Assembly: GCA_016212505.1 (NCBI GenBank) | Contig: JACRGB010000046.1 | Coordinates: 1 to 61,173, forward strand | DNA length: 61,173 bases | DNA from: Candidatus Micrarchaeota archaeon | GTDB taxonomy: Archaea > Micrarchaeota > Micrarchaeia > Anstonellales > Bilamarchaeaceae | Direction of reading: 5' to 3' | Shown: piece after piece, positions 1 to 61,173 of the stretch | Layout of the letters: each line of letters starts with the position of its first letter | Position numbering within the stretch: the first letter of the stretch is position 1 | Program-made: the position numbers and the translations under genes | The notes under the pieces: model-generated | Database searches by the model: none | Told to the model about the DNA's origin: nothing | The model's input: only the letters and a program-made list of their open reading frames with translations

Positions 1-295
1 AAAAGTTGGATCGTATATGTTGTGATGTCAGGATCAATTAGTTGATCCTGAGCATGCTCGTGATCTTTGCGAAGATCACGACATCGACGCTTCGATCACG
101 ACAGTCAAGAAACGCCATGCGTTTCTTGCCATCCTCGATCAGCTTATTGTTGATCGAGAATAATGGCTGCGCGCTGCGGCAATTGCGTTCCGAAACGCAA
201 TTGGTCGCCTTCGAAGGCGACCGGCTGCCCCGGGGCAGTCGCCGCATATTGGCGGCGCAGCCCGACGTGCCGCTGCTTGAAGCAATTCTACAGAG
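1..295. repeat. Tandem hairpin/palindrome array, family B copy 1 (probably continues past the window start)
   Basis: Stem-loops: TCAGGATCAA-ttag-TTGATCCTGA (28-51), CGTGATCTT-tgcg-AAGATCACG (59-80), CAAGAAACGC-cat-GCGTTTCTTG (106-128), CAATTGCGTT-ccga-AACGCAATTG (180-203). Perfect palindromes at 203-222 and 225-238. Positions 83-132 match the reverse complement of 7400-7450 except in one loop. Confidence 0.9.
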
Positions 296-296
296 C

Positions 297-1475
297 TCAC
301 TTTTCCACCTTGCCGCGTTTTCTAAGCAAATCCACATATAAGCGCACGGTCATATCTGCACTTTTTTCTATAGAATATTTTTCTGAGCTTCTTTGGCCCT
401 CCTTGCCCATTTTCGAGCGTAAATCATCATCCTCGAGCAGTTTTTCCATTGCTTTTGCAAATCTAGGGATATCGCCCGGACGGATCAGCAAACCTGTTTT
501 TCCATGTTCAATTACTTCTATAGGACCAAGCTTGCGGGCGGCAATTACCGGAATCCGGCAGTGCATTGCCTCAACAAAGGTAAGCCCGAAAGTCTCGCTA
601 TCCGATGCCGAAACGAAGACATCTGCAGAGCGATATGCCGCTCCAAGTTCAGATGATGGGACAAATCCAGTAAATACAATATTTTTTATCCCCAAGGCAT
701 GGGCAAGTTTCCTGAATTCTGAAACGTAAGGCCCGCCGCCAACTATAAGAAGAATGCGGTCAGGTGCTTCGACCAGGCTAAAAGCGTGTATGAGCTGGTC
801 GATCCGTTTCTCAAAACTTATCCTGCCCACATAAACAATGGTTTTCTTATTTTTGGGATTATACTTGCGCCTAAAAGCGCGGATTTGGTCGGCAGTGCAG
901 TCAAATTTGGAAAACTCGATCCCATTAAGCAGTAGAAGCGCGTTTTTGAGCCCGTAAGAGTTAAGTTCATCCACAAGCTTTTGTGTAGGCGCGGTGACGA
1001 TATCTGCCATTGTAAATGCGTGTTTTATGAGTTTTTTTACGGTGTAGTTGCTCAGTTCCTTAAGGAATGAAGGCAATTTGCGGTTCAAGAGGTGCGGAAC
1101 ATAATCCGGAAAATGGGTGTGGTAGGTTATTATGCAGGGCAGATTATGCTGCTTCGCCGCTATGACCCCCTGAAGGGCAAGAAGTACCGGTGCATGCGAA
1201 TGGACCAGATCAGGATTCTCTTTTTTTAGCAGGTCAGAGACTTTTTTGTAATTTATCGAAGAAATCCGATAACCACTATAGAATGGGAATGGTATCGAAT
1301 GGATCCAGTATATTTTGAAATTTTCCGAAAGCTGCTCCACCTTAAATGAGCCGCCACTTGGGGCAAAAAGTACGATCTGATGGTCCTTGGACAGTAATTT
1401 TATCAGGTCAACAAGGTAGGACACCACGCCATTTGTCTGTGGCAGGTAGGTATCAGTAAAGAAGGCGATTTTCAT
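297..1475 (-). CDS. Glycosyltransferase family 4 (GT-B)
   Basis: MKIAFFTDTYLPQTNGV N-terminus, HSHAP, YVGRISFEKRID, and the ETFGLTFVEAM GT4 signature. Start moved to ATG 1475 because the ORF-track extension runs into a hairpin array. Confidence 0.93.
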   Translation of the reverse strand: MKIAFFTDTYLPQTNGVVSYLVDLIKLLSKDHQIVLFAPSGGSFKVEQLSENFKIYWIHSIPFPFYSGYRISSINYKKVSDLLKKENPDLVHSHAPVLLALQGVIAAKQHNLPCIITYHTHFPDYVPHLLNRKLPSFLKELSNYTVKKLIKHAFTMADIVTAPTQKLVDELNSYGLKNALLLLNGIEFSKFDCTADQIRAFRRKYNPKNKKTIVYVGRISFEKRIDQLIHAFSLVEAPDRILLIVGGGPYVSEFRKLAHALGIKNIVFTGFVPSSELGAAYRSADVFVSASDSETFGLTFVEAMHCRIPVIAARKLGPIEVIEHGKTGLLIRPGDIPRFAKAMEKLLEDDDLRSKMGKEGQRSSEKYSIEKSADMTVRLYVDLLRKRGKVEK

Positions 1476-1488
1476 TTTTTCACCCAGA

Positions 1489-1740
1489 AAAAATGGAAAA
1501 ACTTGAACTTGTTCAAGCTGATTTTCATTTTCGACACCTCGAGGACAAAGTTTCACAAACTTTGTCCGCATTGGAATTATACAAATTCCAATACAAGGAC
1601 AAATTTCGCAAAATTTGTACGGTGGAAAAATTTAACGAATTTTTCCATAAGCGAACAAAGTTCGCTACTATTTGGAAATTCTCATAGAATTTACAAGACA
1701 AAAATGGAAAGATTTGAATGTAATTCAAATAGATTTTCAT
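1489..1740. repeat. Tandem hairpin array, family A copy 1, bounded by ~40-nt imperfect direct repeats
   Basis: Hairpins GGACAAAGTTT-cac-AAACTTTGTCC (1543-1567), ATTGGAATT-ataca-AATTCCAAT, ACAAATTT-cgca-AAATTTGT, GGAAAAATT-taacg-AATTTTTCC, GCGAAC-aaa-GTTCGC. Flanks AAAATGGAAA..TTGAA..TTCAA..GATTTTCAT at 1489-1528 and 1700-1740. Confidence 0.88.
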
Positions 1741-1743
1741 CTC

Positions 1744-2895
1744 TCAGCCCCCAGTTGATGAATTGGAAACATTTGATGAGTTTGAGTTAATTCCCGGAGC
1801 AGGGACAGGTTTGACTGCCGAAGCGCTCAGGCAGTTCTGGACTTTGGCACTATCAATAACCTTAGCGCAATAAGTCTTATCCTTGTATGCGCCTGCAAGT
1901 TCAATATAGCAATCGTCTTTGAAAGAGGAATCAGTTATTCCATCGCAGAGGCTAACATCCTTAGTTAGCGGAACCAACGAAACAAAGCAGCGGTCTTTTT
2001 TCTTATCAAGAAGAGTACAGACATTTTTATTTTCCAATTGCAATGCTAATTCCAAAACGCATCCTTCCCGCTCAGCCTTAACGTAGCAGCCAAGAATATT
2101 CTGCTCGTCCTGTTTTTCCAGGAGAAGGGTGGGGACAACATCTGCTGTTGCATTAGCAGGAGGCACAATTGGATCCAAACCAGTGGTCTTGAATTCTAAA
2201 ATCTTGTAGTTTGATGTGTGGGAGAGGTTATTGAGCGAGTAGGATAAGGACCGCACGTATTTGCCGCTTTTTGGGTCAAGACAAAGGGAAACGTTGAATG
2301 TTTTTGGTGAATCCGGGCCGATCCCGAACCGTACCGCTTCATCGTTTGTAAGGTTGGTATAATCCACCAAATAATTGACTTCGCTGCAAGGCGTACCATC
2401 GATGGTGATATTGGCGATGTCCGGACTTAACAACACATATCTGTTGTTCAGTATATACTCGAAGTTGGTCTTATGGATGGCGATATTATCCTTGCTCAGG
2501 AATATGGCGCGCAATGATTGTACGTAATTTGACAGTGAGGGGGTGGATGAGCCTGAACCACAGACATCTGGTCCGCCATAGGCCATGCAGATAACCGTAT
2601 CATTGTCAGTAAAATAGATTTTTTGTTTTGAAAGCGGATTCTCGATCGATAAGAAACTTAAATTGCCCAATTTTTCGCTTTTGTAAAGCGTGGTGTAGCC
2701 GTCAGAGGATTGGCTAAAGGAGTAATAGTAGTTTGTCGCATCGGACCCAAATTCCATTGCCTTCATTACAATAGCGAGAGCCGCATCGGTGCTCTTGGGC
2801 CCGGGTTTTGGGGCGCTCGAGGTATAAGCAATATAAATTGCAAAGGCCGCCACAATTAAAGTTACTGCTAATAAGATTTTTTCGGTGTTCTCCAT
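1744..2895 (-). CDS. Membrane-anchored extracellular protein with C-terminal Cys-rich helical repeats
   Basis: N-terminal TM/signal segment (ILLAVTLIVAAFAIYIAY), many N-x-S/T sequons, and repeated C..L/I....D.C(F/Y) units near the C-terminus. Family not recognised. Confidence 0.8.
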   Translation of the reverse strand: MENTEKILLAVTLIVAAFAIYIAYTSSAPKPGPKSTDAALAIVMKAMEFGSDATNYYYSFSQSSDGYTTLYKSEKLGNLSFLSIENPLSKQKIYFTDNDTVICMAYGGPDVCGSGSSTPSLSNYVQSLRAIFLSKDNIAIHKTNFEYILNNRYVLLSPDIANITIDGTPCSEVNYLVDYTNLTNDEAVRFGIGPDSPKTFNVSLCLDPKSGKYVRSLSYSLNNLSHTSNYKILEFKTTGLDPIVPPANATADVVPTLLLEKQDEQNILGCYVKAEREGCVLELALQLENKNVCTLLDKKKDRCFVSLVPLTKDVSLCDGITDSSFKDDCYIELAGAYKDKTYCAKVIDSAKVQNCLSASAVKPVPAPGINSNSSNVSNSSTGG

Positions 2896-3066
2896 AACGA
2901 TCTACCCAATTATCTAATCAAGTATTTATCCAATTATCTTCCTAATTACCTGCAATTACCTGCCAATAGTAAGCTAGTACTACACAAATACGGTTTATAA
3001 GGATTTTCGATGTATATAGCACCAACTAAATTCTTAAAAATTAAAAAAGAGTGTGAATACTATGGC

Positions 3067-3146
3067 TTTGAAATTTTGAAAAAATTTCAAATAGGACAAA
3101 TTTTCGCAAAAATTTGTCCGCATGGTAAATTATCAAATTTACCATA
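3067..3146. repeat. Tandem hairpin array, family A copy 2
   Basis: TTTGAAATTT-tgaaa-AAATTTCAAA, GGACAAATTTT-cgc-AAAATTTGTCC, ATGGTAAATT..AATTTACCAT. Same GGACAAA..TTTGTCCGCAT module as 1543-1571. Confidence 0.82.
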
Positions 3147-3185
3147 CAATAAAAATTTATTATTAAAATATGAGGTGAAATTTTT

Positions 3186-3620
3186 ATGGCTATGTGGGAT
3201 TCTAAAAACAACAAGGAAACAACCGTTAGTGCTACTGGTTCTGAAGTAAAAAGTACCAATCCATTCTCAATTCAGCTGTCTTTCTCGCCGCTAAGGCTTT
3301 CGTCAAATAGGATGAATTCGATTAATCTGGTTGTCAGGGTCAAAAACATTTCAAACGAAGCGCAGCTAGTATCTGTTGATGCCATGCTTCCAAGAAATTG
3401 TATGCTTGGATTCGACCAAGCATGCATAAACAAAACAACTGAAAAGCGCAGCGGTGAACTGGCACCAGGTGCGTTCAAGGACGTCCAGATCGAGATCTGG
3501 GCAAATAACCAGACCAAAAGCGGAAATTACCCAGTGGAAGTAACTGCTTTTGCCCATTATGTCGGATATGAAAAAGTAATTGGATACATTAAGAAGGGGA
3601 CTTCACTGCGAGTAGTTTGA
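3186..3620 (+). CDS. Hypothetical protein, probable Ig-like beta-sandwich
   Basis: 144-aa ORF after GAGGTGA RBS. Alternating beta-strand pattern (LVVRVKN, VQIEIWA, YPVEVTA). Confidence 0.75.
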   Translation: MAMWDSKNNKETTVSATGSEVKSTNPFSIQLSFSPLRLSSNRMNSINLVVRVKNISNEAQLVSVDAMLPRNCMLGFDQACINKTTEKRSGELAPGAFKDVQIEIWANNQTKSGNYPVEVTAFAHYVGYEKVIGYIKKGTSLRVV

Positions 3621-3660
3621 AATTTTTTTAAAAAGTTGGAGTCTAACCGAACACAATCAG

Positions 3661-3921
3661 TTACCCCGGCAATAAGTTCTTCAGTTCGTCAATCGCTTTT
3701 GCAACCGCCATCCCCTTATCGGTTAATTTTACCATCCGCTTGTTTCCTTTTGGTTCAATAGTCAGCAGGCCTTTTTCAGCAAGTAGCGGAATTAACTGAC
3801 TAATATATACGTAGGTGGTATCGCTTTGTTTTGCCAGTTTTGACATATGCCAACTACTTTCAGGTTCGCGCAAAAGCAGCATTATTTTACAGGGTTTGGG
3901 CCGGGCAAATATTGAAAACAT
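3661..3921 (-). CDS. Winged helix-turn-helix DNA-binding protein
   Basis: 86 aa; MSKLAKQSDTTYVYISQLIPLLAEKGLL..VKLTDKG wHTH pattern. Confidence 0.8.
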   Translation of the reverse strand: MFSIFARPKPCKIMLLLREPESSWHMSKLAKQSDTTYVYISQLIPLLAEKGLLTIEPKGNKRMVKLTDKGMAVAKAIDELKNLLPG

Positions 3922-4086
3922 GAACTAAACAGGACAGTATAATTTATAAAAACAGCACGCAAAACCTCGTAAAAATGGCATTTTTCGACGATAGCTTTAT
4001 AAAACATATCTCGGAAATACAGCTCGCGTCAATAAACAAGAGGCGCGAGTTAACCCGATAAAAAGGGATAAATGGAAGGTGACTTA

Positions 4087-4299
4087 ATGGCAGATAAAGT
4101 AGGAAGTGAAAAAATCTCAACGGAAAATGGATACCTATACTACGTCGGAAAAGACGGATATGTTTGGGCATCCCCAATGAAGCACAACAAGAAAGGAAAG
4201 AAGAAGAAAGTCGGCTCTGAGAAGATAGGAAAAGAAAAAGGATACATGTACTTCGTCAGGGGCGGATACGTTTACAAGACAAAAATGAAAAACTCATAG
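4087..4299 (+). CDS. Small very basic protein with internal duplication (possible nucleic-acid-binding protein)
   Basis: GAAGGTGA RBS before ATG 4087. Two repeats, KVGSEKISTENGYLYYVGKDGYVW and KVGSEKIGKEKGYMYFVRGGYVY, joined by a Lys run. Followed by a long T-tract. Confidence 0.8.
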   Translation: MADKVGSEKISTENGYLYYVGKDGYVWASPMKHNKKGKKKKVGSEKIGKEKGYMYFVRGGYVYKTKMKNS

Positions 4300-4300
4300 A

Positions 4301-4345
4301 AGTTTTTCTCTTTTTTTTCTTTTTATTTTCTTTTTTGATTTTTAT
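4301..4345 (+). terminator. T-rich intrinsic terminator region
   Basis: Several T5-T7 tracts directly after the stop codon at 4299. Confidence 0.55.
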
Positions 4346-4374
4346 TTATTCTTGATTTATTTAAGAACACTAAA

Positions 4375-5088
4375 TTATTCCGAATTTTGATGATCAAGCT
4401 CTGGGGCAATCAGGCGGGTTTTAACCTTTTCAGCAAAAGCAGGGTCGCTAATAAAGTCGATCGGCGCGCTCCTTGCATGATGACTTTCGACAATAAATGG
4501 GATAGCGTCAGGATCGAATTCCATCAGAGATAGCAAGTGGTTAAGACTTGAATGGAAAGAAGGGTCGTGAGATTGCCATTTGCCATCGACCTGGACTTCA
4601 ACCCACCAGTGACTATCATCCTCATCATCACCGAAAAAATGCGGGTGGCCCACCACACGAGCAGGCATCGAGTTTGCTCGGCAGACTGCTACCATTATAG
4701 AAGCACGATCGAAACACTGGCCGAGCCCGGAAACAAGCGCTTCGCTGGGGCTATCAGTAGCTGAGACAGGGTTACTAAACTGAGTAACAGCAAAAGCAAT
4801 TGAAAGGGTAAGTTCCGAAAGCCCCTCAACACTAAGACGCCGAATTGAGGATGGAAGGTTTGCAGTTTCAGGAAATGCATAACCTGGGACTGTGAGATGA
4901 CCATCCAATGCATCCATCACGCTATGAAATTGATCTGGGTCTGCCAGTTTTACAAGATGGGAACGAATCACATACGTATCTTCCTGGCGGACTGCGTAAA
5001 TCATCCTTTGGCCAATATCCCGGCCGACTGCAGCAGAAACATGATTGAAATCAAGTGAGGTTAAGCCATCAAATTTGCTTTGACACAT
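4375..5088 (-). CDS. Transglutaminase-like (Cys-His-Asp) domain protein
   Basis: GQCFDRASIMVAVCRANSMPARVV ... HWWVEV ... WQSHDPSF. Start codon uncertain. Confidence 0.8.
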   Translation of the reverse strand: MCQSKFDGLTSLDFNHVSAAVGRDIGQRMIYAVRQEDTYVIRSHLVKLADPDQFHSVMDALDGHLTVPGYAFPETANLPSSIRRLSVEGLSELTLSIAFAVTQFSNPVSATDSPSEALVSGLGQCFDRASIMVAVCRANSMPARVVGHPHFFGDDEDDSHWWVEVQVDGKWQSHDPSFHSSLNHLLSLMEFDPDAIPFIVESHHARSAPIDFISDPAFAEKVKTRLIAPELDHQNSE

Positions 5089-5323
5089 TGTAAACCAAAG
5101 TCTATTGGTTGAACCAGGAGGAGGTTGTCTTAAAAGTCGTTGCAGGTTGTCTTTTGTGTTTAGAATAGTTTAAAATCCATTGCAACACAGAGGAGCCAAT
5201 AATTTTAAAGCCAATCCTTCATTATCTTTCTTCTATTCTAAGCATGAGACATACTCATGGTTTTGGGGTGAAGCACTTTTGCCGTCAGAAAAGAGATGAC
5301 AAAAGGGCTCTTGAGGTGAATGA

Positions 5324-5710
5324 ATGCGAATTGTAATTAGTGAAGCTACTGGAAAGAGCTATCAGGCTGAAATTCCGAAGGACAAGGAAGCTATGATAGC
5401 AGGAAAGAAGATAGGCGAAAAGATAGAGGGAAACCTCGTTGGCGCAGCAGGATACATGCTGCAGTTAACTGGTGGAAGCGACGGCAGTGGATTCCCTATG
5501 AGGGAGGAAGTTGCAGGATCAGCCAGAAAATCAATATTGACCAGTGATGGCGTCGGTATGAAGGCAGAACGAAAGGGCGAGCGGAAGAGGAAAAATCTAA
5601 GGGGAAACACGTATTCTTCTGAAATCATGCAGGTTAATGCAAAAGTCGTAGCTGGAGGAGCAACACCACTTGAGCAACTCTTTCCAAAGAAGGAAGCAGT
5701 GAAGAAATGA
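5324..5710 (+). CDS. rps6e: 30S ribosomal protein S6e
   Basis: LTGGSDGSGFPMR and GERKRKNLRGN motifs. Confidence 0.96.
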   Translation: MRIVISEATGKSYQAEIPKDKEAMIAGKKIGEKIEGNLVGAAGYMLQLTGGSDGSGFPMREEVAGSARKSILTSDGVGMKAERKGERKRKNLRGNTYSSEIMQVNAKVVAGGATPLEQLFPKKEAVKK

Positions 5711-6900
5711 CGCAAGCTGAAATGAATCTAGGCATGCTGGGGCATGTCGACCATGGTAAAACCACCTTAACAGAAAAATTAACTGGAAAGTGGACCGACA
5801 CACATAGCGAAGAAATAAAGCGGGGCATCTCCATTCGGCTCGGTTATGCTGATGCTTATATTTACCATTGTGCAAAGTGCGACTTATTTTCAACAGAAGC
5901 AAAATGCCCAAAATGCAGCGGAAAAACGAAATTACTTAGGAAAATATCGATAGTGGACGCACCAGGCCACGAAACTCTGATGACTACGGTTATTGCAGCT
6001 ACAAGCATATTGAATGGAGTATTATTTCTCATAGCTGCAAACGAGCCTTGCCCGCAGCCCCAGACAAATGAGCATTTGCTTGTCCTAAATGCCACAGGAA
6101 TAAAAAATATCATAGTAGTCCAGACCAAAGTCGATTTGGTTAGTAAAGAAAAGGCAATTGAAAGCTATAACCAGATAAAGCAATTCCTTAAGGGTTCGGT
6201 TGCAGAAAATGCACCGATTGTCCCGGTCTCGGCAAATTATAACCTGAATATCGATGCATTACTAAAAACGATAAGCCAGGTCATGACCACGCCAAAATAC
6301 GATGATAGCGCACAACTTAGGATGTATGTTTCACGTTCTTTTGATGTTAATAAGCCGGGCGCGGAAATTAGCGCGCTAAATGGCGGCGTGCTTGGAGGTT
6401 CCATAGTTCAGGGATTGTTGAAAATCGGGGATGAACTTGAGATAAAGCCGGGCGTAATAAAAAAGGAAGGCGCAAAGCCATCAGCATTGAATTGCAAGGT
6501 AAAATTACTCATGGAAGAAACAGAAAAATTGGAAGTTGCTCGACCAGGGGGCTTAGTAGCAATAGGAACAACGCTCGATCCTTCATTGACAAAGGCAGAT
6601 GCATTAGTTGGCGCGGTTGTGGGCAGAAAGGGGGAAGTCCCGGACCCAGCCGAGATCGTAAAAGTAAAGTATACGCTCCTTACTAGGAAAGACATAGAAA
6701 ACCCTCCGTTAAGGGAAAGCGAGCCGGTAGTGGTTAATGTCCATACCTCAACAGCCGTTGGATTTGTTTCTGGGATAGCGAAAGGGATCGCAACGATAAA
6801 GCTGAAAAAATCGACGGTCGTGTATAAGGACATGCATGTTGCGCTTTCAAGAAGGTTCGGGCAAAGGTGGAGACTCTCTGCCTGGGGAACGATTGTTTAA
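5707..6900 (+). CDS. eif2g: Translation initiation factor aIF2 subunit gamma
   Basis: GHVDHGKTT, EEIKRGISIRLGY, Cys knuckle, DAPGHE, QPQTNEH, RRFGQRWRL. ATGA overlap with rps6e. Confidence 0.97.
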   Translation: MTQAEMNLGMLGHVDHGKTTLTEKLTGKWTDTHSEEIKRGISIRLGYADAYIYHCAKCDLFSTEAKCPKCSGKTKLLRKISIVDAPGHETLMTTVIAATSILNGVLFLIAANEPCPQPQTNEHLLVLNATGIKNIIVVQTKVDLVSKEKAIESYNQIKQFLKGSVAENAPIVPVSANYNLNIDALLKTISQVMTTPKYDDSAQLRMYVSRSFDVNKPGAEISALNGGVLGGSIVQGLLKIGDELEIKPGVIKKEGAKPSALNCKVKLLMEETEKLEVARPGGLVAIGTTLDPSLTKADALVGAVVGRKGEVPDPAEIVKVKYTLLTRKDIENPPLRESEPVVVNVHTSTAVGFVSGIAKGIATIKLKKSTVVYKDMHVALSRRFGQRWRLSAWGTIV

Positions 6901-7004
6901 TTTAAGAAATTTGAATTCAAGAAATCACATTGACTGAACTAAGGAAATAGGGTGGAAAAATAAAAGTAATCTCTGATGCTTATGGAGGAAGAGTAAAAAG
7001 AGAT

Positions 7005-7376
7005 TTGCATGCAGAACTTCGAAGATTTAGAGATCTTCTTGAGCGTGATGGAAACGGAAACCCTACTTTTGTTTTAGGTCATCAGGCAGAAAAGATGGTT
7101 CAGGCAGTTATGAATCGCGGTAATGAGTCAGCCAGAAAGTTATTCGAAGCAAATTTATTGACTAGAGATCTGGCACTTAGTGAACCTGAATCAGGTTTGT
7201 TAACCGTTTCAAGTGCAAAAAATACTTTTGTTGATGCATTAAATGCCTTGGAAACGGAAGGAATCGTTTCTACGATAAGAAGGGTATTGACGATAATACC
7301 AAAAGTATTTGCTGCTCTGGCAGAAGCAGGATGCGGATATGAACCTAGTTCTGGAGAAAGGGAAATGGATAATTAA
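7005..7376 (+). CDS. Hypothetical protein
   Basis: 123-aa ORF filling the gap after eif2g. TTG start uncertain; no motif recognised. Confidence 0.5.
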   Translation: MHAELRRFRDLLERDGNGNPTFVLGHQAEKMVQAVMNRGNESARKLFEANLLTRDLALSEPESGLLTVSSAKNTFVDALNALETEGIVSTIRRVLTIIPKVFAALAEAGCGYEPSSGEREMDN

Positions 7377-7381
7377 ATGAA

Positions 7382-7693
7382 TGTGACCGAAGAGACCCCA
7401 TGGCAAGAAACGCGCTAGCGTTTCTTGACTGTCGTGATCGAAGCGTCGATCACAACACTGCAAGCACTCGCCATTTGATGGCTTGTTCATGGCCGAAGTG
7501 TCGGCCATGGCACACACGCGAAATGCAGGGCATTTCGCTCGTGCGGTCGCTTCGCGACGTGGGGTACTTTGAGAACGACGATTCGTTCTCAAACCCTCAG
7601 GAACATTGGTAATGTTCCTGAAGTCCCTCATTCGGTCACAACTTTCCAAATTGGATCGCCGCAAGCGGCGGGGTATTCGACCCAATTTGGAAA
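7382..7693. repeat. Tandem hairpin array, family B copy 2, MITE-like with 10-bp terminal inverted repeats
   Basis: TGTGACCGAA (7382-7391) / TTCGGTCACA (7631-7640) enclose hairpins at 7404-7427, 7434-7453, 7488-7509, 7518-7538, 7568-7593 and 7597-7621. A further 12-bp stem follows (7643-7654/7682-7693). Confidence 0.9.
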
Positions 7694-7796
7694 TAAAATA
7701 ATACCTCATTTTTAAAATCTTCTTCAGAATATTAATTATCGAATTTTGAGTAAAATCAGAACTCTAGACTGTGAACCGGGAACAGAAAACATTACT

Positions 7797-7937
7797 GCTG
7801 GGGTCGCCTAGCCCGGTATGGCGGCAGGTTGCTAGTGCCTTTTAGTAAAAGGCACCCCAAAACGGGGTTGCTATTGCTAAGGCATGTGGAAACCTGTTGC
7901 GCGTGAGCGTTCGGGAGTTCAAATCTCCCCCCTAGCG
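7797..7937 (+). tRNA. trnS: tRNA-Ser(GCT) with 57-nt intron at 37/38 (7835-7891)
   Basis: Acceptor GCTGGGG/CCCTAGC, anticodon stem GCAGG/CCTGT, anticodon GCT at 7831-7833, long variable arm GCGC-GTGA-GCGT, T-arm GGGAG-TTCAAAT-CTCCC, discriminator G, no encoded CCA. Confidence 0.93.
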
Positions 7938-7997
7938 AACGAAGTGAGCTGGGGGGGTACTTGAACGAATCGTCGTTCAAGAAGACCCCCCTAGCGA
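7927..7997. repeat. 12-bp duplication of the tRNA-Ser 3' end around a hairpin insert
   Basis: CCCCCCTAGCGA at 7927-7938 and 7986-7997. Between them lie GCTGGGGGGG and TTGAACGA-atcg-TCGTTCAA. Confidence 0.8.
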
Positions 7998-8034
7998 CCT
8001 ACTTTTTGTTATTAATTTTAGCCCAACTAAAAAA

Positions 8035-8196
8035 TTAGCTTCTCTTTACCGCATGAACTGTGATTTCCATAGAACAGCTATTATGCGCCTTGCAGAAATC
8101 CTCACATTTCTGCGCATATTCTTTTTCCTTGTAGCCAAATCCGCAGACAACACAGAGGTGAATGTCTTTTCCTTCATATTTTTCTTTGCTAACCAT
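8035..8196 (-). CDS. Small Cys/His-rich metal-binding protein (53 aa, missing from the ORF track)
   Basis: Own translation: MVSKEKYEGKDIHLCVVCGFGYKEKEYAQKCEDFCKAHNSCSMEITVHAVKRS. CxxC plus CxxxC..H..C; co-oriented at the end of the copper cluster. Confidence 0.8.
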   Translation of the reverse strand: MVSKEKYEGKDIHLCVVCGFGYKEKEYAQKCEDFCKAHNSCSMEITVHAVKRS

Positions 8197-8298
8197 AAGA
8201 GTAATCACCCTGAGTCAAATTTTCATTTTCGGCTTAAACCCTCTCGTTAGCAAACTATTCGTCACTACGCCAACCGAACTAAACGCAGTTCGGTAGTT

Positions 8299-9087
8299 TC
8301 ACCCAAACGCGCTTTGGCCAAGTGGGACAAAATACATCCGATCCATACTAGTGTTGGTTTCCTCAAGAATCCCGTTAACCACAAAATGCTTACCGAAGAG
8401 GTCTTTTATGGTGTCGCCAGTTGTACCAAAGACTTTTTGATCTTGTAACAGCTTCGCCTGCTTATAACCAAGAATGATCGGGTAATAGACATTTCCTCCA
8501 AGATCATGGGTTGAGTAGCCCTCAGTGCCCCCTTCAATAAAACTGAAACGGCCAAGGAAATTATCTGATTGTTCCAACCGGAAAAACAAGTTTGGTAGGC
8601 CGTCTTTGGACATCATCACATATGCACGATTAGATTCCCCGGAAACAGCATCAAATTGTTCAGAACCAAGGAATACCAACTCATCAGCAAGATCATTTCT
8701 TTTTTGAAGAACTCCCTCTATGGTGGTGTTTATGCCAAAATAATTTACAAGATGGTTCCCGACCTTGGAAAATTTAGCCTGTTTTTTGAGGTTCGCTGCA
8801 GCTTCACTGCCCAGAACAATAGAGTTTGATTCTGGGATTGGGTTTCCCTGGGAAGTTTTAAGCTCAGCCAACTTGTTTGATTTGGCACTGACAAAAATAT
8901 TTAACGAGCCGTCAGGGCCAGATACTGTTTTGAATTTGGCGCCATCAAAAAGCCCTCCGGCCTCCTTTTGGCCTATTGCCAAGTTTTTTGGGCCGAGAGC
9001 AAAATAAAGCCCAGAAAGCAGGAGCATAAAAATAACACTAAATGCAATCGCACCCTTATTTTCCGAAATAAATTCCTTAAGTCCCAT
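8299..9087 (-). CDS. Membrane-anchored hypothetical protein with two similar extracellular subdomains
   Basis: N-terminal TM. (I)VLG..A..L......GVL......D motif occurs twice, loosely MacB-periplasmic-like. Directly downstream of copA. Confidence 0.7.
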   Translation of the reverse strand: MGLKEFISENKGAIAFSVIFMLLLSGLYFALGPKNLAIGQKEAGGLFDGAKFKTVSGPDGSLNIFVSAKSNKLAELKTSQGNPIPESNSIVLGSEAAANLKKQAKFSKVGNHLVNYFGINTTIEGVLQKRNDLADELVFLGSEQFDAVSGESNRAYVMMSKDGLPNLFFRLEQSDNFLGRFSFIEGGTEGYSTHDLGGNVYYPIILGYKQAKLLQDQKVFGTTGDTIKDLFGKHFVVNGILEETNTSMDRMYFVPLGQSAFG

Positions 9088-9106
9088 AATAACACCTGCA
9101 ATTAGC

Positions 9107-11266
9107 CTACAATTTAGTCCACCTTAACGTCAGGGCACTCGCAACTACCGAAACGCTCGAAAGAGCCATAGCGCCACCTGCAATAATTGGTGAAAGCAAT
9201 ATCCCATAAGAAAGATAGAGAACACCTGCTGCAACCGGAATGCCAAGAATATTGTAAATAAGTGCCCAGAACATATTCTGTTTTATTTTGTTTATCGTGG
9301 CTTTGCCAAGGCGGATCGCACGCACAACATCCATCGGATCATTCCTCATCAGAACTACTGATCCGGTTTCCATTGCAACATCGGTTCCGCTGCCGATTGC
9401 TATGCCGATATCTGCCTGGGCCAGAGCAGGTGCATCGTTAATCCCGTCGCCAACCATGGCCACCTTTTTGCCTTCATCCTGCAGGCGTTTTACATATCCG
9501 GCCTTATCAGCCGGAAGGACTTCTGCAAATACTTTTTCCATGCCAGCAGTACGGGCAATAGCGAGTGCGGTTCGTTTGTTATCTCCTGTAATCAGCCAGC
9601 TTTCAATGCCCATTTTTTTGAGTGCGGCAATAGTTTCGATGCTGGTCGGCCGAAGGGTATCGGCAACCCCGAATATTGCAATTGGTTTATTATCTAAGCG
9701 CACAACCATGGCAGTTTTTCCTTCTTCCTGAAGTTTGATGATGCCAGAACTCAAAGCTCGCTCATCATCATTTCCTTTAGGTTTGCCAATATAGACCAGG
9801 TTCCGCCCTATTTTTCCCTCGACACCGTGGCCAGGGATTGCCTTAAAATCAGTCATCTTGAGGATTTCTGCACCATTATCTTTTGCATAGTCCACAATTG
9901 CATCGGCTAGTGGATGCTCAGATTTATTCTCAATCGTCAAGGCCAGGTCAAGTACTTTTTTACCCTCGGTTTTGCCAACTAGCAACAAGTCGGTAACCTT
10001 GGGTTTTCCTTCAGTTATTGTTCCGGTCTTATCAAATATCACTGCATTTATCTTGTGCATTGTTTCAAGCGCTTCGGCATTCTTGATCAGGATACCTTTT
10101 TGCGCGCCCATACCGGTCCCAACCATTATTGAAGTCGGTGTCGCCAGACCAAGAGCGCACGGGCAGGCGATTACCAATACTGAAACCGCTATCACCAGGG
10201 CAAAGGAGAATGACTGGCCCAAAACAAAGTACCATGCTGCAAAAGAAATAATTGCAATAAGGATTACGATGGGAACAAAAACCGCGCTGATAGCATCGGC
10301 AAAGCGCTGAATATTCGCCTTGCTGCCCTGGGCATCTTCTACGAGCTTGACAATTTGGGCCAATACGGTGTCGGATCCGACTTTTTCTGCCTTGAATCTA
10401 AATGATCCGTGCTTATTTATCGAGCCCCCAATAACTTTGGAACCCATATTCTTTTCTACAGGAATACTTTCTCCAGTTATCATGCTTTCGTCAACTGCAG
10501 AGCTTCCTTCTATTATAGTACCATCAACTGGTATTTTTTCTCCGGGTTTTACTACGATTATGTCTCCAACCACTACATTGGCAATTGGGATTTCTATTTC
10601 AGAACCATTTTTAATTACTATTGCAGTTTTCGGGGCTAAGCCCATGAGTTTTCTTATTGCATCGGAAGTCCGGCCTTTGGCCACTGCCTCAAGATATTTA
10701 CCTAATATGACTAAGGTTATCAAAACAGCCGCAACTTCGAAATATTGGTCAGATACAAAACCAAACATGGAAGCAATACTATAGAAATAGGCAGCACTTG
10801 TCCCAACTGCGATCAATGTATCCATGCTCGCAGTCTTATTCATAAGGGCACTCCATGCACCTAGGTAGAAGTTCTTGCCAGAAATGAACTGGACAGGAGT
10901 TGTGAGGATAAAGAGGATTAGCAACGAATAGGGGATTTCCATGAAGAATGTGCCGAGTATAAATGCTGGAACAGAAAGTATTGCACTAAAGATGAGGATA
11001 AATTTAAGATCGGATATTTCCTTTTCGCGGATCTGTTTTTCGCGCTCCCGATCTACACCAACGGTGGCACCATAACCTTTGGACTTGATAACTTCAACAA
11101 GCCGATTTTCATCTATCGCAGTTTCATCAAATTCCACTAGCGCCTTGGCTGCCGCATAGTTAACATTGGCCATTTTTACTCCGGCAGTTTTTTGTAATGC
11201 CCGGCTAATTAGTACCGAGCAAGAAGCGCAATGCATTCCACTTATAGACAATTCTATTCGTTTCAT
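9107..11266 (-). CDS. copA: Copper-translocating P1B-type ATPase
   Basis: HMA GMHCASC, TGES, CPCALGLATP, DKTGT, HPL, GDGINDAPAL, YN and MALSS. Start set to ATG 11266 (ATGA overlap with the upstream gene). Confidence 0.96.
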   Translation of the reverse strand: MKRIELSISGMHCASCSVLISRALQKTAGVKMANVNYAAAKALVEFDETAIDENRLVEVIKSKGYGATVGVDREREKQIREKEISDLKFILIFSAILSVPAFILGTFFMEIPYSLLILFILTTPVQFISGKNFYLGAWSALMNKTASMDTLIAVGTSAAYFYSIASMFGFVSDQYFEVAAVLITLVILGKYLEAVAKGRTSDAIRKLMGLAPKTAIVIKNGSEIEIPIANVVVGDIIVVKPGEKIPVDGTIIEGSSAVDESMITGESIPVEKNMGSKVIGGSINKHGSFRFKAEKVGSDTVLAQIVKLVEDAQGSKANIQRFADAISAVFVPIVILIAIISFAAWYFVLGQSFSFALVIAVSVLVIACPCALGLATPTSIMVGTGMGAQKGILIKNAEALETMHKINAVIFDKTGTITEGKPKVTDLLLVGKTEGKKVLDLALTIENKSEHPLADAIVDYAKDNGAEILKMTDFKAIPGHGVEGKIGRNLVYIGKPKGNDDERALSSGIIKLQEEGKTAMVVRLDNKPIAIFGVADTLRPTSIETIAALKKMGIESWLITGDNKRTALAIARTAGMEKVFAEVLPADKAGYVKRLQDEGKKVAMVGDGINDAPALAQADIGIAIGSGTDVAMETGSVVLMRNDPMDVVRAIRLGKATINKIKQNMFWALIYNILGIPVAAGVLYLSYGILLSPIIAGGAMALSSVSVVASALTLRWTKL

Positions 11267-11688
11267 AGTGAACCCTCCGACCGGCCAGACCCTGCTGCCC
11301 CTGCGCAATATCTGCAGCAGAAGGGGGCTTTCCTCCCTTTAACTGAAGCATAATAGGCGTCCCCATATACCTTACAGGAACAATGGGCGCACGAAGTAAC
11401 CTTTGAAGCTATCATAGCATCGATTATTTTAGATAAGTTTTCAAGGATTTTTTTTGTGAACTTTTTGCCTTCGCCAGTTAGCACATATTTTTTCATTTCG
11501 CGCTTTCCAGTACGTCCAACCTCAACATATCCCTGGTCCATAAGGTCCTTCAAAAATGGGTAAACGTCTGCAGCGCTTGGTTTTTTCCCGATTGCCCCCT
11601 CCAATTCCTTTATGATCTCATAGCCGTGGCGCGGGGATTTTGATAGCAGCATCAGCGCATACAATCGTGAGAAACTTGTGATTTTCAT
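11263..11688 (-). CDS. PadR-family regulator with C-terminal TRASH-like metal-binding domain
   Basis: PRHGYEIIKELE...VYPFLKDL..GYV...KYVLTGEG (PadR) plus CAHC...CCRYC. Confidence 0.88.
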   Translation of the reverse strand: MKITSFSRLYALMLLSKSPRHGYEIIKELEGAIGKKPSAADVYPFLKDLMDQGYVEVGRTGKREMKKYVLTGEGKKFTKKILENLSKIIDAMIASKVTSCAHCSCKVYGDAYYASVKGRKAPFCCRYCAGAAGSGRSEGSL

Positions 11689-11748
11689 TTTATTTTTTCA
11701 CCCTGATCTTAACATAATTATTTAGTTATTGAACCGTATCGTTTTTAA

Positions 11749-11772
11749 ATATATCGGATTTCGATATATCGA
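11749..11772. promoter_or_regulatory. Candidate operator upstream of the PadR-copA unit
   Basis: ATATATCG-gattt-CGATATAT (11749-11769) overlapping the perfect palindrome TCGATATATCGA (11761-11772), beside TTTAAATA. Confidence 0.5.
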
Positions 11773-11860
11773 TTTAAGATAATGAAAAATGAAAAACAAA
11801 AATGAAACTGAAAATGAAAAAAACAAGGTAGAGTTCAGGACCTGGATCTAGGCATGGAAC

Positions 11861-12778
11861 CTAGCCATAGATAATTGGCCCTTTTGGAGCGTAGAGCATT
11901 ATGAGTAGAAGGGCGGTCAGGATATACCCGCCAAGCAGGGTGAAACGTCCAAAATCGATGTTGAGTTCAGCTTTTGAAGCAGAACCTGCTTCACGGAACA
12001 TCATATAACTTAGGCCAAAAAGCACAAGACCACATGCACCGAAGAAGAGGTAGAGAAAAGCGATTAGATTATCATTTACAAGCATCACTGAAGTCATTGC
12101 GCCCATAAGTCCGGACATTAGACCTGCCATAGCTCCTTCCATAGCGCCCATTATGCCGCACCATTTTCCCAAATGAAGGCCAATACCAATTCCGGCGCTA
12201 ATGCCTACTACCGAACCGATAAACATGCCATTGGTAGCGCCTATTAGGGCGCCAACCATAAAACCAAATAGCATACCTATAGTCATGCCCATCATCATGC
12301 CAAGATTACATGAAAGGTCTTTTCGATAGCAACGTAAATGGTAATAAGAAAAAACCGTTCCAACAGATAGCGGGATAATAAGGGTCAAAATTGGAATAAG
12401 TGCTGGGTTTATGTTATTAAATAAGAAAAGATATCCCAATGTTAATGCAATAATAAGGACAGCTGCAGAGCCGATTGCGTAGTTGAACAATTTCGATTCC
12501 ACTTGTACGTGCTCCTGGCCTGCGATTATTGAAAAAAGATAGGATTTGACACGCTCGGGGTTGCCCCGATCCTGAACAGAACCTTTTTCATAAAAGCCTT
12601 TATTTGCTAATTCAGTTTTTAGCTGGGCCAAAACTTGTTCATCAACATCTAGGACAACATAACCTTTCTGCGCATCTATTTCCTTTACTACTGCACCATT
12701 TGATTGCGCAACTCTTGAGATGATTTTTTCGCAGGAATTGCAGCTCATCCCATTTAGCTCTAACTTAGTCTCGCTCAA
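11861..12778 (-). CDS. HMA-domain multi-pass membrane protein with Met/Gly-rich helices
   Basis: N-terminal GMSCNSC; TM helices with CNLGMMMGMTIGM and CGIMGAMEGAMAGLMSGLMGAM. Confidence 0.85.
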   Translation of the reverse strand: MSETKLELNGMSCNSCEKIISRVAQSNGAVVKEIDAQKGYVVLDVDEQVLAQLKTELANKGFYEKGSVQDRGNPERVKSYLFSIIAGQEHVQVESKLFNYAIGSAAVLIIALTLGYLFLFNNINPALIPILTLIIPLSVGTVFSYYHLRCYRKDLSCNLGMMMGMTIGMLFGFMVGALIGATNGMFIGSVVGISAGIGIGLHLGKWCGIMGAMEGAMAGLMSGLMGAMTSVMLVNDNLIAFLYLFFGACGLVLFGLSYMMFREAGSASKAELNIDFGRFTLLGGYILTALLLIMLYAPKGPIIYG

Positions 12779-12978
12779 GATATCACCTTATAGCCCTCTT
12801 TTTCAATTGCTTTTTTGGCTAGACCTACTACGGACTCATCATTGCAAATCAATTGCACCTGGCCAGTTTTACTATCTGCAGATACTTTTTGCACTCCTGG
12901 AATTTCGCTTATTGAATCAGATAAAAGCATTTCACAGGATTTGCAGTGCATCCCGCTAACTTTGATTATTTTTTCCAT
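12775..12978 (-). CDS. copZ: Copper chaperone (HMA domain)
   Basis: GMHCKSC in a ~67-aa ferredoxin-like fold; GAGGTGA RBS before ATG 12978. Confidence 0.9.
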   Translation of the reverse strand: MEKIIKVSGMHCKSCEMLLSDSISEIPGVQKVSADSKTGQVQLICNDESVVGLAKKAIEKEGYKVIS

Positions 12979-12983
12979 AATTT

Positions 12984-13355
12984 TCACCTCATCATTCTTT
13001 CCATCATCTTTCGCATATCCACGTGATTTTCTGTTACTTCGAACAGTTCGTCAGCTTCAAGAAGATTGTCCTTCATCATTTTTTCCATAGCCTCATTTAT
13101 GCTTGCAGAGGAATTGTAGGCTTTATCAATTTTTTCAAAATCTTCCCTGGTGGTCAGATTGTTTCTCATCATCGAGACGGCCATCATACGCATCATTCCG
13201 GAGTCGATCAGATTCATATCACTGTTGGATTGCATCAGTGCATAGTTTGCCCTGCTCAACGAGCTTATGGCAGTATAGTTAAGCCAAAGCATTGCAATTA
13301 TTACTACCATCCCGAAAGTTGTCACAACCAAAAACCATTCCGGTATTTTTTCCAT
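12984..13355 (-). CDS. Met-rich membrane-anchored hypothetical protein
   Basis: N-terminal TM; GMMRMMAVSMM and MRKMMERMM; lies within the copper cluster. Confidence 0.75.
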   Translation of the reverse strand: MEKIPEWFLVVTTFGMVVIIAMLWLNYTAISSLSRANYALMQSNSDMNLIDSGMMRMMAVSMMRNNLTTREDFEKIDKAYNSSASINEAMEKMMKDNLLEADELFEVTENHVDMRKMMERMMR

Positions 13356-13625
13356 TCAATCACCTTTTTTATCAGTTTTATTATCCCATTCGGATAATTT
13401 CGAAAATATTGAGCCAATAACAAATCCTATGGCTGCCCATAAGAGCAGGCCTATAACAAAATTTATAGGATCAAATGGCCTTATTGCAAATTGCCAGGTG
13501 CTATGAGTTAGATAGCTCAAAAGAGTGTGGGCCATCCCTGGCACAGCATAAACAACAATGCCACAAACTAAAGAAATACCAGCAAAAAGAATTGCCAGAT
13601 TACGTCCTAAATTCTTATCACACAT
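13356..13625 (-). CDS. Small two-TM membrane protein
   Basis: 89 aa with two hydrophobic helices; abuts both neighbours with no gap. Confidence 0.75.
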   Translation of the reverse strand: MCDKNLGRNLAILFAGISLVCGIVVYAVPGMAHTLLSYLTHSTWQFAIRPFDPINFVIGLLLWAAIGFVIGSIFSKLSEWDNKTDKKGD

Positions 13626-14084
13626 TTATTTCACCTCACAGCGGCCTGAGGCCGATTTTAATGAATAATTTAAGGAAATAACGAGCAAACCAATGCTAAG
13701 TACTGCAAGATAATTGCTAAGTTCAACAAGAAATGCAGTTGCTGAGCCAAATCCAAGCCAAACCAACCATATTGGCTGGCACACCGGGCAGGTAGTCGTA
13801 AATAGTGCACCAACTGTTCCAAGTACAGTGGTTTTCTTTGAAGAAGCTGCCGCACGCTCGTAATTATGAAAAATCACTGAACCGTTAATTGCAATTAGCA
13901 GAGAAATAATGCCCATAAGTAAAATCTTAAGCGGATCTGCTATCGGATTAAGTACAAATTGCGGAAGGACTGTTATATCAGAAGTTATTGCCAAAATCGG
14001 GAGGAAAAAAAGCAATAGCAGTAAGAATGCAACCCGGTAACGAGTTTGCGCAAAAATACTGCTCAAGATATTAAACTGGTTCAA
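13626..14084 (-). CDS. Membrane protein with intramembrane CPVC motif (MerT/MerC-like metal transport or redox)
   Basis: LFTTTCPVCQP between TM helices. Probable TTG start at 14084 overlapping the upstream stop (TTGA). Confidence 0.75.
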   Translation of the reverse strand: MNQFNILSSIFAQTRYRVAFLLLLLFFLPILAITSDITVLPQFVLNPIADPLKILLMGIISLLIAINGSVIFHNYERAAASSKKTTVLGTVGALFTTTCPVCQPIWLVWLGFGSATAFLVELSNYLAVLSIGLLVISLNYSLKSASGRCEVK

Positions 14085-14527
14085 GAGGATACCACCATTT
14101 TTCCCCGGAACATATTCATGCTGCAATGGAACGCATAGGTTCCTTCCTTAGCAGGAGTAAACTCTGCAATTTGCTCTTCACCATTCCGTGAAAGGAGCTT
14201 AACATTAAATCCATCAAGTACAAGGTAGCTTCCACAACCAGCATCTTTTGCTGAAAAATGAAGCCTTACAGGGATTCCTTTTTTCACAGTGAGCTCAGGC
14301 TTGTCATAACCCGAAGGAGTTGCCTGTAAATATACTTCCTGAATATTGTTTTGGCCAGCAACCGAAGGTTGCGATGGAGATGGACCCGAAGGGGCAGCTG
14401 GTCCGGAAAAAGTACCGGAGTCATTTGATTTTGCGCCTAAAAAAACGAATCCGCCTACAATGCCTGCAACAACAAGCAGTCCAAAAACCAACAGAGTTGT
14501 TTTCGATATAGTTATTTCACTCATCAT
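14081..14527 (-). CDS. Membrane-anchored cupredoxin-domain protein (CupA-like)
   Basis: N-terminal TM, Pro/Ser linker, KKGIPVRLHF, GCG, EFTPAKEGTYAFHCSMNMFRG. Confidence 0.88.
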   Translation of the reverse strand: MMSEITISKTTLLVFGLLVVAGIVGGFVFLGAKSNDSGTFSGPAAPSGPSPSQPSVAGQNNIQEVYLQATPSGYDKPELTVKKGIPVRLHFSAKDAGCGSYLVLDGFNVKLLSRNGEEQIAEFTPAKEGTYAFHCSMNMFRGKMVVSS

Positions 14528-14569
14528 TTCACCTTATTTAAGATTTGGACTTTGATAAGCCCTTTTACT

Positions 14570-14615
14570 ATTGTTTCATTTAGCTGAAACAATATATATT
14601 AAATAATGAAACAAT
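14570..14615. promoter_or_regulatory. Inverted-repeat operator candidate in the divergent promoter
   Basis: ATTGTTTCATT (14570-14580) and AATGAAACAAT (14605-14615) are a perfect 11-bp inverted repeat flanking TATATATTAAATA. An extra TGAAACAA half-site is at 14585-14592. Confidence 0.55.
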
Positions 14616-14628
14616 CATTTTCAAACTC

Positions 14629-15114
14629 ATGGACATCAGAAAGCAGGCACTAGTTGGAATGACAATTGTCTCAGTATTTGTTTTTTTGGTTACTGTTTTG
14701 GTGGTTGTTTTCTCCCTTTATTCACAGGGGCAAGAAGTACCGGATTTACTAAAACCCTTCCTGGCATATCATGTCCAATTCATGATAGTAATGGGTCTTT
14801 TCGGGGTCGGATCGGGTTTAGCACTTTATACCATACTTAATTCAACACTCGAAAAACAGAAACAAATAGTAAAAACCAACAGCCAGATAATTATGAAATT
14901 CCTTGCAAAAGATGAGCGGGAAGTGGTCTCACTCCTCTTATCAAAAGATGGACGAACTACTCAAAGCGAAATTGCAAGCTTACCAAATATGAGCAGGTTG
15001 AAGGCTCATCGAATAGTTAAAAAACTTGAAGGCCAGGGAATAGTGCATGTTGAAAAATACGGGAAAATCAACATGATAAGGATAATTGATGAGTTGATGG
15101 AACTTGAAAACTAA
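14629..15114 (+). CDS. Membrane-anchored wHTH regulator
   Basis: Two N-terminal TMs with YHVQF, then TTQSEIASLPNMSRLKAHRIVKKLEGQGIVHVEKYGK. Divergent from the copper cluster. Confidence 0.82.
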   Translation: MDIRKQALVGMTIVSVFVFLVTVLVVVFSLYSQGQEVPDLLKPFLAYHVQFMIVMGLFGVGSGLALYTILNSTLEKQKQIVKTNSQIIMKFLAKDEREVVSLLLSKDGRTTQSEIASLPNMSRLKAHRIVKKLEGQGIVHVEKYGKINMIRIIDELMELEN

Positions 15115-15460
15115 AACTGATAAAAGTAATAAATATAAGATTAAGGAATTTGAACGCAGAGTTTACGCAGCATGCGCTAAAATCCCAAAAGGCAAAGTTT
15201 CCACTTATTCTGCAATCGCCCGCGCAATTGGAAAACCTGGATCGGCAAGGGCAGTTGGAAATGCATTAAACAAAAACCCACACTCATTCAATCTCAAAAC
15301 CCAAGACGCAAAACACAAGACACTTGTTCCTTGCCATCGGGTGGTTCGGTCGGATGGTTCGGTTGGCGGATATGCGCATGGAACTAAAGCAAAGATTGCG
15401 ATACTAAAAAAAGAAGGAGTGAAAATAGTGGCTGGGCGAGTAAGGTTAAAGAAAAATTAA
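15104..15460 (+). CDS. ogt: Methylated-DNA--protein-cysteine methyltransferase
   Basis: IPKGKVSTY, ARAVGNALNKNP, active-site PCHRVV. Confidence 0.93.
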   Translation: MKTKTDKSNKYKIKEFERRVYAACAKIPKGKVSTYSAIARAIGKPGSARAVGNALNKNPHSFNLKTQDAKHKTLVPCHRVVRSDGSVGGYAHGTKAKIAILKKEGVKIVAGRVRLKKN

Positions 15461-15463
15461 TAT

Positions 15464-16210
15464 TCATTTAATAGCTGATAAATCAACTTCAATGCCTTCG
15501 TGAGCCATTGAAAGGGCTAGAGTGTATTCTGCGCTATCTTTGGTAGTCTTAACAGTTACTTTTCTTCCCTCTAAGATAACGCATCCGTTGAAACCTTCCA
15601 CTGTAACTGAGATATCTTTGAATGGAATATTACAACTTCCAATAGAGCCTGCCAAAAGATCAGGGGATACTTCTGCACGTAGAGCAGCACCTACCTGCAG
15701 AACTTTTTTACCAAAGCCGGCTCTGAGATCTCTTGTGCTATTGTAAACCATATTCCTAAAATAATCAGTATGAAGATCGGGCAGAAAATCGCCAAAAAAT
15801 CTATCAAAATCCGAACCAATAGTGCGCCTAAACTCATCATCAGAAAAATGTTCTTTAGCTAGGACTTCTAACCTATCAAGAGACTCATTCGGAAGATAAG
15901 CAGCAAAAAGATGGAAACGAGATGAACCTGCCTCCATTATTATGATCGGATCCACATCAGTAGAATGTTGCCTAGGATAGCGTTTTTCATCAACAACAGT
16001 ATGGTCAAGATCTGCCGCTATCATCGCTTGAAGAAAGCCAATTCCACTTGCTCTTGCAAGAAAAGTACGAGCTGGATGGTTAGTTGGAGTAACTTTATTC
16101 ACCATTGCCCTTGCAAATCTCATATCCGCCCTACAATAAAGATATTTCATAATTTCCACCCAAACAGGATTTATGACCAAAACATTAATAACAAAACCTA
16201 ATTCGGCCAA
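15464..16210 (-). CDS. Hypothetical protein (ORFan)
   Basis: 248-aa ORF downstream of cdc6; start uncertain. Confidence 0.6.
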   Translation of the reverse strand: MAELGFVINVLVINPVWVEIMKYLYCRADMRFARAMVNKVTPTNHPARTFLARASGIGFLQAMIAADLDHTVVDEKRYPRQHSTDVDPIIIMEAGSSRFHLFAAYLPNESLDRLEVLAKEHFSDDEFRRTIGSDFDRFFGDFLPDLHTDYFRNMVYNSTRDLRAGFGKKVLQVGAALRAEVSPDLLAGSIGSCNIPFKDISVTVEGFNGCVILEGRKVTVKTTKDSAEYTLALSMAHEGIEVDLSAIK

Positions 16211-17439
16211 AGCAATTTATGCAAAATATCCTTTATCGACTTCGGGTCGCTACACATTTTTATCAAAGTGGTATGCCCGCGGATTCCTTTGCTGCTCGGG
16301 ATGGTACTAATAAGCCCAAGAACTTCCAGGTCATTAAGATATTCACGATACCAGCGTGTGCTCCTGGCCCTTTTCCCAAGCTTCTTGCAGGCACGTTCAT
16401 AATCTTCATAAACTTCCCCGGAAAATAGCAGTGCCCCTTCATCGCCACTATCCTTTTCCCGCTCCAACCGGGTGTATTTGCTTCCTGAAAGCGAAAGTGA
16501 AGCGATTGAATAGAGGACAATCTGGTGCATTTGCGGCAATGTGTTTATGGTTTCGGCAGTAAGGTCGAACTCAACTTTCTTTCGCGCGGCCTCAACTTCA
16601 GAATCGGAAATTTTCGTCTTATTTTCATGTTCTGCAAGTTCACCGGCCCGGTGCAAAAGCTTGAGGGCATAACGGGCATCGCCGGTTTCTTGGGACGTTA
16701 TCGCCGCGGCAAGGTTTATTGCGGAGGGGTCGACAACATTATCGACAAAACCTTCTTTCACGCGCTCGGAAAGTATCTTCTGAAGCTGCTCGGCAGAATA
16801 TGGTGGGAAAACCATTTCGGTCTCATATAAGCTGCTTCGGCTCCGCGGATCGAGCGCATCCTTAAACGAAAGCTTATTTGAAATGCCAATTATGCTAACC
16901 CCGCCATTTTGTATCTCATCGTTCGACCTGGTCAGGGTATAAACCAGTTCATCAAGGTCTTTTACCATATCAACTTCATCAAGGACAAGCACGATCTGCT
17001 GGCCACCAGAAGCGATTTCTATGAGTTTTTCATATAAGTAAGGGAGGCCAAACCCGGATTTTTCAAGCTCTGGAACGTAATTTTTCATTATTTTCTGTAA
17101 AATGCGGTAGCGTGAATTGTATATCCTGCAGTTGACATAATGCATGCTGCCATTTTTAGCAGCTTTGATAAATTCCTCCATAACATGCTTTACCGTACAG
17201 GTTTTTCCAGTCCCGGTTTTGCCGTAAATTATCAGGTTGCGGGGTTTCTGGCCACGAAGTGCAGAAGAAAGGATGGTCATTATTTCAGTTATCTGATGCT
17301 CGCGAAAGGGAAGGTCTTTTGGCACATAATGTGGAGATAGGACTGAGGCGTTGAGAAAGATAGATTTCTTTAGCATAACCTGATCAAAAGACGTCATAAA
17401 CTGCCCCTGAATTATTTTTAAATGATCTCTAAATGCCAT
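16198..17439 (-). CDS. cdc6: Orc1/Cdc6 replication initiator
   Basis: YVPKDLPFRE, Walker A GKTGTGKT, Walker B VLDEVD, sensor DARYAL, C-terminal wHTH. Confidence 0.96.
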   Translation of the reverse strand: MAFRDHLKIIQGQFMTSFDQVMLKKSIFLNASVLSPHYVPKDLPFREHQITEIMTILSSALRGQKPRNLIIYGKTGTGKTCTVKHVMEEFIKAAKNGSMHYVNCRIYNSRYRILQKIMKNYVPELEKSGFGLPYLYEKLIEIASGGQQIVLVLDEVDMVKDLDELVYTLTRSNDEIQNGGVSIIGISNKLSFKDALDPRSRSSLYETEMVFPPYSAEQLQKILSERVKEGFVDNVVDPSAINLAAAITSQETGDARYALKLLHRAGELAEHENKTKISDSEVEAARKKVEFDLTAETINTLPQMHQIVLYSIASLSLSGSKYTRLEREKDSGDEGALLFSGEVYEDYERACKKLGKRARSTRWYREYLNDLEVLGLISTIPSSKGIRGHTTLIKMCSDPKSIKDILHKLLWPN

Positions 17440-17556
17440 CTAAAATGGCAGACTATCTTCAAAGTAATATCTTATATTTATGAGGGATACTCAAGGGTTT
17501 TTAATACCTTTCTTCATCAGTATTGACAGATTCTTTTAATATTAAGAGGTGTTAGA

Positions 17557-17946
17557 ATGATTGTTGGAGAACGGATAATGGAAGTAACGGGTAACAAAAA
17601 AAGCATGGAGAACATCAGCGGTTTGAACATAAATATCACACTAGAAGATGTCCAACAGGCCAAAGATGGAAACTTGGAGCTTACCTACATCTACATGGCA
17701 ACTTATGAAAAAGATGTTGGAAACCTGAAAATAAAAGGAGTAATACTTGCAAAGGAAGATGACAAACTCACTAAAGAAATTATTGATGCATGGAAGAAAA
17801 ACAAGAGGGTTGTTGACTCTTATGCAGAAACAGTATTAGGTGCAGTAAATTACAGTGGAAGCGCAAACGGGACTTTGGTTGCGAGGGTCTTGGGATTAAC
17901 CGCACCACTCATTCCGCCAAGGATCCAGATGTCTCCGAAGAAATAA
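17557..17946 (+). CDS. Conserved archaeal hypothetical protein
   Basis: GAGGTG RBS; 129 aa; T-rich terminator follows. Function not assignable. Confidence 0.8.
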   Translation: MIVGERIMEVTGNKKSMENISGLNINITLEDVQQAKDGNLELTYIYMATYEKDVGNLKIKGVILAKEDDKLTKEIIDAWKKNKRVVDSYAETVLGAVNYSGSANGTLVARVLGLTAPLIPPRIQMSPKK

Positions 17947-18053
17947 TTTTCTTCCTAATTTTTCTTTCTAATTTTGGTTTTATTTTTTTAAATTTGCCCA
18001 GTATCCGGCTAGGTTATAACCATTTTTAAAGACCTCTTTACACAGATAAAGGC

Positions 18054-18920
18054 ATGAGATTACGGGCTGGGGCAATGGATTTACCATCAATAAGCCGAAG
18101 AGTCAGGATATTAGAGGGAAGCGCCAGCCATTTATTTGAAAAGTCTGATAGCATAAGATACATCGAACGGGATTTTAAGTTGATTAGCGGAAGGCTGCAA
18201 ATTGCAGCTGTTTTGATCAGAGCAGCAAACCCGGAAATAGAGCCAATTCGGATAAACCTTGGAGGCGCAGAAAGAAGAAGTGAGGAAGGCGTATGGCAAA
18301 AACCCCTTATTGGCGAGATTCCTCCAGAGCGCCTTGCAGGCATGAAAGCAAATAAAAAAATTGTTGAAGCACGCATAGAACATTTGAGCGCCTTGCAGGC
18401 GGAATTTTCCCGCATCATGCAAGAGAACACTGCTGCGGCCAATAGCTTGCTAAGTGAAGTCAGGGAGTACAGGAAGGCACTAAATGAAGGAACCTCTGGG
18501 CCAAACTCAAATGGAACTGCAATAAAAAACACGTTGACCATTGGGTTTGCATGCGGAGCGGCAATTTTTGCAGTTTCATCAAATGTTGCGGCACTGCGAA
18601 CAATAACAGAACCATTTTGGGTTGCGCTGGTCAGTTTTGTAATTAGCACAATTGCAGCTGCGGGAGCGTACCTTTCAAAAATCCAAAAAGCCCAGCAGAA
18701 AATATCTGATGCGGGGAAAAAGGAGTATGAAAAAGAAGTCGAAAAGCTATCGGTACCAATTTGGAACCGTTATACCGAATTGTTTGATGAGATTCATAGA
18801 GGACTAAATGAATCTAAGGAAGGAGTCGATGAATTGATAGCAAATCTGCTGGGCCAGGTAGTTCCGGCAAAAAGGGAAGAGGTGGAGAGGGCACTACGGA
18901 TTTTATCAGAACGAGGCTGA
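18054..18920 (+). CDS. Hypothetical protein with coiled coil and two TM helices (ORFan)
   Basis: 288-aa ORF with two hydrophobic segments (TLTIGFACGAAIFAV; FWVALVSFVISTIAAAG). Confidence 0.7.
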   Translation: MRLRAGAMDLPSISRRVRILEGSASHLFEKSDSIRYIERDFKLISGRLQIAAVLIRAANPEIEPIRINLGGAERRSEEGVWQKPLIGEIPPERLAGMKANKKIVEARIEHLSALQAEFSRIMQENTAAANSLLSEVREYRKALNEGTSGPNSNGTAIKNTLTIGFACGAAIFAVSSNVAALRTITEPFWVALVSFVISTIAAAGAYLSKIQKAQQKISDAGKKEYEKEVEKLSVPIWNRYTELFDEIHRGLNESKEGVDELIANLLGQVVPAKREEVERALRILSERG

Positions 18921-18934
18921 CCATACACTGGCAG

Positions 18935-19903
18935 TTATTTGCCCATCGGATAATACGAATACGTATGCTCTGCAAATACAAGTAAACTATCGTAATTTTT
19001 TATCAGGTTGCTGAACTCGGTCCGAAGCTGGATCATTAACTGGTGGAACGCCTGGTAGTTTTCTATTTCTACATCGATTTCAACATTCCATTGCCCCATA
19101 CATAGATCAATATCGATTACATTTGGATGCTGTGTGAGGTAGCCAATGAAGCGGCGAACTTCAGTTTCATCAAATGAATCAACCTTGACCAATACCTTGT
19201 AAGTAAGGTAGCCAAACTTATTGCGGTCCAGGACAATTCGCGCGCCTTGTATTACGCCATTGGCTTTGATCCCCTTGATCCGGTAACTGACCGCATTCGG
19301 GGTAATCTTCAGTGCCCTTGCAAGATCGACTAGTTTCATCCGGGCATCTTTCGAAAGGAGGCCGAGGATTTTTTTATCAGTTTCATCTATATTAATTTGG
19401 CCAACTGCGCCGCCAAATAGCGGGACTTCTGAGGAGGTGTATTTACCGATCAGATAGCCCCTTTTGGAATTGAATGCAGTCTCAACTATAGATACTGTAA
19501 TATCTTCAAAGAACTTCCCATAATCCTTGAATAAAGACTTGTAAATCGAATATAGTTCGTGCGTATCGTGTGCCCAGATGCCAACGTACATATCGTACCT
19601 GCCATCGCAGGTATCTACGAGCCCGACGTTATTGTTAGAATCAAAAAATTCGATCATCTCTTTTTCTAATTCCTTATTCACATTTTTGTATTTGAGGTAG
19701 AACTTGAAAAATGAAAGCCCGATCTTGGGCGTATTGACAATGACGCAGCACCTTCTCAAAATGCCCTTTTGAGTAAGGTCCAGCATCCGATAGCGGATAA
19801 CCTGCTTGGAAAGGCCGGTCGCCTTGGCCAGCTCAGGCAAAGATTGGAACGCATTCTCATCAAGCGCAAAAAGGATGCGGCGGTCTTTCTTATCCAGTTC
19901 CAT
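18935..19903 (-). CDS. Tandem (two-unit) Lrp/AsnC family regulator
   Basis: Two HTH-RAM units: LDKKDRRILFAL..ELAKATGLS and IDETDKKILGLLSKDARMKLVDLAR; CDGRYD and CMGQWN strands. Confidence 0.9.
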   Translation of the reverse strand: MELDKKDRRILFALDENAFQSLPELAKATGLSKQVIRYRMLDLTQKGILRRCCVIVNTPKIGLSFFKFYLKYKNVNKELEKEMIEFFDSNNNVGLVDTCDGRYDMYVGIWAHDTHELYSIYKSLFKDYGKFFEDITVSIVETAFNSKRGYLIGKYTSSEVPLFGGAVGQINIDETDKKILGLLSKDARMKLVDLARALKITPNAVSYRIKGIKANGVIQGARIVLDRNKFGYLTYKVLVKVDSFDETEVRRFIGYLTQHPNVIDIDLCMGQWNVEIDVEIENYQAFHQLMIQLRTEFSNLIKNYDSLLVFAEHTYSYYPMGK

Positions 19904-20053
19904 AACTAATCTAGTGAACAATAACGAATAAAGTTTAAATTCATTTGTTTTAGCAAAATCTTTCCAAAACTAAAATTATTTATTAGAAAATTGCTTTTTG
20001 TAAAATTTTTAGATGATTAATTTAATATACCACATTTTACTATAAATAAAAAC

Positions 20054-21928
20054 ATGACAGGATTGCTTTACGATAAAATAAAACCGATGAGGGCAAAAGG
20101 AGAGGTTTCTGTTGCATTGGTCAGTTGCCCGACTCCAGTCTTATTAGATAAAAATGGCAGACCCTACAGTCCGGTAAGGACAAATTATTTCCCTCAGGCA
20201 CAAGTCCTATTAGGGACAGAAGCTAAATGCGAAATGGAAAAAAAGGGAATAAAAGGAGACGTAAAAGTTGTTGATTTAAAATCAGTTGAGGAGCCGGACC
20301 AGTGGCGATCGAATGTCCAGGAATACGGCGCTTTGCAGTATGGCGATAAGACCTTGACCAAATTCTTTGTGGGAGATGGCATGGATAGGGTTCACGAACT
20401 TGAAGGGTTCGATATCATAGGCATAACTTCTAATTTTACTGCTGAATCAGCCGGGGTCATAAGGGTCATCGAAAGGATAAGGCAGATAAATAACAATGCC
20501 ATACTGCTCGTTGGCGGAAGGGATGCCAATGCAAGGCCTGAATTTTATAGAAACGCAGGAGCAGATATCGTCGCTTTGGGTGATAGTGATGCAAGTTTTC
20601 CTAACTTTGTTTGCGATACAGTCATGGGAAAAAGAATAATGCTAACACCACTAGAACTCCTCAATTCGCAACCATTTCGCGGTTTACCCCAACATGATTT
20701 CAGTTTATTGCCCAATCTGCACAGATATCGGGAAAGCGGTAGTGGATATTTTTTTAAGGAAACAAAAAAAAGAAAAAGACCAAAAGTTGCTTACATAGAA
20801 TTATCACGAGGCTGTGACCGAGACTGTAATTTTTGCGATTCGCGCCTAACCAAAAGAAAAAACTTTGAAATCGAATTCATAAAAGAAAATATCAGGAATC
20901 ACAAAAGAAATGGCGTAGGAATCTTACTTTTTAGTGATGATAATCTATTACAATGGTTAAATTCTCCAAACGGGGAAAAAGAACTAATTGAATTGTTTGA
21001 ATTCCTAAGAGCAGAGGGAATGGCCTGGGAATTTTCAGTTGGACTAGAAGTAGGAAGATTTTTTGATACGAATGGCAAACTACGAAAAGAGTTATTGGAA
21101 GCAATGTTCTGGAATAATGGGGATCCTGAAAACTGGCAGGGGGCATTTAGAACATTAATACCCCTGGAAAATCCCCAAAGCACTGAAAGAAGGTATAAAA
21201 AACTTCGGAGTTGGGAGGATGAAATGCTAGTAATGGAAGCCATAGTCAGGATGGGCATACCTCAGATAAATATTGGCATAATGCTAGGTTGGCCCGAAGA
21301 GAATTGGCAAAGTGTCAATCTTATTAGAACTAAATATTTGGAAATAAGAAAAATGGTGGAAGGAGCAAATGCTCGGCAGGATTTAGTTGTTAGCGGCACA
21401 AACCTAAGCTTATTTTGTGTAATGCCTTTGCCTAATACGCCTTTGCATGATGAAATGATCGGGCAGGGAAGAATAGTTTACCCAATTGAAGAACATCCGG
21501 AATTAGTGAATATCTTTACTTCAGTAATTAGAGGAGATCATTTTAGGCCAGAAGAAATTACAGATATACGGATGAACTTGATTAATGGCGCTGGAAGTGA
21601 GCAGCCTGAAGGAAAAGTAAAGTTTCAAGGCAGGGTCAGGGATGAAAAAGAGCGGGAGCTTAGGGCTGCAACTGGCAATTTCGATTTTGCCCTAGCAGAG
21701 GTTATTGACACCTACCTGGCAGGAAATGAAAATTTGATTTATCATACGGATAAGGGGAGAAAACTCCTGAGAGCCAATGAACTAAAAGAAAGTATGGAAA
21801 AATTTCGAGGGGATTGGCGTAGAAGAATAAAAGATAGAACGGAACTCTATAAAAAAATACTAGAACTAGAAATTGCACAAGGAAAGACCAGTGAGTTTGA
21901 TCAAAAATATAAGACAAATGACGAATAA
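20054..21928 (+). CDS. B12-binding-domain radical SAM enzyme
   Basis: CxxxCxxC (SRGCDRDCNFC), N-terminal DIIGITS..LLVGG cobalamin-binding-like domain, FSDDNL, PLPNTPL. Confidence 0.88.
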   Translation: MTGLLYDKIKPMRAKGEVSVALVSCPTPVLLDKNGRPYSPVRTNYFPQAQVLLGTEAKCEMEKKGIKGDVKVVDLKSVEEPDQWRSNVQEYGALQYGDKTLTKFFVGDGMDRVHELEGFDIIGITSNFTAESAGVIRVIERIRQINNNAILLVGGRDANARPEFYRNAGADIVALGDSDASFPNFVCDTVMGKRIMLTPLELLNSQPFRGLPQHDFSLLPNLHRYRESGSGYFFKETKKRKRPKVAYIELSRGCDRDCNFCDSRLTKRKNFEIEFIKENIRNHKRNGVGILLFSDDNLLQWLNSPNGEKELIELFEFLRAEGMAWEFSVGLEVGRFFDTNGKLRKELLEAMFWNNGDPENWQGAFRTLIPLENPQSTERRYKKLRSWEDEMLVMEAIVRMGIPQINIGIMLGWPEENWQSVNLIRTKYLEIRKMVEGANARQDLVVSGTNLSLFCVMPLPNTPLHDEMIGQGRIVYPIEEHPELVNIFTSVIRGDHFRPEEITDIRMNLINGAGSEQPEGKVKFQGRVRDEKERELRAATGNFDFALAEVIDTYLAGNENLIYHTDKGRKLLRANELKESMEKFRGDWRRRIKDRTELYKKILELEIAQGKTSEFDQKYKTNDE

Positions 21929-21964
21929 ACTGCCATTAAAATTCCTTTTGTCCTATTGGATTGC

Positions 21965-23053
21965 ATGCGAATTGTAGTAAAAATAGGAAGCACACTCATT
22001 ACTGGAAACCAGGGTGTGAACCATATTTTCCTCCAGCAGCTAGCCAGTAAGATCCTTGCGCAGAAAGAGCATAGTTTTGCAGTAGTAACTTCAGGGGCAA
22101 TTGCAACTGGAATGGTAAAGATGGGAGTTAGGGAAAAACCCAAAGGCGTAGTTATGCTTCAGGCCCTTGCTGCAATAGGTCAGAGCGATCTGATAAAGGC
22201 ATATGAAGGCGCATTTGATGAGCGAAAAATCCTTGCCCAGGTGCTCCTGACTAACCACGATTTTTCAGATAGGATGCGGTACCTTAACATAAGAAATACG
22301 CTTAATATGATACTTACTAAGTCGATAATCCCGATAATAAACGAGAACGATACGGTAACTGTAATGGATATTAAAAAAGCCGCTTTCGGGGACAATGATA
22401 CTTTGGCCGCACATGTGGCAACTGCAATTGACTCCGACCTGCTAATCATATTGACAAATGTTGAGGGGTTATATGACCGGAATCCTGAAGAGAAAGGGGC
22501 CAAACTAATCAGAAAAATTGAGCAGATAACTGATAAGGAACTGGATATGTGCAATGGCAAAACAGCCCTCGGCCGGGGAGGGATGGCAACCAAGCTCCAG
22601 GCAGCAAAAATCGCAAGTGAAGCGGGTATAAAGGTGGTAGTCTGCAATGGAAATTGCCCAGATTATCTGAATGCTGCCATATCCGAAAAAATTGGGACAT
22701 CTTTTTTACCAATGAGGGAAGGCGCAAAATTATCTGAGAAAAAGCACTGGATCATGTTCGCATCAGAGCCCAAAGGCAAAATAAAAGTAAATGAAAATGC
22801 GATGAAATGCGCAATTGGTAAAAATTGCGGCATAACCCCGGATGGCGTATTGGAAGTTGAGGGACAATTTGAAAAGGGCGCAGTAATAGAGGTAGCGGAC
22901 AGTGAAGGCAACGTCCTTTGTAAAGGCATAACTAATTATTTTTCATTTGAGCTTGAAAAAATAAAAGGGAAAAACCATAATGAAATTGAAAAAATACTTG
23001 GATTTGTCTATGAGGAAGTCATAAGCGGCTCGGACATGGTAGTTGCAGGATAG
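21965..23053 (+). CDS. proB: Glutamate 5-kinase
   Basis: VVKIGS, VTSGAIA, AAIGQ, INENDTV, FGDNDTLAA, GGMATKL, C-terminal PUA domain. Confidence 0.97.
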   Translation: MRIVVKIGSTLITGNQGVNHIFLQQLASKILAQKEHSFAVVTSGAIATGMVKMGVREKPKGVVMLQALAAIGQSDLIKAYEGAFDERKILAQVLLTNHDFSDRMRYLNIRNTLNMILTKSIIPIINENDTVTVMDIKKAAFGDNDTLAAHVATAIDSDLLIILTNVEGLYDRNPEEKGAKLIRKIEQITDKELDMCNGKTALGRGGMATKLQAAKIASEAGIKVVVCNGNCPDYLNAAISEKIGTSFLPMREGAKLSEKKHWIMFASEPKGKIKVNENAMKCAIGKNCGITPDGVLEVEGQFEKGAVIEVADSEGNVLCKGITNYFSFELEKIKGKNHNEIEKILGFVYEEVISGSDMVVAG

Positions 23054-23088
23054 TTAGTACTGAAGGAGCGGCAGGGGCGAGGGAGGAT

Positions 23089-24348
23089 ATGAACGAGAAT
23101 AGTTTTGATCTGGAAGAAACTTTTGTAAGTGCAAAAAAGTCCGGCAGCAGGCTCGCTTTGATGGATAGCACGGAAAAAAATGCAGTTTTGGAAAAAATGG
23201 CGGGCGCACTTGAAAATAACGAGACGGAGATACTAGCTGCAAATAAAATAGACCTTGAGAATGCGAAGGTTAAGGACAAAACTAAGGTAAAAGAAAGCGA
23301 ACTGGACCGCCTGATGCTAAATAGCCAGAGGCTAAAGGGAATTGCACAGGATATCCGGATGGTCGCGGCACTTCCGGACCCAATTGGAGGGGAAGAAATG
23401 TGGACCCGGCCGAACGGCCTCCAAATAAGGCGCGTCCGCGTACCATTTGGGGTTATTGGCGCGATCTATGAGTCGAGGCCAAATGTCACAGCAGATATTG
23501 CATCATTATGCATAAAGAGCGCAAACGCCTGCGTATTAAGGGGCAGCGCAAGCGCGCTGAACTCGAACAGGGCAATAGTTAAGGCGATAAAATCAGCACT
23601 GCCAAAGGACATCGAAGGCGCAGTTGCATTTGTTGATACACCAGACCGAAGTGCAGTGGAAAGGATGATGAATGCAAGGGGAAAATTAGACCTCCTGATC
23701 CCGCGGGGCGGGGCGGAACTCATCAAACGCACGGTTGAAAATTCAATCGTGCCGGTTATTGAAACAGGAACCGGGAACTGCCATGTATTTGTTGATGAGG
23801 ATGCAGATCAGCAGATGGCAGAGCAGATTATTATCAATTCCAAATGCCAAAGGCCAGGGGTTTGTAATGCAGAGGAAAAACTGCTCGTTCATGAAAAAAT
23901 AGCAAAGGAATTCATACCTAAAATTGCAAAGCGATTGCAGCAAAAAGGGGTCGAGATACGGGGCTGCGAAAAAACGCTCAGGATATTGCCGAGAATAAAG
24001 GCGGCAAATGAGGAGGATTGGCCAAGGGAATATCTTGACTTGATAATTGCAATAAGGATAGTACGCAATGTTGCCGAAGCAATCGAGCACATAAATAAGT
24101 ATAACAGCAAGCACACTGAAGCGATAATTACTAAAAATCATAAAAATGCGGAATTATTTACAAAGTCAGTTGATGCTGCGGTAGTGATGGTGAACGCATC
24201 AACCAGGTTTACGGACGGGGGTCAGTTTGGTTTTGGCGCTGAAATTGGCATAAGCACGCAAAAGCTCCATGCCCGGGGACCAATGGGGCTGCGCGAGTTA
24301 ACTACATACAAGTATATTGTCCAGGGAAGCGGGCAGGTGAGGGCATGA
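23089..24348 (+). CDS. proA: Gamma-glutamyl phosphate reductase
   Basis: IYESRPNVT, LLIPRGG, GNCHVFVD, GVCNAEE, NASTRFTDG, ISTQKLHARGPMGL. Confidence 0.97.
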   Translation: MNENSFDLEETFVSAKKSGSRLALMDSTEKNAVLEKMAGALENNETEILAANKIDLENAKVKDKTKVKESELDRLMLNSQRLKGIAQDIRMVAALPDPIGGEEMWTRPNGLQIRRVRVPFGVIGAIYESRPNVTADIASLCIKSANACVLRGSASALNSNRAIVKAIKSALPKDIEGAVAFVDTPDRSAVERMMNARGKLDLLIPRGGAELIKRTVENSIVPVIETGTGNCHVFVDEDADQQMAEQIIINSKCQRPGVCNAEEKLLVHEKIAKEFIPKIAKRLQQKGVEIRGCEKTLRILPRIKAANEEDWPREYLDLIIAIRIVRNVAEAIEHINKYNSKHTEAIITKNHKNAELFTKSVDAAVVMVNASTRFTDGGQFGFGAEIGISTQKLHARGPMGLRELTTYKYIVQGSGQVRA

Positions 24349-25103
24349 GGATAGCACTAATAGGGATAGGAAGGTTGGGAAAAGCGCTTGCAACGGCACT
24401 ATCAAAAAAACATGAACTTATACTCGTTGATAAGGATTTTGAAGAAACCAAAAAAAGCGCAGAAAAAACCGGTGGAAAGGCAGCTAAAGGCCTAAATGAA
24501 ATAAAAAATCCGGAAATGATAATCATAGCAGTTAAACCAGCCCATGTGCAGGAAGTTATTGGCCAGATAAAAGGCCCGGCAACAGTTGTTTCGTGTGCTG
24601 CCGGAATACCAATACGAAAACTTGAAGAATGGGGAACCGGAACCAGGAATATTATACGGATAATGCCAAATATTGCAGCGGAATGCAACGAGGCAGTGAT
24701 TGCTTATGCTACCAATGATGAGCAAAATGAGAAAAGATTTTTGGCGGCTTTTTCAAGCGTCGGGGTATGCCTAAAAGTTGAGGAAAAAAATCTCGACCCT
24801 ATTACGGCTATTTCCGGCTCTGGGCCTGCATTTTTGGCATTTTTTGCCAAAGCAATGATTGCTGAAGCAGTAGCAGAAGGATTAGATGAAGCGACTGCAC
24901 AAAAGGCAGTTGCACAAACATTGATTGGGACAGGGCAGCTCATGCTATGGGACTGGAGCCCTCAAAAGATAATTGAAACGGTTGCAAGCCCAGGTGGAAC
25001 GACCGAAGCAGGATTGAAAATGCTTGAAGCGGATAAAGCTAGTGAAGCGGTCAAAAAAGCAGTAAAATTTGCAACGGAAAAGGCACGGGAACTCGGAAAA
25101 TGA
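24345..25103 (+). CDS. proC: Pyrroline-5-carboxylate reductase
   Basis: GIGRLG, AVKP, RIMPN, ISGSGPAF, ASPGGTT. Confidence 0.96.
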   Translation: MRIALIGIGRLGKALATALSKKHELILVDKDFEETKKSAEKTGGKAAKGLNEIKNPEMIIIAVKPAHVQEVIGQIKGPATVVSCAAGIPIRKLEEWGTGTRNIIRIMPNIAAECNEAVIAYATNDEQNEKRFLAAFSSVGVCLKVEEKNLDPITAISGSGPAFLAFFAKAMIAEAVAEGLDEATAQKAVAQTLIGTGQLMLWDWSPQKIIETVASPGGTTEAGLKMLEADKASEAVKKAVKFATEKARELGK

Positions 25104-25221
25104 AAAAAACAAAGAAGTTTATTTTCGGGTTTCTGAGAGCGCAATTATCGTTTCGGTTTGAACGTATTGCAGCGCGTTCAACATAGTTGCTTTTTTAACC
25201 TCGTCTTAACACAATTAATTT

Positions 25222-26190
25222 ATGAAAATCTGCACTCTGGCAGCTTATGCTTTACTCGGACCTGCGCAAGAAACCAGAAAGATCAGGCTTAGAGATAGAA
25301 TTCTGGATCGAACTAAACAGCAACTATCCAAAGGAATAGATTCAAGAATACCTTTTTTGAAAATAGCACTTTGCAATCAGAATGTATCGCTCGTTGCCAG
25401 TAGACGAAATACTGCGTTTGCTACTCCTGATTTTCATGAAGGTGAGATGATTGTACTGCCCAGAAAACTAAGTGCTGTTTTGAAGTTTGAAGAATATTTC
25501 GACACATTATCGCGTTTTAATCAGGCTAAATTTTCCTCTGGGCTACAGGCAGTCCCTTCACCAAAAATATATGGTGAATTCGAAAGATACACTGTTGTAA
25601 AATGTAGTACAGAACTAATGGGGGGCTTAAGAATTTCCACCGTTCCTGCTGATGTATTAGATATGCTAACTGGAACTACTGCAGTATATACAGTAGGTAC
25701 GAACCAGATATTTATCTCGGGCACGTTAGACTCAATCGATAAATGCAGTGCTCTGGCGCATGAAGTAGAACATGCTATTCATTATACGCTTTTAGAGTTT
25801 TCAGAATTGCCATTAGTATTGGTGCCAAAAATGTATGTTGAATATTTAGCAATGCTTGTTGAACTTTCTAAATTCGGAAGCCCGGATTTATTTATTTTCA
25901 GCTATGCTCGGGCACCTGCCTCGAAACAGAGTTTGCATGCCAAAGCAGCTCTTCTTTTTATCGAGCGATTTAAGCGTGAATACGGGATAACAGATGAAGA
26001 CGCGCGTCGTATAACATTTGACCTGATTGATTTTCAAACAGATGTAGTGCTTTCTGCTGAAAAACGTGATTTTTTAACCAGAATAAGGGCATTCGCAATA
26101 AGAGAACATTCTAAATTCTACGAGAAAATTTTTGGTTTGAACATAGATGATATCCGAGAAGTAGTTGACCGGCTTCCTAATCTGCAATAG
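25222..26190 (+). CDS. Hypothetical protein with HExxH zincin-like motif (ORFan)
   Basis: QIFISG..LAHEVEHAIH...EYLA. Overlaps the priS 3' end tail-to-tail by 14 nt. Confidence 0.65.
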   Translation: MKICTLAAYALLGPAQETRKIRLRDRILDRTKQQLSKGIDSRIPFLKIALCNQNVSLVASRRNTAFATPDFHEGEMIVLPRKLSAVLKFEEYFDTLSRFNQAKFSSGLQAVPSPKIYGEFERYTVVKCSTELMGGLRISTVPADVLDMLTGTTAVYTVGTNQIFISGTLDSIDKCSALAHEVEHAIHYTLLEFSELPLVLVPKMYVEYLAMLVELSKFGSPDLFIFSYARAPASKQSLHAKAALLFIERFKREYGITDEDARRITFDLIDFQTDVVLSAEKRDFLTRIRAFAIREHSKFYEKIFGLNIDDIREVVDRLPNLQ

Positions 26191-27280
26191 TCGCACTTCC
26201 TTTTAGGACAAAAAACAATCCGATTGGCAATTGGAAAGTTTGAAGTTCATCTTTTTTGAATGGCCCGATGGGAGAACCACCAACAGCCACTACGGGCACA
26301 TCTTCGGTAAATTGGACTTTTAATTCCCGCCCATCTTTATTGGGAATAAGCGCATCTCTTAATGGGTCAAAAGATTCGATTGGCCCGGCAACAATTTTGG
26401 CAATAAACCCGCTTTCCCCGTGGATCGAGTTGGGCACACGGATAAGCTTACTAAGATCATGTGTCACTGCAGCATCGGTATCAATCGAATTGACCGACAG
26501 CTCTTTGGCTATCGGCTCTAAGCGGGATAGGAGGTCACTGAGTTTCAACGAGGTTTTGCTCCAGTTTCCTTCGTTTATGCCGCTGATGAAAAACTCCCGT
26601 TTTTTTTCATCATTAAATATTCTTGAGAGTGCTGAAGGATTTTCACGAACCAATTTTATGGTGGAACGGGCCAGCCTGCCACGATAGCCCCCTTCCTCTG
26701 CCGAAGGCCCTAGTAATTTAGGGGGCTTGCTATCTGAAGGCGCAAAAAAATCCCGATAATTAAGCCCAAGTCCCATCACATATTCAACAAGTTCCCGCCG
26801 CTCCTCGCCACCAAGTTTGATGAAATTTTTATCGCGGATATGGACATGGTATCCCCGGTTTCCTGAAAAAACAGCTGCAATATCATTTCTGCTAATCCCA
26901 AAATCATTCACAATAAAATCGTCAACTAAGCGGATGAGCTCCTGCTTAAGGGGCTCGAGCTTTGGGTATGCGCCGTATTTGCCCTCTGCATGGATATCAA
27001 GGTCAAAAACAATGTCAGCAGCAGTCCAGATTTTCTTCTGGATCGGGGTTGCGCCCGGAAACTCGTAATATGCAGTAGAGTGTGATACAAAAAACGGCGT
27101 GTTATTGCAGAGGTAGTTTCTGAATTCGCTAACGTTCGCAAAACAAAGGTGCCGAGAATCAATTTTCTTTATATTCCCAATTCCAAATTCCCTTTTTTCA
27201 ATTTTAGGTATGCTAAACTCAGCCTCTCGATAATAGTCTGCAAAGACTTTAGCTGCAAATTGGCGGTCGTTTAGCTTCAT
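26177..27280 (-). CDS. priS: DNA primase small (catalytic) subunit
   Basis: REFG, IVFDLD, FSGNRGYHVH, DAAVTHDLSKLIRVPNSIHG. Confidence 0.96.
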   Translation of the reverse strand: MKLNDRQFAAKVFADYYREAEFSIPKIEKREFGIGNIKKIDSRHLCFANVSEFRNYLCNNTPFFVSHSTAYYEFPGATPIQKKIWTAADIVFDLDIHAEGKYGAYPKLEPLKQELIRLVDDFIVNDFGISRNDIAAVFSGNRGYHVHIRDKNFIKLGGEERRELVEYVMGLGLNYRDFFAPSDSKPPKLLGPSAEEGGYRGRLARSTIKLVRENPSALSRIFNDEKKREFFISGINEGNWSKTSLKLSDLLSRLEPIAKELSVNSIDTDAAVTHDLSKLIRVPNSIHGESGFIAKIVAGPIESFDPLRDALIPNKDGRELKVQFTEDVPVVAVGGSPIGPFKKDELQTFQLPIGLFFVLKGSATIAD

Positions 27281-28212
27281 CTTTGTATTGCCTCTTTTCT
27301 TTCCTTGGTTAAGCTATGCCAGTTAAGCGGATGGCCAATCCGGCATACTGCGCAGCAAAGGCCGTAAGTCATAATAGTTGCGCAGGAGGGGACAGAATAG
27401 CCTTTTTTCTTGATATGGCTAACCTGGTACCTCGTGATTTTCTCATCAAAATCAGGCAAATCAGAGTATAATTTCGTAACATCATCTTCGCTCGTACCAA
27501 TGGCGAGCAGATAGGTTGCAAGGTACCAGCGCGCATGATGGGCAAGGTTCTGGTGCCTTTTCATTTCCTCTAAAAGTTTTTCAATACACGGGGGATGGTT
27601 TTCTACTTTTATAGTAACCCGAGTTTCACTCTTTGGCATCTCTGAGATTATCTTTGCACCTGCAGTTTTTATCAGCTCAGGAGGATCCCTTACTAAAGGA
27701 ATATCTTCTACATGGTCCTTTATTGCCTGCTCGATTAGCCTCATCTTCTCGGTTGCCTTTATCTCAACAAAGCCGTTTATTAGCTTCTTGTTAATCAGAC
27801 GATACTTAATATCACGGGGACTACAGCGTAAATAGGATGGAAGATCAACAAGCAGCCGCTCGCCATCTTTTTTTGTTATTATTCCAAAACGTGCTGCGAC
27901 AAGTTCGGCCAAGGGCTCAGTTTCCCGATCCAGGTAGCCTCTTGCGGTTTTTGATTCATTAACTGCAAAGCGGCTGGTGAGAAATTGGTTTCTTAGCGTG
28001 CCAAGAATCATCCTTGCGGCCGCAAAAGAAGCGATCTCTTCCTGCTTGTCAGTTTCATGCAAAAGCATTCTGGCCGTAGTCTGCCCACCTACCGCTTTTT
28101 TTATCCTTTCAACTGCTAGCTCTACAATTCGCTCAGTGAGAGTCAGATCTTTAATGAATAATTTTGCCTCCTGGCTAAAAGGATATTTAGTGGCAAAATC
28201 AAGAGATTCCAT
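27277..28212 (-). CDS. priL: DNA primase large subunit
   Basis: KYPFS N-terminus, HPPCI, DFDEKITRYQVSHI, YSVPSC...LC Fe-S cysteines. Confidence 0.94.
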   Translation of the reverse strand: MESLDFATKYPFSQEAKLFIKDLTLTERIVELAVERIKKAVGGQTTARMLLHETDKQEEIASFAAARMILGTLRNQFLTSRFAVNESKTARGYLDRETEPLAELVAARFGIITKKDGERLLVDLPSYLRCSPRDIKYRLINKKLINGFVEIKATEKMRLIEQAIKDHVEDIPLVRDPPELIKTAGAKIISEMPKSETRVTIKVENHPPCIEKLLEEMKRHQNLAHHARWYLATYLLAIGTSEDDVTKLYSDLPDFDEKITRYQVSHIKKKGYSVPSCATIMTYGLCCAVCRIGHPLNWHSLTKERKEAIQR

Positions 28213-28278
28213 AATTAGTATTTGATTTCATAATTTATAACATTTGTGAATAGGAGTTTTGGTCCATTTAGGGTACAG

Positions 28279-28809
28279 TTACTTAACTTTGTTCTTTTTG
28301 TCCTTTTTCGCAACAAACGAATTTGCAAGCGGCTCGCTTGCGAAGTAGCCGATATCAAATATCAGTATCCCAATGAGAAAATCGATCCGTCCAAATAATA
28401 TAAATGGCACTGCACTAAGCGGAAGAAGCGGGCGGTAGGTGGAAATAAACTCAAACTTGCCAACGTATTCGATCTCATCCAAAAATGCGAAAATAAGGAA
28501 ATAGCCGAATAGTGCAATATCGATAGCTGGAAAACCGAATGCAAAAAGGCAAACTGCTGCGACAACATAACCTAGGAGATGGGAATTTTTATCTACTTTG
28601 CCTGCAAATACCTGCGCGATAAGTGCGGCAAGGAAAAGAACGGAAAACGTTGCTACGCTTATAGTATAACCAAGAAGCACCCCATATAAAATGGCAAAAA
28701 CATATTTGATCGGATGGTTGCTTTTTCGCTCATCCTCTAGCCAGTCGGTAATTTTTACTGCTAGGCCCGCCAAAAACGCGAGAAGGTACTCGATTAGCAA
28801 AGGCAACAT
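28279..28809 (-). CDS. Multi-pass membrane hypothetical protein
   Basis: 176 aa, about 6 hydrophobic segments. Confidence 0.75.
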   Translation of the reverse strand: MLPLLIEYLLAFLAGLAVKITDWLEDERKSNHPIKYVFAILYGVLLGYTISVATFSVLFLAALIAQVFAGKVDKNSHLLGYVVAAVCLFAFGFPAIDIALFGYFLIFAFLDEIEYVGKFEFISTYRPLLPLSAVPFILFGRIDFLIGILIFDIGYFASEPLANSFVAKKDKKNKVK

Positions 28810-28864
28810 AAACTAGGTACACTAGCAGGCCTTTTAAATCTAGTGTTATAAAAGGCATAAGTAT

Positions 28865-29854
28865 ATGCAATATCAGGCTCAAAAAGCAACCTCACCGATA
28901 AGTACCCTACAATTTAATGCCCGAGTACTCAATGCAAGGGATTTTGGGTTATTAGGCACAACTGATGGGATGATCGCAGCGATAAGAAAATTTCTTGCAA
29001 TAAATGAGCCTGAAAGGGCCCGAATTATTAAAATGGCCGTGACGTCCAAAGTAATAGAGGATGAGCACCCGTTTTCATACCGGTCGCTTTCATTCAAATT
29101 AGGTGCAATGGAAAAACTTCACGCGCTTCTTAGGCAAAATGGCCTACCATTACTTCCTAACCCCAGGACAATGAATAGTGGCGAGGAGAGCACCGAATGC
29201 ACATTTGAGGGAAATACATACATATTCAGTGAACCATTCGGATCAACAGGCAATTATTGTGCAACCTTTAGTGCCGCCTATGGAATAGAAGAAGATCAGG
29301 GGCTTCAAGTTCATGCAGTTTTTAATGGGGATAAGAATGAACAGGTGGTTGCTTCTGAAAAAGCAGCCGCAATGGTTGAATTTGCATGCAAGCTTGGATT
29401 AACTTATGATGTTAAGCACCTGATGTTGATCTTAGATGGGATGGATTTTGAGCTTAAGAGGATGAAGTTATGGGCCGAAGCGGCAATAATTAGCAGGTTT
29501 GGCAAAAAAGTCATATTAGTTGCTGCAGGAAATCTGCCAGTTTTGCTAGTTCGGGGGCGGGATTTGGGTATGCTCACTCAAATGACGCATCCACTTGGCC
29601 AGGTAAATGGTGATAAAGATCATTTTGGAAAAATGATAGAGGTTCAGGAAAAAGACGCCATTGTACTTGCGAGCAGAGGTTTTGTGAGGATGGGTGATGA
29701 GGAAGCAGTAGCAGATAAAATAGCCAGAAGGGTTAGCAAAGGATCAAGTATGATGGGTTTTGGTGGAGGATGGCTCCTAACGCGCGGGCAACTTATCGAA
29801 CGAAAACTTGATGAAGGATCCGGGGACGCGACAACAATAATCAGCTTCTTTTAA
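28865..29854 (+). CDS. Degenerate PPM/PP2C-like protein
   Basis: VHAVFNG, LVAAGNLPVLLVRG, IVLASRGF and GDATTII align by eye with PP2C motifs (aVxDG, vanvGDsr, llcSDGl, DNxTvi), but with Asp changed to Asn/Arg. Confidence 0.55.
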   Translation: MQYQAQKATSPISTLQFNARVLNARDFGLLGTTDGMIAAIRKFLAINEPERARIIKMAVTSKVIEDEHPFSYRSLSFKLGAMEKLHALLRQNGLPLLPNPRTMNSGEESTECTFEGNTYIFSEPFGSTGNYCATFSAAYGIEEDQGLQVHAVFNGDKNEQVVASEKAAAMVEFACKLGLTYDVKHLMLILDGMDFELKRMKLWAEAAIISRFGKKVILVAAGNLPVLLVRGRDLGMLTQMTHPLGQVNGDKDHFGKMIEVQEKDAIVLASRGFVRMGDEEAVADKIARRVSKGSSMMGFGGGWLLTRGQLIERKLDEGSGDATTIISFF

Positions 29855-30738
29855 GATTTGAACCCGGAGAGCCTGGATAAAATCAGTGGAAATGCAATCG
29901 TTGCATCGCAATCTACAGTAACGAATTTTGATTCTTCTTTTAGTTTTCCCCAGGAAATTGCTTCTTGTGTCCTGGCACCACTCAAACTACCATCCCAGGG
30001 ACCTGAGGTTGTAACATAGACAGCATAATCCAATCCGCCCCGTAGTATGTTAACAGCAATTGTATGGTGTTTTGATATTCCACCGCCCAAAACAATCGCG
30101 GCGGTCTTATCAGCATTAAGCACCAGCTGCGCCAGATCATTCATGTCTTTTGTGACATCAATGCCAAAATCTTTTTTCTTCTGCTTGAAAAAATAAGCCT
30201 GCAAGCCAATTGCCGAGTCGGTTATTCCGGGGCAGAAAACCGGAATCTTGTTTTTGTTAGCCCAATACAAGAATGAGTCGGATTTTGTTTTTTCGCCAAT
30301 TTTTCTTGCAATCTGGGAGGGCGATAGGATTTTTTCTTTTTCATAAAGTTCGGAAAATACATCCTGCATGAATTCTTCCAGATAAACATAGCATTCATTT
30401 GGAACCAGAATATTTCCTATTCTGTTCATGCTTTTTTGATGGAGAGCCTTATCATCCATCATAAAGTCTCCAAGCCCGTATTTCTTAGCAGATTTAATCA
30501 GGTCATGATCCAAACTTCCGCCAGCAGTTATTATGCAATCGATGAATTTTTCCTTGCATAATTCAGCAAAAAGGCCACGCAAGCCGGACGCAACCATATT
30601 CGAAGTAAACGAGAGGAAAATTGTTGCTTTTTCCTTTTTCATTTTCTTTATTATTTCAACTGCCCGTGATATTTGGGTTGCCTGGAAGCCGGTTGAGGTA
30701 AAGTCGAAATCTCCAGTTGATAAGTCCTTTATATTCAT
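29851..30738 (-). CDS. dys: Deoxyhypusine synthase
   Basis: GFQA, FTSNMVASG, RIGNILVP, GGGISKH, DGSLSGARTQEAISWGK. Confidence 0.95.
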   Translation of the reverse strand: MNIKDLSTGDFDFTSTGFQATQISRAVEIIKKMKKEKATIFLSFTSNMVASGLRGLFAELCKEKFIDCIITAGGSLDHDLIKSAKKYGLGDFMMDDKALHQKSMNRIGNILVPNECYVYLEEFMQDVFSELYEKEKILSPSQIARKIGEKTKSDSFLYWANKNKIPVFCPGITDSAIGLQAYFFKQKKKDFGIDVTKDMNDLAQLVLNADKTAAIVLGGGISKHHTIAVNILRGGLDYAVYVTTSGPWDGSLSGARTQEAISWGKLKEESKFVTVDCDATIAFPLILSRLSGFKS

Positions 30739-30778
30739 GAATTCACGTTGAACTAATATGACAATGAATTATTAATAC

Positions 30779-30799
30779 TTTGTATACAAAGTATACAAA
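30779..30799. promoter_or_regulatory. Candidate toxin-antitoxin autorepression operator
   Basis: Perfect palindrome TTTGTATACAAA (30779-30790) followed by a second GTATACAAA, directly before the antitoxin ATG at 30801. Confidence 0.6.
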
Positions 30800-30800
30800 C

Positions 30801-31034
30801 ATGGGAAAAACACTCAGGGTTTCTGAAGATACTTATGCATTGGTAATGGCTGCAGTAGGACAATCCCAGATAGAAAAGAGAAAAAAAGTCAGTGTGGATG
30901 AAGTGCTTAAGGAACATTTTTTAGAAGGAAGATTAAAATTCAAAAAAGACCCTAAAGCATGGGAAAAACTTGAAAAAATGATTTTTAAAGGCCCGAAAAA
31001 TATTGATTGCCTAGAAATTGATTTGCATCAGTGA
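30801..31034 (+). CDS. vapB: Antitoxin (VapB-like, RHH/CopG type)
   Basis: MGKTLRVSEDTYALV..SVDEVL; precedes a PIN gene. Confidence 0.8.
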   Translation: MGKTLRVSEDTYALVMAAVGQSQIEKRKKVSVDEVLKEHFLEGRLKFKKDPKAWEKLEKMIFKGPKNIDCLEIDLHQ

Positions 31035-31038
31035 GAGC

Positions 31039-31437
31039 ATGGTTCTTGTAGATTCCAATGTTTGGATTGGGTATTTCAATAGCAATGACAGACACCATGA
31101 AAAAGCCCTGCAAATTATTAGTTCTTTTCGAACAAATGGCGATAGGGAGATATACATAACTTCAGGAATCATCCATGAAGTGATAAATCATTTATTTAAG
31201 ATAAAGGGAAGCCAATTTGCACGAAAAACTTTAGAAACGGTTCTTAGCCTCCCGAATTTGCGTATTTTATTTTTGAGCGATAGTTTATGGCAAAGAACAA
31301 TTGAAAATTTCAACTTATATGAGATGGGGTTAACAGACGCACAGATTGTCTCAGTAATGGAAGAAAAAAAGGAAACCATACTTTATTCTTTTGATGGCCA
31401 TTTTGATCAGGTAAAATGGATTAAACGGGTTTTTTAA
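31039..31437 (+). CDS. vapC: PIN-domain toxin
   Basis: VLVDSNVWI, IHEVINHL, LTDAQIV, SFDGHF. Confidence 0.92.
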   Translation: MVLVDSNVWIGYFNSNDRHHEKALQIISSFRTNGDREIYITSGIIHEVINHLFKIKGSQFARKTLETVLSLPNLRILFLSDSLWQRTIENFNLYEMGLTDAQIVSVMEEKKETILYSFDGHFDQVKWIKRVF

Positions 31438-31946
31438 TCTAAAGTAACTCCATCTGCCCTAAGTTCGTTAGCTGCTTGAGCAGTTAATGGTTGAAAGTTT
31501 CTATCCTGATTTAGATCTACAAGTTTTCCAACTCTTTCCAAGGAATTTAGGAATTTATTTCTAGCTGAAAAATAAATATAAAGTTCACCAAGTGAAGAAA
31601 ATATAGTAGCTGCAAGAAAAGCAAGGGCGGTCTGCCCTATTGATCGGTAAGTTTGAGTGGCTATTGTAATCCAGGACAGAAGTCCGGTCATTACAATCGA
31701 TTCTGCAAGAGGAGTTATTGTCATATGGAGATAGAATGGAATGCCCGAGGTCCTGCTTATAGAGGCAAGAGTAAAAGCATCTAAATTTTCATTATAAATG
31801 CCAAGCATTAGTGCGGCATGCTGGGCTCTTGGAGTAAGTGCCGGAACAAGATTCCCGAATCTATCTTCCTGCAAAATTGAGTGATGTTTTACTAAAAGGT
31901 CATGCATGCGTTTTGAAGAAGCACCAGAAAACAGGCGAAATTTCAT
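31434..31946 (-). CDS. Hypothetical membrane protein (ORFan)
   Basis: 170 aa with two TM helices. Confidence 0.6.
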   Translation of the reverse strand: MKFRLFSGASSKRMHDLLVKHHSILQEDRFGNLVPALTPRAQHAALMLGIYNENLDAFTLASISRTSGIPFYLHMTITPLAESIVMTGLLSWITIATQTYRSIGQTALAFLAATIFSSLGELYIYFSARNKFLNSLERVGKLVDLNQDRNFQPLTAQAANELRADGVTLD

Positions 31947-31968
31947 TTTAACAACTCATTTTAGCAGC

Positions 31969-33060
31969 TCATTTCCCCAGTCTTTCAAGGACTGCTTTTA
32001 CAATCATTGGCCAGGCAATTGTTGCATCATCGAAAACTTCGACATACTTGCCACCTTCATTTTGCGGGACGATTTTACCCCAGCTCACTCCTTCGCTGTA
32101 GGTGCAACCGGATAATCCGCCCCAGTGAACAGGCTCTGGACAAATCCTAACTGCATAGGAATATCTTTTGAAATCGCCGCCATGGCCTATCCGGCTGTTG
32201 ATCAGGTCAAGATAGCAAGCACCTTGCTGGGCCCAATTTCTTGGAACGCCACCGCCAATTGTAAAGATACCGAGTTTTTTCGCGCTTCGCACCCGCTCGG
32301 TAAAGTGTTCTAAATCATAAAATGGGTTGAACATCAGGGGTTTTTTGCCTGATTCGACCCGTCTCCGATTATGTAGTGCCACATCCAAACCAACTTCTGA
32401 ATCAGTAAATGCAGGAATGTAAACAGGCACCTTTTTTTCATAGGCTGATTTGAGGATCCCCCTGCCTTTTGTTTTTTTAGCCAGATATTCTCCAAGAAGA
32501 TGGTTGATTTTTTGGCTGTATAAGACTTCATCATCCTTTGCCTTATCCAGAACCTCATCAACGATAAAAGATACATCATCCAGGTTTTTTTCTAATTCAA
32601 GCGTATCATAAACCCGATCGTACCCTTTTTCATAAAGCTCCTCATCTTCCATGTTCCAGGTATATTTGAAATGCCGCATTCCAACCGATTCGACAAATCC
32701 GTGTGCCTGGAGCGCGCCGGTACTGACAATTGCGTCAATTAGCCCATGGTCCATCATATCGCAGATGACCAAGCCCATTTTCGCAATGGTCATGGCACCA
32801 GAGAGTGTCAGGACCTTGAAACAATCCTTATCTTTTACCATTGCCTCAAGCACATCAGCTGCTTCACCAACATTTCGGGCTCCAAAAGCGCAGTTTTTCA
32901 TTCCCTTGACTAAATCGTCGACGGTTTTTACTTTGGATAAGTCCAATGGCTCTAACGGTTCGTAATGGTCCGAGTATCCAGTACCGAGCTGGCCGTGTTT
33001 TCGCTTATTTTCATCAGGATTATTTTGCATTTTTTCATGCGAATGATGTTTGTCTTTCAT
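31969..33060 (-). CDS. Deoxyhypusine synthase family protein (second paralogue)
   Basis: FGARNVGEA, TLSGAM, RVYD, PAFTDS, GGGVPRNW, WGGLSGCTYSEGVSWGK. Confidence 0.92.
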   Translation of the reverse strand: MKDKHHSHEKMQNNPDENKRKHGQLGTGYSDHYEPLEPLDLSKVKTVDDLVKGMKNCAFGARNVGEAADVLEAMVKDKDCFKVLTLSGAMTIAKMGLVICDMMDHGLIDAIVSTGALQAHGFVESVGMRHFKYTWNMEDEELYEKGYDRVYDTLELEKNLDDVSFIVDEVLDKAKDDEVLYSQKINHLLGEYLAKKTKGRGILKSAYEKKVPVYIPAFTDSEVGLDVALHNRRRVESGKKPLMFNPFYDLEHFTERVRSAKKLGIFTIGGGVPRNWAQQGACYLDLINSRIGHGGDFKRYSYAVRICPEPVHWGGLSGCTYSEGVSWGKIVPQNEGGKYVEVFDDATIAWPMIVKAVLERLGK

Positions 33061-33815
33061 TTTTCATTTCCCTCCTTAGTATAGAGATGGCTAAGACTTT
33101 CGGCAAGCATTTCAGCCAAATCGCTCGCAGAGAAATTATAGCCATATTTCTTCATAAGCATATTGCCTGCATTGCCATTTACTTTTGCAGCGGCAACAGC
33201 AGCATTGAAGGAAGAATTTTTGCAGCAGAGTGCAGCCACAAGGCCAGATAAAACATCTCCGGTTCCGCCTTTTGTCATGCCCTGATTATGGGTTTTGTTG
33301 GTTTTGAGTTTTGACCCATCGCTGATAATATCTATTGGACCTTTTTTCAGAATAATACAATTATTTTTCTTTGCCGCATCCTGAACATTGCGCTTGGTTC
33401 CATCAGCACCAAACAAAAATTTGAACTCGCCTTCGTGCGGGGTAAGGATTGAGTTTTTGGGGATGTTTCCCTTAATTAATTTCAAACCGTCGCCATCAAT
33501 TACGAGTTTTTTAGCATTCCTTAATCGGGCAATGTCAAATTTGGCATCACTAAGACCAATTCCAAACAAAACGCAGTCGCATTCAGCTAATTTTTCAAAA
33601 TCATTAACAACAATAACTTCTGGGATGTTTTTTACTGCACTAATAAGGTATGGATCGGCTTCTGCAGGATAAAAGTAAAGTAAGTCAACAAACCTTCTTG
33701 CAGCAAGCAAAGAAAAAATCGGGGCTCCGTGATATTTTTTGCTTCCTCCAATTACAAATAACTTGCCGTTTTGCCCCTTATGGGAATTTTTTGGAGGGGA
33801 ATAAAGTTTAAGCAT
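33057..33815 (-). CDS. nnrD: NAD(P)H-hydrate dehydratase
   Basis: SHKGQNGKLFVIGGS, IDGDGL, LTPHEGEF, KGGTGDVLSG. Confidence 0.92.
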   Translation of the reverse strand: MLKLYSPPKNSHKGQNGKLFVIGGSKKYHGAPIFSLLAARRFVDLLYFYPAEADPYLISAVKNIPEVIVVNDFEKLAECDCVLFGIGLSDAKFDIARLRNAKKLVIDGDGLKLIKGNIPKNSILTPHEGEFKFLFGADGTKRNVQDAAKKNNCIILKKGPIDIISDGSKLKTNKTHNQGMTKGGTGDVLSGLVAALCCKNSSFNAAVAAAKVNGNAGNMLMKKYGYNFSASDLAEMLAESLSHLYTKEGNEK

Positions 33816-33845
33816 AAGAAATACTCCCCGAACAAGCTTAAAAAA

Positions 33846-34856
33846 CTAGAGATTAAGATGGGTTATCGGTTCTTCGGTTTTGGAATTTGTAATTGGCACA
33901 GTTTCAATTATCCTGCCTAAAACAGAAGTTTGAAAGGCTGAATAGGCCTTTTCAGGAGTAAACGACTTTCTTTTTGCAAGATTGCCAAGCTGATCCTTAA
34001 GCGCCCTAAGCCGCTCGATGGATTCCTTAGCGCTTTCAGTGTTTCGGTAAAGGGTTAGCGGACAACCGCTTGGGGCAGGGTTTCCTACAACTAAAAGATG
34101 AAGTATCGGCCTTTCACCAAGAAGAATTCTCGCCTGGATCTGGGCCTCTTCTTCGCTCATTTTGATTAAAGCGTCCAAAGTAGGCAGATTATGGGGCCAG
34201 GTCGCCCTCCGGTACAGTAAATAATTATCCACGTCAAATAATTGAGGTGCAGTTGGGATACCAACTAGCAGATTTATCTTTGCATGGACAATATTGAGGA
34301 TAGGCAAGGAAGAGACCTTTCCGCTCTGATGAAAGGCAAGAACGCCTGCGCCAAGCAACGGAAAAGTGCCTACTAATTGGTTTGTTCTCCAGTACCTGGC
34401 AACTAATTGTGTGAGAAGGCCATTCTCTACGTTTGCATTTCTCACATCACCACTAGAAGGCAGGGTCGCTGAAAAAGCGCCCCAATCCCTCAGTTCAACA
34501 AGTCGGTTATGTTCCAAGTCAATAAACTTTTGTTCTTTTAGAATCATTACCACCCCTATTGGCATAGTGGCAGAATTAGTTCCAACTCGCTTAAGGCCCG
34601 CATTAGTAGTAAAATCATCTACCCAGGATTCTTTTTCTGTAAGGGGAGGACATCCCTCCAAATTCCAAACCCAGACAAAAGAGTGCCTGCCGGCAATATC
34701 CAAACCCATAACTTCTCCGGGTTGAATATGTCCTTTTGACGCTCTTTTAAGATCGGACGCTATATAATCTATTGCAATAGGAGGAAGCGAAAATTTAGAT
34801 GGACGAGTGACCATTGCTGGTGCTGATGCTGCAATAACTTTTCCCTGCGGATTCAT
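33846..34856 (-). CDS. Hypothetical protein (ORFan)
   Basis: 336-aa ORF; no motif recognised. Confidence 0.7.
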   Translation of the reverse strand: MNPQGKVIAASAPAMVTRPSKFSLPPIAIDYIASDLKRASKGHIQPGEVMGLDIAGRHSFVWVWNLEGCPPLTEKESWVDDFTTNAGLKRVGTNSATMPIGVVMILKEQKFIDLEHNRLVELRDWGAFSATLPSSGDVRNANVENGLLTQLVARYWRTNQLVGTFPLLGAGVLAFHQSGKVSSLPILNIVHAKINLLVGIPTAPQLFDVDNYLLYRRATWPHNLPTLDALIKMSEEEAQIQARILLGERPILHLLVVGNPAPSGCPLTLYRNTESAKESIERLRALKDQLGNLAKRKSFTPEKAYSAFQTSVLGRIIETVPITNSKTEEPITHLNL

Positions 34857-34880
34857 GTTGCAAATATTGTATAAAAGCGT

Positions 34881-35723
34881 TTAAAAGTATTTCCTTATCT
34901 CCTTATTGAGTTTTTCTGCTTCTTTTAATGCAGCAGCTGCAGGGTTTCCGCCTGCTTTCCGGTACGCATAAGCAATTGAAGAGGATGCGTTTATTCTATG
35001 AGTTGCGAAATCCGGTCCTTTCAAAGCCTGAAGGACCAGTTCAAGGTCACCGCCTTGCGAGCCAACTCCGGGAATTAGCATTGGTAATTTTCCCTTAGTG
35101 ATTCCCATCACCCGTTTTATGGAATCATCAGTTGCGCCAACAACCAATCCGACAGAGCCGTTATTTTTATTTGACCAGTCCAGGGTTTTTTCGGCAACCA
35201 GTTCATAAACAAATTTTGCATTTTTACCAGACCCAACTTTTAACTTTTGGAAATCGTTAGAACTTTCATTTGATGTTTTGCATAGCACATATGCGAGTTT
35301 GCCTTCTCTCAAGAAAGGGGTAACAGAATCCGTTCCCATATAAGGACTGATAGTGGTTGCATCAGCACCCCAAAAGTCATAAATCTCTTTTGCATAAGCC
35401 TCGCTGGTTTTACCAATGTCCCCTCGTTTACCATCAAGAATAATCGGAATTTTCTTTGAATAGTCCTGGAAGAGATCCTCTAATACGAACAGGCCGTCAA
35501 AACCATATTGGGCAAAGAAAGCGTAATTGGGTTTTAACGCGCTAATCGCATTTTCATCAAGAAGCTTATCGATAATATTGTGGAAGAAAGGGCCAATTGT
35601 TTTGTCAACAATACTCCCACTTGGCATTGCAGGCTGGACCTTGATTAAATCCGGATCTACCCCAAAACAGAGGATAGTTTTGTTTTCCTCTGCAGTTTTA
35701 ACAAGACGATCGATAGTGTTCAT
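34881..35723 (-). CDS. pyrF: Orotidine-5'-phosphate decarboxylase
   Basis: CFGVDP, KPNYAFF, ILDGKRGDIGKT, SPYMG, LCKTSN, VVGAT, LIPGVGSQGG, INASS. Confidence 0.95.
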   Translation of the reverse strand: MNTIDRLVKTAEENKTILCFGVDPDLIKVQPAMPSGSIVDKTIGPFFHNIIDKLLDENAISALKPNYAFFAQYGFDGLFVLEDLFQDYSKKIPIILDGKRGDIGKTSEAYAKEIYDFWGADATTISPYMGTDSVTPFLREGKLAYVLCKTSNESSNDFQKLKVGSGKNAKFVYELVAEKTLDWSNKNNGSVGLVVGATDDSIKRVMGITKGKLPMLIPGVGSQGGDLELVLQALKGPDFATHRINASSSIAYAYRKAGGNPAAAALKEAEKLNKEIRKYF

Positions 35724-35838
35724 AAATTATACTAAGGCACCAATAGATTTAATGATTTTGAACACTTTGAAATAACGAAAAAGTGATAAAATATGAAATA
35801 AAATAGGCTTAAAATGTTTTCCTGAGATAATACTGTTC

Positions 35839-36534
35839 ATGCTTCAGCGAATTCCTGCAATAGTTACTCTGTCTAGTTTGGGAAAACATACTCCAATAAA
35901 GGTGGCCATAGACCGATGTAGAGCACAAAATAGGCCAGCGATCGATGCGATAGTTGGACAGACAAAAACAATCCCTGCACCTTCAAGGCGACTGCCATTT
36001 GCAGACTTGCCTCCAAAAATGATAAACGGGCCAATGAGTAGTTTCAGAATTCTCCCAGTGCCTGAAGAAGAAATTACACTTTTTGGCAAAGAAGTTGGAA
36101 AGGTTTGGGATCGAACAGCAATCGGGGAAAGAAGAACTTATGGCTTAAGCGGCGCATTATTGATACCTGGTTCTGATATTAGCAACATGTTTTCCTTAAG
36201 GAGAATTGGGGTGAATCTGGGAAGCCTTCTTGCTGAGATAGAACAAATAGGGGAGGAAAAGCGCGCCCTGGAGATATTATTAAGACTAAAAAGAGGATTA
36301 ATAGGAGGCCATTCTCTACAAACTACGCCAGAAGAAGCATTAGGAGCAATAAGTGAGTTTGTTCGAAGAACCAGAAATGAGTTAGCCAGTAGAGGAGTAA
36401 GTACACTAGGAGCAAACGCGGGATTTCCTGAAGAGGAGATCCGAGGGGCAATGGCACGAGATAGTGGCAAAATATCCACTATCGGAAAAGTCCTCACGGT
36501 AATACTTGCTTTTGGTTTTGCTGATTGTTGGTAG
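35839..36534 (+). CDS. Hypothetical protein (ORFan)
   Basis: 231-aa ORF just upstream of tRNA-Trp. Confidence 0.6.
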   Translation: MLQRIPAIVTLSSLGKHTPIKVAIDRCRAQNRPAIDAIVGQTKTIPAPSRRLPFADLPPKMINGPMSSFRILPVPEEEITLFGKEVGKVWDRTAIGERRTYGLSGALLIPGSDISNMFSLRRIGVNLGSLLAEIEQIGEEKRALEILLRLKRGLIGGHSLQTTPEEALGAISEFVRRTRNELASRGVSTLGANAGFPEEEIRGAMARDSGKISTIGKVLTVILAFGFADCW

Positions 36535-36595
36535 CTTGGTTTTGCTAAAATCTAATTGTTTAATAAAACATCGCAGCATAAAAGGGAAAGTAATT

Positions 36596-36862
36596 GGGGT
36601 TATGGCGTAAGTGTTACCAGTTTTGAGTCTTGAGTTTTGTTTTTACAAAACGAAGCAAAACGGAAAACTCGAAACTGTGCACAGCGTGGCCAGGTAGCGC
36701 GGCAGTCTCCAGATCAACTCTCGCCTAAAACGGCGAGAAATTTAGCCGCGAAAACTGCATGTCGGAGTTCAAAAGAGTTTTCAGTCCTGTGTTTTGAGTC
36801 TTGACGAATCGTTCAAAACCCAAAACGGAAAACTGGAAACGCGGAAGTTCTCCGTGACCCCA
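36596..36862 (+). tRNA. trnW: tRNA-Trp(CCA) with three introns (about 36610-36688, 36713-36752, 36774-36848)
   Basis: Joined exons give 73 nt: GGGGTTATGGCGTA|GCCAGGTAGCGCGGCAGTCTCCAG|AACTGCATGTCGGAGTTCAAA|TCTCCGTGACCCCA. Acceptor GGGGTTA/TGACCCC, D stem GCGT/GCGC, anticodon stem GCAGT/ACTGC, T stem CGGAG/CTCCG. Intron 1 boundary was placed to keep A14; its BHB is weak. Confidence 0.88.
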
Positions 36863-36878
36863 ATTTTTAGGTGAAAAA

Positions 36879-37682
36879 ATGAAAGTTTACATCGGTTTGG
36901 CATTGTTGTTGGTAGTACTTTTCGGATGCAGCCAGCCCGTGAACCCGCAGAATAATACGACTCAGAATAATTCCCAAAATAGTGGGCCAATAGTCGTCGC
37001 ACTTGGCGATAAAGTTTCGGTTGATTATGCTCTTTATGTAGATGGTAAAATCGTGGATACCAACAATTTAACAGTAGCAACCCAAACCGATACGGTCAGC
37101 GCATTCAAAAAATACGAACCATTAGAATTTTTCATGACCTTTGAGAGTAACTTGATTAGCGGGTTTGTGGCAAATATAGTCGGGATGACGGTAAATGAGA
37201 CAAAGAACTTTACGGTAGCACCCACCCTAGGTTACGGGGCTTATGATCCGCAGAAAACTGCCACGATAGGAAGGTATTACCAAAAAAATATGCTTGAAAA
37301 CGTTTCGAGAAAGGAGTTGGAAGCAGCAGGGATCAATACAACCAAAGGAATCTCTTTTAACACTGCCTCTGGAACCGTTTTCATAAATGATGTCGATGAG
37401 AATAACGTTACTTTATTTTACCTTGTTAAAGCTGGGGACGAATTTAACATTGGCGGGGTGCCCCAAAAGGTCATCAGCACAGATAATCTTACGGCAACAA
37501 TAGAATATGCATTTTACTCAAATAGGACATATACAATAGCCGACCCGAATACGGGCGTACAAAGGCAATATCGATTGCTGAATAAAACTAATGATTCGGT
37601 AACGCTTGATTACAACCACCCACTAGCTGGGAAAACGCTGAATTTTGTTGTGACGGTTCTTAGCATACAAAAACAAAAATGA
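36879..37682 (+). CDS. Exported FKBP-type (SlyD-like) peptidyl-prolyl isomerase with long insertion
   Basis: Signal with lipobox-like LFGC; GDKVSVDY, DTN, PTLGYG, LDYNHPLAGKTLNFVVTV. Confidence 0.88.
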   Translation: MKVYIGLALLLVVLFGCSQPVNPQNNTTQNNSQNSGPIVVALGDKVSVDYALYVDGKIVDTNNLTVATQTDTVSAFKKYEPLEFFMTFESNLISGFVANIVGMTVNETKNFTVAPTLGYGAYDPQKTATIGRYYQKNMLENVSRKELEAAGINTTKGISFNTASGTVFINDVDENNVTLFYLVKAGDEFNIGGVPQKVISTDNLTATIEYAFYSNRTYTIADPNTGVQRQYRLLNKTNDSVTLDYNHPLAGKTLNFVVTVLSIQKQK

Positions 37683-37779
37683 GATTAAGATTTTTGCTCT
37701 TATAATTTTCCAAAGTCCAACAGATTTAAAAACTCTGCCATGCACAAATTAATATGAACTTTTTCTCCCGAGTGATGTT

Positions 37780-46806: not shown

Positions 46807-47982
46807 ATGATAAAGCTTGAGCTGGACCGCAAAAAGCGCCTGATAATGGTTAAGGAGCCATCTGATGTCTCCTCATTGCAGAACGGTTTTTACGGCCAGA
46901 TGAAAAAAGGAATAATTTACCTATCCCCAGAAGAAGCGTTGTATGTGATGGATATTCGGAATGGAAAATGCTACGACGATGCTGGCAACCCGTTTACATT
47001 CAATGACATTGCCTCGCTATTTCTCAAAAACAAAAAATTGCTCGCCCGCTGCCTCACATATAAGGATTGGCGCGATAAAGGGCTGGTGCTTCGGTACATT
47101 AGCGAAGCAGAAGGTGGGTATGGCAGGACAGTTCTCAAAAAATACACGAGTGCGCCATTTAGGTTAGATGCTTTTGGTTTTGAAGGGTTATTTTTTCCCA
47201 ACGACCTTATTACAATGGTTGATGACCAAACGGTCGGGAAAGAGCTCTATGAGCGGTATTGGATCGGGCAGTTTGGAACCTATAAGGCATCCCATCGCGG
47301 GACAGTAGCCAAATATGATATTTATGAGACTATTTTCCTGCTAAAAAGCGGAAACCTCATGCTTAAGGGCTGTAACCTTGCAACCGTAGAGAAAGTTGCA
47401 AAGAAAAGGATCAAGTTCTTTGAGGATATTTACCTTGTTTACGAAGACTGGCGATCCCGCGGGTATGTGATTAAGACCGGCTTTAAGTTCGGGACGCATT
47501 TTCGGATTTATTTCCCTGGGGCTTCGCCAGTCCGAAGCGAAGACGAATGGATGCACTCGAAGCACGTTATCCATGTTTTCCCGAGGAAGCATAAACAGCT
47601 GATTTCGGAATGGGCCCGTGCGATCAGAGTGGCCCACTCGGTCAAGAAAACGTTCATCCTCGCGATTCCCGGAAAGAAAAAAGAAATCAAACTTAGCAAA
47701 ACCAGATCGCGGCTCGATTTTTTACTATACCATAGGAAGAAGGGCGGTATCGAAACGCCAAAAGACGGTTCGCCAAAATACCTGATGTATTCCCTGACCG
47801 AAGACGAATACATTGGTGGTGAAGAATTGTACGAAGCATTGGCAGAGTGCAAGCAGTTTGGTTTGGAAATGGTGGTTGCAATTAGTGATCGGGAGAGCAG
47901 CGTAACATATTATATAATTAAGGAATTGGAACTTCCTGGAAGCGAATATGAGTACTATGAGATTGAGTGGGTTCAGCCTTAA
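46807..47982 (+). CDS. endA: tRNA splicing endonuclease (multi-unit, epsilon-type size)
   Basis: LSPEEALY, YKDWRDKG, YEDWRSRGYVIKTGFKFGTHFRIY, HSKHV, AHSVKK (Tyr/His/Lys triad); 391 aa from ATG 46807 after GAGGTG. Confidence 0.93.
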   Translation: MIKLELDRKKRLIMVKEPSDVSSLQNGFYGQMKKGIIYLSPEEALYVMDIRNGKCYDDAGNPFTFNDIASLFLKNKKLLARCLTYKDWRDKGLVLRYISEAEGGYGRTVLKKYTSAPFRLDAFGFEGLFFPNDLITMVDDQTVGKELYERYWIGQFGTYKASHRGTVAKYDIYETIFLLKSGNLMLKGCNLATVEKVAKKRIKFFEDIYLVYEDWRSRGYVIKTGFKFGTHFRIYFPGASPVRSEDEWMHSKHVIHVFPRKHKQLISEWARAIRVAHSVKKTFILAIPGKKKEIKLSKTRSRLDFLLYHRKKGGIETPKDGSPKYLMYSLTEDEYIGGEELYEALAECKQFGLEMVVAISDRESSVTYYIIKELELPGSEYEYYEIEWVQP

Positions 47983-48041
47983 CTGAACCCACTGCCCACG
48001 AAAACCTGCGGGTTTTCATGGTTGAATGGGTTCAGCCGTAA
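47963..48041. repeat. Duplicated endA 3' end around a hairpin insert
   Basis: TTGAGTGGGTTCAGCCTTAA (47963-47982) vs TTGAATGGGTTCAGCCGTAA (48022-48041). Inverted copy CTGAACCCAC at 47983-47992. Confidence 0.8.
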
Positions 48042-48107
48042 GAGTTTTGAGTTTTTGTGTTTAGGGTTTCGAACAAATTGATATGAAACAAAAATGGAGT
48101 TGATAGT

Positions 48108-48377
48108 ATGGTTAGAGCAAGTCACATATTGGTGGAAAATGAGCAATTGGCAAAAAAAATAAAGGGTGAGATACAAAGTGGTGCGGACTTTGCAAAAATG
48201 GCGAAAAAATATTCCATTTGCCCGAGCAAAGCCCAGGGCGGGGACCTTGGAGATTTCGGTAAGGGCCAGATGGTTAAGGAATTTGAAGATGCAGCATTTT
48301 CACTTCCCATTGGGATAGTATCGAACCCTGTGAAGACCGAATTTGGATATCATTTGATTATGGTCACTAAAAAGTAA
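48108..48377 (+). CDS. ppiC: Parvulin-type peptidyl-prolyl isomerase
   Basis: [47 protein letters not shown]. Confidence 0.95.
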
Positions 48378-48380
48378 AAA

Positions 48381-48480
48381 CAAGGACAAATTTGAAAAAT
48401 TTGTCCGTGGAGAAATTCGGAAGAATTTCTCCTGTAGCGAACCGATTTTCGCTACGAATTGGAATATACAAATTCCAATA
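48381..48480. repeat. Tandem hairpin array, family A copy 3
   Basis: GGACAAATTT-gaa-AAATTTGTCC, GGAGAAATTC-ggaa-GAATTTCTCC, GTAGCGAA-ccgatt-TTCGCTAC, ATTGGAAT-atacaa-ATTCCAAT. Collinear with about 1593-1680. Confidence 0.88.
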
Positions 48481-48547
48481 AGATAAAAATGGCATGGAAA
48501 AGCAGCCTTTTTAAGGCGTTTGACCCATGGATTGTAAGGGTGTGTGT

Positions 48548-49162
48548 ATGAAAACAATCATAGGGTTAATGTTTTTACTTATAATAAGTGCCAGCTTTGC
48601 GCAAATAATTGAAACGCAGCCTGGAGATAATGGAAAGCAGTTTGCATCAGATACTTCAGCTGCAAAATGCAAGGACACAAATGCAAAAGCAGTCTATGTT
48701 TGTTATGGTAATGTCGTAAAGGTAGTTTGGAAAGACTCAGCGCAGGGAAGTACGTTCTATAAGCCAGATGGCCAGGTAGTAAACTGCCCCCCTGGAACAC
48801 CCGCGCAGATGGGAGCACAATGCCTTCAGATGATGACGCCTAATTATTGCCCGGGCAGTTCGCAGTGTGGAAGTTCGCCACCAGAAACATTCCCGGGGTT
48901 AAATCCAGTACCTTCTGATAATACCAGCAAAAATGTAACTCCCACTACCCCGGCACCTGAACCTACTCCGGTAGTTAAGCCAACTCCTAATCCCGAGCCA
49001 ACTCCGGCAAAAAACAACACAATTGTTGATAACAGCGGATCGCCATCATATCCGGCGAACGTTGATAATAATTTCAACAATCTCATACTGGTCCTGATAG
49101 TCATTGCGATTGTTGCAATTATTGTGCTCTTTACAATGTTTAGGAGCAGCTTGCATACCTAA
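48548..49162 (+). CDS. Cell-surface protein: Cys-rich domain, Pro/Thr linker, C-terminal TM anchor
   Basis: Signal peptide MKTIIGLMFLLIISASFA, 6 Cys, TPTTPAPEPTPVVKPTPNPEPTP, C-terminal hydrophobic helix. Confidence 0.82.
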   Translation: MKTIIGLMFLLIISASFAQIIETQPGDNGKQFASDTSAAKCKDTNAKAVYVCYGNVVKVVWKDSAQGSTFYKPDGQVVNCPPGTPAQMGAQCLQMMTPNYCPGSSQCGSSPPETFPGLNPVPSDNTSKNVTPTTPAPEPTPVVKPTPNPEPTPAKNNTIVDNSGSPSYPANVDNNFNNLILVLIVIAIVAIIVLFTMFRSSLHT

Positions 49163-49252
49163 ATTTTATTTTTTCTTCAGTTTTTTTAGTTTTTTAGTCT
49201 TGTTTCTTCCTCGTTTCTTTTTTGTTAGTTTTCATAACCATAGGGAGTAATT

Positions 49253-50011
49253 ATGCGTCCAATAACAAGAACCGGCCAAATGGCTACTTCATACAAAAAG
49301 CCAAGCGAAATTATTAGAGAACAGGTCGAAGGGATAGCAAAAGTAGCTTTTTTGGTTAATGGCCGTCATCCAAAAAGAGGCTACGCTGAACCAATAGATC
49401 AGGGGAATGTTAACGCCTCTGCGAGCTGGAAGGTTCGGCAAAATAGGCGAATATATGAGTTTTATGAAAAATTAGCTCCGCTTGGATTTATGGTTTTTCC
49501 TCATTTTACTTCTACAGTTAGCAGTGAATTGTTGGGAAGTAATTTCAATGGAGTCAGAGACTGGGCAATAGAGCTGCAACAGAGTGATTATCCCAAATTT
49601 TTATCAATGTTTTTCTTATCCACTCATGGCCAAAAGGATGGAACGCTCATGATAGGAAGTTCCGAAATTAGGTTAGAGGAGTTATTCAAAGAATTGGATA
49701 AATTTAGCGGAAGGAAGTTAGTCATAATTCTTTCCTGTCATAGTGGAATGGCAATAGAAATATTACGGGCAAGAGCATCGAGGGATAGCTACTATCTGAT
49801 CACTTCTTCTGGCCCGGACAAAGCATCAAGCTGGGGAGAGGATGACATGGTTAGTTTGTTATACAAAACTTTTCCTGCGATTCTGGATCATCCTGAGATA
49901 TTCCAAGAGTTGCGGGTGGATGAAGGCGGAAGAGTCCTGGATCCTCAGTTTTTCATAGGAAAAGAGTGGGGCGAGAGTGAAATGGTTAGTTTTGGATTTA
50001 GAAAAAGATGA
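49253..50011 (+). CDS. Caspase-like (clan CD) cysteine peptidase domain protein
   Basis: FFLSTHG and VIILSCHSG, each after a hydrophobic strand (His-Cys dyad pattern); LITSS follows. Confidence 0.68.
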   Translation: MRPITRTGQMATSYKKPSEIIREQVEGIAKVAFLVNGRHPKRGYAEPIDQGNVNASASWKVRQNRRIYEFYEKLAPLGFMVFPHFTSTVSSELLGSNFNGVRDWAIELQQSDYPKFLSMFFLSTHGQKDGTLMIGSSEIRLEELFKELDKFSGRKLVIILSCHSGMAIEILRARASRDSYYLITSSGPDKASSWGEDDMVSLLYKTFPAILDHPEIFQELRVDEGGRVLDPQFFIGKEWGESEMVSFGFRKR

Positions 50012-50015
50012 GAAT

Positions 50016-50525
50016 TTACTTTTTATCTAAAACATCTGTGCCAATTTTAAGAAGCACCCGATCATCCTGAGGATTGGCAACCAGAACCACAACTCCTTCA
50101 TCTGCGAGCGGCCTAACTGCAGGAAGGATATTAGGATCAAAAAAACCTACAACTATTACGGAGTTAGGGTTTGATTGTTTCAATTGTCTTAAACGTGATA
50201 CCAGTTGATCAGTCCTCAGGGTAAAGATTCTCGAACTTCTAAGTGCAATTACATCTGCGCTTTGATCCTTAGTAGAAAACGTATCTAAGAAGAAAACAGG
50301 ATAAGTAACTGGTTTGCTATCCGGGTGGGCACCTACAGAATGAAAAACGTGGGGCATTACTATTCGTTCCATGCATAGGTCAGGATCATCAATGACAATT
50401 ATGGCTCTCCTGCCTGCCATAAACATTGATTGTTCGAAAGCAGCTGCAGATCCTCTTGAATGAGGAGTAAATGTAGTTCTGCTAAGAAAAAGCAGAGGCT
50501 GGACACCAGATTTTTGGGAAGTCAT
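50016..50525 (-). CDS. Hypothetical protein, possibly degenerate NYN/PIN fold
   Basis: VIVVGFFDPNILPAVRPLADEGVVVLV resembles the NYN motif SGDxDF.P.v..l...G..V.v but lacks the acidic residues. Confidence 0.5.
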   Translation of the reverse strand: MTSQKSGVQPLLFLSRTTFTPHSRGSAAAFEQSMFMAGRRAIIVIDDPDLCMERIVMPHVFHSVGAHPDSKPVTYPVFFLDTFSTKDQSADVIALRSSRIFTLRTDQLVSRLRQLKQSNPNSVIVVGFFDPNILPAVRPLADEGVVVLVANPQDDRVLLKIGTDVLDKK

Positions 50526-50666
50526 AATTACATATTGTGGGAGACTATTTAAAAACAGTAGTATAGGGTTTTGATGAAAAATTGCTAAATTAAAGAAGAG
50601 AAAGAATAGATAGAAAATAAAGAAATAAAAGTTGAAAAAATAAATTTCGAAACGGAAAAGCGAAAC

Positions 50667-52325
50667 CTAATCCATTCCTTCCATGCCGCCCATTCCTGGA
50701 GGCATGCCGCCTGGACCGCCACCTCCGCCTCGACCTCCTCTTGAACTGATAATATCATCAATTCTAAGGACCAATCGCGAGGTTTCAGTAGCAGATACTA
50801 ATGCCTGTCTCTTTACCTTCATAGGTTCGTAAATGCCTAGTGGCTTAAGATCAGAGACTTTTCCAGCAAGTACATCAACGCCAAATGTTTTACCATCCTT
50901 TTCCTTGTGCTTGTTTCGTAAGGAAACGATAGTGTCAATTACATCCATACCGGCATTTTCAGCGAGTGCTCTTGGAATTGATTCCATGGCTTCAGCATAT
51001 GCCTGGATGGCCAATTGCTCACGGCCACCGATCTGAACTGCATAAGCATGCAATTCTCGGCTAATTTCCATTTCAACAGAACCGCCGCCAATAACATATT
51101 TGCCATCTTCAAGAGCGCTTGATACTGCTCCACGGGCATCAACTACAGCCCGCTCGACTTCGCTGACAACATGGTCAGTTCCAGCCCGGACAAAAATCGT
51201 AACGGATTTTGGATCCTTACATTTTTCAACAAAGACCATTGCTTCGCCGCCAACCTTTCGCTCTTCAACTGATCCTGCATAACCAAGGTCGGATTCTTTC
51301 ATGCCTTCAAGGCTTGAAGAAACTGATGCACCAGTGGCCCGGCCAAGTTTTTCCATATCGGATTTTTTAACTCGCCTTACTGCTGAAATACCTTTCTTTG
51401 CTAAGAAATGTTGAACCAAATCATCAATGCCCTTTTGGCAGAAGACAATTGTTGCTTTTGTTGCAGCAATCTTATCTACCATATCGCGCATCATCTTTTC
51501 TTCCTGCTGCAAGAATGCTTCCATCTTATCAGGAGAAGTTATCTCGATTTTTGCATCAGTTTCAGTTTTTTCAATCTCTAATGCTGCATCCAAAAGAAGG
51601 ATTTTTGCATCCTTAATTGATTTTGGCATTCCTGTGTGGACAATTTCCTTGTCGATAAGGACTCCTTGGATCAATTGTGTGTCCATTACTTCTCCTCCGG
51701 CTTTCTTCTCAATCTTGACTAGGTCAAGGTCAACCTTGTGCTTTCCACCTTTTGTTTCAGCAACCTGAAGAAGTGCGGTGCTGACAATTTCTGCAATTTT
51801 TCTTTTTTCAGAATCGTTTCCAATGCCTTTTGAACCCATAGAAACAAGACCGATCTTGTTCAATGTTTCAACGTCAGTAGATTTTACGGGTTCAGATACC
51901 CTCTCAAGGGCTTCTTCTGCCTTCTTGACCGCAAGCTCGTATCCTTTTATGATAACTGTTGGGTGGATATTTTGGTCAATTAGTTCACCTGCTTTTCTAA
52001 GCAAGTTGCCGGCCAACACGACACTCGTGGTGGTTCCGTCACCAACTTCCTTGTCCTGTGTTTTTGCAATTTCAACCATCAATTTTGCAGCTGGATGATC
52101 AACGTTCATTTCTTCTAAAATAGTCGCACCATCATTAGTTATGACGATGTCTCCCAAATCAGAAACAAGCATCTTGTCCATACCTTTTGGGCCTAAAGTG
52201 GTCTTGACAATGTTTGCTACGGCGTAGCAAATTGCAATGTTTATCCGCATTGCATCACGACCTAAAACTCTCTGAGCGCCTTCTGGCAACACATAAACTT
52301 GTTCTCCACTTACCTGTTTAGTCAT
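50667..52325 (-). CDS. ths: Thermosome (group II chaperonin) subunit
   Basis: [41 protein letters not shown] tail. Start 52325 chosen by GGAGG spacing. Confidence 0.97.
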
Positions 52326-52527
52326 AAAACTCATCCTCCAAAAATTCTGTATTAGTATTGATTTACACTAATGATAATTAGCAGAATACTATCTCACAAA
52401 ATGTTTAAAAAGCTATATTATTTTGCTAGTTCTAAACCAAGTTCTTCTCAGATGCTATCGCCGAGAGAGGGCGTTGGCCTAAGTGAAGAAACGCGAAAAA
52501 GAAAACTGGACACTCGGAACCGGACAC

Positions 52528-53283
52528 TCAGAGGTGTGCCGTCCATCCGCCATCAACCACGATTTCTGTCCCGGTAACATAGCTTGCTTCTTCGCTCGCA
52601 AGGTAAAGTGCAGCATTCGCAATGTCTTTCGGCATACCGGCCCGCTTAACTAAAAAGGATTGCTCCATGGTTTGAAGAATAGATGGATCATTTGTAAATG
52701 CCTCGGTCATTTTTGTCTCTATTAGGCCAGGGCAGATGGAATTTACAGTAATTCCATAAGGGGCCAAGTCGATAGCTGCTGCTTTTGTAAATCCCCTTAC
52801 ACCGAATTTTGCAGCGCAATAGGCAGCAGATCCGCCAAAGCCCATCAGGCCTGCAACAGAACTGATGTTTATTATACGGCCCCAGTTTTTCTTTTTCATT
52901 TGCAATGCAGCGTATTTTGTGCCAAAGAATACCCCATCAAGATCAACTGCCTGTACTTTTTTCCAAAGGGCAGTATCCATCTCATCAACGGGTTTTTGCT
53001 CAAATACCCCTGCGTTATTTACCATTATATGAAGGCCACCGAATTTTTTGACAGTGTCATTTACAAGGGACTGGACCTGATCTTCATTAGAAACATCGCA
53101 CACTTCACAAAATACTTCGTGACCTGCTTTTTTTATTTCGCCAACTACAATATCGCATTCATTTTGATGTCTTGAAGTAATTACTACTTTTGCTCCTGAT
53201 TCAGAGAATGTTTTTGCAATTCCAGCACCAATACCCCTTCCAGAACCGGTTATTATAGCTACTTTGCCAGTGAGATCAGACAT
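52528..53283 (-). CDS. Classical SDR oxidoreductase (FabG-like)
   Basis: TGSGRGIG, NNAG, NISS, YCAAK, NSICPG, TGTEIVVDGG. Start moved to ATG 53283. Confidence 0.94.
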   Translation of the reverse strand: MSDLTGKVAIITGSGRGIGAGIAKTFSESGAKVVITSRHQNECDIVVGEIKKAGHEVFCEVCDVSNEDQVQSLVNDTVKKFGGLHIMVNNAGVFEQKPVDEMDTALWKKVQAVDLDGVFFGTKYAALQMKKKNWGRIINISSVAGLMGFGGSAAYCAAKFGVRGFTKAAAIDLAPYGITVNSICPGLIETKMTEAFTNDPSILQTMEQSFLVKRAGMPKDIANAALYLASEEASYVTGTEIVVDGGWTAHL

Positions 53284-53344
53284 AGGGCCACCATAAATTA
53301 TGCGCAGCGAAGAATAATAAATACGTGTGAATAAAATTTCACAT

Positions 53345-53761
53345 ATGAAAATTGGGAATGCTGCGGATTCTGGAAAAACCGGAAAAGCTGATGGCGGATT
53401 TTGTTCAGGATTTTTCTCGGCCCTGGCAAACCGAGAGCGGGTAAGGATACTACAGGAACTTTCCCTTAACCATATGAGCGTAAATAACCTAAGTGAAAAG
53501 ATAGGGATGGAAAGAACGCTGGTCTCCCATAATCTTGCCATGCTTGCAAAAGCAGAGCTAGTAAGCCACACTAAAGTTGGCAAAAGCAGAATATATAAAA
53601 CAAATGAGCATGTTGTTCCGTATGTTTTTTTTCTTCTTGAGCGAGTTGTTTGCTCCAGATGTTCAATAAGAAAAATATGTCAAAAATTGCGGGAAAAAGA
53701 AATCATCCCTCCTCTGGCAAGACAACACAATATTCGTCCACCATGTGAGGCTTGTAGGTAA
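53345..53761 (+). CDS. ArsR/SmtB family regulator with Cys-rich ends
   Basis: FFSALANRERVRILQEL..SVNNLSEKIGMERTLVSHNLAML; CSRC..C and CEAC. Confidence 0.88.
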   Translation: MKIGNAADSGKTGKADGGFCSGFFSALANRERVRILQELSLNHMSVNNLSEKIGMERTLVSHNLAMLAKAELVSHTKVGKSRIYKTNEHVVPYVFFLLERVVCSRCSIRKICQKLREKEIIPPLARQHNIRPPCEACR

Positions 53762-53766
53762 TTGAT

Positions 53767-54678
53767 ATGGTACTTTGTATTATCGCGATCATCATATTTT
53801 CAGTAATGTCGTTATTCTCGGCAAAATACCGCCCGCTTGCAAAAGAAAGCTTCAAGTGCGTTTTCAAAATGCTCATGATGAAGCCTTGCGATACTGGAAT
53901 AGATGACCAATTAAAAGCACAAATAGTTTCCAATCTTCTGAAGATTTCTCCCTTGGCAGCCCGGGTGGTAAACAGGAATTTTGTCCTCTTTTCATGGATT
54001 TTGGTACTCTTAACCGTTGCCAGCTTTGGCTACACCATCTATGGGGCATATAATTTCTACGTTTATGGGAATTGTGATGGGCCCAATGCAACCAGCGCGT
54101 GCATACTTAACGATATCACTGGCGACTATGGACGGTTCAGCAGCCCGACCGACCTGATCCCGCCAAATACGCTCGATGGGATTTCTGAGGGCAATATCAG
54201 TGCAAAGGTAAAGATTATTGAATTTGGGTGCTTCACCTGCCCATACACAAAAAAAGCAGAGTCAACCATGCAGCAGATCCTTGCCAAATACAACGGCTCG
54301 ATATATTATACGTTTAAACCGTTCCCCCTTCCAAACCATGCCTTTAGCAAACAGGCAGCAATGGCAGTGCTTTGCTCAGCAAGGCAGGGAAAAGAATGGG
54401 AACTGCGTGGCGCAATTTTTGAGCACCAGGAAGAGTGCACGGCAGATGGCACATTTGCAGTAAAATCTCTTGCTGAAAAAGCAGGACTCAATATGAGCCA
54501 GTTCAACGAATGCTATGACAAGAATCAGAGCGCAGCGGAACTTGAGCGATACATCCAGCAGGGAAAAGACGCGCACATTTACGCAACTCCCACATTTTTC
54601 ATAAATGGAAAAGCTATTGTCGGACCAAAACCGATCGAGGAATTTGAAAATGCCATAGCTAGTGCGAAGGGGAGTTGA
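53767..54678 (+). CDS. Membrane-anchored DsbA-family thiol-disulfide oxidoreductase
   Basis: IIEFGCFTCPYT, FPLPNH, cis-Pro ATPTFFING; N-terminal TM domain with extra Cys. Confidence 0.88.
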   Translation: MVLCIIAIIIFSVMSLFSAKYRPLAKESFKCVFKMLMMKPCDTGIDDQLKAQIVSNLLKISPLAARVVNRNFVLFSWILVLLTVASFGYTIYGAYNFYVYGNCDGPNATSACILNDITGDYGRFSSPTDLIPPNTLDGISEGNISAKVKIIEFGCFTCPYTKKAESTMQQILAKYNGSIYYTFKPFPLPNHAFSKQAAMAVLCSARQGKEWELRGAIFEHQEECTADGTFAVKSLAEKAGLNMSQFNECYDKNQSAAELERYIQQGKDAHIYATPTFFINGKAIVGPKPIEEFENAIASAKGS

Positions 54679-55886
54679 GACTTTTGATTGGCAACGATAT
54701 TAGAAACGATTTTCCGCTCCTGAAGAATAATCCCAATCTTATCTATTTTGATAGCGCATGCACTGCGCTAAAGCCAAAATCAGTCATAAATGCTGAAGCA
54801 GAATATTATGAGCAGTTCGGAGCGTGTGCAGGAAGAAGCTCGCACCAGCTTGGCAGAAAAACAAACGAAAACATAGATTTGTGCAGGGAAAGCGTTGCCA
54901 GGCTAGTTGGCGCTGATCCGCAAGGGCTGATTTGGACGAAAAACACTACAGAAGGCCTCAATATCATAGTCAATGGTCTTGATTATTCGAAAAGAAAAAA
55001 AGTAGTCACAACAAATATGGAGCATCATGCAGTGCTGCTTCCCTTGATAAGACTTCGGGACAATGGAACAATAAATCTCGAAATACTCCAGTGCAATAAT
55101 GATGAGGGAAAAATCGGAATCGAGCAATGGAAAGATAGCATAGATAAGGAAACTGCCCTGATTGTTACAAACGGGGCAAACAATACCACTGGCCAAAGAC
55201 AGGACATCAGGACAATTGGAAAAATAGCCCGTGATGCTGGCGCGATGATTGCAGTTGATGGCGCGCAAAGTGTACCGCACCATAAGGTGGATTTCAAATC
55301 GGAAAATATTGACTTCCTCTGCTTTTCCGCGCATAAAATGCTAGGGCCAAGCGGCATTGGCGCTCTGGTGGCAAAAAAGGAACATTTAGCAAAAATAAAG
55401 CCGCTTGCAGTTGGCGGAGGAAATGTGAAAACAGTTTCGCTCGGGAAAATTGAGTGGATGAATGATAATACTCGTTTTGAAGCAGGAGTGCAGCATTATT
55501 CCGGGATTTTTGGGTTTGCTGCAGCAGTTGAATACCTCAAAAAGATTGGGATGGCCAAAATAGAAGAGCACGAAAAACGCTTGACTGCGTTAATGCTAAA
55601 AGAACTGCAAAATGCAGGAGTACAGGTCTATGGTGATGCCAATCGGATAAATCATGGCGCGTTATTCTCATTTAATTTTAAGAAGGCAAAGCCGCATGAT
55701 GTTTCACTCATGCTGGATCAGAATAACATTGCAGTGCGGAGCGGGTTTTTCTGCGCACAGCCTGCAATGGAAGCGATTGGCGCAAAGGACGGCGCGGTTC
55801 GGGCGAGCGCGTACATATACAATAACGAAGAGGAAGTAAGGAAGTTCGGACAAGTCCTGCAGAAGATCGGCGTTGTTTATAGATAA
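54675..55886 (+). CDS. sufS: Cysteine desulfurase, SufS/CsdA group
   Basis: IYFDSACTALKP, MEHHA, VDGAQS, PLP Lys HKMLGPSG, RFEAG, RSGFFCA, RASAYIYN. Confidence 0.93.
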   Translation: MRLLIGNDIRNDFPLLKNNPNLIYFDSACTALKPKSVINAEAEYYEQFGACAGRSSHQLGRKTNENIDLCRESVARLVGADPQGLIWTKNTTEGLNIIVNGLDYSKRKKVVTTNMEHHAVLLPLIRLRDNGTINLEILQCNNDEGKIGIEQWKDSIDKETALIVTNGANNTTGQRQDIRTIGKIARDAGAMIAVDGAQSVPHHKVDFKSENIDFLCFSAHKMLGPSGIGALVAKKEHLAKIKPLAVGGGNVKTVSLGKIEWMNDNTRFEAGVQHYSGIFGFAAAVEYLKKIGMAKIEEHEKRLTALMLKELQNAGVQVYGDANRINHGALFSFNFKKAKPHDVSLMLDQNNIAVRSGFFCAQPAMEAIGAKDGAVRASAYIYNNEEEVRKFGQVLQKIGVVYR

Positions 55887-55962
55887 TTATAGATAACGAT
55901 AGAAAAGATAAAGAGGAAAACAGAAACATGCATTTTTAAACACTTTTATCTTTAATCAAACT

Positions 55963-56952
55963 ATGCGACGAAGATTGGATAACCATCACTTTGATGCAAG
56001 AAAAAATAGCGCGATGGAACGTCGAGTGCAGATGCAGAGAGATTTAGCTGCCTTAGGAAGGGAAGGGCAGAAAAAAGAACGGCCAGGCCAAGGTTATATA
56101 ACAAGTATTTTGATAACTGTTCCTAATCCGCAATCCCCATCCATGCGATTTGAAATCCCTAATCAGCTAGAGGGGCCTGCCAATACCGAACCAAAACCGA
56201 AAGAAGTAGCTGTGACTGCTCCAGTAACTCCTTCAGTAACTACTCCGGAAACAAGTTTGGCCGTACAACCATCAAATGCGGTTGCATTAGCTACGGAAAG
56301 TCCAGTTCAAATGTCCTTAGCCAGAAGAGTTGGCACTGCACTTGAAGCATTTTTTGGTCCTGGAATTGCAGGGTCAGTAATAGGGTTTGGTGCAGGAGGG
56401 GCAGGGATTCTTACCCTTCACGCTTTTGCTTCAGAAGCAAGCATAACAGCAGCAGGAATCTTGGGATTAGCTGCTTTTATTGCAGGTTTAGTGTGGTTTA
56501 AATTTTTCAGAAGCATGGTTAGAATAGGTGAATGGGCATATGAAAGAAAAACAGGGCAAGAACTGCCTGAGCGGGATGAACCAGAATTAACTGGCAGAGC
56601 TGGAAGAGCTGGATTTTATCTTGGAAGTGGAATTGGAGCAGCCTTTTTAGAATTATTACATCGGATGGCTCAAGGTGGAGGGGAGGTCGGTTTCGTGGTA
56701 TTTTTAGCGCTTGGCGGAATTGCGGGAAGTTTAGGATACCTGCACAAAACCGAACTGCCACGACCAAAAAGAATACGCGCGAAAGCACCGCCAGACCCGA
56801 ATGAACTAATAGTACTTCCGGAAGGCGAAGCTTTGGAAAGCTTAGTTGATGATCAAGAACGATTTAGGCAGTTTGTAAGGGCACTACCTCCAGCACAAGT
56901 AGACGAATTTGAAGAAAGATTATCTCGAATACGCAGGAAAAAACCCGAGTAA
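55963..56952 (+). CDS. Hypothetical membrane protein (ORFan)
   Basis: Pro/Thr-rich N-terminus, four Gly-rich TM segments, charged C-terminus. Confidence 0.72.
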   Translation: MRRRLDNHHFDARKNSAMERRVQMQRDLAALGREGQKKERPGQGYITSILITVPNPQSPSMRFEIPNQLEGPANTEPKPKEVAVTAPVTPSVTTPETSLAVQPSNAVALATESPVQMSLARRVGTALEAFFGPGIAGSVIGFGAGGAGILTLHAFASEASITAAGILGLAAFIAGLVWFKFFRSMVRIGEWAYERKTGQELPERDEPELTGRAGRAGFYLGSGIGAAFLELLHRMAQGGGEVGFVVFLALGGIAGSLGYLHKTELPRPKRIRAKAPPDPNELIVLPEGEALESLVDDQERFRQFVRALPPAQVDEFEERLSRIRRKKPE

Positions 56953-57037
56953 CATCGATTTTTCAAGGAATTTTCAAGAGTTTTCAAAAAGTCGTGAATT
57001 AGAATAATCTTATTAAACACAAAGCAAAATCATAATT

Positions 57038-57397
57038 GTGAATTTTAGCGAAAAATTAATCTATCATCAAATAGTTCCGGTTAAATTAGCGGTCGACATT
57101 GTTGCTGGCCTCGCAGCATTGCCACTTTGTTGGGATCATGAAGTTTTGCTTAGTTTGGCTGTTGGGGCTGGACCACCAGTTGTTGTTTCTGCATTCCTCC
57201 TGGCTTTTGTGGACCTTGAAAAATATAAAAAATCAGACCTTGGCAAAAAGATGAAGAACTCTGATCCGATACTTCATGCCGCCAGGCTGCTCGGATTTGC
57301 AATTTCAGCCACTGGCGCATGGTACCACGATATTTGGGTCATTGCAGCAGGCCTTGGCGTAATCGGAATGTGCTGGGCAATAATAGTCAAAAAATAG
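57038..57397 (+). CDS. Small membrane protein
   Basis: EKLIYHQIVPVKL, four hydrophobic segments; GTG start. Confidence 0.7.
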   Translation: MNFSEKLIYHQIVPVKLAVDIVAGLAALPLCWDHEVLLSLAVGAGPPVVVSAFLLAFVDLEKYKKSDLGKKMKNSDPILHAARLLGFAISATGAWYHDIWVIAAGLGVIGMCWAIIVKK

Positions 57398-57442
57398 CAA
57401 GCCAATTCCATCTATTTTTAATTTTTCATATACACTAATTGG

Positions 57443-58342
57443 ATGATTAAAATGGAAGAACTAGACAATTTCAGGCAGGCAGGAAAAATAGCTTCAAAAA
57501 TACGCAATGAAAGCAAGGGCCTGGTAATGGTAGGCGCATCATTTTTGGATATTGCAGAAACAATAGAGCAAATGATCCACGATGAAGGGGCAAGGCCGGC
57601 ATTTCCGGTCAATATTTCGGTTAATGAAATAGCAGCGCACTACACGCCTGAGTTTGAGGCAGAGGGAACGCTGGGAGAAAAGGATTTAGTAAAAATTGAT
57701 TTGGGTGTGGAAGTAAATGGCGCACTTTCTGATACTGCCCATACGATCGACCTTAGCGGGGATTACGAGAAGTTGGTCACTGCGTCGCAAGAAGCACTTG
57801 AAAATGCGATAAAAACAATAAAACCAGGAGTAGCGGTTGGCGAAGTTGGCGGAGTGGTTGAGGATACCATAAGAAAATACGGCTATAAGCCGATCTCAAA
57901 CCTTTCGGGCCATATGATAAAATCCAATGAGCTTCATGCTGGAATAGACATTCCGAACATACGGACCCGCGATCCTTACCAGTTTAAGGAAGGGGAAATC
58001 TTTGCGGTTGAACCTTTTGCAACCAATGGCGCGGGCCATGTGGAAGACCTTGAGCAGGTTGAAATTTTCTCACTATATGCGCCGTCAACGGTAAGGATGA
58101 GGCAATCAAGAAAGATAGTGGAATTTGCACTAAAGAATTTTGGGATGCTCCCATTTGCTGAAAGGTGGATAAGAAAGGAATTTCCATCCAAGCTTCTGGT
58201 GAGCGCTGCACTGAAAGAATTATTGCAAAGCCAGATGGTACGGGGCTATCCGGTTTTACGTGAAAGCGGAAAAGGAATGGTAGCGCAGACTGAGCATACG
58301 ATATTGGTAACAAATGATGGGTGCGAAGTTTTGACGAAATAA
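57443..58342 (+). CDS. map: Methionine aminopeptidase type II
   Basis: AFPVN, AAHYTP, KIDLG, DTA, NLSGH, AVEPF, QTEHT. Confidence 0.96.
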   Translation: MIKMEELDNFRQAGKIASKIRNESKGLVMVGASFLDIAETIEQMIHDEGARPAFPVNISVNEIAAHYTPEFEAEGTLGEKDLVKIDLGVEVNGALSDTAHTIDLSGDYEKLVTASQEALENAIKTIKPGVAVGEVGGVVEDTIRKYGYKPISNLSGHMIKSNELHAGIDIPNIRTRDPYQFKEGEIFAVEPFATNGAGHVEDLEQVEIFSLYAPSTVRMRQSRKIVEFALKNFGMLPFAERWIRKEFPSKLLVSAALKELLQSQMVRGYPVLRESGKGMVAQTEHTILVTNDGCEVLTK

Positions 58343-58355
58343 TTTTTCTTATAGC

Positions 58356-58443
58356 CGCCGCAGGAAAAAATGCGGCGTCCATAGCAAGCCACGCTGAGGT
58401 AAACACCACTAGACTGAGTCGCAAAACTTTCGTGGCTTGCTAT
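58356..58443. repeat. Two stem-loops between convergent genes (terminator or hairpin module)
   Basis: CGCCGCA-ggaaaaaa-TGCGGCG (58356-58377) and the 13-bp stem ATAGCAAGCCACG/CGTGGCTTGCTAT (58381-58393/58431-58443). Confidence 0.72.
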
Positions 58444-58462
58444 AATAGAAAGAAGAAACAGA

Positions 58463-59815
58463 TCAGCGAAGAACTCCGGAAGTTACAACTGCTTCAGTGA
58501 CTATTCTTGCAAATGCATCCATAAAGTATTTTTTCGTCCGCTCTGCGTTCGCTTCAATTTGGGCTGCAGCATTAGGATCTCTTGCGCGTACCATTTGTGC
58601 AAATGAAGCAACATCCATCTGCTGAACAAATGGATTGCCTGAACTTACGGTCTTGCAGTCTAGCCATTCCAGAGTTGCAAATGTCATTAAAAGTTCACTA
58701 TCGATAAAATGGAATGTGTTCTGCACAAAAGGAACTAGTTCAGGACAATAAGTATATGCCTTGACTATTTGCTCGGCAATTCTGCGGAATGTCCTTTCGA
58801 TTTCTTCTTCTGGAACCACTCTATCCTCGCTGATTCCTGTTGCTGAAGGATTTAATGCTGCATCATATGCACGTGTTGCAATTTTATCAGTAAGTAGTTT
58901 TAACTTAATTTCAGCATGGATAATATGGAGGATGCCCATCATCGCCATATCACTCAAGAGGTCAACTCTCCCGACCGGCGGATGTGCCCGTTTTAATGCA
59001 AAAGTGCTCATTGGAGCTTGCTGGGTTAAATCAACTAATGCAATAATTGGGCTGAGGAAAACCTGCCGGTCAGCAGATGAGAAAAACGGAAGGCCAAAAT
59101 GCTGAAGAAGGCCGAAATTATTATTTGATGCAGCAGATAATGCAATTGCTGGATAAACCTGGCGGGAAGGATTATGATTTTGCTGGGCAAAATAATGGCG
59201 TAAGAAACTTGTTGCAAGGCAATATGCTTCCATCATATGAACTTGCATTATTGCTGAACTGCTATCCATTGGATTTCTTTGTCGCCTCTCGGGTTGGGTA
59301 AGTATTTGTCCTGCAACAGGAAGAATATCAGGAACTTTCCTATAGGGCCTTAAAAGCGTAAAACCATAATGAGCATTTTGGGGTATTTTTGGGAAAGCTG
59401 CTGCACCTTCTTCTCCAAGTGGATCTTCTGGCCGGAAAGAATCGACAACCGTGTCAATTAGATCCCCAACAGGCAAATTTTTACGGCCCCGAACGATTTC
59501 TGGAATACGATTTGCAATAACTCCCATCTGATCGGCAAAAGGGCCTTTATCCAAAGGAAGCGACCTGCCGGGTTCGTTTAATTTGGCATGGGCATCCCGA
59601 ATAACCGCAAATAGTTCATCTGGGGTTAACGGACGATCGGCTTGGGCAGGAAGCGCATGAAGCCTATCGGCATCAACTAAATGAGGGGCAAATATTTTTT
59701 GAGGGCCTTGTGGACGTGAACCATAAGAAACGACATAATGGTCATGACCTGGATGAGGGGTTAATGTTTTGCCTAAACGAATTTTCATTATCTGGTCTTT
59801 TGGGATTGGCATCAA
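58463..59815 (-). CDS. Hypothetical protein (ORFan)
   Basis: 450-aa ORF; no motif recognised. Confidence 0.75.
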   Translation of the reverse strand: MMPIPKDQIMKIRLGKTLTPHPGHDHYVVSYGSRPQGPQKIFAPHLVDADRLHALPAQADRPLTPDELFAVIRDAHAKLNEPGRSLPLDKGPFADQMGVIANRIPEIVRGRKNLPVGDLIDTVVDSFRPEDPLGEEGAAAFPKIPQNAHYGFTLLRPYRKVPDILPVAGQILTQPERRQRNPMDSSSAIMQVHMMEAYCLATSFLRHYFAQQNHNPSRQVYPAIALSAASNNNFGLLQHFGLPFFSSADRQVFLSPIIALVDLTQQAPMSTFALKRAHPPVGRVDLLSDMAMMGILHIIHAEIKLKLLTDKIATRAYDAALNPSATGISEDRVVPEEEIERTFRRIAEQIVKAYTYCPELVPFVQNTFHFIDSELLMTFATLEWLDCKTVSSGNPFVQQMDVASFAQMVRARDPNAAAQIEANAERTKKYFMDAFARIVTEAVVTSGVLR

Positions 59816-59888
59816 AATTCACAAATATATTGTGGACGAAACGGTTTTTAAATAGTTGTGTTAAAAGAAATAATTAAGTGATACTGCT

Positions 59889-60959
59889 ATGCCTCAACCT
59901 CAAGTCGCAATAAGGGAATTAGTTCCAAACGGATGGAAAACAGTAGCCAGAAGGGGAATTACTGACATCGATAATATTAGAGCAAGAGGTTTCAGCCAAA
60001 TACGCGCGTTTGCACAATTTAGATCTGCTCTGGAGAGAATAGAAAGAACTGGAGATCCTAGGCTAGTATCTGGACAGGTTGATCGTTTAATAAGAGTGTT
60101 TGATGGTGGAGAAAATGCCTTAAGAACGTTAAAAGGAGTAGCGGCGGATTTGGGATCTTTTACTGCGTTTTGCTTAGAAGTAGTTGGAAGTGCCTATGGA
60201 GAATCGGTTCCAATTTTGTTGGCAAGACAGGGCATATTTCCTGCAATAGAAGCAGAAGTGGGAGATAGACCATCTCAAATTTATGTCATGCATGAAGGAG
60301 ATTTAAAATATATTGCAGGTAAATTTGTTTACAATCCAGATAAGCCAGCTTACTTTGCCTTAACTAACATAAAACACTTAAGTGCTGTGTGCGCGTACAG
60401 AAATCAATTGGAAATAAAAGATGCAATTGATGAAATTTTTAATGAACACCCTATTATTGACTTGTTAAAGGAAATTCAGAAACATAAAGATGGCAAACAC
60501 TCAGTATTAGATAAAATGTATAGGCAAGATATGTTCGACGTGCACCCTGTAGTATTTTTAGTTAGAAAAGAAGTAATAAAATTGGCCAGAGAACTTGGTC
60601 TAGATATAGATGACTATTTAAGAAAGGTTTCATTAGCTGTACCAAAAGTTACAGTATTGTACTGTCTTGCTTCAGCACACAATTTCGCAAGTGTTTTTGA
60701 TGGGTTAACCAAATCAGAATTTTTTGGAAGTCCTGACCGTGCACTAATATTGCAATTATATAGAACAATGTTTCTTGCAAACCAGTTATTTAATGCCCAA
60801 AAAGTCGATGTGGAAACTATAGGTTTCGCATTAGGCGGAAATTTTGAAGAGACATGGGCACAGTTGGAGCAGATAAAGGCTGATCCAGTATTACAAGTTG
60901 AATTCACACGAACATATTTTCCCAGCTTATTTATTCCTACAATCCATACCCCAAAATAG
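59889..60959 (+). CDS. Hypothetical protein (ORFan)
   Basis: 356-aa ORF; LLARQG segment weakly PRTase-like but no PRPP motif. Confidence 0.72.
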   Translation: MPQPQVAIRELVPNGWKTVARRGITDIDNIRARGFSQIRAFAQFRSALERIERTGDPRLVSGQVDRLIRVFDGGENALRTLKGVAADLGSFTAFCLEVVGSAYGESVPILLARQGIFPAIEAEVGDRPSQIYVMHEGDLKYIAGKFVYNPDKPAYFALTNIKHLSAVCAYRNQLEIKDAIDEIFNEHPIIDLLKEIQKHKDGKHSVLDKMYRQDMFDVHPVVFLVRKEVIKLARELGLDIDDYLRKVSLAVPKVTVLYCLASAHNFASVFDGLTKSEFFGSPDRALILQLYRTMFLANQLFNAQKVDVETIGFALGGNFEETWAQLEQIKADPVLQVEFTRTYFPSLFIPTIHTPK

Positions 60960-61173
60960 TGAAACCCGCTAAAATAAAAAAGTAGCACCATCTATTTCTT
61001 ATCAAGGACTCGTGGTCTAATTACCTCAGACGCCGCGGTAGCTGTTGAAAAAGTCAATGAACTCTCTGATCTAATATTAAAAAAATAAGCTGAAGCTTAG
61101 GAAGCCACTGGCTTCCAGCTTAATTTTACAAATCTCTTCAGATTTACCACCATTGATATAAGTGAAACCTGAA

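Follow-up and report, generated by a model that had tools for sequence, protein, structure and literature searches.

Gain and loss of related hairpin modules in Micrarchaeota tRNA introns, tRNA flanks and intergenic arrays, as seen from a groundwater genome and its close relatives

Fungal mitochondrial double-hairpin elements and Rickettsia palindromic elements are small selfish hairpins of reduced genomes that insert between genes, in introns and RNA genes, and in-frame in coding sequence, and we know of no mechanism that mobilises them. The modules described here come from the groundwater genome of a tiny symbiotic archaeon of the Micrarchaeota, in which one whole contig of 61,173 nt (the window) was analysed. 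They share with the double-hairpin elements the two-hairpin module as a unit, but the lineages are unrelated, there is no sequence relationship to either element type, and the permissive site here would be the EndA-spliced tRNA intron. Bacterial REP, BIME and REPIN sequences, which are mobilised by RAYT Y1 transposases (PMC3733652, PMC3184786), are likewise non-coding, multi-copy extragenic palindromes arranged in mosaic clusters, and their movable unit, a hairpin doublet of ~60–100 nt, resembles the two-hairpin modules. In contrast to these, the many unrelated stems of the window fit no single consensus and have no GTAG/CGTC tag in common, and modules of this archaeal host also lie inside tRNA introns; none of the 60 ORFs scanned in the window is a RAYT or Y1 (HUH) transposase.

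tRNA intron transposition has been described in Thermoproteales (2010, Mol Biol Evol 27:2233, as cited in PMC3239211). That system and the present one have in common related introns in different tRNAs, mostly at non-canonical positions, gains that are recent relative to close relatives, and a broad-specificity endonuclease in the host; they differ in that the present host belongs to the DPANN/Micrarchaeota and has an epsilon2 EndA, and in that its introns also grow from within by hairpin-cassette insertion, some modules having paralogues in arrays and tRNA flanks. The literature searched yielded no description of intron growth by hairpin cassettes or of such array and flank paralogues. ARMAN-2 (Ca. 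Micrarchaeum acidiphilum; PMC3239211, PMC3488258, PMC12397907) belongs to the same phylum and has a homologous EndA and non-canonical tRNA introns, and PMC3239211 covers the enzyme and the intron positions, not hairpin repeat families; the words ‘repeat’, ‘intergenic’ and ‘mobile’ do not occur in it. Caldiarchaeum subterraneum (PMC3293823) resembles our case in that foreign DNA that inserted over a short span of evolution is linked to both intron gain and tRNA-end duplication, but the agent there is a 1.8-kb recombinase-encoding element, whereas the inserts here are non-coding and 50–60 nt long.

The tRNA genes, their inserts and the splicing endonuclease gene are:

tRNA-Ser, 7797..7937, forward strand, one intron (7835-7891, 57 nt) in the canonical 37/38 position (aragorn -i)
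tRNA-Ser 3' insert, 7938..7996, forward strand, 59 nt
tRNA-Trp(CCA), 36596..36862, forward strand, three introns
Trp intron 1, 36610-36688, forward strand, 79 nt, D-loop
Trp intron 2, 36713-36752, forward strand, 40 nt, 37/38
Trp intron 3, 36774-36848, forward strand, 75 nt, T-loop 59/60
tRNA-Arg(TCT), 41141..41439, forward strand, three introns
Arg intron 1, 41158-41256, forward strand, 99 nt
two-hairpin cassette, 41177..41237, forward strand, ~60 nt inside Arg intron 1, with TATA on both sides
Arg intron 2, 41279-41347, forward strand, 69 nt
Arg intron 3, 41369-41424, forward strand, 56 nt
tRNA-Arg 3' insert, 41440..41518, forward strand, containing GAACGAAGTG and ending in a second CGGGCCCG copy
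endA, 46798..47982, forward strand, three-unit epsilon2-type tRNA splicing endonuclease, PF01974 and PF02778 (Pfam)

All three tRNA genes are real: tRNA-Ser is identified by aragorn -i and an orthologue, the Trp(CCA) cloverleaf is recovered by aragorn once the three inserts are removed, and the Arg exons, which are collinear with those of the intron-poor L245 and L246, equal orthologues with fewer or shorter introns. Removing the inserts restores a canonical cloverleaf, as in archaeal EndA-spliced tRNA introns. A strict 3-4-3 BHB scan gave mostly spurious candidates, and for most junctions it returned no clean motif. For tRNA-Ser, aragorn -i called the anticodon GGA; it is most likely GCT, and the L248 orthologue is an intron-less tRNA-Ser(GCT). 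The homologous intron of L249 differs by a compensatory change in its stem. The EndA aligns over its full length with the ARMAN-2 epsilon2 EndA 4fz2 (residues 6-394, E = 1e-132), and enzymes of this type accept non-canonical introns (PMC3239211, PMC3488258). A broad-specificity EndA, as presumed in the preliminary description of this DNA, is therefore present in the host in the form of a full-length ARMAN-2-type epsilon2 enzyme, and its statement that the window holds no transposase also agrees with our scan, in which none of the 60 ORFs had a transposase, integrase or RT domain. The hairpin sequences themselves are very diverse, whereas the work of one sequence-specific transposase would leave no such diversity.

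Five intergenic hairpin arrays, to which no strand is assigned, make up 1.75% of the window:

array B1, 1..296, GC-richer hairpins set back to back, truncated where the contig ends
array A1, 1473..1743, AT-rich hairpins between a GT4 gene and the next gene
array A2, 3060..3150, three A-type hairpins
array B2, 7382..7693, hairpins within ~9-bp terminal inverted repeats, GTGACCGAA / TTCGGTCAC
array A3, 48380..48480, four A-type hairpins after a parvulin gene

That these arrays are genuine is evident from the 77 perfect hairpins with a stem of at least 7 bp, compared to 21–24 in shuffles. Only two significant pairs were listed in a window-wide all-vs-all search. In it, B1 and B2 share a block of 51 nt at 94%, in which 83-132 pairs with 7400-7450 in reverse complement, and A1 and A3 share 40 nt at 87.5%. 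Several array parts are multi-copy in the source metagenome, where B1 reaches a summed depth of up to 235 vs ~17, the ends of B2 have a depth of 110–145, and A3 48395-48445 is covered by several other contigs, one of which skips a 49-nt two-hairpin block. Other B2 copies lack 57-60-nt two-hairpin blocks or a 218-nt block. Array copies in the metagenome thus differ by two-hairpin blocks of 49, 57, 59 and 60 nt, and as this is the same unit as the insert in Arg intron 1, these block-wise differences support shared cassettes.

The preliminary description had connected introns and arrays through five motifs, the coordinates of which are all exact. AAAAG[T/C]TGGATCGTATAT occurs at 1-18 in array B1 and at 41190-41207 in Arg intron 1; AAAGTTTCACAAA at 1547-1559 in array A1 and at 41385-41397 in Arg intron 3, as part of an A1 hairpin, GGACAAAGTTT-CAC-AAACTTTGTCC (1543-1567), that gives a 17/18 match to this intron; and TTGA(A)CGAATCG(TCG)TTCAA at 7961-7980 after tRNA-Ser and at 36801-36816 in Trp intron 3. 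The remaining motifs carry less weight. AAAACGG occurs seven times on the forward strand, five of these in tRNA introns or flanks, and eight times on the reverse strand, and it does not have the weight assigned to it, since it stems from a family of heptamer-repeat introns and from Trp introns 1 and 3 being paralogues with common heptamer-repeat arms. GAACGAAGTG does follow both tRNA-Ser and tRNA-Arg, but with only two copies in the window (7937 and 41488) it is weak evidence, and its start at 7937 is the discriminator G of tRNA-Ser. More generally, the motifs reported after these two tRNAs are present, but they belong to inserts on the 3' side of the tRNA, in which the tRNA end is duplicated, and not to introns.

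Sharing between introns and arrays exceeds the shuffled null that had been proposed as a check. With 605 nt of introns and 3' inserts set against 1071 nt of arrays, 14 10-mers are shared, compared to 2.5 in dinucleotide shuffles and 2.0 at random loci, and none of 500 dinucleotide shuffles reached the observed value at k of at least 10. Under a hairpin-preserving null, introns plus flanks still share 14 with the arrays vs 1.1 (0/1000), and true introns alone share 7 vs 0.8 (4/1000). Three of the best inter-locus matches of intron and flank DNA lie in arrays, and the true intron–array link in the window consists of two 17/18 nt matches and one gapped match. A strict cross-genome ‘hairpin word’ test gave a weak result (3 shared vs 0.8 expected).

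The decisive evidence comes from orthologous loci in eight relatives (L242–L249), a comparison that the preliminary description had also called for and that shows gain and loss of hairpin modules from one close relative to another. The cassette in Arg intron 1, which folds into two hairpins (-30 kcal/mol), is missing from the otherwise collinear intron of L242, a 94% relative with identical Arg exons. Both of its hairpins match B1, TATAT linker included: hairpin 1 (41190-41207) matches B1 1-18 at 17/18, and hairpin 2 (41206-41238) has its best whole-window match at B1 130-163 (6/1000, hairpin-aware null), where the B1 copy spans 131-163. This 60-nt indel is without outgroup polarity, and read from the alignment alone it could possibly be a deletion in L242. 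L242 and L243 each have a Trp intron 1 of ~21 nt, compared to 79 nt in the window, which therefore records an insertion in the lineage of the window. Introns at one site are also swapped between families among relatives; at the site of Trp intron 3, L242 carries a member of another family, and L243 and L245 have no intron. The Trp and Arg T-loop introns are absent in the more distant relatives L243–L246. An independent case is found in L245, where a module of Arg intron 1 (8273-8310) recurs just outside the tRNA (8401-8438; 38 nt, 87%, E = 7e-8), and the stem of the two copies differs by the compensatory change CGC/GCG to CCC/GGG. All three resolved nested insertions are at a hairpin-loop edge. 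The arrays, too, are absent from orthologous spacers. At the B1 position, L248 and L249 have spacers of 10 nt or 0 nt; at the A1 position, the spacer has 38 nt in L248 and 100 nt in L249, both without hairpins; and A3 is absent in relatives, with spacers of 0–91 nt. Comparison with close relatives thus offers a rare direct view of the growth and turnover of archaeal tRNA introns.

Inserts at gene ends add copies of local sequence. The tRNA-Ser insert comprises GAACGAAGTG, an inverted acceptor-end copy, the hairpin CTTGAACGA-ATCG-TCGTTCAAG and a second CCCCCCTAGCGA copy, and is paralogous to B2 7559-7593 (GGGGTACTT and GAGAACGA-CGAT-TCGTTCTC). L249 has a similar insert of ~140 nt on the 3' side of its tRNA-Ser, with GAACGACGATTCGTTC matching B2 at 16/16. 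The loop of this GAACGA hairpin occurs in both orientations (B2 and L249 vs the Ser insert of the window), which fits behaviour at the DNA level, although the match joins an array with a tRNA 3' flank and not with an intron. An analogous duplication, of GCCGGGCCCG, is found at the tRNA-Arg end in L244. Like the insert at the tRNA-Ser 3' end, that at the 3' end of endA repeats its local target sequence, once inverted and once direct, and the endA layout (X, X', hairpin, X) is kept in L244 and L245 with different sequences.

Whole introns are also related across tRNAs and genomes. Arg intron 3 of the window matches Trp intron 3 of L242 (43 nt, 84%, E = 3e-5) and, inverted, Arg intron 2 of L247 (E = 0.006), the 37/38 intron of tRNA-Ser matches the D-loop Arg intron 1 of L243 (28 nt, 89%, E = 3e-5), and Trp introns 1 and 3 of the window are related to each other. 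Homologous introns in different tRNAs and positions, together with intron presence and absence between close relatives, are the signs by which transposed introns of the Thermoproteales type are recognised. Contigs of the same depth in the source sample hold further copies of the intron families with tRNA-like flanks. In this sample, the high-copy families were seen only beside such flanks, and the high-depth array parts (B2 ends, B1 and part of A3) are in none of the introns of the window, so the two pools overlap in part only. The common hairpin pool proposed for introns and arrays therefore stands insofar as modules are related and are gained and lost, but the overlap is partial and involves few modules. 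The proposal that cassettes seed introns is not supported, since both resolved cases (Arg intron 1 and Trp intron 1) are additions inside a pre-existing short intron.

We consider it probable that this lineage carries multi-copy hairpin modules with fast turnover, which insert wherever this is harmless and enlarge existing introns, while intron families are exchanged in parallel. The movable unit would typically be one or two perfect hairpins of 25–60 nt in total, piling up as stacked arrays in intergenic spacers, at tRNA ends and in existing tRNA introns. The epsilon2 EndA presumably excises introns whatever their interior, which would make insertion in introns harmless and allow cassettes to inflate them. 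tRNA tolerance of inserts would thus depend on EndA splicing. Cassettes of 58–60 nt have probably swollen Arg intron 1 from 40 to 99 nt and Trp intron 1 from ~21 to 79 nt, and whole families (ArgI3, heptamer and SerI types) have probably been exchanged among tRNAs and positions, comparable to Thermoproteales. Spread would proceed through DNA, in many cases within or next to the loop of an existing hairpin, by an enzyme or replication process encoded outside this contig. It is conceivable, if doubtful, that new archaeal tRNA introns also arise from the array-building two-hairpin cassettes of ~50–60 nt and that the T-loop introns are newborn. A cassette landing in a tRNA loop would bring its own helices and could be removed by the epsilon2 EndA if a relaxed BHB forms; candidates are the T-loop introns of 56–75 nt, found only in the window genome and the 94% relative. 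If true, this would be a concrete, testable route of intron arrival, a route that the literature still calls open.

The perfect stems invite a different explanation, in which hairpins are made locally by replication template switching (snap-back copying) with no moving element, arrays and swollen introns marking sites that tolerate such errors. One switching event would suffice for a perfect palindrome or for a ‘compensatory’ change, and the explanation fits the near absence of wobble pairs and mismatches, the high sequence diversity, and the inverted and direct local copies in the tRNA-Ser and endA 3' inserts, which are unlike transposon cargo. As the whole explanation it is unlikely, given that distant loci share sequence beyond stems (B1/B2, A1/A3, Arg intron 1/B1), modules are multi-copy in the source sample and intron families are common to several genomes; local synthesis alone leaves dispersed copies unexplained, but may act alongside dispersal. 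Arrays and intron hairpins could also be functional RNA or DNA signals, such as sites for a hairpin-recognising protein, terminators or stabilisers, or pre-tRNA leader or trailer structures, that are alike through shared function and not mobility. The location of arrays at gene ends, the compensatory stem changes, the conserved endA 3' layout, and the GAACGA hairpin kept at the tRNA-Ser 3' flank of a relative with only ~79% eIF2-gamma identity would agree with this, but arrays missing from orthologous spacers are dispensable, their copies differ by whole blocks, and no Rfam family matches them, which makes this reading quite improbable.

Spread at the RNA level, by re-insertion of excised RNAs through reversed EndA/ligase splicing followed by reverse transcription and recombination, would account for intron families at EndA-compatible sites in several tRNAs, in a lineage where EndA and tRNA introns are abundant. 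We regard it as very unlikely in view of modules in both orientations and in non-tRNA intergenic DNA, the lack of a reverse transcriptase in all 60 ORFs scanned, and an Asgard census (10.64898/2026.10.13.758758), which reportedly gave no support to the reverse transcription route. Finally, each match is short, an 18-mer with one mismatch is individually non-significant in the all-vs-all search, and 15- and 16-mers match unrelated bacteria by chance in large collections. Yet chance similarity of AT-rich, palindrome-rich sequence is the least credible of the explanations, with three restricted nulls exceeded, including the hairpin-preserving one, the matching hairpins sitting exactly in the block absent from L242, and the strong L245 case. 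MITE features are mixed, as other junctions have no consistent target-site duplication and no parent IS is seen in the window, but B2 has its terminal inverted repeats and the Arg intron 1 cassette is TATA-bracketed. Among the many unrelated stems, a single listed hairpin, at 48434 (GTAGCGAA...), begins with GTAG.

The window spans 61,173 nt, the full length of one contig in a metagenome-assembled genome of a groundwater Micrarchaeota (DPANN), and its aCPSF1 and eIF2-gamma have many Micrarchaeota homologues. ARAGORN with default settings and Rfam at gathering thresholds report zero tRNAs in it, because multiple introns block detection and not because the genes are absent. The tRNA genes, their introns (numbered 5' to 3') and the intergenic hairpin arrays are as follows.

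Hairpin arrays, tRNA genes and tRNA introns of the window (positions on the forward strand)
1-296: array B1, hairpin cluster
1473-1743: array A1, hairpin cluster
3060-3150: array A2, hairpin cluster
7382-7693: array B2, hairpin cluster
7797-7937: tRNA-Ser, found by ARAGORN once introns are allowed
7835-7891: SerI, intron of tRNA-Ser (57 nt, canonical position 37/38)
36596-36862: tRNA-Trp(CCA), a cloverleaf once three inserts are taken out
36610-36688: TrpI1, intron of tRNA-Trp
36713-36752: TrpI2, intron of tRNA-Trp
36774-36848: TrpI3, intron of tRNA-Trp
41141-41439: tRNA-Arg(TCT), exons match the orthologue in the relative L242 exactly
41158-41256: ArgI1, intron of tRNA-Arg
41279-41347: ArgI2, intron of tRNA-Arg
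41369-41424: ArgI3, intron of tRNA-Arg
48380-48480: array A3, hairpin cluster

ARAGORN called the serine gene Ser(GGA) with an intron at position 35; this was overruled by the intron-less orthologue in the relative L248, a tRNA-Ser(GCT), by which the window gene is most likely tRNA-Ser(GCT) as well, with its intron at 37/38. Most intron junctions lacked a clean bulge-helix-bulge motif in a strict scan, whose candidates were largely spurious.

Perfect hairpins with stems of at least 7 bp number 77 in the window versus 21-24 in shuffles. The arrays make up 1.75% of the window, and their stems contain almost no G·T or A·C wobble pairs. A contig from the Logan collection reaches 12 nt upstream of window position 1, and the 5' arm of the B1 hairpin at 1-18 would lie beyond the window; exact matches to proteins encoded near this left end led at most to a 1.5-kb contig. 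The preliminary description had proposed that tRNA introns and arrays share one pool of hairpin cassettes, and each of the five motifs on which it relied was found in place. Between 605 nt of intron and tRNA 3' insert sequence on one side and 1071 nt of array sequence on the other, we counted 14 common 10-mers (2.5 in dinucleotide shuffles, 2.0 in random window segments), and at k of at least 10 the observed sharing was reached in 0/500 trials. Under a stricter null, in which each array hairpin stays a perfect hairpin with the same arm composition, 1.1 common 10-mers are expected (14 reached in 0/1000). The true introns alone share 7 with the arrays versus 0.8 under this null (4/1000), and the tRNA 3' inserts alone share 7 versus 0.2 (0/1000), so that the module matches exceed the dinucleotide, random-segment and hairpin-preserving nulls alike. 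Among the best inter-locus matches of intron and flank DNA are TrpI1 with TrpI3, the tRNA-Ser 3' insert with B2 (16/16, opposite strand), ArgI1 with B1 (17/18), and ArgI3 with A1 (17/18). A strict search for 7-nt stem words common to different genomes gave a weak positive signal. Scans of genome contigs with a 15-mer of the ArgI1/B1 hairpin, and of metagenome contigs with the 16-mer GAACGAATCGTCGTTC, gave only chance matches in unrelated bacteria, none reaching into hairpin context, such patterns being too short for collections of this size; viral-contig scans gave two chance matches without a hairpin arm, and zero matches for a longer B2-type pattern. As far as is visible in these sequences, the intron and array pools appear to overlap in part.

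Two of the proposed common modules read differently on closer inspection. AAAACGG is present where it was described; it is, however, a piece of a 7-nt repeat, NNRARAC, which builds the long arms of TrpI1 and TrpI3. Runs of at least three such units occur in these two introns, elsewhere in the window only inside an ogt-like gene, and never in shuffles. GAACGAAGTG likewise lies after both tRNAs as reported, but its two copies in the window are the only ones, both in tRNA 3' inserts, and the analogous inserts of relatives do not preserve it. In the ogt-like ORF (15104-15460), four in-frame heptamers (TCAAAAC CCAAGAC GCAAAAC ACAAGAC, 15294-15321) of the same family as those of TrpI1 and TrpI3 immediately precede PCHRV, the active-site motif of the O6-methylguanine methyltransferase domain. 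The Pfam match covers 92 residues on an 81-position profile, which points to an insert of ~11 aa; the heptamers may represent either a repeat inserted in frame and tolerated, or a small protein-gene intron of the EndA type. Heptamer-like repeats (GTTTTGA GTTTTTG TGTTTAG GGTTTCG ... GAAAC) are also found outside any tRNA, in the gap between endA and a parvulin gene (48041-48095).

Eight syntenic loci from related Micrarchaeota (L242-L249), found via aCPSF1 and eIF2-gamma homologues, provide before-and-after states. L242 (from assembly GCA_041643075.1), with 94% aCPSF1 identity to the window, has the same ArgI1 frame and lacks a ~60-nt block present in the window (41177-41237). This block folds as two perfect hairpins with TATA on both sides; hairpin 1 contains, at 41190-41207, the module that recurs in B1 (1-18), and the best match of hairpin 2 in the entire window is B1 130-163 (6/1000, hairpin-aware null). 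From these alignments, the block may be a gain in the window or a loss in L242. TrpI1 measures 79 nt in the window; in L242, and likewise in L243, which is more distant, it is ~21 nt long, and thus the extra 58 nt, a heptamer-arm hairpin inside the loop of a small intron hairpin, were inserted in the window lineage. Whole introns differ as well: the ArgI2 sequences of the window and L242 are unrelated, and tRNA-Trp has a T-loop intron of the heptamer family in the window and one of the window ArgI3 family in L242 (43 nt, 84%, E = 3e-5). T-loop introns are missing in L243-L246. The serine intron is missing in L248 and present in L249, with a compensatory stem change (GTGCC/GGCAC vs GCGC/GCGC), and the SerI module is also part of a tRNA-Arg D-loop intron in L243 (E = 3e-5). 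Orthologous spacers of relatives are without arrays: the B1 spacer between GT4 and DUF460 genes is at least 296 nt in the window and 10 and 0 nt in relatives, the A1 spacer 268 nt versus 38 and 100 nt, and the A3 spacer 148 nt versus 0-91 nt. The comparison of orthologous loci suggested in the preliminary description thus finds the ArgI1 block, the TrpI1 insert, the T-loop and serine introns and the arrays all variable between relatives. An intergenic spacer of L242 (9440-9760), in which ARAGORN finds no tRNA, contains pieces like window ArgI2 (TTTCGAGTTTCCGGTGTCCAG..., GAGCGAAGGGAA); given the best local alignment (26/33 columns identical, 1/500 shuffles, chosen post hoc), it is a possible relative of ArgI2 and a lead for further work.

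Logan contigs of the sole sequencing run found to contain window DNA (genome depth ~17x) indicate further copies. Extra contigs at about genome depth carry the ArgI3 module, flanked by T-arm-like sequence and then the start of a TrpI3-like intron; the ArgI2 core; and the TrpI3 heptamer module, next to flanks resembling a T-stem. A low-depth contig places an ArgI3-type module in a D-loop intron of another organism. Summed contig depth over array segments, to which several long, distinct contigs contribute and which is not a strict copy number, reaches 136 for A3, 235 for B1 and 110-145 for the B2 ends. Other array copies in the sample lack internal blocks of 49, 57, 59 or 60 nt, each a two-hairpin cassette, two of which are bounded at 7567-7625 and 48406-48454; arrays therefore vary by a unit like the one inserted in ArgI1. 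A minimal B element is 218 nt shorter. In the three resolved nested cases, namely ArgI1 (TGGC-TTTTTATA-GCCA), TrpI1 and the minimal B element (ACCCCA...TGGGGT), the extra DNA lies in or beside the loop of an earlier small hairpin. Insertion exactly one base ahead of a loop's 3' arm was considered as a rule for all cassettes and dropped, as D-loop introns do not fit it.

Modules also occur outside genes. In L245, a 38-nt ArgI1 module recurs directly 3' of the same tRNA (87%, E = 7e-8), with a compensatory change between the copies (CGC/GCG to CCC/GGG). In L249, a ~140-nt insert after tRNA-Ser closes with a second copy of the tRNA 3' end and carries GAACGACGATTCGTTC, identical to B2; in the window insert this stem encloses the loop in flipped orientation, and the preceding GGGGTACTT is also shared with B2. 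The 5' flanks of tRNA-Ser in L248 (7235-7277) and L249 (8180-8230) carry a copy of the first tRNA bases (GCTGGGGT), then a hairpin and an inverted copy (ACCCCA / CCCCCAG). They are the counterpart of the 3' inserts with their duplicated tRNA end, and tRNAs in this clade are thus flanked on either side by acceptor-stem mimics. The 3' end of endA (47963-48041) has the same layout as the tRNA-Ser 3' insert, in which the last codons are succeeded by their inverted copy, then a variable hairpin, and finally the last codons and stop once more in direct orientation. L244 and L245 keep this arrangement but not its sequence, and the spacing is 59 nt in the window, ~62 nt in L244 and ~54 nt in L245; the arrangement is missing in L243 and L246.

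On the best-supported reading of these sequence comparisons, this lineage has its own population of short hairpin modules, present in many copies and quickly gained and lost. In this reading the modules persist where they are harmless, in spacers, tRNA flanks and intron interiors, and enlarge existing tRNA introns; separately, whole intron families move between tRNAs and positions, as they do in Thermoproteales. Removal of module-bearing introns is predicted to fall to the tRNA splicing endonuclease EndA encoded in the window (394 aa), which aligns full-length with the three-unit epsilon2 enzyme of ARMAN-2 (PDB 4fz2, E = 1e-132), a type with broad substrate specificity (PMC3239211, PMC3488258). 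Since both orientations occur, copies lie in non-tRNA DNA and the stems are strand-symmetric perfect palindromes, we infer that the modules spread at the DNA level. That no transposase is visible, as initially remarked, holds for a domain scan, with none of the 60 ORFs in the window carrying a transposase, integrase or RT domain. Template switching during replication probably contributes, as the tRNA-Ser and endA 3' inserts carry inverted and direct copies of their local target, but it cannot alone explain the dispersed paralogues.

The link between hairpins and introns is a real feature, a variant of known selfish palindromic repeats combined with archaeal intron turnover. Already known are intron transposition (Fujishima 2010, as cited in PMC3239211), the epsilon2 EndA (PMC3239211, PMC3488258), and tRNA disruption driven by integration (PMC3293823), and a 2026 census of Asgard tRNA introns still calls the route of intron arrival open (10.64898/2026.10.13.758758). 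Neither hairpin arrays in Micrarchaeota nor tRNA introns built by hairpin repeats turned up in our literature search. The locus offers before-and-after states at the sequence level: an intron that has a 60-nt hairpin cassette in one genome and lacks it in another, a tRNA site whose intron family differs between genomes with 94% identity in an adjoining protein, and intron modules that have paralogues elsewhere than in the gene. Intron growth is thereby tied to a population of hairpin repeats in reduced DPANN genomes that had not been described before. Open to experiment are now the agent that mobilises these repeats, the question whether they enter tRNAs thanks to EndA tolerance, and the possibility that cassettes found new introns.

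Elsewhere in the window, two deoxyhypusine synthase paralogues (29851-30738 and 31969-33060) lie 1.2 kb apart, with a PIN-domain gene and a small ORF between them. Among the Micrarchaeota homologues of aCPSF1, a 1095-aa protein (P0123) matches the intein-type domains PF14528 and PF14890 and probably holds an intein.

Follow-up and report, generated by a model that had tools for sequence, protein, structure and literature searches.

Tiny palindromes nested in one another and in other repeats are familiar from the small dispersed repeats of heterocyst-forming cyanobacteria and from the GC clusters of yeast mitochondria. Among archaea, Haloquadratum walsbyi carries PATEs, 52-bp terminal-only elements with two near-terminal palindromes that have neither TIR nor target-site duplication (TSD) and are apparently still mobile, together with SMR-A, small repeats whose insertion targets are palindromes within other elements; mobile elements of this species generally tend to target other mobile elements (PMC3119063). 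A 2026 survey reported IS200/IS605 elements in >65% of Micrarchaeota genomes (PMC13343696). Our search of the literature found neither MITEs nor hairpin repeats described for Micrarchaeota.

The locus described here sits at the extreme first bases of contig C36 of a 46-contig, 1.48-Mb MAG with 41% GC. This contig, a stretch of 61,173 nt that was analyzed as a whole, is hereafter called the window. Its genes include those for aIF2-gamma, FttA/aCPSF1, and a thermosome subunit, and its P-type ATPase is closest to those of Candidatus Micrarchaeota / Bilamarchaeum MAGs, with identities of up to 79%. The only public run holding the sequence is a single DNA run, from a groundwater metagenome. The original prediction, made from the letters alone, described the first 300 nt as an intergenic stretch of back-to-back hairpins. 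We conclude, with a probability of roughly 0.85, that window positions 1-296 make up most of a composite MITE (a non-autonomous DNA transposon) of 352 bp, which extends from C4:48683 on contig C4 to window position 296. Good support for this reading comes from the TIRs and TSDs, from the differing flanks of the eight copies, from the empty site in relatives, and from read depth. The stretch is selfish, non-coding DNA and not a gene; the hairpin-built repeat of the prediction thus stands, although it is a MITE truncated by the contig end and not a free-standing array. A MITE is a known kind of element, and it is the construction from nested double-hairpin modules that is unusual.

The hairpin content of the stretch was at least as high as predicted. 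An inverted-repeat scan of window positions 1-296 returned at least nine stems, including perfect 10-bp stems at 28-51, 58-81, 106-128, and 180-203, perfect palindromes at 203-222 and 222-241, an imperfect 11-nt stem at 131-161, and further short stems. When folded as single-stranded DNA, the sequence had an MFE of -86.8 kcal/mol versus -49.0 ± 3.6 in shuffles (z -10.5), and its minus strand folded as RNA gave a z of -8.2; none of 200 shuffles folded as well, either as DNA or as RNA. The GC content was 53% versus ~42% for the contig, also in line with the prediction. In the whole genome, 616 perfect hairpins (stem ≥8 bp, loop 3-9 nt) were detected versus 130 in a block-shuffled control. More than half of the 616 were in arrays, 38 of which had at least three hairpins, and 57% were in the non-coding 12% of the genome as delimited by crude ORF-based gene calls.

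The window holds the right five-sixths of the MITE. Window positions 1-113 are identical to C4:48738-48850, the last 113 bases of contig C4 (BLAST), and to the left the element continues on C4 for 55 bp beyond window position 1, where its true start was found with a left TIR and a TSD. Contig C37 opens with a 96% copy of window positions 1-296 and then diverges completely, and the part at 165-296 is repeated on C3, C8, C24, C29, C30, and C42. The BLAST search of the genome gave eight MITE copies in total, with separate flanks and 88-98% identity; the basic element measures 173-177 bp, and the window copy 352 bp. The ends are ~30-nt TIRs. At the left end, a 12-nt outer box (GGCTCTGTAGAA) is followed by an unpaired bubble of 10-11 nt and a 9-nt inner box (CAGCGGCAC), and the right end reads GTGCCGCTG, 10-11 nt, and then TTCTACAGAGCC. 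All seven copies with fully assembled ends have complementary boxes at their two ends; for the eighth copy, contig C33 breaks off 9 nt into the left TIR. A scan of the genome with the outer box found no GGCTCTGTAGAA ends outside these eight elements.

The TSDs are perfect (9/9) for the copy shared by C4 and the window (TCACTTTTC) and, on both sides, for the copy on C8 (GATAAATCT). The C37 copy lacks its left flank, which the 3' end of C33 supplies, and the TSD of this copy matches at eight of nine positions (..CCCAAATAGG/GGCTCTGTA at the 3' end of C33 versus CAAAATAGG to the right of the C37 copy). Those of the copies on C29, C42, and C30 match at seven of eight positions, and those on C24 and C3 are degraded, with none recognizable on C3. 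The imperfect TSDs of the older copies count against the MITE reading.

The position at the extreme contig end, and the duplication of the C4 end by window positions 1-113, are what one would expect if the stretch were a chimeric or collapsed repeat created by the assembly. However, independent contigs of the source run carry the sequence at depths fitting two and ~8 copies, a perfect TSD and conserved synteny link C4 to the window, and the second copy has its own flanks, on C33 and C37. In Logan contigs of the source run, the depth was ~15-17 for unique flanks, 28.4 for window positions 1-112, which fits two copies, and 120-200 for the MITE core. Because these depths match the copy numbers, we treat an assembly artefact as excluded and leave it a very small probability; the original prediction, which such an artefact could have overturned, came through the mapping (depths of ~15, 28, and 120-200) intact.

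The insertion site could be reconstructed from the neighboring genes. The stretch adjoins the stop codon (297-299, TGA, minus strand) of the gene for a GT4-family glycosyltransferase (Pfam Glycos_transf_1, 4e-46; Glyco_transf_4, 2e-27), as had been noted from the sequence, and a DUF460-like gene on C4 begins 28 nt past the left end of the MITE. In nine same-genus genomes, the GT4 orthologues (52-59% identity) and the DUF460-like gene are neighbors with a spacing of 0-20 nt. This synteny joins C4 to the window and indicates that the insertion site is empty in the relatives. When the MITE and one TSD copy are deleted, 18 nt are left between the GT4 stop and the TTG start. The insertion has parted GT4 from the DUF460-like gene, which are directly consecutive in the relatives. 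The 174-bp MITE consensus had no BLAST match in 24 same-genus and 16 same-order genomes, and an exact pattern scan of JGI metagenomes gave one chance match only, inside coding DNA; the MITE family is young and lineage-specific. Of the features by which MITEs are recognized, TIRs, a TSD of fixed length, a small, non-coding, and multi-copy element, and an empty site were found, but not an autonomous insertion sequence with the same terminal bases (see below).

Table 1 Features of the composite MITE, its surroundings, and related hairpin units (window coordinates unless a contig is named)
Feature	Position	Strand	Description
Left TIR	C4:48683-48714		On contig C4; C4:48683-48737 comprises the left TIR and the U1 5' arm
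U1, first hairpin	1-18		A7 loop end 1-4, 3' arm GTTGGATCG 5-13, linker TATAT 14-18
U2, 3' tail	19-26	-	GTTGTGAT; DH-1 unit, parted from main U2 by U3
U3	27-84		58-nt double hairpin: TCAGGATCAA-ttag-TTGATCCTGA, linker GCATGC, TCGTGATCTT-tgcg-AAGATCACGA
U2, main part (DH-1)	85-132	-	TGG, hairpin 1 CAAGAAACGC/GCGTTTCTTG, linker ACTGTC, hairpin 2 GTGATCGA.. cut by U3
U1, second hairpin	133-164		CCTCGATCA-gcttattgt-TGATCGAG and tail AATAAT
MITE core	165-266		Long-range stem GGCTGCGC (165-172) / GCGCAGCC (255-262) closes five-way junction
Junction inside core	180-203, 203-222, 223-240		Hairpins; short inner helix of ~176-180 with 241-245
Right TIR	267-296		GTGCCGCTG, bubble CTTGAAGCAA, TTCTACAGAGC; inverted complement of C4:48683-48714 outside the 10-11-nt bubble
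Target-site duplication	297-305; C4:48674-48682		TCACTTTTC; contains the GT4 stop codon; from flank comparison
GT4-family glycosyltransferase gene	297-1571	-	3' end is the MITE insertion site
Separate hairpin element	7380-7694	+	Built on long internal stem GTGACCGAAGAG../..CTCATTCGGTCAC and a second composite hairpin
U1-type double hairpin	41178-41240	+	Inside intron 1 of a tRNA-Arg(UCU)-like gene

Three nested double-hairpin modules of ~56-63 nt, named U1, U2, and U3, account for the enlarged interior of the window copy (Table 1). A 63-nt U1 is present between CATCAACAAG and GGCTGCGC in the C8, window, and C37 copies. In its complete form, the linker TATAT joins a first hairpin, CGATCCAAC-A7-GTTGGATCG, to a second one, CCTCGATCAAC..GTTGATCGAGG; in the window copy, the 5' arm of the first hairpin lies on C4. 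U1 is uninterrupted in the C8 copy, with both hairpins contiguous, whereas the window and C37 copies have an extra 113-114 nt in the U1 linker, corresponding to U2 plus U3. U3, a pair of perfect 10-bp hairpins, lies inside the second hairpin of U2, with a boundary that is ambiguous by 2 nt (AT). The main part of U2 matched covariance model R1 with 49.4 bits (E 2e-12). U2 is the reverse complement of a TGGCAAGAAACGC-loop-GCGTTTCTTGACTGTCGTGATCGAAGCGTCGATCACAACA unit at 7401-7457, and once window positions 27-84 are taken out, the reverse complement of 19-26 plus 85-132 equals that unit except for the loop. The C36 and C37 copies share all three modules and differ in their flanks and TSDs, indicating that the enlarged element still transposed.

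Similar inserts were found elsewhere. The C24 copy of the MITE carries two different inserts (91 and 53 nt), and the separate hairpin element at 7380-7694, which has neither TIR nor TSD, differs from a minimal 146-nt form at C24:4089-4234 by three extra double-hairpin inserts of 57, 60, and 57 nt. The modules delimited by pairwise presence and absence are therefore of 63, 56, 58, 91, and 53 nt in the MITE and of 57, 60, and 57 nt in the 7380-7694 element. All of them are two hairpins each except the 91-nt insert on C24, which combines one hairpin with a stem that closes a 35-nt loop (7/8 versus 1/8). No shared target motif was found at the insertion sites of U1, U3, and the other inserts. The original prediction had placed the stretch and 7378-7700 in one family (as "family B" copies) on account of a 50-nt block, 83-132, that is the reverse complement of 7400-7450 apart from one loop. 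The match was recovered by BLAST at 94% identity, but the grouping was not: the two elements have different ends and share only one 57-nt module, in opposite orientation. This module is the first insert of the 7380-7694 element (7401-7457), a DH-1 unit (see below) shared with window positions 85-132, so that the block is a single module on two unrelated carriers.

The MITE core was found in all eight copies, and the cores align at 87% mean column identity. Their consensus fold is a rod made of the TIR boxes, a 12-bp stem (GGGCTGCGCGCT/GGCGGCGCAGCCC), and the multi-hairpin junction, and standard pairs are formed in 97.8% of the cells. Compensatory changes on both sides were detected at six pairs. 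The alignment has 15 double-change cells versus 5.5 ± 1.7 in column shuffles, a number that 0 of 500 shuffles reached, and pairing fell to 29-53% when the stem partners were slid against each other. Whole stems were exchanged from copy to copy and yet remained perfect (GGTCGCCTTCGAAGGCGACC to GGTTGCTTCTCGAGAAGCAACC; CTGCCCCGGGGCAG to CTGGCCCGGGCCAG or CTCACACGAGTGAG).

Stem covariation of this kind could reflect RNA function, for example, of a GT4 3'-UTR stabilizer, a processing site, a terminator, or a small RNA gene. The location immediately behind the GT4 stop codon, a run of seven T (T7) that the GT4-coding strand has in the U1 loop, and a DH-1 copy with compensatory changes apparently at the same locus in two relatives (G014 and G023, with similar left flanks) would all be in keeping with a functional structured RNA. 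However, half-changes of the G-U type had no clear strand bias, and the data therefore cannot tell RNA from DNA hairpins. The TIRs, TSDs, and empty sites show that the stretch arrived by transposition, and the MITE family is absent from all relatives examined, so that its function cannot be a conserved one. By the crude gene calls, the arrays are in 31 tandem, 14 divergent, and 14 convergent spacers, approximately in proportion to intergenic length, a spread that does not agree with a dedicated 3'-end function; a 3'-end or terminator bias of the arrays was rejected on these counts. There was also no match to Rfam 15 at gathering scores in the whole window, and ARAGORN reported no tRNA. A functional RNA is thus an improbable explanation of the stretch. 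A known RNA at 41000-41600 was considered separately and rejected, as a permissive Rfam scan gave chance miRNA-type matches only.

Three ORFs run across the stretch, at 42-341 (+), 38-337 (-), and 139-300 (-), and had been suspected of being by-products. None had a Pfam match. The C36 and C37 copies, which are 96% identical, differ by two indels that put each ORF out of frame midway, and the shorter copies lack most of the ORFs. The ORFs are by-products of GC-rich palindromes that have no stop codons on either strand. A conserved protein, which would have overturned the original prediction, was thus not found.

The MITE ends are asymmetric in every copy. The 10-11 nt between the TIR boxes read either ACCCTCTATAG or TTGCTTCAAG, and the two ends differ in 7/7 copies with both ends available; as the two ends are always of different type, the TIR stem is always bubbled. 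The interior has one orientation relative to this asymmetric pair in four copies and the opposite in three. The copies are also mosaic, as that on C8 joins U1, hairpin 3 in the form seen in C29/C42, hairpin 4 in the form seen in C30, and ends arranged as in C30/C24. The inverted interiors and mosaic copies point to inversion or recombination within the inverted boxes.

U2 belongs to a module family, DH-1, with ~17 units of the form TGG-hairpin-ACTGTC-hairpin in this genome based on a regular-expression census. Some units are solitary in intergenic DNA, and others sit inside one another or inside different repeats. We then built a covariance model from 13 sequences, with 10 pairs, that covers the first hairpin and its linkers. 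It had 26 full-length matches in this genome; of 24 same-genus genomes, 14 had matches, at 1-19 copies per genome, and 16 genomes from other families of the order had none. The architecture TGG-hp1-ACTGTC-hp2-..CA is common to 15 units from 11 species, the stems of which differ and are yet complementary, with loops of 2-7 nt. Two genomes (G021 and G010) share a 35-nt hairpin that is nested at the identical point of the second DH-1 stem. At the three insertions that could be resolved against an uninterrupted paralogue, DH-1 follows ..A or ..CA and ends with ..CA, and no target duplication was detected. With two hairpins and neither TIR nor TSD, DH-1 units have the structure of PATE-type elements. 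The genus-wide DH-1 family is older than the species-specific MITE that carries one of its units. Two other interpretations of DH-1 were rejected. A small ORF from the conserved ATGGCA is contradicted by loops of 3-7 nt that shift the frame between copies, and the unit considered as the end of a TnpA element in G017 lies after the rpS7 gene, with other DNA between it and the TnpA gene.

We put at roughly even odds that the modules are small PATE-like single-strand transposons. RNA-level selection is one main competitor. The other, which we regard as rather unlikely, is that the double-hairpin modules are not independently mobile and that hairpins arise or are exchanged in place, the MITE only carrying them. 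Snap-back or template-switch synthesis would then perfect quasi-palindromes, accompanied by recombination or gene conversion between arrays. Such in-place genesis would agree with the mosaic copies, including the C8 copy that combines variants of others, with the interior being inverted relative to the TIR bubble in 3/7 copies, with loops that vary in nearly every copy while the stems stay perfect, and with module insertions that lack a common target motif. It would also account for a 31-nt hairpin in C30/C44, whose 3' arm complements the pre-existing flank ACTGT. De novo formation, however, does not predict the constant ends and linkers of DH-1 (TGG, ACTGTC, ..CA) in at least 14 species, in unrelated flanks and in solitary copies, nor are discrete inserts of similar size (53-63 nt) in its favor.

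Modules are also present in tRNA introns. U1-type units were found at six or more places, for example, at C29:108305 and, in another case, 30 nt from the C3 MITE, and the family extends to the intron of a tRNA-Arg gene (Table 1), while a DH-1-like hairpin is in a tRNA-Pro intron at C2:32676-32708. The two intronic cases would fit a relationship to archaeal bulge-helix-bulge introns, in which the modules would be RNA-level mobile elements spread by reverse splicing and reverse transcription. Yet the modules are embedded in longer introns and not coextensive with them, they are found in both orientations and in non-transcribed-looking contexts, and the few units inspected by eye did not show the geometry of two 3-nt bulges around a 4-bp helix at their ends (one 31-nt hairpin had a single 3-nt bulge). 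We consider this explanation highly improbable, and single-strand DNA transposition of the modules is favored over it.

The enzymes were sought in the assembly and in relatives. The 8-9-bp TSD and the GGCT.TGT.GAA terminus presumably echo IS5-family/IS903-type elements, which is a lead only. No autonomous partner of the MITE was found by the TIR scan, BLAST of 40 relatives, the metagenome pattern scan, or PF01609, and DDE_Tnp_1 (PF01609), Y1_Tnp (PF01797), and TnpB gave no hit in the assembly. This absence is weak evidence because the bodies of all high-copy insertion sequences are missing: five kinds of repeat end terminate most of the contigs, and the MAG contains none of the corresponding repeat bodies. 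The most common of these repeats, IS-A, has at least 17 identical ends with subterminal hairpins and no TIR, which is the IS200/IS605 type, and at least 17 copies with unassembled bodies in this MAG. The first 25 nt of the IS-A end match a sequence 100 nt from a Y1 transposase gene in a relative (G042), and Y1 transposases (PF01797) were detected in 7 of 31 same-genus genomes. This organism probably has a Y1 enzyme. The hairpins of the IS-A end (CCCCACCC-TAAA-GGGTGGGG) are unlike any module hairpin, and the high diversity of the stem sequences speaks against module mobility by one Y1 transposase.

Starting from the observed TIRs, TSDs, copy number, empty site, nesting order, and stem covariation, we propose the following series of events. 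The basic 174-bp element is a rod with a TIR stem, an inner 9-12-bp stem, and the multi-hairpin junction, and would be moved by a DDE transposase acting in trans. The lineage leading to the window copy gained modules serially, with U1 (63 nt) followed by U2 (56-57 nt), which entered the U1 linker, and then by U3 (58 nt), which entered a U2 stem. Upon insertion of the MITE, a staggered cut at the GT4 stop codon generated the 9-bp duplication TCACTTTTC, and transposition of the enlarged element as a whole gave the second copy at C33/C37. The modules themselves may be tiny mobile DNA elements of the PATE or IS200/IS605 terminal-only kind, inserting as single strands without TSD and preferring other hairpin DNA. 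Their stems may stay perfect because a single strand has to fold, because of intrastrand template switching, or for both reasons.

A bolder proposal, which we make tentatively, is that the ~55-nt double-hairpin units (DH-1, U1, and others) constitute an undescribed class of ultra-small mobile elements of Micrarchaeota. Each would be a pair of hairpins with variable stems set between short, conserved single-stranded motifs (TGG, ACTGTC, and ..CA). An enzyme that reads structure would move them in the form of folded single strands, and they would home preferentially into other hairpin DNA, such as MITEs, each other, and tRNA introns. If so, intergenic regions and MITE interiors would grow by accretion of double-hairpin units, and the flip and flop of the MITE interior relative to the obligatory TIR bubble would be the trace of a hairpin intermediate.

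The hairpin array, previously unexplained, can now be treated as a defined object that has ends, a TSD, an insertion history, and copy relationships. A 1.5-Mb DPANN genome, of a kind usually deemed streamlined, carries several layers of active selfish DNA, in which the nested modules are a dated series of insertion events and DH-1 is a compact conserved substrate for finding the enzyme behind the movement. In practical terms, MITE and hairpin repeats break MAG assemblies, and the joins C4-C36 and C33-C37 were possible from them; such repeats also yield spurious ORFs on both strands.

Several described systems resemble parts of this locus. The cyanobacterial repeats and yeast GC clusters differ in that their units are single short palindromes, with sequence and hosts unrelated to those here. 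REP/BIME/REPIN sequences with their RAYTs are similar in being intergenic mosaics of short imperfect palindromes, with many copies in variable combinations. In contrast to these, the modules here lack a conserved GTAG-type head, a RAYT/Y1 gene was not detected, each unit has two different hairpins in tandem instead of an inverted REP doublet, and the host is an archaeon. The carrier is closest to the archaeal and bacterial MITEs (Sulfolobus SM, Haloquadratum), which are likewise short, non-coding, and multi-copy, with TIRs, target duplications, empty sites, and a fold-back structure; the elements here measure 174-352 bp and have 8-9-bp AT-rich TSDs. Unlike known MITEs, they were found without an autonomous partner with matching ends, their TIRs have an obligatory 10-11-nt mismatch bubble with always one of each type per copy, and their interior is enlarged by uptake of nested modules and occurs in both orientations relative to the ends. 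For the modules, PATE and SMR-A differ in several respects, as the hairpins here are not similar to the resident IS200/IS605-like element, the stems are highly diverse with only short linkers conserved, the assembly has no Y1 transposase, and the host is a DPANN archaeon. Nevertheless, with their 53-63-nt size, mutual nesting, and insertion without TSD, the modules have in PATE and SMR-A their closest published parallel.

Family A, the MITE with ~30-nt terminal inverted repeats (TIRs), was compared across the seven copies assembled at both termini (e.g., C8:11554-11792 vs C42:16643-16817). A 10-11-nt segment within the TIR distinguished the two ends in all seven, reading ACCCTCTATAG at one and TTGCTTCAAG at the other, and the interior occurred in both orientations relative to this pair (four vs three copies). 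The ends and interior are thus in a flip/flop arrangement.

The second composite copy (C37:1-297) allowed contigs to be linked. Its missing left flank is the 3' end of contig C33 (C33:19510-19518), which reads ..CCCAAATAGG|GGCTCTGTA, and its right flank is CAAAATAGG; therefore, C33 and C37 are joinable. C4 and the window contig (C36) can be joined likewise.

Units of the DH-1 double hairpin were also compared among related species. In G017, one (L129:440-570, that is, G017:C1:63940-64070) lies directly 3' of the rpS7 stop codon. A direct repeat of the rpS7 3' end (21 nt, ATGGCGCGCAGTTC[C/A]AGGTA) brackets this unit plus 32 additional nt and is an unusually long duplication for so small an insert. 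Two loci from different species, L130 (G021:C24) and L138 (G010:C14), have in common a 35-nt hairpin, TCGCGTTCGA..TCGAACGCGA GCATGTTCA, which in both is nested at an identical point within the unit's second stem; the linker GAGCATG recurs in the double-hairpin module U3 (window 49-55). In another species pair, L135 (G014:C54) and L142 (G023:C9), the near-identical left flanks (AAAAAGGAGATT.AAAAAG) suggest that a DH-1 copy was retained at an orthologous site, where the stem changes would be compensatory.

Hairpin modules were also found within introns of tRNA-like genes. The tRNA-Arg(UCU)-like gene in the window appears to be split by three introns, the first of which contains a U1-type double hairpin, and three hairpin modules lie in the D-loop intron of a tRNA-Pro(UGG)-like gene, one scoring 35 bits with the DH-1 covariance model. 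ARAGORN reported zero tRNAs over the whole 61-kb window. Immediately downstream of the hairpin element at 7380-7694, the sequence at 7782-7900 (GGGGTCGCCTAGCCCGGTATGGCGGCAGGTTGCTA..) resembles the 5' portion of a further intron-containing tRNA gene.

Coordinates of tRNA-like genes and examples of repeat-type contig ends
Feature	Location	Introns
tRNA-Arg(UCU)-like gene	window 41142-41440	apparently three: D-loop, anticodon loop, T-loop
tRNA-Pro(UGG)-like gene	C2:32575-32860	D-loop; second in T-loop
Repeat-type contig end	C2:1-139	
Repeat-type contig end	C14:1-140	
Repeat-type contig end	window 61040-61173	

The MAG lacks the bodies of IS elements, and five repeat ends account for the termini of most of its 46 contigs. 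The window breaks off at its 3' end inside one such repeat, both ends of which share TGTTGAAAAAGT. Another, the commonest, has at least 17 ends, all 100% identical, which read ..GGGGAGGATGTCAT| and ..GCGCAACCCGATTTA|, and because these carry subterminal hairpins (CCCCACC../..GGTGGGG), it looks like an IS200/IS605-type element.

Follow-up and report, generated by a model that had tools for sequence, protein, structure and literature searches.

Hairpin arrays at gene boundaries of a Micrarchaeota genome: probable pile-ups of a phylum-wide, REP/PATE-like DNA repeat

Three arrays of near-perfect hairpins, set back to back, lie in a stretch of 61,173 nucleotides from a Candidatus Micrarchaeota archaeon (the window, meaning the whole stretch that was analysed), raising the question of whether they belong to a structured non-coding RNA, to a mobile element that folds as single-stranded DNA, or to a series of palindromic protein-binding sites. 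These were the options named by the sequence-only reading of the locus, which had described three copies of one four-module array with covarying stems, the first of them bracketed by direct repeats and all of them placed just upstream of a gene start. The arrays, here called family A, were analysed with hairpin scans, covariance models, covariation tests and comparisons with related genomes.

Direct reading together with a hairpin scan located the arrays at 1543-1696 (copy 1), 3067-3149 (copy 2) and 48384-48479 (copy 3), in which every hairpin is perfect or carries one mismatch, with stems of 7-11 bp, loops of 3-6 nt and spacers of 2-5 nt. The scan resolved six hairpins in copy 1 (1543-1567, 1570-1592, 1597-1620, 1623-1647, 1650-1666 and 1672-1696), three in copy 2 (3067-3091, 3094-3119 and 3122-3145) and four in copy 3 (48384-48406, 48409-48432, 48434-48455 and 48458-48479). 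The window held 62 perfect hairpins with stems of at least 7 bp, against 14-25 in shuffled sequences, and three occurrences of GGACAAA..TTTGTCC where none was expected; RNA folding of the three array regions gave z = -5.5, -7.5 and -3.0 relative to shuffles, the value of -7.5 belonging to copy 3. Near-perfect hairpins, modules held in common and an excess over shuffles thus established the arrays as real.

A basic unit of about 55 nt (54-58) was recognized across genomes, composed of a first hairpin (hairpin A) GGACAAAKTT..AAMTTTGTCC, a GC linker, a second hairpin ATTGGAA..TTCCAAT (and compensated variants) and the tail ACAA; the oriented consensus reads GGACAAATTT-loop-AAATTTGTCC, GC, AT(T)GGAA..-loop-..TTCCAAT, ACAA, followed by an A-rich run. 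Units occur singly, in tandem, or as a four-hairpin derivative A-B-C-D such as those of copies 1 and 3. A pattern scan for GGACAAAKTT-N(3-8)-AAMTTTGTCC, performed on one genome per species (185,579 species), matched at least 108 stretches, and 37 of the 108 matches listed came from Micrarchaeota-type MAGs, representing at least 20 assemblies; 33 of the 37 were labelled Micrarchaeota, Micrarchaeia or Bilamarchaeaceae and four only as "archaeon". Among the Micrarchaeota-type loci listed, plus the window, 29 of 41 GGACAAA hairpins had an intact second hairpin attached on one side. These 29 units shared the GC linker (24/29), the ACAA tail (18/29), an A at position -1 (24/29) and, less often, CAA as the 5' flank (7/29). 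The second hairpin was absent from all 71 bacterial matches listed, most of which resemble ordinary terminators with adjacent T-runs, and a scan of viral contigs yielded four matches, none with the second hairpin.

A covariance model built from the unit family (R1) placed two segments of the window, 1543-1596 and 3094-3149, among its best matches (71 and 83 bits), as typical units. The first of these (plus strand; 71.3 bits, E = 6.5e-13) is GGACAAAGTTT-cac-AAACTTTGTCC, GC, ATTGGAATT-ataca-AATTCCAAT, ACAA; it forms an extra start of copy 1 and is a row of the 29-unit alignment. The second (plus strand; 83.4 bits, the best R1 match of all) reads GGACAAATTTT-cgca-AAAATTTGTCC, GC, ATGGTAAATT-atca-AATTTACCAT, ACAA, and is immediately preceded by an extra perfect hairpin, TTTGAAATTTT-gaa-AAAATTTCAAA, at 3067-3091. 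The remainder of copy 1, at 1597-1696 on the plus strand, is a four-hairpin composite A'-B-C-D' (GGACAAATTT..GTaC, TGGAAAAATT.., AGCGAAC.. and TTGGAAATTCT..TTTaCAA), colinear with copy 3 at 48384-48479, linkers included. Copy 3 with its conserved flanks extends over 48376-48489 (plus strand) and scored 47.4 bits with R1 on its A+B part. The D' hairpin (1672-1696) contains a G.A-type mismatch, and the same stem position is mismatched in other genomes.

The module order GGACAAA / GGA(A/G)AAATT / (T)AGCGAA / TTGGAA, previously proposed for all three copies, was found at 1597-1696 and 48384-48479, whereas copy 2 holds two of the four modules, the GGACAAA hairpin and a TGGTAAATT hairpin, together with the unrelated TTTGAAATTTT hairpin and without the GCGAA module. 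Between the two colinear composites the stem differences are compensated, as had been claimed, for example GGAAAAATT/AATTTTTCC in copy 1 as against GGAGAAATT/AATTTCTCC in copy 3.

A four-hairpin composite was also detected in another genome, that of archaeon DeMMO3_33 (locus L062, 3826-3943, minus strand), where it is 80% identical to copy 3 over 120 nt, flanks AAAAACRA and AAGATAAAAA included, and sits between two convergent genes that are not orthologous to the context of copy 3; the coding DNA shared with other relatives (L109 and L110) reached only 63-69% identity in alignment. A metagenome scan for the A-B junction returned a single relevant locus, L125, with a partial composite, while its seven other matches were an unrelated repeat. 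In other genomes, tandem arrays follow the scheme of type-1 hairpin, GC, type-2 hairpin, ACAA, and neighbouring stems differ yet stay complementary, as in GGACAAATTTC and TGAAAAACTTC, which have the same loop. Among the matches listed, some other MAGs carried three to five loci or more. Further copies also exist elsewhere in the window's own genome: in the source metagenome run the summed contig depth was 68-128x over units against a baseline of 15-16x, several further contigs, whose depth of about 16x is that of the genome itself, match the unit in part, and assembler contigs end inside units. The family membership of these units, their phylum-wide spread and their multi-copy state are therefore matters of observation.

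For the covariation test, the alignment of 29 units was given its structure by hand; RNAalifold on a MAFFT alignment recovered hairpin A only, because the arms of the second hairpin were out of register. In the supplied structure 95.4% of the cells were paired, and nine pairs showed double-sided changes over 43 cells, a result reached by 0 of 500 shuffles, while slid controls collapsed. Helices 1 and 3 contained no one-sided (G-U) changes, every change being from one Watson-Crick pair to another, and no G-U pair was present among about 560 paired cells. The sole recurrent non-pair was a purine-purine mismatch, conserved at a single position in the second hairpin and also found in the D' hairpin of the window. 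A census of all the Micrarchaeota DNA examined (n = 202 hairpins) gave 117 single-mismatch hairpins, 18 with G.T, 27 with A.C and 72 with other mismatches, revealing no wobble excess. In bacterial GTAG REPs, frequent G-T pairs have been taken as a sign of RNA function (PMC3733652). The covariation anticipated for the stems is statistically real, but in a DNA palindrome it is not by itself proof of selection on an RNA fold. The idea that structure rather than sequence is conserved was half right: the stems covary, but sequence is also maintained throughout the phylum in the foot of hairpin A (GGACAAA/TTTGTCC), in both linkers (GC and ACAA) and in a large part of the second hairpin. Hairpin A took total lengths of 23, 24, 25, 26, 27 and 28 nt with its feet unchanged; since the spacing of the half-sites is not fixed, the hairpin does not fit a dimer on duplex DNA and fits recognition of a folded strand.

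A search of the whole window against Rfam 15 yielded no match at gathering thresholds; at E values up to 1 the sole matches, to miRNA, snoRNA and riboswitch models, scored far under the gathering cut-off. Several specific candidates were also rejected. An H/ACA guide RNA would account for the ACA after each second hairpin, but the stems are perfect helices of 8-12 bp without a pocket or K-turn; mini-ORB origin boxes were discarded, the CCAGAG loop being lineage-specific, and a CRISPR-like array was dismissed for want of a constant repeat interspersed with unique spacers. A connection of family A with the tRNA introns of the window was set aside too, given that the common 13-mer AAAGTTTCACAAA is, by a rough estimate, within chance for AT-rich sequence and that R1 matches none of the tRNA loci that contain introns.

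Two minus-strand genes flank copy 1, which is on the non-coding strand: the uncharacterised gene B (383 aa, 1744-2895) and a GT4 glycosyltransferase gene. Copy 2 occupies the divergent spacer between gene B and a gene for a 144-aa protein (3186-3620), and copy 3 stands between a PpiC-type rotamase gene (stop codon 48375-48377) and the next plus-strand gene. Each copy is upstream of a gene start, as had been noted (1475 minus, 3186 plus and 48527 plus), but this placement is not general in the family: the related copy in L062 sits between convergent gene ends, and that of L129 follows a terminator. Units were found in tandem, divergent and convergent spacers, sense or antisense to the flanking genes (copy 1 is antisense and copy 3 sense), showing their independence of gene orientation. 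Within contigs, all seven possible comparisons were co-oriented (7/7, a small sample), the pattern expected if orientation follows replication and not transcription. Pfam searches on the roughly 55 ORFs of the window found housekeeping genes only and no transposase, HUH protein or recombinase. Homologue searches were consistent with the Micrarchaeota affiliation of the genome. Much of the window's longer non-coding DNA consists of hairpin modules of a family common to the phylum. An ORF-based census of coding versus intergenic placement was confounded by spurious ORFs over the arrays and by bacterial loci that had been preselected for hairpins.

The imperfect direct repeats of about 40 nt reported around copy 1 were recovered at 1489-1531 (repeat a) and 1700-1743 (repeat b). 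Computed matches gave 89% between 1489-1507 and 1700-1718 and 82% between 1512-1528 and 1724-1740, and over the full length (1489-1531 against 1701-1743) about 33 of 43 positions match by eye. Repeat a is an extended hairpin composed of ATGGAAAA, the inner hairpin CTTGAAC-ttg-GTTCAAG and GATTTTCAT; repeat b has the same architecture, with the inner hairpin ATTTGAAT-gta-ATTCAAAT, ends likewise in GATTTTCAT and adjoins the stop codon of gene B (1744-1746). The closing GATTTTCAT is the reverse complement of ATGAAAATC, the start of the minus-strand GT4 gene, which is therefore present in three copies, at 1467-1475 (the true start), 1520-1528 and 1732-1740. The true 5' end of GT4, the target sequence, lies at 1467-1478 on the minus strand (ATGAAAATCGCC.., start codon 1475-1473, ATG at 1475); its translation MKIAFFTDTYLPQTNGV agrees with the gene starts in relatives, and Pfam identified the Glyco_transf_4 and Glycos_transf_1 domains. 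The target-derived arms of the two repeats are identical and their inner hairpins only about half identical, which argues for two events of the same kind more than for one duplication. The layout of target, inverted target, small hairpin and target was also seen in the window at the end of endA, a gene encoded at 46798-47982, and after tRNA-Ser, and after tRNA-Arg a hairpin and a repeated target were seen with no clear inverted copy. The long variable repeats around copy 1 thus belong to separate, target-derived hairpins.

The order of genes around copies 1 and 2 (wHTH gene, 144-aa gene, gene B, GT4, DUF460, TFIIE-alpha) is kept in two relatives, L109 and L110, in which the spacer from B to GT4 measures 12 and 42 nt as opposed to 268 nt in the window; the divergent spacer measures 91 nt in L109 and 290 nt in the window, and R1 found no unit at the L109 and L110 loci. 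The best database homologue of gene B is 42% identical and no close relative of the window's genome was found in the databases, so that insertion at the three sites of the window is read from distant synteny and not from an empty allele; for copy 1, the comparison points to an insertion at the B-GT4 junction. No joint of the window's own loci was found in contigs of the same study. A more direct comparison was provided by L129, which carries a 54-nt unit after EF-1alpha (R1 70.9 bits), and by L131-L134, with EF-1alpha 91-93% identical to that of L129 and no R1 match. In L132 the T-rich left flank of L129 and the conserved right flank TAAGGCTCACGCTGA.. are kept, with about 60 nt less between them, and in this single filled/empty pair the junction can be placed only to within 3 nt (TTG) and shows no duplication beyond them. 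Units are hence present in some and absent from other related genomes. At two other loci, the FtsZ spacer of L089 (three strains) and the EF-1alpha spacer of L063 (a Logan contig), near-identical strains had identical sequences.

Taken together, the family A arrays are best explained as accumulations of a mobile or selfish hairpin repeat that is Micrarchaeota-wide, non-autonomous and active at the level of DNA, similar to REPs and PATEs and not an RNA gene, a reading to which we assign a probability of roughly 0.6. The mobile element is favoured over the other two options raised at the outset, which fare worse, by the copies in at least 20 Micrarchaeota-type MAGs and elsewhere in this genome, the presence and absence of units between relatives, and the way copy 1 fills a junction that takes up 12-42 nt in relatives. 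Under this explanation, the unit would be copied or moved as single-stranded DNA, and a structure-specific enzyme acting in trans and encoded elsewhere would identify the two hairpins through their stem feet and linkers, by analogy with the Y1/HUH transposases that act on REP or IS200/IS605 ends. Only copies with fully Watson-Crick stems would remain competent for propagation; an alternative route to identical arms could be templated repair within a strand of quasi-palindromes. Either a need for complementarity in propagation or templated repair would generate "compensatory" stem changes without any RNA function. Insertions would survive only in the short gene-boundary spacers of compact genomes. 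At copy 1, separate small hairpins probably rebuilt and duplicated the GT4 start, giving its three copies of ATGAAAATC, and the gene would in this way have kept its ribosome-binding site and start codon.

The phylum-wide conservation of the units and their position beside ribosome-binding sites could equally be caused by a host function. One such function would be that of cis-acting RNA elements, transcribed with their neighbours and involved in the exonuclease protection of mRNA ends, operon processing or translation control, with a conserved RNA-binding protein behind their conservation. The very stable RNA folding of the arrays (z = -5.5 and -7.5) agrees with this, as does the location of the window copies, and of several in other genomes, which precede a ribosome-binding site and start codon by a few to about 50 nt; copies 1 and 3 are probably transcribed, standing as they do between co-directional genes, independence of orientation is not fatal given that palindromic hairpins fold on either transcript, and conservation of sequence across deeply diverged genomes requires selection or transfer. 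We nevertheless consider an RNA role unlikely: functional RNA helices, even those of GTAG REPs, commonly have G-U or G-T pairs (PMC3733652), whereas none was present among the paired cells and the mismatches showed no wobble excess; units are found in divergent spacers, in convergent spacers and behind terminators alike; the unit after EF-1alpha is dispensable in close relatives, and 12-42 nt suffice for the same gene junction elsewhere; and Rfam offers no matching family. Strict Watson-Crick complementarity is what would be expected of a DNA-level signal, and a host protein might accordingly bind the units, whether a regulator or a nucleoid, replication or recombination factor that recognizes cruciforms or hairpins, the arrays marking gene boundaries for chromosome organisation or regulation. 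The conserved stem feet and linkers, the co-orientation of units along a contig whatever the gene strand, and the location of the arrays in a core housekeeping region are consistent with such sites, but the variable half-site spacing (23-28 nt overall) is at odds with a dimer on B-form DNA, second-hairpin stems vary freely from copy to copy, units are gained and lost between relatives, copy number per genome is modest with positions not conserved, and no candidate binding protein was identified, all of which makes this explanation distinctly improbable.

Palindromes might also have arisen locally, by template switching or slippage in AT-rich spacers, with similar stems produced by convergence and no spreading element involved. 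Targets that were made palindromic and duplicated on the spot (the GT4 start, the endA end and the tRNA-Ser end), the perfect stems and the many different hairpin sequences of the window would all be in keeping with such an origin. Convergence cannot account for one composite of 54-58 nt that keeps its loops, its linkers and even a conserved stem mismatch in 20 or more assemblies, nor for a four-hairpin composite whose copies at unrelated loci of two genomes are 80% identical; local genesis is largely refuted for family A, and as a general account very improbable, while the small target-derived hairpins of the direct repeats may still be its domain. A further reading takes the feet and linkers (GGACAAA/TTTGTCC, GC and ACAA) as a phylum-wide code for a conserved Micrarchaeota enzyme acting on folded single strands, in which case the units would represent a domesticated or symbiotic system more than decaying junk. 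The enzyme could be a single-strand DNA nuclease associated with replication forks or a new kind of transposase; another candidate would be the relaxed-specificity splicing endonuclease encoded in the window, acting on RNA. Such a system would insert at gene boundaries, regenerate gene starts and ends (the GT4 start, the endA end and tRNA ends) and supply tRNA introns; we regard it as doubtful.

The mobile hairpin repeat that we favour has its nearest analogue in bacterial REPs. REP, BIME and REPIN elements are mobilised by RAYT Y1-HUH transposases and include GTAG- and CGTC-tagged families (PMC3733652, PMC3337134). Like them, family A consists of short extragenic palindromic hairpins, multi-copy and often clustered between genes (three loci in the 61-kb window), has lineage-specific sub-families, such as those with CCAGAG, CGCA and TCGA loops, that differ by complementary stem substitutions, lacks coding capacity and would be recognized as single-stranded DNA hairpins; CGTC-type REPs are likewise without an identified transposase. 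It differs in its host, an archaeal DPANN lineage, in its unit, in which two unlike hairpins follow each other in a set orientation with GC and ACAA as linkers, and in its ends, (A)GGAC.. and ..ACAA, with no GTAG or CGTC tag in the 29-unit alignment. Family A has AT-rich, strictly Watson-Crick stems, in contrast to the frequent G-T pairs of GTAG REPs (PMC3733652); its sequence is conserved phylum-wide, that of REPs only genus-wide; and no RAYT was found among the approximately 55 ORFs of the 61-kb window.

PATEs are miniature derivatives of the IS200/IS605 insertion sequences, for which IS608 and ISDra2 serve as mechanistic models. Family A resembles them in being hairpin-based without terminal inverted repeats, in the lack of a long target duplication in the filled/empty comparison (the single pair L129 and L132), in an end (..CAA) similar to the commonest 5' flank (CAA), and in its co-orientation along contigs, as expected for insertion of single-stranded DNA at replication forks. 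The family A unit is about 55 nt long, as opposed to a few hundred for a PATE; its two hairpins differ (GGACAAATTT and ATTGGAAT), whereas the left and right hairpins of IS200/IS605 are near-identical; and it has a weak preference for its target (CAA in 7/29, A at -1 in 24/29), with no cognate TnpA linked. Classical MITEs are set apart by the ends of family A, which are not inverted copies of each other, and by the absence of a flanking duplication of fixed length.

Among other small repeats, the double-hairpin elements of fungal mitochondria and the Rickettsia palindromic elements are, like family A, tiny two-hairpin or palindromic modules that spread in compact genomes, lack a known enzyme and are accommodated at the edges of genes, although they differ from it in domain of life and in sequence. 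RPEs typically lie in frame inside genes, in contrast to the copies in the window, all of which are intergenic. The identical GGACAAAKTT..AAMTTTGTCC hairpin occurs by chance at no fewer than 71 bacterial loci, mostly with adjacent T-runs such as intrinsic terminators have; in Micrarchaeota the hairpin is followed by GC, the second hairpin, ACAA and an A-run, with no T-run, units are also found in divergent spacers (that of copy 2 is a divergent promoter spacer), and the empty relative L132 keeps its T-run without the unit. Family A thus looks like an archaeal counterpart of the bacterial REP/MITE-type selfish repeats, and apparently an undescribed one: a search of the literature on Micrarchaeota and DPANN found no description of such repeats. 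In a 2024 census of MITEs, DPANN come up once, in connection with Altiarchaeum and a Woesearchaea genome.

The units have practical consequences for the annotation of these genomes. Contigs end within them, and they create spurious ORFs, such as 1525-1740 and the 5' extension of 297-1571; since they break assemblies, produce false ORFs and mimic RNA covariation, annotators and screens for non-coding RNA should mask them. Micrarchaeota are DPANN archaea whose genomes, of about 1 Mb, are strongly constrained to remain small. Should the units prove mobile, they would represent a previously unrecognised way of moving DNA hairpins in archaea, one that gene boundaries tolerate, and their foot sequences would provide a handle for finding the enzyme.

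Several gene and tRNA ends of the window were doubled, in the order target (the gene-end sequence), inverted target, small hairpin and target again. At the end of the splicing endonuclease gene endA (47963-48041), the last codons read IEWVQP* and then VEWVQP*; the 3' end of a tRNA-Ser (7927-7997) contained CCCCCCTAGCGA twice, and that of a tRNA-Arg (41432-41518) contained CGGGCCCG twice, with the hairpin present and no clear inverted copy of the target. A CTTGAAC..GTTCAAG hairpin was found at three sites (1502-1519, 1712-1730 and 7960-7981). Several tRNA-like genes with multiple introns were visible (for example at 7795-7940, 36596-36862 and 41141-41439), and ARAGORN called no tRNA gene in the 61 kb window; these genes escape standard tRNA finders.

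A second set of hairpin arrays (family B; 1-295 and 7382-7693), GC-richer than the double-hairpin arrays of family A, shared the module CAAGAAACGC..GCGTTTCTTG (106-128 and 7404-7427). Hairpin arrays also generated two spurious reading frames on the minus strand, an ORF of 71 aa (1525-1740) and an added stretch of 32 codons at the 5' end of the glycosyltransferase ORF (1476-1571), either of which an automatic gene caller could pick up as annotation.

Conserved sequences were also observed in other contigs. A repeat of about 200 nt, starting ..CAAATTTcgtgAAATTTGtccgacgagaaat.. and unrelated to family A, was present in seven JGI metagenome contigs (L120-L124, L126 and L127) from two or three samples. 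In related Micrarchaeota, a block 3' of EF-1alpha (TAAGGCTCACGCTGA .. GGTAGAAATCCCCTGGTCGGAGGATTTC .. GAGTGGGAGGATAA ..) was conserved between L129 (2567-2760), a locus carrying a family A unit, and the matching parts of L131-L134, relatives lacking that unit; the block had no match in Rfam, and may correspond either to an RNA that has yet to be described or to the 3' part of the adjoining minus-strand gene.

Among the other genes of the window were two deoxyhypusine synthase paralogues (29854-30738 and 31972-33060, both on the minus strand), with a PIN-domain gene between them (31018-31434), and an Orc1/Cdc6 gene (16201-17439, minus strand). Because the latter is present, an adjoining spacer may contain a replication origin, which, if there, would provide a reference for testing how the repeats are oriented with respect to replication.

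Follow-up and report, generated by a model that had tools for sequence, protein, structure and literature searches.

What is the dense cluster of hairpins that lies between the genes for aIF2-gamma and tRNA-Ser in a Candidatus Micrarchaeota archaeon, and how did it come to be there? We addressed this question in a window, by which we mean the whole stretch of 61,173 nucleotides that was analysed. It is contig C36 of a 1.48 Mb genome (G000; 46 contigs, 42% G+C, 90% complete), whose nearest public relatives are metagenome-derived genomes of Micrarchaeota (DPANN archaea). The genes beside the cluster encode ribosomal protein S6e and aIF2-gamma. The gap from aIF2-gamma to tRNA-Ser measures about 900 nt in G000, against 12-233 nt in many relatives, and is filled by the cluster together with an orphan open reading frame (ORF). 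The main features of the locus are as follows.

7005-7376, + strand: orphan ORF of 123 aa
~7381-7696, + strand: the element (repeat unit), annotated at first as a 312-base hairpin cluster at 7382-7693
7797-7937, + strand: tRNA-Ser(GCU) with a 56-57-nt two-hairpin intron at position 37/38, 100-105 nt downstream of the element

The orphan ORF belongs to no Pfam family and was not found in the 39 other genomes of the genus. A first-pass annotation, made by reading the sequence, had placed a tRNA-Ser gene roughly 100 nt downstream of the cluster, and this gene is indeed there. Because of its intron, it is missed by ARAGORN with default settings and by Rfam at the gathering threshold; the ARAGORN intron search detects it, and Rfam with permissive filters scores it at 35.9 bits (gathering, 29). 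Its anticodon, GCU, is fixed by intron-less orthologues in relatives. The same annotation had seen no capacity to encode a transposase, in agreement with our finding that the ORFs running across the element (156 aa on the minus strand and 70 aa on the plus strand) have no significant Pfam match.

An exceptionally stable predicted fold

The stems, loops and coordinates that had been read from the sequence by eye were all recovered. The segments TGTGACCGAA (7382-7391) and TTCGGTCACA (7631-7640) close a branched fold with eight hairpins, whose loops include GCTA, AGCG, AGTG and CGAT. An extra stem with an inner hairpin had been noted after the branched fold, and it is present as well, with 13-14 bp at 7641-7694 and its inner hairpin CGCCGCAAGCGGCG at 7657-7670. 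The minimum free energy was -159.5 kcal/mol for the plus strand (z -12.8) and -170 kcal/mol for the minus strand (z -14.4), and none of 100 shuffled sequences folded equally well on either strand.

Such exceptional predicted stability, and a position directly after a stop codon, would be consistent with a structured non-coding RNA or a cis-acting RNA (in a 3'-UTR or between cistrons) that was duplicated a few times. The first-pass annotation had considered an unknown structured RNA to be just as good a reading as a mobile element, and had proposed a comparison with Rfam. However, Rfam 15 gave no match at the gathering threshold anywhere in the window, and nothing meaningful for the element at E-values up to 5 or for two minimal copies of it.

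The cluster belongs to a repeat family

The hairpin cluster is a member of a repeat family rather than a single designed structure. Three copies occur in G000, on contigs C36, C4 and C24, and these have a common core and differ by clean blocks of 32-60 nt, while uninterrupted copies of ~119 nt occur in relatives. The intact unit consists, in this order, of an ATSAA leader, hairpin 1, hairpin 2 and an AT(G/C)AA tail. In hairpin 1, the outer stem GTGACCGAAGAG/CTCATTCGGTCAC contains a bulged A, and TAT comes after the apex CCCCACTGCAAGCAGTGGGG. Hairpin 2 combines an outer stem of 13-14 bp with the inner hairpin CGCYGCAAGCRGCG and, on one side only, the loop GGGTATYRRA.

To determine how widespread the unit is, we used a covariance model (R1) built from five cores from which the inserts had been removed. 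Matches were found in 6 of the 40 genomes of the genus. In the order as a whole, 34 of 176 genomes have the unit; these belong to two families and to 17 of the 48 genera, and each has between 1 and 18 copies. In G118 there are 17 identical copies of 119 nt, and G130 has 17 R1 matches, 12 of which were inspected with their flanks. Versions of 173-176 nt, which we read as the unit with one small insert, are multi-copy in G060, G084 and G086. A single-copy sequence conserved in relatives had been named beforehand as the pattern that would speak against mobility; with three copies in G000 and up to 18 per genome in the order, this is not what we see. Sequencing depth in the source metagenome is 5-8 times greater at the termini of the element than in its flanks, and the termini are joined to several different interiors.

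Between genomes, the stem sequences change by compensatory changes while the inner hairpins remain constant. In the alignment, base pairing holds in 92.8% of cells, and changes on both sides are seen in 24 of 40 pairs. Double-change cells number 67, against about 11 G-U cells, so that stems are preserved almost exclusively through Watson-Crick pairs; as the alignment was fitted to the model, these values are biased towards structure. Strong covariation of this kind, like the conserved loop motifs, would again fit a functional RNA. Against this stand the very few G-U pairs, the bursts of identical copies, the absence of the element from 34 of the 40 genomes of the genus and its insertion into otherwise intact gene junctions. 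In addition, the interiors of some hairpins are inverted: two copies in G041 (on contigs C29 and C24) match in 22 and 19 of 25 positions as the reverse complement, versus 6 of 25 in the same orientation, and several G130 copies also have inverted hairpin interiors. Such inversions would scramble an RNA motif. As the same hairpins moreover flank a transposase gene (see below), we regard an RNA origin of the family as highly improbable, and the earlier suggestion of an unknown structured RNA is not upheld.

Several comparisons bear on how the family has spread. The core of the copy on contig C4 of G000 is 95% identical to a copy in G003, but the two genomes have aIF2-gamma genes with only 68% identity, a contrast that suggests horizontal movement. 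Both inner hairpins also occur in order, without the outer stems, on the virus-like contig IMGVR_UViG_3300009311_000010 (L348, 4639-4745). When viral and metagenome collections were queried with the loose pattern CCGAAGAGN{8,38}CTCATTCGG, most matches were due to chance and one was a true copy (L264). A BLAST search gave no match of the element to annotated phages or plasmids. In the papers searched, we found no account of this repeat family or of hairpin repeats in Micrarchaeota.

Nested inserts in the window copy

Alignment to the minimal copies separates the window copy into the parts of the original unit and four inserts, M0 to M3.

7377-7380, + strand: ATGA, conserved tetranucleotide of the 5' junction, directly after the TAA stop of ORF 7005-7376
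7381-7399, + strand: hairpin 1, 5' side, with the 10-nt arm TGTGACCGAA, GAG and ACCCC (start of the transposase-type inner hairpin)
7400-7456, + strand: insert M1, a 57-nt double hairpin of the ATGGCA...TGACTGTC family; also in the C4 copy, not in the C24 copy or minimal copies
7457-7466, + strand: ACTGCAAGCA, 5' half and loop of the transposase-type inner hairpin of hairpin 1
7467-7483, + strand: first half of insert M0, a 32-nt mini double hairpin (CTCGCCATTTGATGGCT and CGGTCGCTTCGCGAC) that splits the inner hairpin
7484-7543, + strand: insert M2, a 60-nt double hairpin nested in M0; window copy only
7544-7558, + strand: second half of insert M0, CGGTCGCTTCGCGAC
7559-7566, + strand: GTGGGGTA, 3' half of the inner hairpin of hairpin 1 and start of the conserved TAT
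7567-7623, + strand: insert M3, a 57-nt double hairpin; window copy only
7624-7640, + strand: TCCCTCA junction and the 3' arm of hairpin 1, TTCGGTCACA
7641-7694, + strand: hairpin 2, with a 13-14-bp outer stem, the inner hairpin CGCCGCAAGCGGCG (7657-7670) and the one-sided loop GGGTATTCGA (7671-7680)
7693-7697, + strand: ATAAA, degenerate form of the ATGAA/ATCAA terminal or target pentanucleotide (TTCAT/TTGAT on the minus strand)

The 5' side of hairpin 1 aligns with the minimal copies and is homologous to an outer stem and inner hairpin found beside tnpA genes in G103, G059 and G034. The inner hairpin that is split in the window is unbroken, as CCCCACTGCAAGCAG(G)TGGGG, in G003, G017, G103 and others, and also flanks the tnpA gene on contig C5 of G103. 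For hairpin 2, a segment of a 21-nt identity class, TCGCYGCAAGCRGCGGGGTAT, adjoins tnpA on contig C6 of G122.

All four inserts lie in loops or junctions of hairpin 1, and together they provide seven of the eight inner hairpins. The 'about eight hairpins' of the first-pass annotation are therefore present, but mostly as the product of nested inserts that came later and not as one designed structure. M0 is found in all three copies of G000 and in a copy of G003 (contig C71), and is missing from minimal copies. The first hairpin of M3 has 16 nt in common with a hairpin at 7963-7978, with the loop flipped. Modules like M0 to M3 are also present in the tRNA introns of the window. Later insertion of the four double-hairpin modules into hairpin 1 (M0 of 32 nt, M1 of 57 nt, M2 of 60 nt within M0, and M3 of 57 nt) has lengthened the window copy to ~316 nt, compared with ~115-119 nt for the intact unit. 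The structure does occupy 7382-7693 as first annotated, but the true unit runs from about 7381 to 7696, with the flanking ATGA at 7377-7380.

Asymmetric ends and a fixed insertion site

The ends of the unit are asymmetric (ATSAA ... ATGAA). The left end reads AATCAAC..., and the 3' ends of copies read ...GAAATGAA, ...CAAATCAA or ...GCAATGAA. Inspection of the flanks of 37 copies revealed neither inverted repeats at the true ends nor a target-site duplication. The sequences on the two sides are unrelated for the 17 identical copies of G118, for 12 copies in G130 and for six in G077. The pentanucleotides at the two junctions are constant, and each copy begins with ATGAA or ATCAA. In the window, ATGA (7377-7380) and A7381 together form ATGAA, which reads TTCAT on the minus strand. 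The G118 copies are particularly informative, since these otherwise identical copies differ only in their last three bases (GAA in 13 copies, CAA in two, and GAT and GAG in one each), indicating that those bases belong to the target and not to the element. On the minus strand, TTCAT or TTGAT directly precedes the copies on their 5' side, and their last bases are ...TTGAT or ...TTCAT.

A filled and an empty site could be compared for the copy on contig C7 of G017. This copy lies within GCATT-ATGA-[168 nt]-ATGA-GTGTG and separates two genes that stand next to each other in relatives; of these, the upstream one is present in all 40 genomes of the genus. In 9 of 11 relatives of G017, the corresponding ATGA stop/start overlap (...TTATGAGG...) is intact and empty. 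The insertion in G017 preserves the stop codon of the upstream gene and the start codon of the downstream gene, and at other copies the upstream ORF likewise ends in or at the leader. As TTCAT is the complement of ATGAA, copies often come to lie at ATGA stop/start junctions without breaking a gene. We considered whether ATGA at both ends of the G017 copy might be a target-site duplication, and rejected this, because in G118 the left junction of the 17 identical copies is ATCAA and the right one ATGAA; the ATGA pair is therefore read as an element end plus the target. The earlier proposal to look for a target-site duplication thus gave none, whereas the proposal to look for empty sites succeeded in relatives but not at the window locus. 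There, Logan contigs (from the only sequencing runs found, three DNA runs of one groundwater study) break inside the element; they contain other copies and no empty-site allele.

These observations also bear on the idea of a classical MITE, derived from an insertion sequence (IS) with a DDE transposase and defined by TGTGACCGAA and TTCGGTCACA as 10-bp terminal inverted repeats. The perfect inverted repeat, the lack of coding capacity and the presence of multiple copies all agree with it. Yet in all copies the conserved unit runs past the inverted repeat on both sides, as a ~5-nt leader and a ~55-nt second hairpin are kept outside it every time. Since the unit takes in this second hairpin, the 10-bp repeat is internal, not terminal, and forms the basal stem of hairpin 1. 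Nor is there a target duplication or a larger element with these repeats in G000: we looked for a parent IS bounded by the 10-bp repeat and discarded it as a candidate, as TGTGACCGAA and its complement are paired only in the three small copies. Stems that vary by compensatory changes around constant inner hairpins do not fit this origin either, and we judge it to have very little chance of being correct. What remains of the MITE-like label is that the element is gene-less, multi-copy, patchy and, by the filled and empty sites, mobile; bounding by terminal inverted repeats and target duplication do not apply.

Homology to hairpins beside Y1 transposase genes

The inner hairpins of the element, CCCCACTGCAAGCAGTGGGG-TAT and CGCCGCAAGCGGCG-GGGTAT, match hairpins that flank Y1 (IS200-type) transposase genes in five related genomes. 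Contig C6 of G122 carries a gene for a 143-aa Y1 TnpA (98.6 bits to Pfam Y1_Tnp) with ATGAA-9 nt-CGCAGCAAGCTGCGGGGTATCAAC on one side and TCGCTGCAAGCAGCGGGGTATTAACCC-ATGAA on the other, giving an IS of ~535 nt; the segments of its ends that were matched to the element hairpins are CGCAGCAAGCTGCGGGGTAT and TCGCTGCAAGCAGCGGGGTAT. An autonomous element complete at both ends was found in this one genome only, with boundaries that derive from the ATGAA repeats and not from an empty site. Relatives of this TnpA with 38-53% identity are encoded in G103, G034, G059 and G026, where the tnpA genes are flanked by CCCCACAGCAAGCTRTGGGG-type hairpins (e.g. CCCCACAGCAAGCTATGGGG and CCACTGCAAGCAGTGGGG). An outer stem like that of hairpin 1 is found at the 3'-side end of tnpA in G103, G059 and G034. 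The linked TnpA proteins score 98.6-114.5 bits against Pfam Y1_Tnp. IS200 copies of G017, G007 and G024 were also considered as partners and set aside, as their flanks lack the element motifs and they have hairpins of their own, similar to CCGGTCTGTGACCGG.

Gene-less derivatives of IS200/IS605 elements have been described in haloarchaea as PATEs (palindrome-associated transposable elements). Members of the IS200/IS605 family themselves have neither terminal inverted repeats nor target duplication, but carry sub-terminal hairpins that are bound by TnpA, require single-stranded DNA as their substrate, and have a fixed target (PMC2806898). The well-studied ISDra2 inserts 3' of TTGAT, has sub-terminal hairpins and needs single-stranded DNA (PMC2806898). 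The family is reported to be the most widespread IS family in archaea, and to occur in more than 65% of Micrarchaeota genomes (PMC13343696).

Through their homology to tnpA-flanking hairpins, the two inner hairpins can be identified as those of the left and right ends in an IS200/IS605 clade, and the element as a non-autonomous derivative of it. At the level of sequence, the unit has every hallmark of such a derivative. We conclude that the segment 7381-7696 of the window is very probably a decayed copy of a ~115-nt non-autonomous element of PATE type, derived from IS200/IS605. The same homology points to a mechanism of the HUH single-strand type. The two inner hairpins would serve as the left- and right-end sites of a Y1 (HUH) TnpA, which is predicted to bind them and would be provided in trans. 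On the model of IS608 and ISDra2, excision and re-insertion would proceed through single-stranded DNA; the active strand would be the minus strand of the window, and the element would enter directly 3' of TTCAT or TTGAT, leaving neither terminal inverted repeats nor a target duplication.

G000 itself encodes no Y1 transposase (PF01797) and no TnpB (PF07282) in its 90% complete genome, and a tblastn search with the G122 TnpA gave no match there. The linked TnpA clade is found in 7 of the 176 genomes of the order, versus 34 for the element, and most genomes with the element lack it. Present mobility in G000 is therefore not explained by the IS200/IS605 model. Given that M0 and M2 split one of the putative transposase-binding hairpins and that the genome has no Y1 gene, the window copy is probably immobile, and most likely a relic.

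The rarity of the TnpA clade also matters for a comparison with bacterial REP/REPIN systems. On that view, the host would have domesticated the linked Y1 protein as a RAYT-like enzyme, and the two-hairpin units would be its REPIN-like substrates, possibly with a role for the host in protecting mRNA 3' ends or in insulating cistrons from each other. RAYTs are Y1 enzymes related to the TnpA of IS200 (PMC2817692, PMC3116915), the copies described here lie at gene ends and between cistrons, and G122 combines one linked, hairpin-flanked tnpA with nine gene-less units. However, REP/REPIN systems are built from palindromes of 20-40 nt that carry a GTAG or CGTC tag and stand as inverted doublets, whereas the two inner hairpins are by sequence in direct order, and no GTAG/CGTC tag is present. 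The TnpA clade is patchy (7 of 176) and missing from most genomes that carry units, including G000. Near-identical units despite 68% identity of a housekeeping gene argue for horizontal spread. A domesticated system of this kind therefore seems very unlikely to us, though slightly less so than either a classical MITE or an RNA, and we retain the non-autonomous IS200/IS605 derivative as the preferred reading.

Small double-hairpin modules

The inserts M0 to M3 are part of a broader abundance of hairpins in G000. This genome contains 579 perfect hairpins with stems of at least 8 bp, compared with about 140 in shuffled sequence. Clustered hairpins are strongly biased towards non-coding DNA, as 72% of them fall outside a crude coding map spanning 86% of the genome. 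The M1 family (ATGGCA...TGACTGTC) has 15 members of 50-57 nt in G000, with constant linkers and with stems that differ yet are perfectly paired. For M2 and M3, there is no second copy in the G000 genome that could have served as donor, so that the IS200 model gives no account of their origin. Archaeal bulge-helix-bulge introns were considered as a reading of the inserts, but no such motif (two 3-nt bulges on either side of a 4-bp helix) was seen by eye at the boundaries of M1.

A speculative possibility, which we think unlikely but worth stating, is that modules of the M0-M3 type form a separate, undescribed class of ultra-small mobile DNA of Micrarchaeota. Such DNA would prefer single-stranded loops and junctions of hairpins already in place, as well as the loops of tRNA genes, where it would survive in the form of the numerous non-canonical introns seen in this lineage. 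If this were true, modules of ~55 nt would rank with the smallest transposable units known and would supply introns to archaeal tRNA genes.

Discussion

Compared with known systems, the element most resembles IS200/IS605 elements and PATEs. Like these, it has asymmetric ends without terminal inverted repeats or target duplication, a similar sub-terminal hairpin in the same orientation at each end, and a fixed target pentanucleotide (TTCAT/TTGAT here and TTGAT for ISDra2; PMC2806898). It differs from them in that its hairpins are wrapped in additional long outer stems, resulting in two large hairpins. Other differences are that G000 has no TnpA and that the window copy contains four nested hairpin inserts. 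With REP, BIME and REPIN-RAYT systems, it shares short, palindromic, gene-less repeats at gene ends that are linked to Y1/HUH enzymes and are often mosaics (PMC2817692, PMC3116915, PMC3733652). Unlike them, it lacks the GTAG/CGTC tag, has direct doublets, is linked to a patchy Y1 gene with IS-like flanks and resides in an archaeal host. Classical MITEs of prokaryotes, some of which are common to viruses and their hosts, are likewise non-autonomous, multi-copy, intergenic and patchy (PMC11602168), and the inner hairpin pair of the element is also found on one virus-like contig; the element differs from them in having no terminal inverted repeats, no target duplication and no DDE partner.

For the small modules, the closest parallels are the double-hairpin elements of chytrid mitochondria and the hairpin elements of sponge mitochondria. 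Like M0 to M3, these are small, G+C-rich, nested and non-coding (PMC2800124), and they have neither an encoded enzyme nor a known mechanism (PMC2800124). In contrast to these organellar elements, with which they have no sequence in common, modules of the M0-M3 type occur in an archaeon, both inside an IS-derived element and within introns of tRNA genes.

We assign the element, as an apparently undescribed family, to the known non-autonomous class of IS200/IS605 elements. An exotic-looking structure of ~300 nt can thereby be annotated, as one of the IS200/IS605-derived mini-elements found in about one fifth of the genomes of one Micrarchaeota order. Such elements are mis-handled by gene callers, RNA finders and assemblers alike, with contigs that break at copies and spurious ORFs that cross them, and the family now provides a usable covariance model and a candidate transposase. 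The element also acts as a landing pad for mini-hairpin inserts, whose origin the IS200 model leaves aside. The TTCAT/TTGAT target explains why copies are positioned at ATGA overlaps and leave genes unharmed in these very compact genomes. Finally, the near-identical copies in divergent genomes and the trace left on a virus-like contig are signs of horizontal exchange between these symbionts.

The tRNA-Ser gene and its surroundings

The gap between the aIF2-gamma gene and the tRNA-Ser gene is lineage-specific, and is occupied by a short ORF and the element. The features discussed here are as follows (window coordinates):

7005-7376: 123-aa ORF, no Pfam family
7797-7937: tRNA-Ser(GCU) gene, with an intron of 56-57 nt at position 37/38 that contains two hairpins
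7926-7999: duplicated tRNA 3' end (CCCCCCTAGCGA), two copies 60 nt apart with a 48-nt insert between them

A homologue of the 123-aa ORF was found in none of the 39 other genomes of the genus. The tRNA-Ser(GCU) gene gave no match with default ARAGORN or with Rfam at the gathering threshold, and several relatives carry this gene without an intron. The intron and the double-hairpin inserts belong to one size class. The insert that separates the two tRNA 3'-end copies reads GCTGGGGGGG-hairpin-CCCCCCTAGC. Directly upstream of tRNA-Ser, relatives possess tandem GCTGGGG-hairpin-CCCCAGC units (loci L017, L013, L015 and L012), which are copies of the tRNA acceptor arm.

Hairpin families and arrays in the source genome

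The source genome (G000) contains 579 perfect hairpins, compared to approximately 140 expected from shuffling, and of the clustered ones 72% fall outside a rough coding map, which covers 86% of the genome. One family, with the architecture ATGGCA-hairpin-TGACTGTC-hairpin, was found at 15 sites in members of 50-57 nt. Its linkers are constant while the stems differ from copy to copy, all of them perfectly paired. Members are nested one within another, and also interrupt the ATTGGAATTTGCAAATTCCAAT hairpin after CC. Perfect hairpins are also arranged back to back in arrays, some of whose modules are also found in tRNA introns. Examples from G000 (contig:position) include:

C22:7907, C25:18255, C25:18304, C27:24880, C27:24927: ATGGCA family sites
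C36:1-295, C37:1-267, C8:11571-11761, C3:22634-22819, C44:9062-9297: back-to-back perfect-hairpin arrays
C1:1-135, C7:1-140, C7:2090-2225: recurrent contig-end termini

Around 19 contigs end in such recurrent hairpin-rich termini, which read ...TTAAGGGGAAAATCTGGCTTTTCCCCTTAA...CCCCACCTTAGAAAAGGTGGGG... and ...CCCCACCCTTTAGGGTGGGGAGGATGTCAT. The same termini occur at contig ends some 17-19 times each, which indicates a collapsed repeat present in about 18 copies. A 2.3 kb contig of the same genome, C45, encodes IS21-like IstA and IstB.

Copies and putative copies of the element in other sequences

Both inner hairpins of the element, CCCCACCGCAAGCGGATGGGGTAT and CGCCGCAAGCGGCGGGGTAT, were found in element order on the virus-like contig IMGVR_UViG_3300009311_000010 (locus L348, 4639-4745), where they lie within a predicted 93-aa ORF and lack the outer stems. 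The pair possibly represents a decayed element copy. The contig also carries PolB-like and SNF2 helicase genes, and its proteins all lack homologues in G000. It is a possible vehicle for horizontal spread of the element.

In loci L133 and L136 (genome G041) and L401-L405 (genome G130), the arms of hairpin 2 enclose an interior in inverted orientation, except in L404, where the inverted interior is that of hairpin 1. This is the flip-flop typical of inverted-repeat recombination in DNA. At the C24 copy in G000, a short HIT-domain-like ORF (Pfam HIT, E-value of 0.0015, below the cut-off) runs directly into the element (locus L110, 2091-2417, minus strand), whose insertion may have cut off the 3' end of the gene. 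Versions of 173-176 nt are present in at least seven copies per genome in G060, G084, G086 and G077 (contig C51). We read these as the unit carrying one putative insert of about 55 nt, in which case an insert-bearing unit would still be able to multiply.

Follow-up and report, generated by a model that had tools for sequence, protein, structure and literature searches.

Can a gene that consists mostly of inserts still give rise to a transfer RNA? At positions 36596-36862 (+) of the window, by which we mean the whole stretch of 61,173 nt that was analysed (contig JACRGB010000046.1 of the Candidatus Micrarchaeota assembly GCA_016212505.1), removal of three segments of 79, 40 and 75 nt from a 267-nt locus leaves a 73-nt cloverleaf, which the program ARAGORN calls tRNA-Trp(cca). 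The three lengths and both ends of the locus, which starts with GGGGTTA and ends with TGACCCCA, are exactly those given in the initial annotation of the sequence. The inserts are located in the D loop, the anticodon loop and the T loop, and they make up 73% of the gene length (Table 1). We hold with high confidence that the locus is a functional tRNA-Trp(CCA) gene, belonging to a Micrarchaeota archaeon from groundwater and spliced by a predicted EndA pathway.

It had been suspected that standard annotation would miss such a gene, and it does: applied to the unspliced sequence, ARAGORN reports no tRNA at this place with or without its intron option, and Rfam gives no match anywhere in the window at the gathering score. 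The sole tRNA that ARAGORN finds in the window with introns allowed is a tRNA-Ser at 7796-7938. After splicing, the core nucleotides U8, A14, G18 and G19, A21, U33, the pair G53-C61, U54 U55 C56 and A58 are all present. Read from the spliced sequence, the anticodon is CCA, the discriminator base is A73 and the first pair of the acceptor stem is G1-C72. For archaeal and eukaryotic TrpRS, the identity rule for tryptophan is A73 with G1-C72. Upstream of the gene, a TATA-like box that is a putative archaeal promoter lies within a block, AATCTAATT..TTTAATAAA, that is retained in the nearest relative (L191), and the ATTTTT run directly behind the gene likely acts as an archaeal oligo-T terminator.

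Table 1. Features of the tRNA-Trp locus and of the splicing endonuclease gene, in window coordinates
Feature	Coordinates	Strand	Remarks
TATA-like box TTTAATAAAA	36559-36568	+	28-37 nt upstream of the tRNA 5' end; read from sequence
Exon 1, tRNA positions 1-15, GGGGTTATGGCGTAA	36596-36610	+	
Intron 1, 79 nt, D loop, 15/16	36611-36689	+	bulge-helix-bulge scan
Module GTTTTGAGTCTTGA in intron 1	36620-36633	+	exact repeat in intron 3 at 36791-36804
Module CAAAACGGAAAACTCGAAAC in intron 1	36656-36675	+	repeat in intron 3 at 36821-36840, 19/20 identical
Exon 2, tRNA positions 16-37	36690-36712	+	anticodon CCA at 36708-36710; G37
Exon positions 23-28, CGCGGC	36698-36703	+	complementary to the 3' end of intron 2; conserved in all orthologues
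Intron 2, 40 nt, canonical 37/38	36713-36752	+	
GCCGCG near the 3' end of intron 2	36745-36750	+	partner of exon positions 23-28
Exon 3, tRNA positions 38-59	36753-36773	+	
Intron 3, 75 nt, T loop, 59/60	36774-36848	+	
Exon 4, tRNA positions 60-73	36849-36862	+	A73; CCA not encoded
ATTTTT run directly 3' of the gene	36863-36868	+	read from sequence
endA, three-unit epsilon2-type tRNA splicing endonuclease, 391 aa	46807-47982	+	about 10 kb downstream of tRNA-Trp

To which organism does the locus belong, and is it conserved? A single sequencing run, of a groundwater metagenome, contains the stretch; with accompanying runs the number comes to three, all of them DNA, and the search gave no RNA run. 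The genes nearby are archaeal (deoxyhypusine synthase, proteasome beta and a CPSF-type nuclease), and the close relatives of the proteasome subunit all come from Candidatus Micrarchaeota metagenome-assembled genomes. In a first search the tRNA was seen in 16 of 70 related loci, which are designated here by L numbers, and later look-ups added L047, L069, L191 and L193-L199. All orthologues have tRNA-Trp directly upstream of the gene for an FKBP-type lipoprotein. The order tRNA-Trp, FKBP lipoprotein and, later, psmB and CPSF is common to 15 tRNA-holding relatives; the lipoprotein of L043 gave no match.

The number of introns differs among these orthologues. All of them contain the anticodon intron (32-102 nt). 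The D-loop intron (19-82 nt) is present in the window, L191, L017, L012, L023, L011, L008, L022, L043 and L198, and absent from L016, L070, L002, L019, L025, L021, L028 and others, while a T-loop intron is found at 59/60 in the window, L191 and L194 and at 58/59 in L022, L011 and L002. With syntenic orthologues that carry one, two or three introns, and with the spliced cloverleaf, the identification of the locus as a tRNA-Trp(CCA) gene interrupted by three introns is borne out. Because the exons are joined in differing combinations among relatives, every exon junction of the window is uninterrupted in some relative: the 15 nt of exon 1 run into CC(A/T)GG without intron 1 in L002 and, with T6C, in L016 and L070, and exon 3 continues directly into exon 4 in L017, L012, L016 and other relatives. 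The single-intron orthologues L016, L070, L019 and L028 are called tRNA-Trp(cca) by ARAGORN with introns allowed.

Over 14 distinct spliced orthologues, 99.7% of the cells of the cloverleaf are paired, and 9 of its 21 pairs have changes on both sides. None of 500 shuffles was as good, and slid controls paired in 33-49% of cells. Taken together, exon identity, the orthologues and the covariation of the cloverleaf exclude chance and pseudogene decay of the exons.

Could the window nevertheless hold a decaying or silent copy of tRNA-Trp, broken by hairpin insertions, with another, uninterrupted gene supplying the tRNA? We consider this highly improbable. Small hairpin insertions at tRNA genes are known in this lineage, intron 2 has no proper splicing motif and the central helix of intron 3 is mismatched, all of which speak for such a copy. 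The exons, however, are under strong purifying selection, since the spliced sequence is 72/73 identical to those of L191 and L017, whereas the adjacent FKBP proteins are 55% and 37% identical, respectively. Moreover, the insert boundaries fall exactly in 3-nt bulges, the features of intron 2 are kept in more than 20 orthologues, some of which have intron 2 alone, and the gene occupies a conserved syntenic place. When the contigs of the source sample were compared with the contiguous exon 3-4 of a relative, only the window's own contig was recovered, diverging into intron 3 at A59, and no uninterrupted 3' half at 88% likeness or above was found among these contigs; a divergent second copy may nonetheless exist. 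Contiguous 5' halves were seen only on contigs at depths of 3.3 (a contig of 212 nt), 45.5 and 2.6, compared to 17.3 for this genome, and therefore belong to other organisms. A pattern scan of the metagenome with CGGCANNCTCCAGATC was too loose and was swamped by chance matches in GC-rich bacteria.

Archaeal introns of this kind are recognized by splice sites lying in 3-nt bulges with a 4-bp helix between them, or by a published relaxed form of this motif (HBh', hBH/BHL), and this is the architecture of introns 1 and 3, where it is conserved and compensated in orthologues. For intron 1, the scan for bulge-helix-bulge motifs gives the bulges AAG and GGC, an inner helix of 3 bp and an outer helix of 2 bp. 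The central helix is formed by G10 C11 G12 U13 with GCGT at 36684-36687, with all four pairs present, two of them G.U. It is fully paired in all 10 orthologues with intron 1 (L023, L191 and L198 were read by hand), and in L043 compensatory changes place the D-stem strand GTGC opposite GCAC. Splicing at 15/16 yields the D loop AACCAGGUA, identical in L016 and L070, both of which are without intron 1. Because the central helix is kept in the orthologues and the D loop matches that of relatives without intron 1, intron 1 is assigned to 15/16, with A15 and not G15 in the mature tRNA. The core of this intron is a 60-nt hairpin (36618-36677).

In intron 3, the native 5-bp T stem serves as the outer helix and the bulges are AAA and GUU. 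The central helix, UUCA against GGAA, has three of four pairs and one A.G mismatch, and the inner helix consists of a G-C pair, one mismatch and then 8 bp (GTTTTCAG/CTGGAAAC). This central helix is shared by the intron of L191 at 59/60, and in L194 it is perfect (UUCA/UGAA). The initial annotation had placed the junctions at about 14/15, 37/38 and 59/60. The last of these stands, and the first moves by one base to 15/16; 37/38 is right as stated, and the literal split of the letters, which fell at 36/37, was one base off. Its description of the introns as strongly hairpinned agrees with predicted energies of -28.2, -12.5 and -22.4 kcal/mol (z = -3.9, -2.8 and -2.6) for introns 1, 2 and 3, respectively. 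The conformer in which all three splicing motifs are formed lies 18.6 kcal/mol above the predicted minimum.

The anticodon intron is built less regularly. It contains a 7-bp hairpin (TCTCGCC/GGCGAGA), its outer helix is the 5-bp anticodon stem and the bulges are in the right positions, but the central helix is degenerate (CUCC vs. CGCG, two of four pairs) and there is no inner helix. The intron is 90% identical between the window and L191. In all orthologues, CUCC at positions 32-35 lies opposite CGYG or GCCG, which amounts to two G-C pairs and two pyrimidine-pyrimidine mismatches. In L025 and L043, an inner helix of 3-4 bp is separated from the anticodon stem by an exact 7x7 internal loop; relative to this geometry, the group of the window has two extra nucleotides and forms no inner helix. 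The junction is set at 37/38, with G37 and not A37 in the mature tRNA, because the split at 36/37 would give C37 in L019 and U37 in L022. Other registers (35/36, 36/37 and 38/39) were rejected, because position 37 would become a pyrimidine in L019 or L022 or because the helix did not improve. Our reading is that intron 2 represents a relaxed motif, in which the anticodon stem and the 3-nt bulges are kept and the mismatches would be tolerated by an ARMAN-type enzyme.

As the initial annotation had pointed out, the anticodon intron has no C/D boxes; TGATGA and CTGA are absent from all three introns. An Rfam search gave no match of the snoRNA type in intron 2, and a permissive search returned only chance-level matches to microRNA-like hairpins. 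The intron of euryarchaeal pre-tRNA-Trp is said, after Clouet-d'Orval 2001 and Singh 2004, to encode a box C/D guide for Cm34 and Um39. Like that intron, the one described here is a lineage-conserved 37/38 intron that pairs with exon nucleotides. Unlike it, the intron is 40 nt long, has neither C nor D boxes, and has its exon complement at positions 23-28 and not around positions 34 and 39.

What, then, is the role of this complementarity? The GCCG near the 3' end of the intron is kept in more than 20 orthologues (L022 has GUCG, retaining a G.U pair) despite a distance of 2, 4 or 5 nt to the 3' splice site. It is the complement of exon positions 25-28; at positions 23-24, to which the pairing continues, the two sides covary (CGCGGC/GCCG(C/U)G vs. 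UACGGC/GCCGUA). Predicted folds of both the single sequence and the alignment favour this helix over the anticodon stem, and GGAG, the perfect partner of CUCC, is never used in the orthologues. These features would fit a conformational switch, which would take the place of a relaxed splicing motif recognized within the tRNA-like fold: GCCG would first pair with exon positions 25-28 and block the D and anticodon stems, with splicing taking place after rearrangement. Such a switch could set the sequence in which the three introns are removed, or retain precursor that is still unspliced. We put it forward as our best guess for this helix, and as less likely than not: the covariation comprises just one or two independent events, position 24 is mismatched in L019 and L194, the helix is short (4-6 bp), and the literature consulted has no comparable element among the EndA substrates. 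An outer helix proposed by RNAalifold (19-22/40-43) is coincidental, as it breaks where the anticodon stem covaries (L070); L016, which is outside the RNAalifold alignment, gives by its sequence the same G22.G40 break.

Several geometries for the removal of intron 2 were rejected. If exon 25-28/GCCG were the central helix, a cut at 30/31 would delete the anticodon. A pseudoknot of 23-26 with CGCG stacked on the anticodon stem would require a 3-nt linker to span 9 bp, and if the anticodon loop paired with the T-stem strand GGAG, no helix would adjoin. For the helix of exon 23-28 with GCCG, no workable arrangement as a productive splicing geometry was obtained. The relaxed motif described above is our preferred reading of this intron.

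Which enzyme would cut such a precursor? The three-unit endonuclease encoded in the window aligns over residues 4-391 to the EndA of ARMAN-2 (PDB-code: 4FZ2) with E = 1.5e-132. The catalytic residues Tyr-236, His-251 and Lys-282 (Y236, H251, K282) are conserved in the alignment, as are Y160 and K161 of the ARMAN-specific loop and K228, R275 and W384; the roles of these residues are taken from PMC12397907. According to published work (PMC3239211, PMC3488258, PMC12397907), the epsilon2 EndA of ARMAN-2 cuts both strict and relaxed motifs, and the EndA at 46807-47982 would be expected to cut all three introns.

On the anatomy of exons and introns, the motifs of introns 1 and 3, the orthology, the covarying cloverleaf and the intact endonuclease described above, a pathway of the ordinary archaeal kind can be proposed, of which we infer the cleavage, the ligation, the order of the cuts and the recognition of the poorly structured anticodon intron. 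A precursor of about 270 nt would be transcribed from the TATA-like box and end at the oligo-T run. The epsilon2 EndA would then cut six sites within motifs of the bulge-helix-bulge type at 15/16, 37/38 and 59/60. An RtcB-type ligase would presumably join the four exons to the 73-nt tRNA, and CCA would be added after ligation.

Comparable systems have been described in the same phylum. In ARMAN-2 (Candidatus Micrarchaeum acidiphilum), 56% of the tRNA genes are disrupted, some by several introns (PMC3239211), and the pre-tRNA-Cys intron at 59/60 is reported to be cut in vitro by the epsilon2 EndA (PMC3239211, PMC3488258, PMC12397907). The window shares with ARMAN-2 the same three-unit enzyme with its catalytic and ARMAN-specific-loop residues, non-canonical intron positions including 59/60, and tRNA genes of which some have several introns; in the ARMAN-2 system, in vitro cleavage extends to relaxed motifs. 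In comparison to the published ARMAN-2 examples considered here, however, which have one or two introns of 13-25 nt, the gene of the window has three introns of 40-79 nt, amounting to almost three quarters of its length, and compared with the strict canonical motif of ARMAN-2 pre-tRNA-Ile, its intron 2 is the more degenerate.

We next consider where the introns came from. Introns 1 and 3 are patchily distributed on a tree of proteasome plus CPSF, with L022 having both and its sister L070 neither. An exact 14-mer and a 19/20-mer occur in the same order in introns 1 and 3 of the window, and when the two are aligned globally, z is 5.7 (arm-preserving shuffles; 0/500 reach the score). Both arms of their core are made of 7-nt repeats, with the units GTTTTSA and GTCYTGW in the 5' arm and units ending in AAAC in the 3' arm. 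Intron 1 of L008 and L022 and intron 3 of L194 have the same arrangement of heptads, as does tRNA-Arg intron 2 in the window, L008 and L009. Since the heptad core is also found in tRNA-Arg intron 2, introns or their cores have been copied between sites. Further matches were obtained between Trp intron 3 and Arg intron 2 of the window (z = 3.2), and between Trp intron 3 of L191 and both Arg intron 3 (z = 8.1) and the Ser intron (z = 6.3) of the window, with 0/500 shuffles reaching the score in each case. Families of transposed introns, as described for Thermoproteales, are defined by significant similarity across intron positions or across tRNA genes, and the matches given here are of this kind.

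Two other tRNA genes of the window have such introns. The tRNA-Arg(TCT) gene at 41141-41439 also has three introns. The first 11 nt of its intron 2 (41279-41347), GAGTTTTCAGT, are identical to those of Trp intron 3, and the intron forms a heptad hairpin; the central helix has three of four pairs and the inner helix at least 6 bp. Its intron 3 (about 41369-41423) is the homologue of the L191 Trp intron 3. The tRNA-Ser intron (7835-7892) carries a TTTTAGTAAAA hairpin and a CCCAAAAC module. Trp intron 3 of L191 and L011 has this combination too, and in several relatives it is found again some 3 kb downstream of psmB. A 13.9-kb contig of the source sample, at depth 17 as for this genome, has another T arm (GGCCGAGGGTTCAAA) followed by the same intron start, AGAGTTTTCAGT; this T arm probably belongs to another tRNA gene of this genome, one that has a family-1 intron at 59/60.

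No relative has a more similar FKBP neighbour than L191, whose flanks are almost the same as those of the window. Its intron 1 is only 21 nt long, and the ends of this intron, TGTTAC ... GTGACAC, match the ends of the 79-nt intron 1 of the window. Its intron 3 is located at the same 59/60 site with a core that is unrelated to that of the window (z = 0.8) and matches instead intron 3 of L011 and the tRNA-Arg intron 3 and tRNA-Ser intron of the window. These matches of cores across positions and tRNA genes indicate that cores are exchanged while the short ends with the splicing motif stay. A possible though doubtful reading, based on these comparisons, is that the heptad hairpin cores are mobile modules for which introns of the splicing type are safe landing sites. 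If true, the landing sites would include Trp 15/16 and 59/60, Arg 37/38 and one or more other T-loop introns of the same sample; the comparison of the window with L191 would show the insertion of a hairpin of some 58 nt into an intron 1 of 21 nt and a replaced intron-3 core, and both changes would be recent.

The T-loop intron also differs in position. At 58/59 (L022, L011 and L002) the outer helix is in a shifted register of the T stem, as compared to 59/60 in the window, L191 and L194. The homologous cores of L011 and L191 suggest that the intron slid by one base.

Small repeats and hairpins also occur at the ends of tRNA genes and between genes. Directly 3' of the L191 tRNA-Trp (L191:665-760), there is a 44-nt hairpin insert, for which the window (36856-36866) has the empty site. 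The insert is flanked by an 11-nt direct duplication, GACCCCAATTT, comprising the last 7 nt of the tRNA and 4 more, and holds an inverted copy of the tRNA end, so that it looks like a small element or a fold-back duplication targeting tRNA 3' ends. After the tRNA-Ser of the window (7927-7997), the 12-mer CCCCCCTAGCGA is repeated 59 nt on around two hairpins, in the same pattern as the L191 insert. One-armed arrays of 7-nt units (GTCTTGT GTTTTGC GTCTTGG GTTTTGA), intergenic and without a complementary arm, are found at 15294-15321 (-) of the window and at L045:4247-4310, L046:4653-4673 and L058:7761-7788. Finally, hairpins with a GAACGAAGTGA loop are found repeatedly, within tRNA introns or a short way 3' of tRNA genes: in intron 2 of L022 and, twice, of L016, and at 7937-7950 and about 41478-41490 of the window. 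The tandem G.A pairs that close these loops resemble a K-loop, a possible candidate for an L7Ae site.

Might introns 1 and 3 be functional after excision, for example as stable circular RNAs or as protein-binding heptad hairpins, instead of being selfish or neutral filler? Their hairpins are more stable than shuffled sequences (the z-scores given above for introns 1 and 3), and the heptad architecture recurs in intron 1 of other orthologues, in tRNA-Arg intron 2 and in L194 intron 3, with one-armed arrays outside tRNA genes too. The nearest relatives, however, have an intron 1 of 19-21 nt and an intron 3 that is missing or unrelated; the presence of both on the tree is patchy, C/D boxes are absent and the Rfam matches are at chance level. 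A role of the excised introns therefore seems improbable to us.

The initial annotation had stated that tRNA genes with three introns are known mainly from Thermoproteales, which agrees with PMC4033280. For this group, multi-intron tRNA genes and intron transposition (Sugahara 2007, 2008; Fujishima 2010) are reviewed in PMC4033280 and PMC4090602. The window is alike in several respects: a tRNA gene can have as many as three bulge-helix-bulge introns, canonical sites are combined with non-canonical ones, introns of different tRNA genes and positions resemble one another, and introns are gained and lost rapidly. On the other hand, Thermoproteales are Crenarchaeota with an (alpha-beta)2 enzyme, whereas the window stems from a DPANN archaeon with an epsilon2 enzyme. 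Also unlike Thermoproteales, the shared part here is the heptad hairpin core, which in intron 1 lies inside a short ancestral intron whose ends are kept.

What does the gene add to the biology of these archaea? Multi-intron tRNAs and the broad-specificity epsilon2 enzyme of ARMAN-2 have already been published, and the gene is a known kind of object; because heavily disrupted tRNA genes are on record for the ARMAN-2 lineage, it is less exceptional than the initial annotation implied. With three introns making up most of its length, it represents extreme tRNA disruption beyond Thermoproteales, in environmental Micrarchaeota with an epsilon2 endonuclease, and extends the published link of a broad-specificity enzyme to intron load. 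Since standard tRNA finders are blind to such genes, genomes of this group would be scored as being without tRNA-Trp, which affects inferences on completeness and codon usage. The degenerate yet conserved anticodon intron is a natural substrate on which the limits of recognition by epsilon2 EndA can be studied. Gain, loss and swap of inserts are unusually fast among close relatives, and these relatives with their differing intron states provide fine-grained material on intron gain, loss, one-base shift and exchange.
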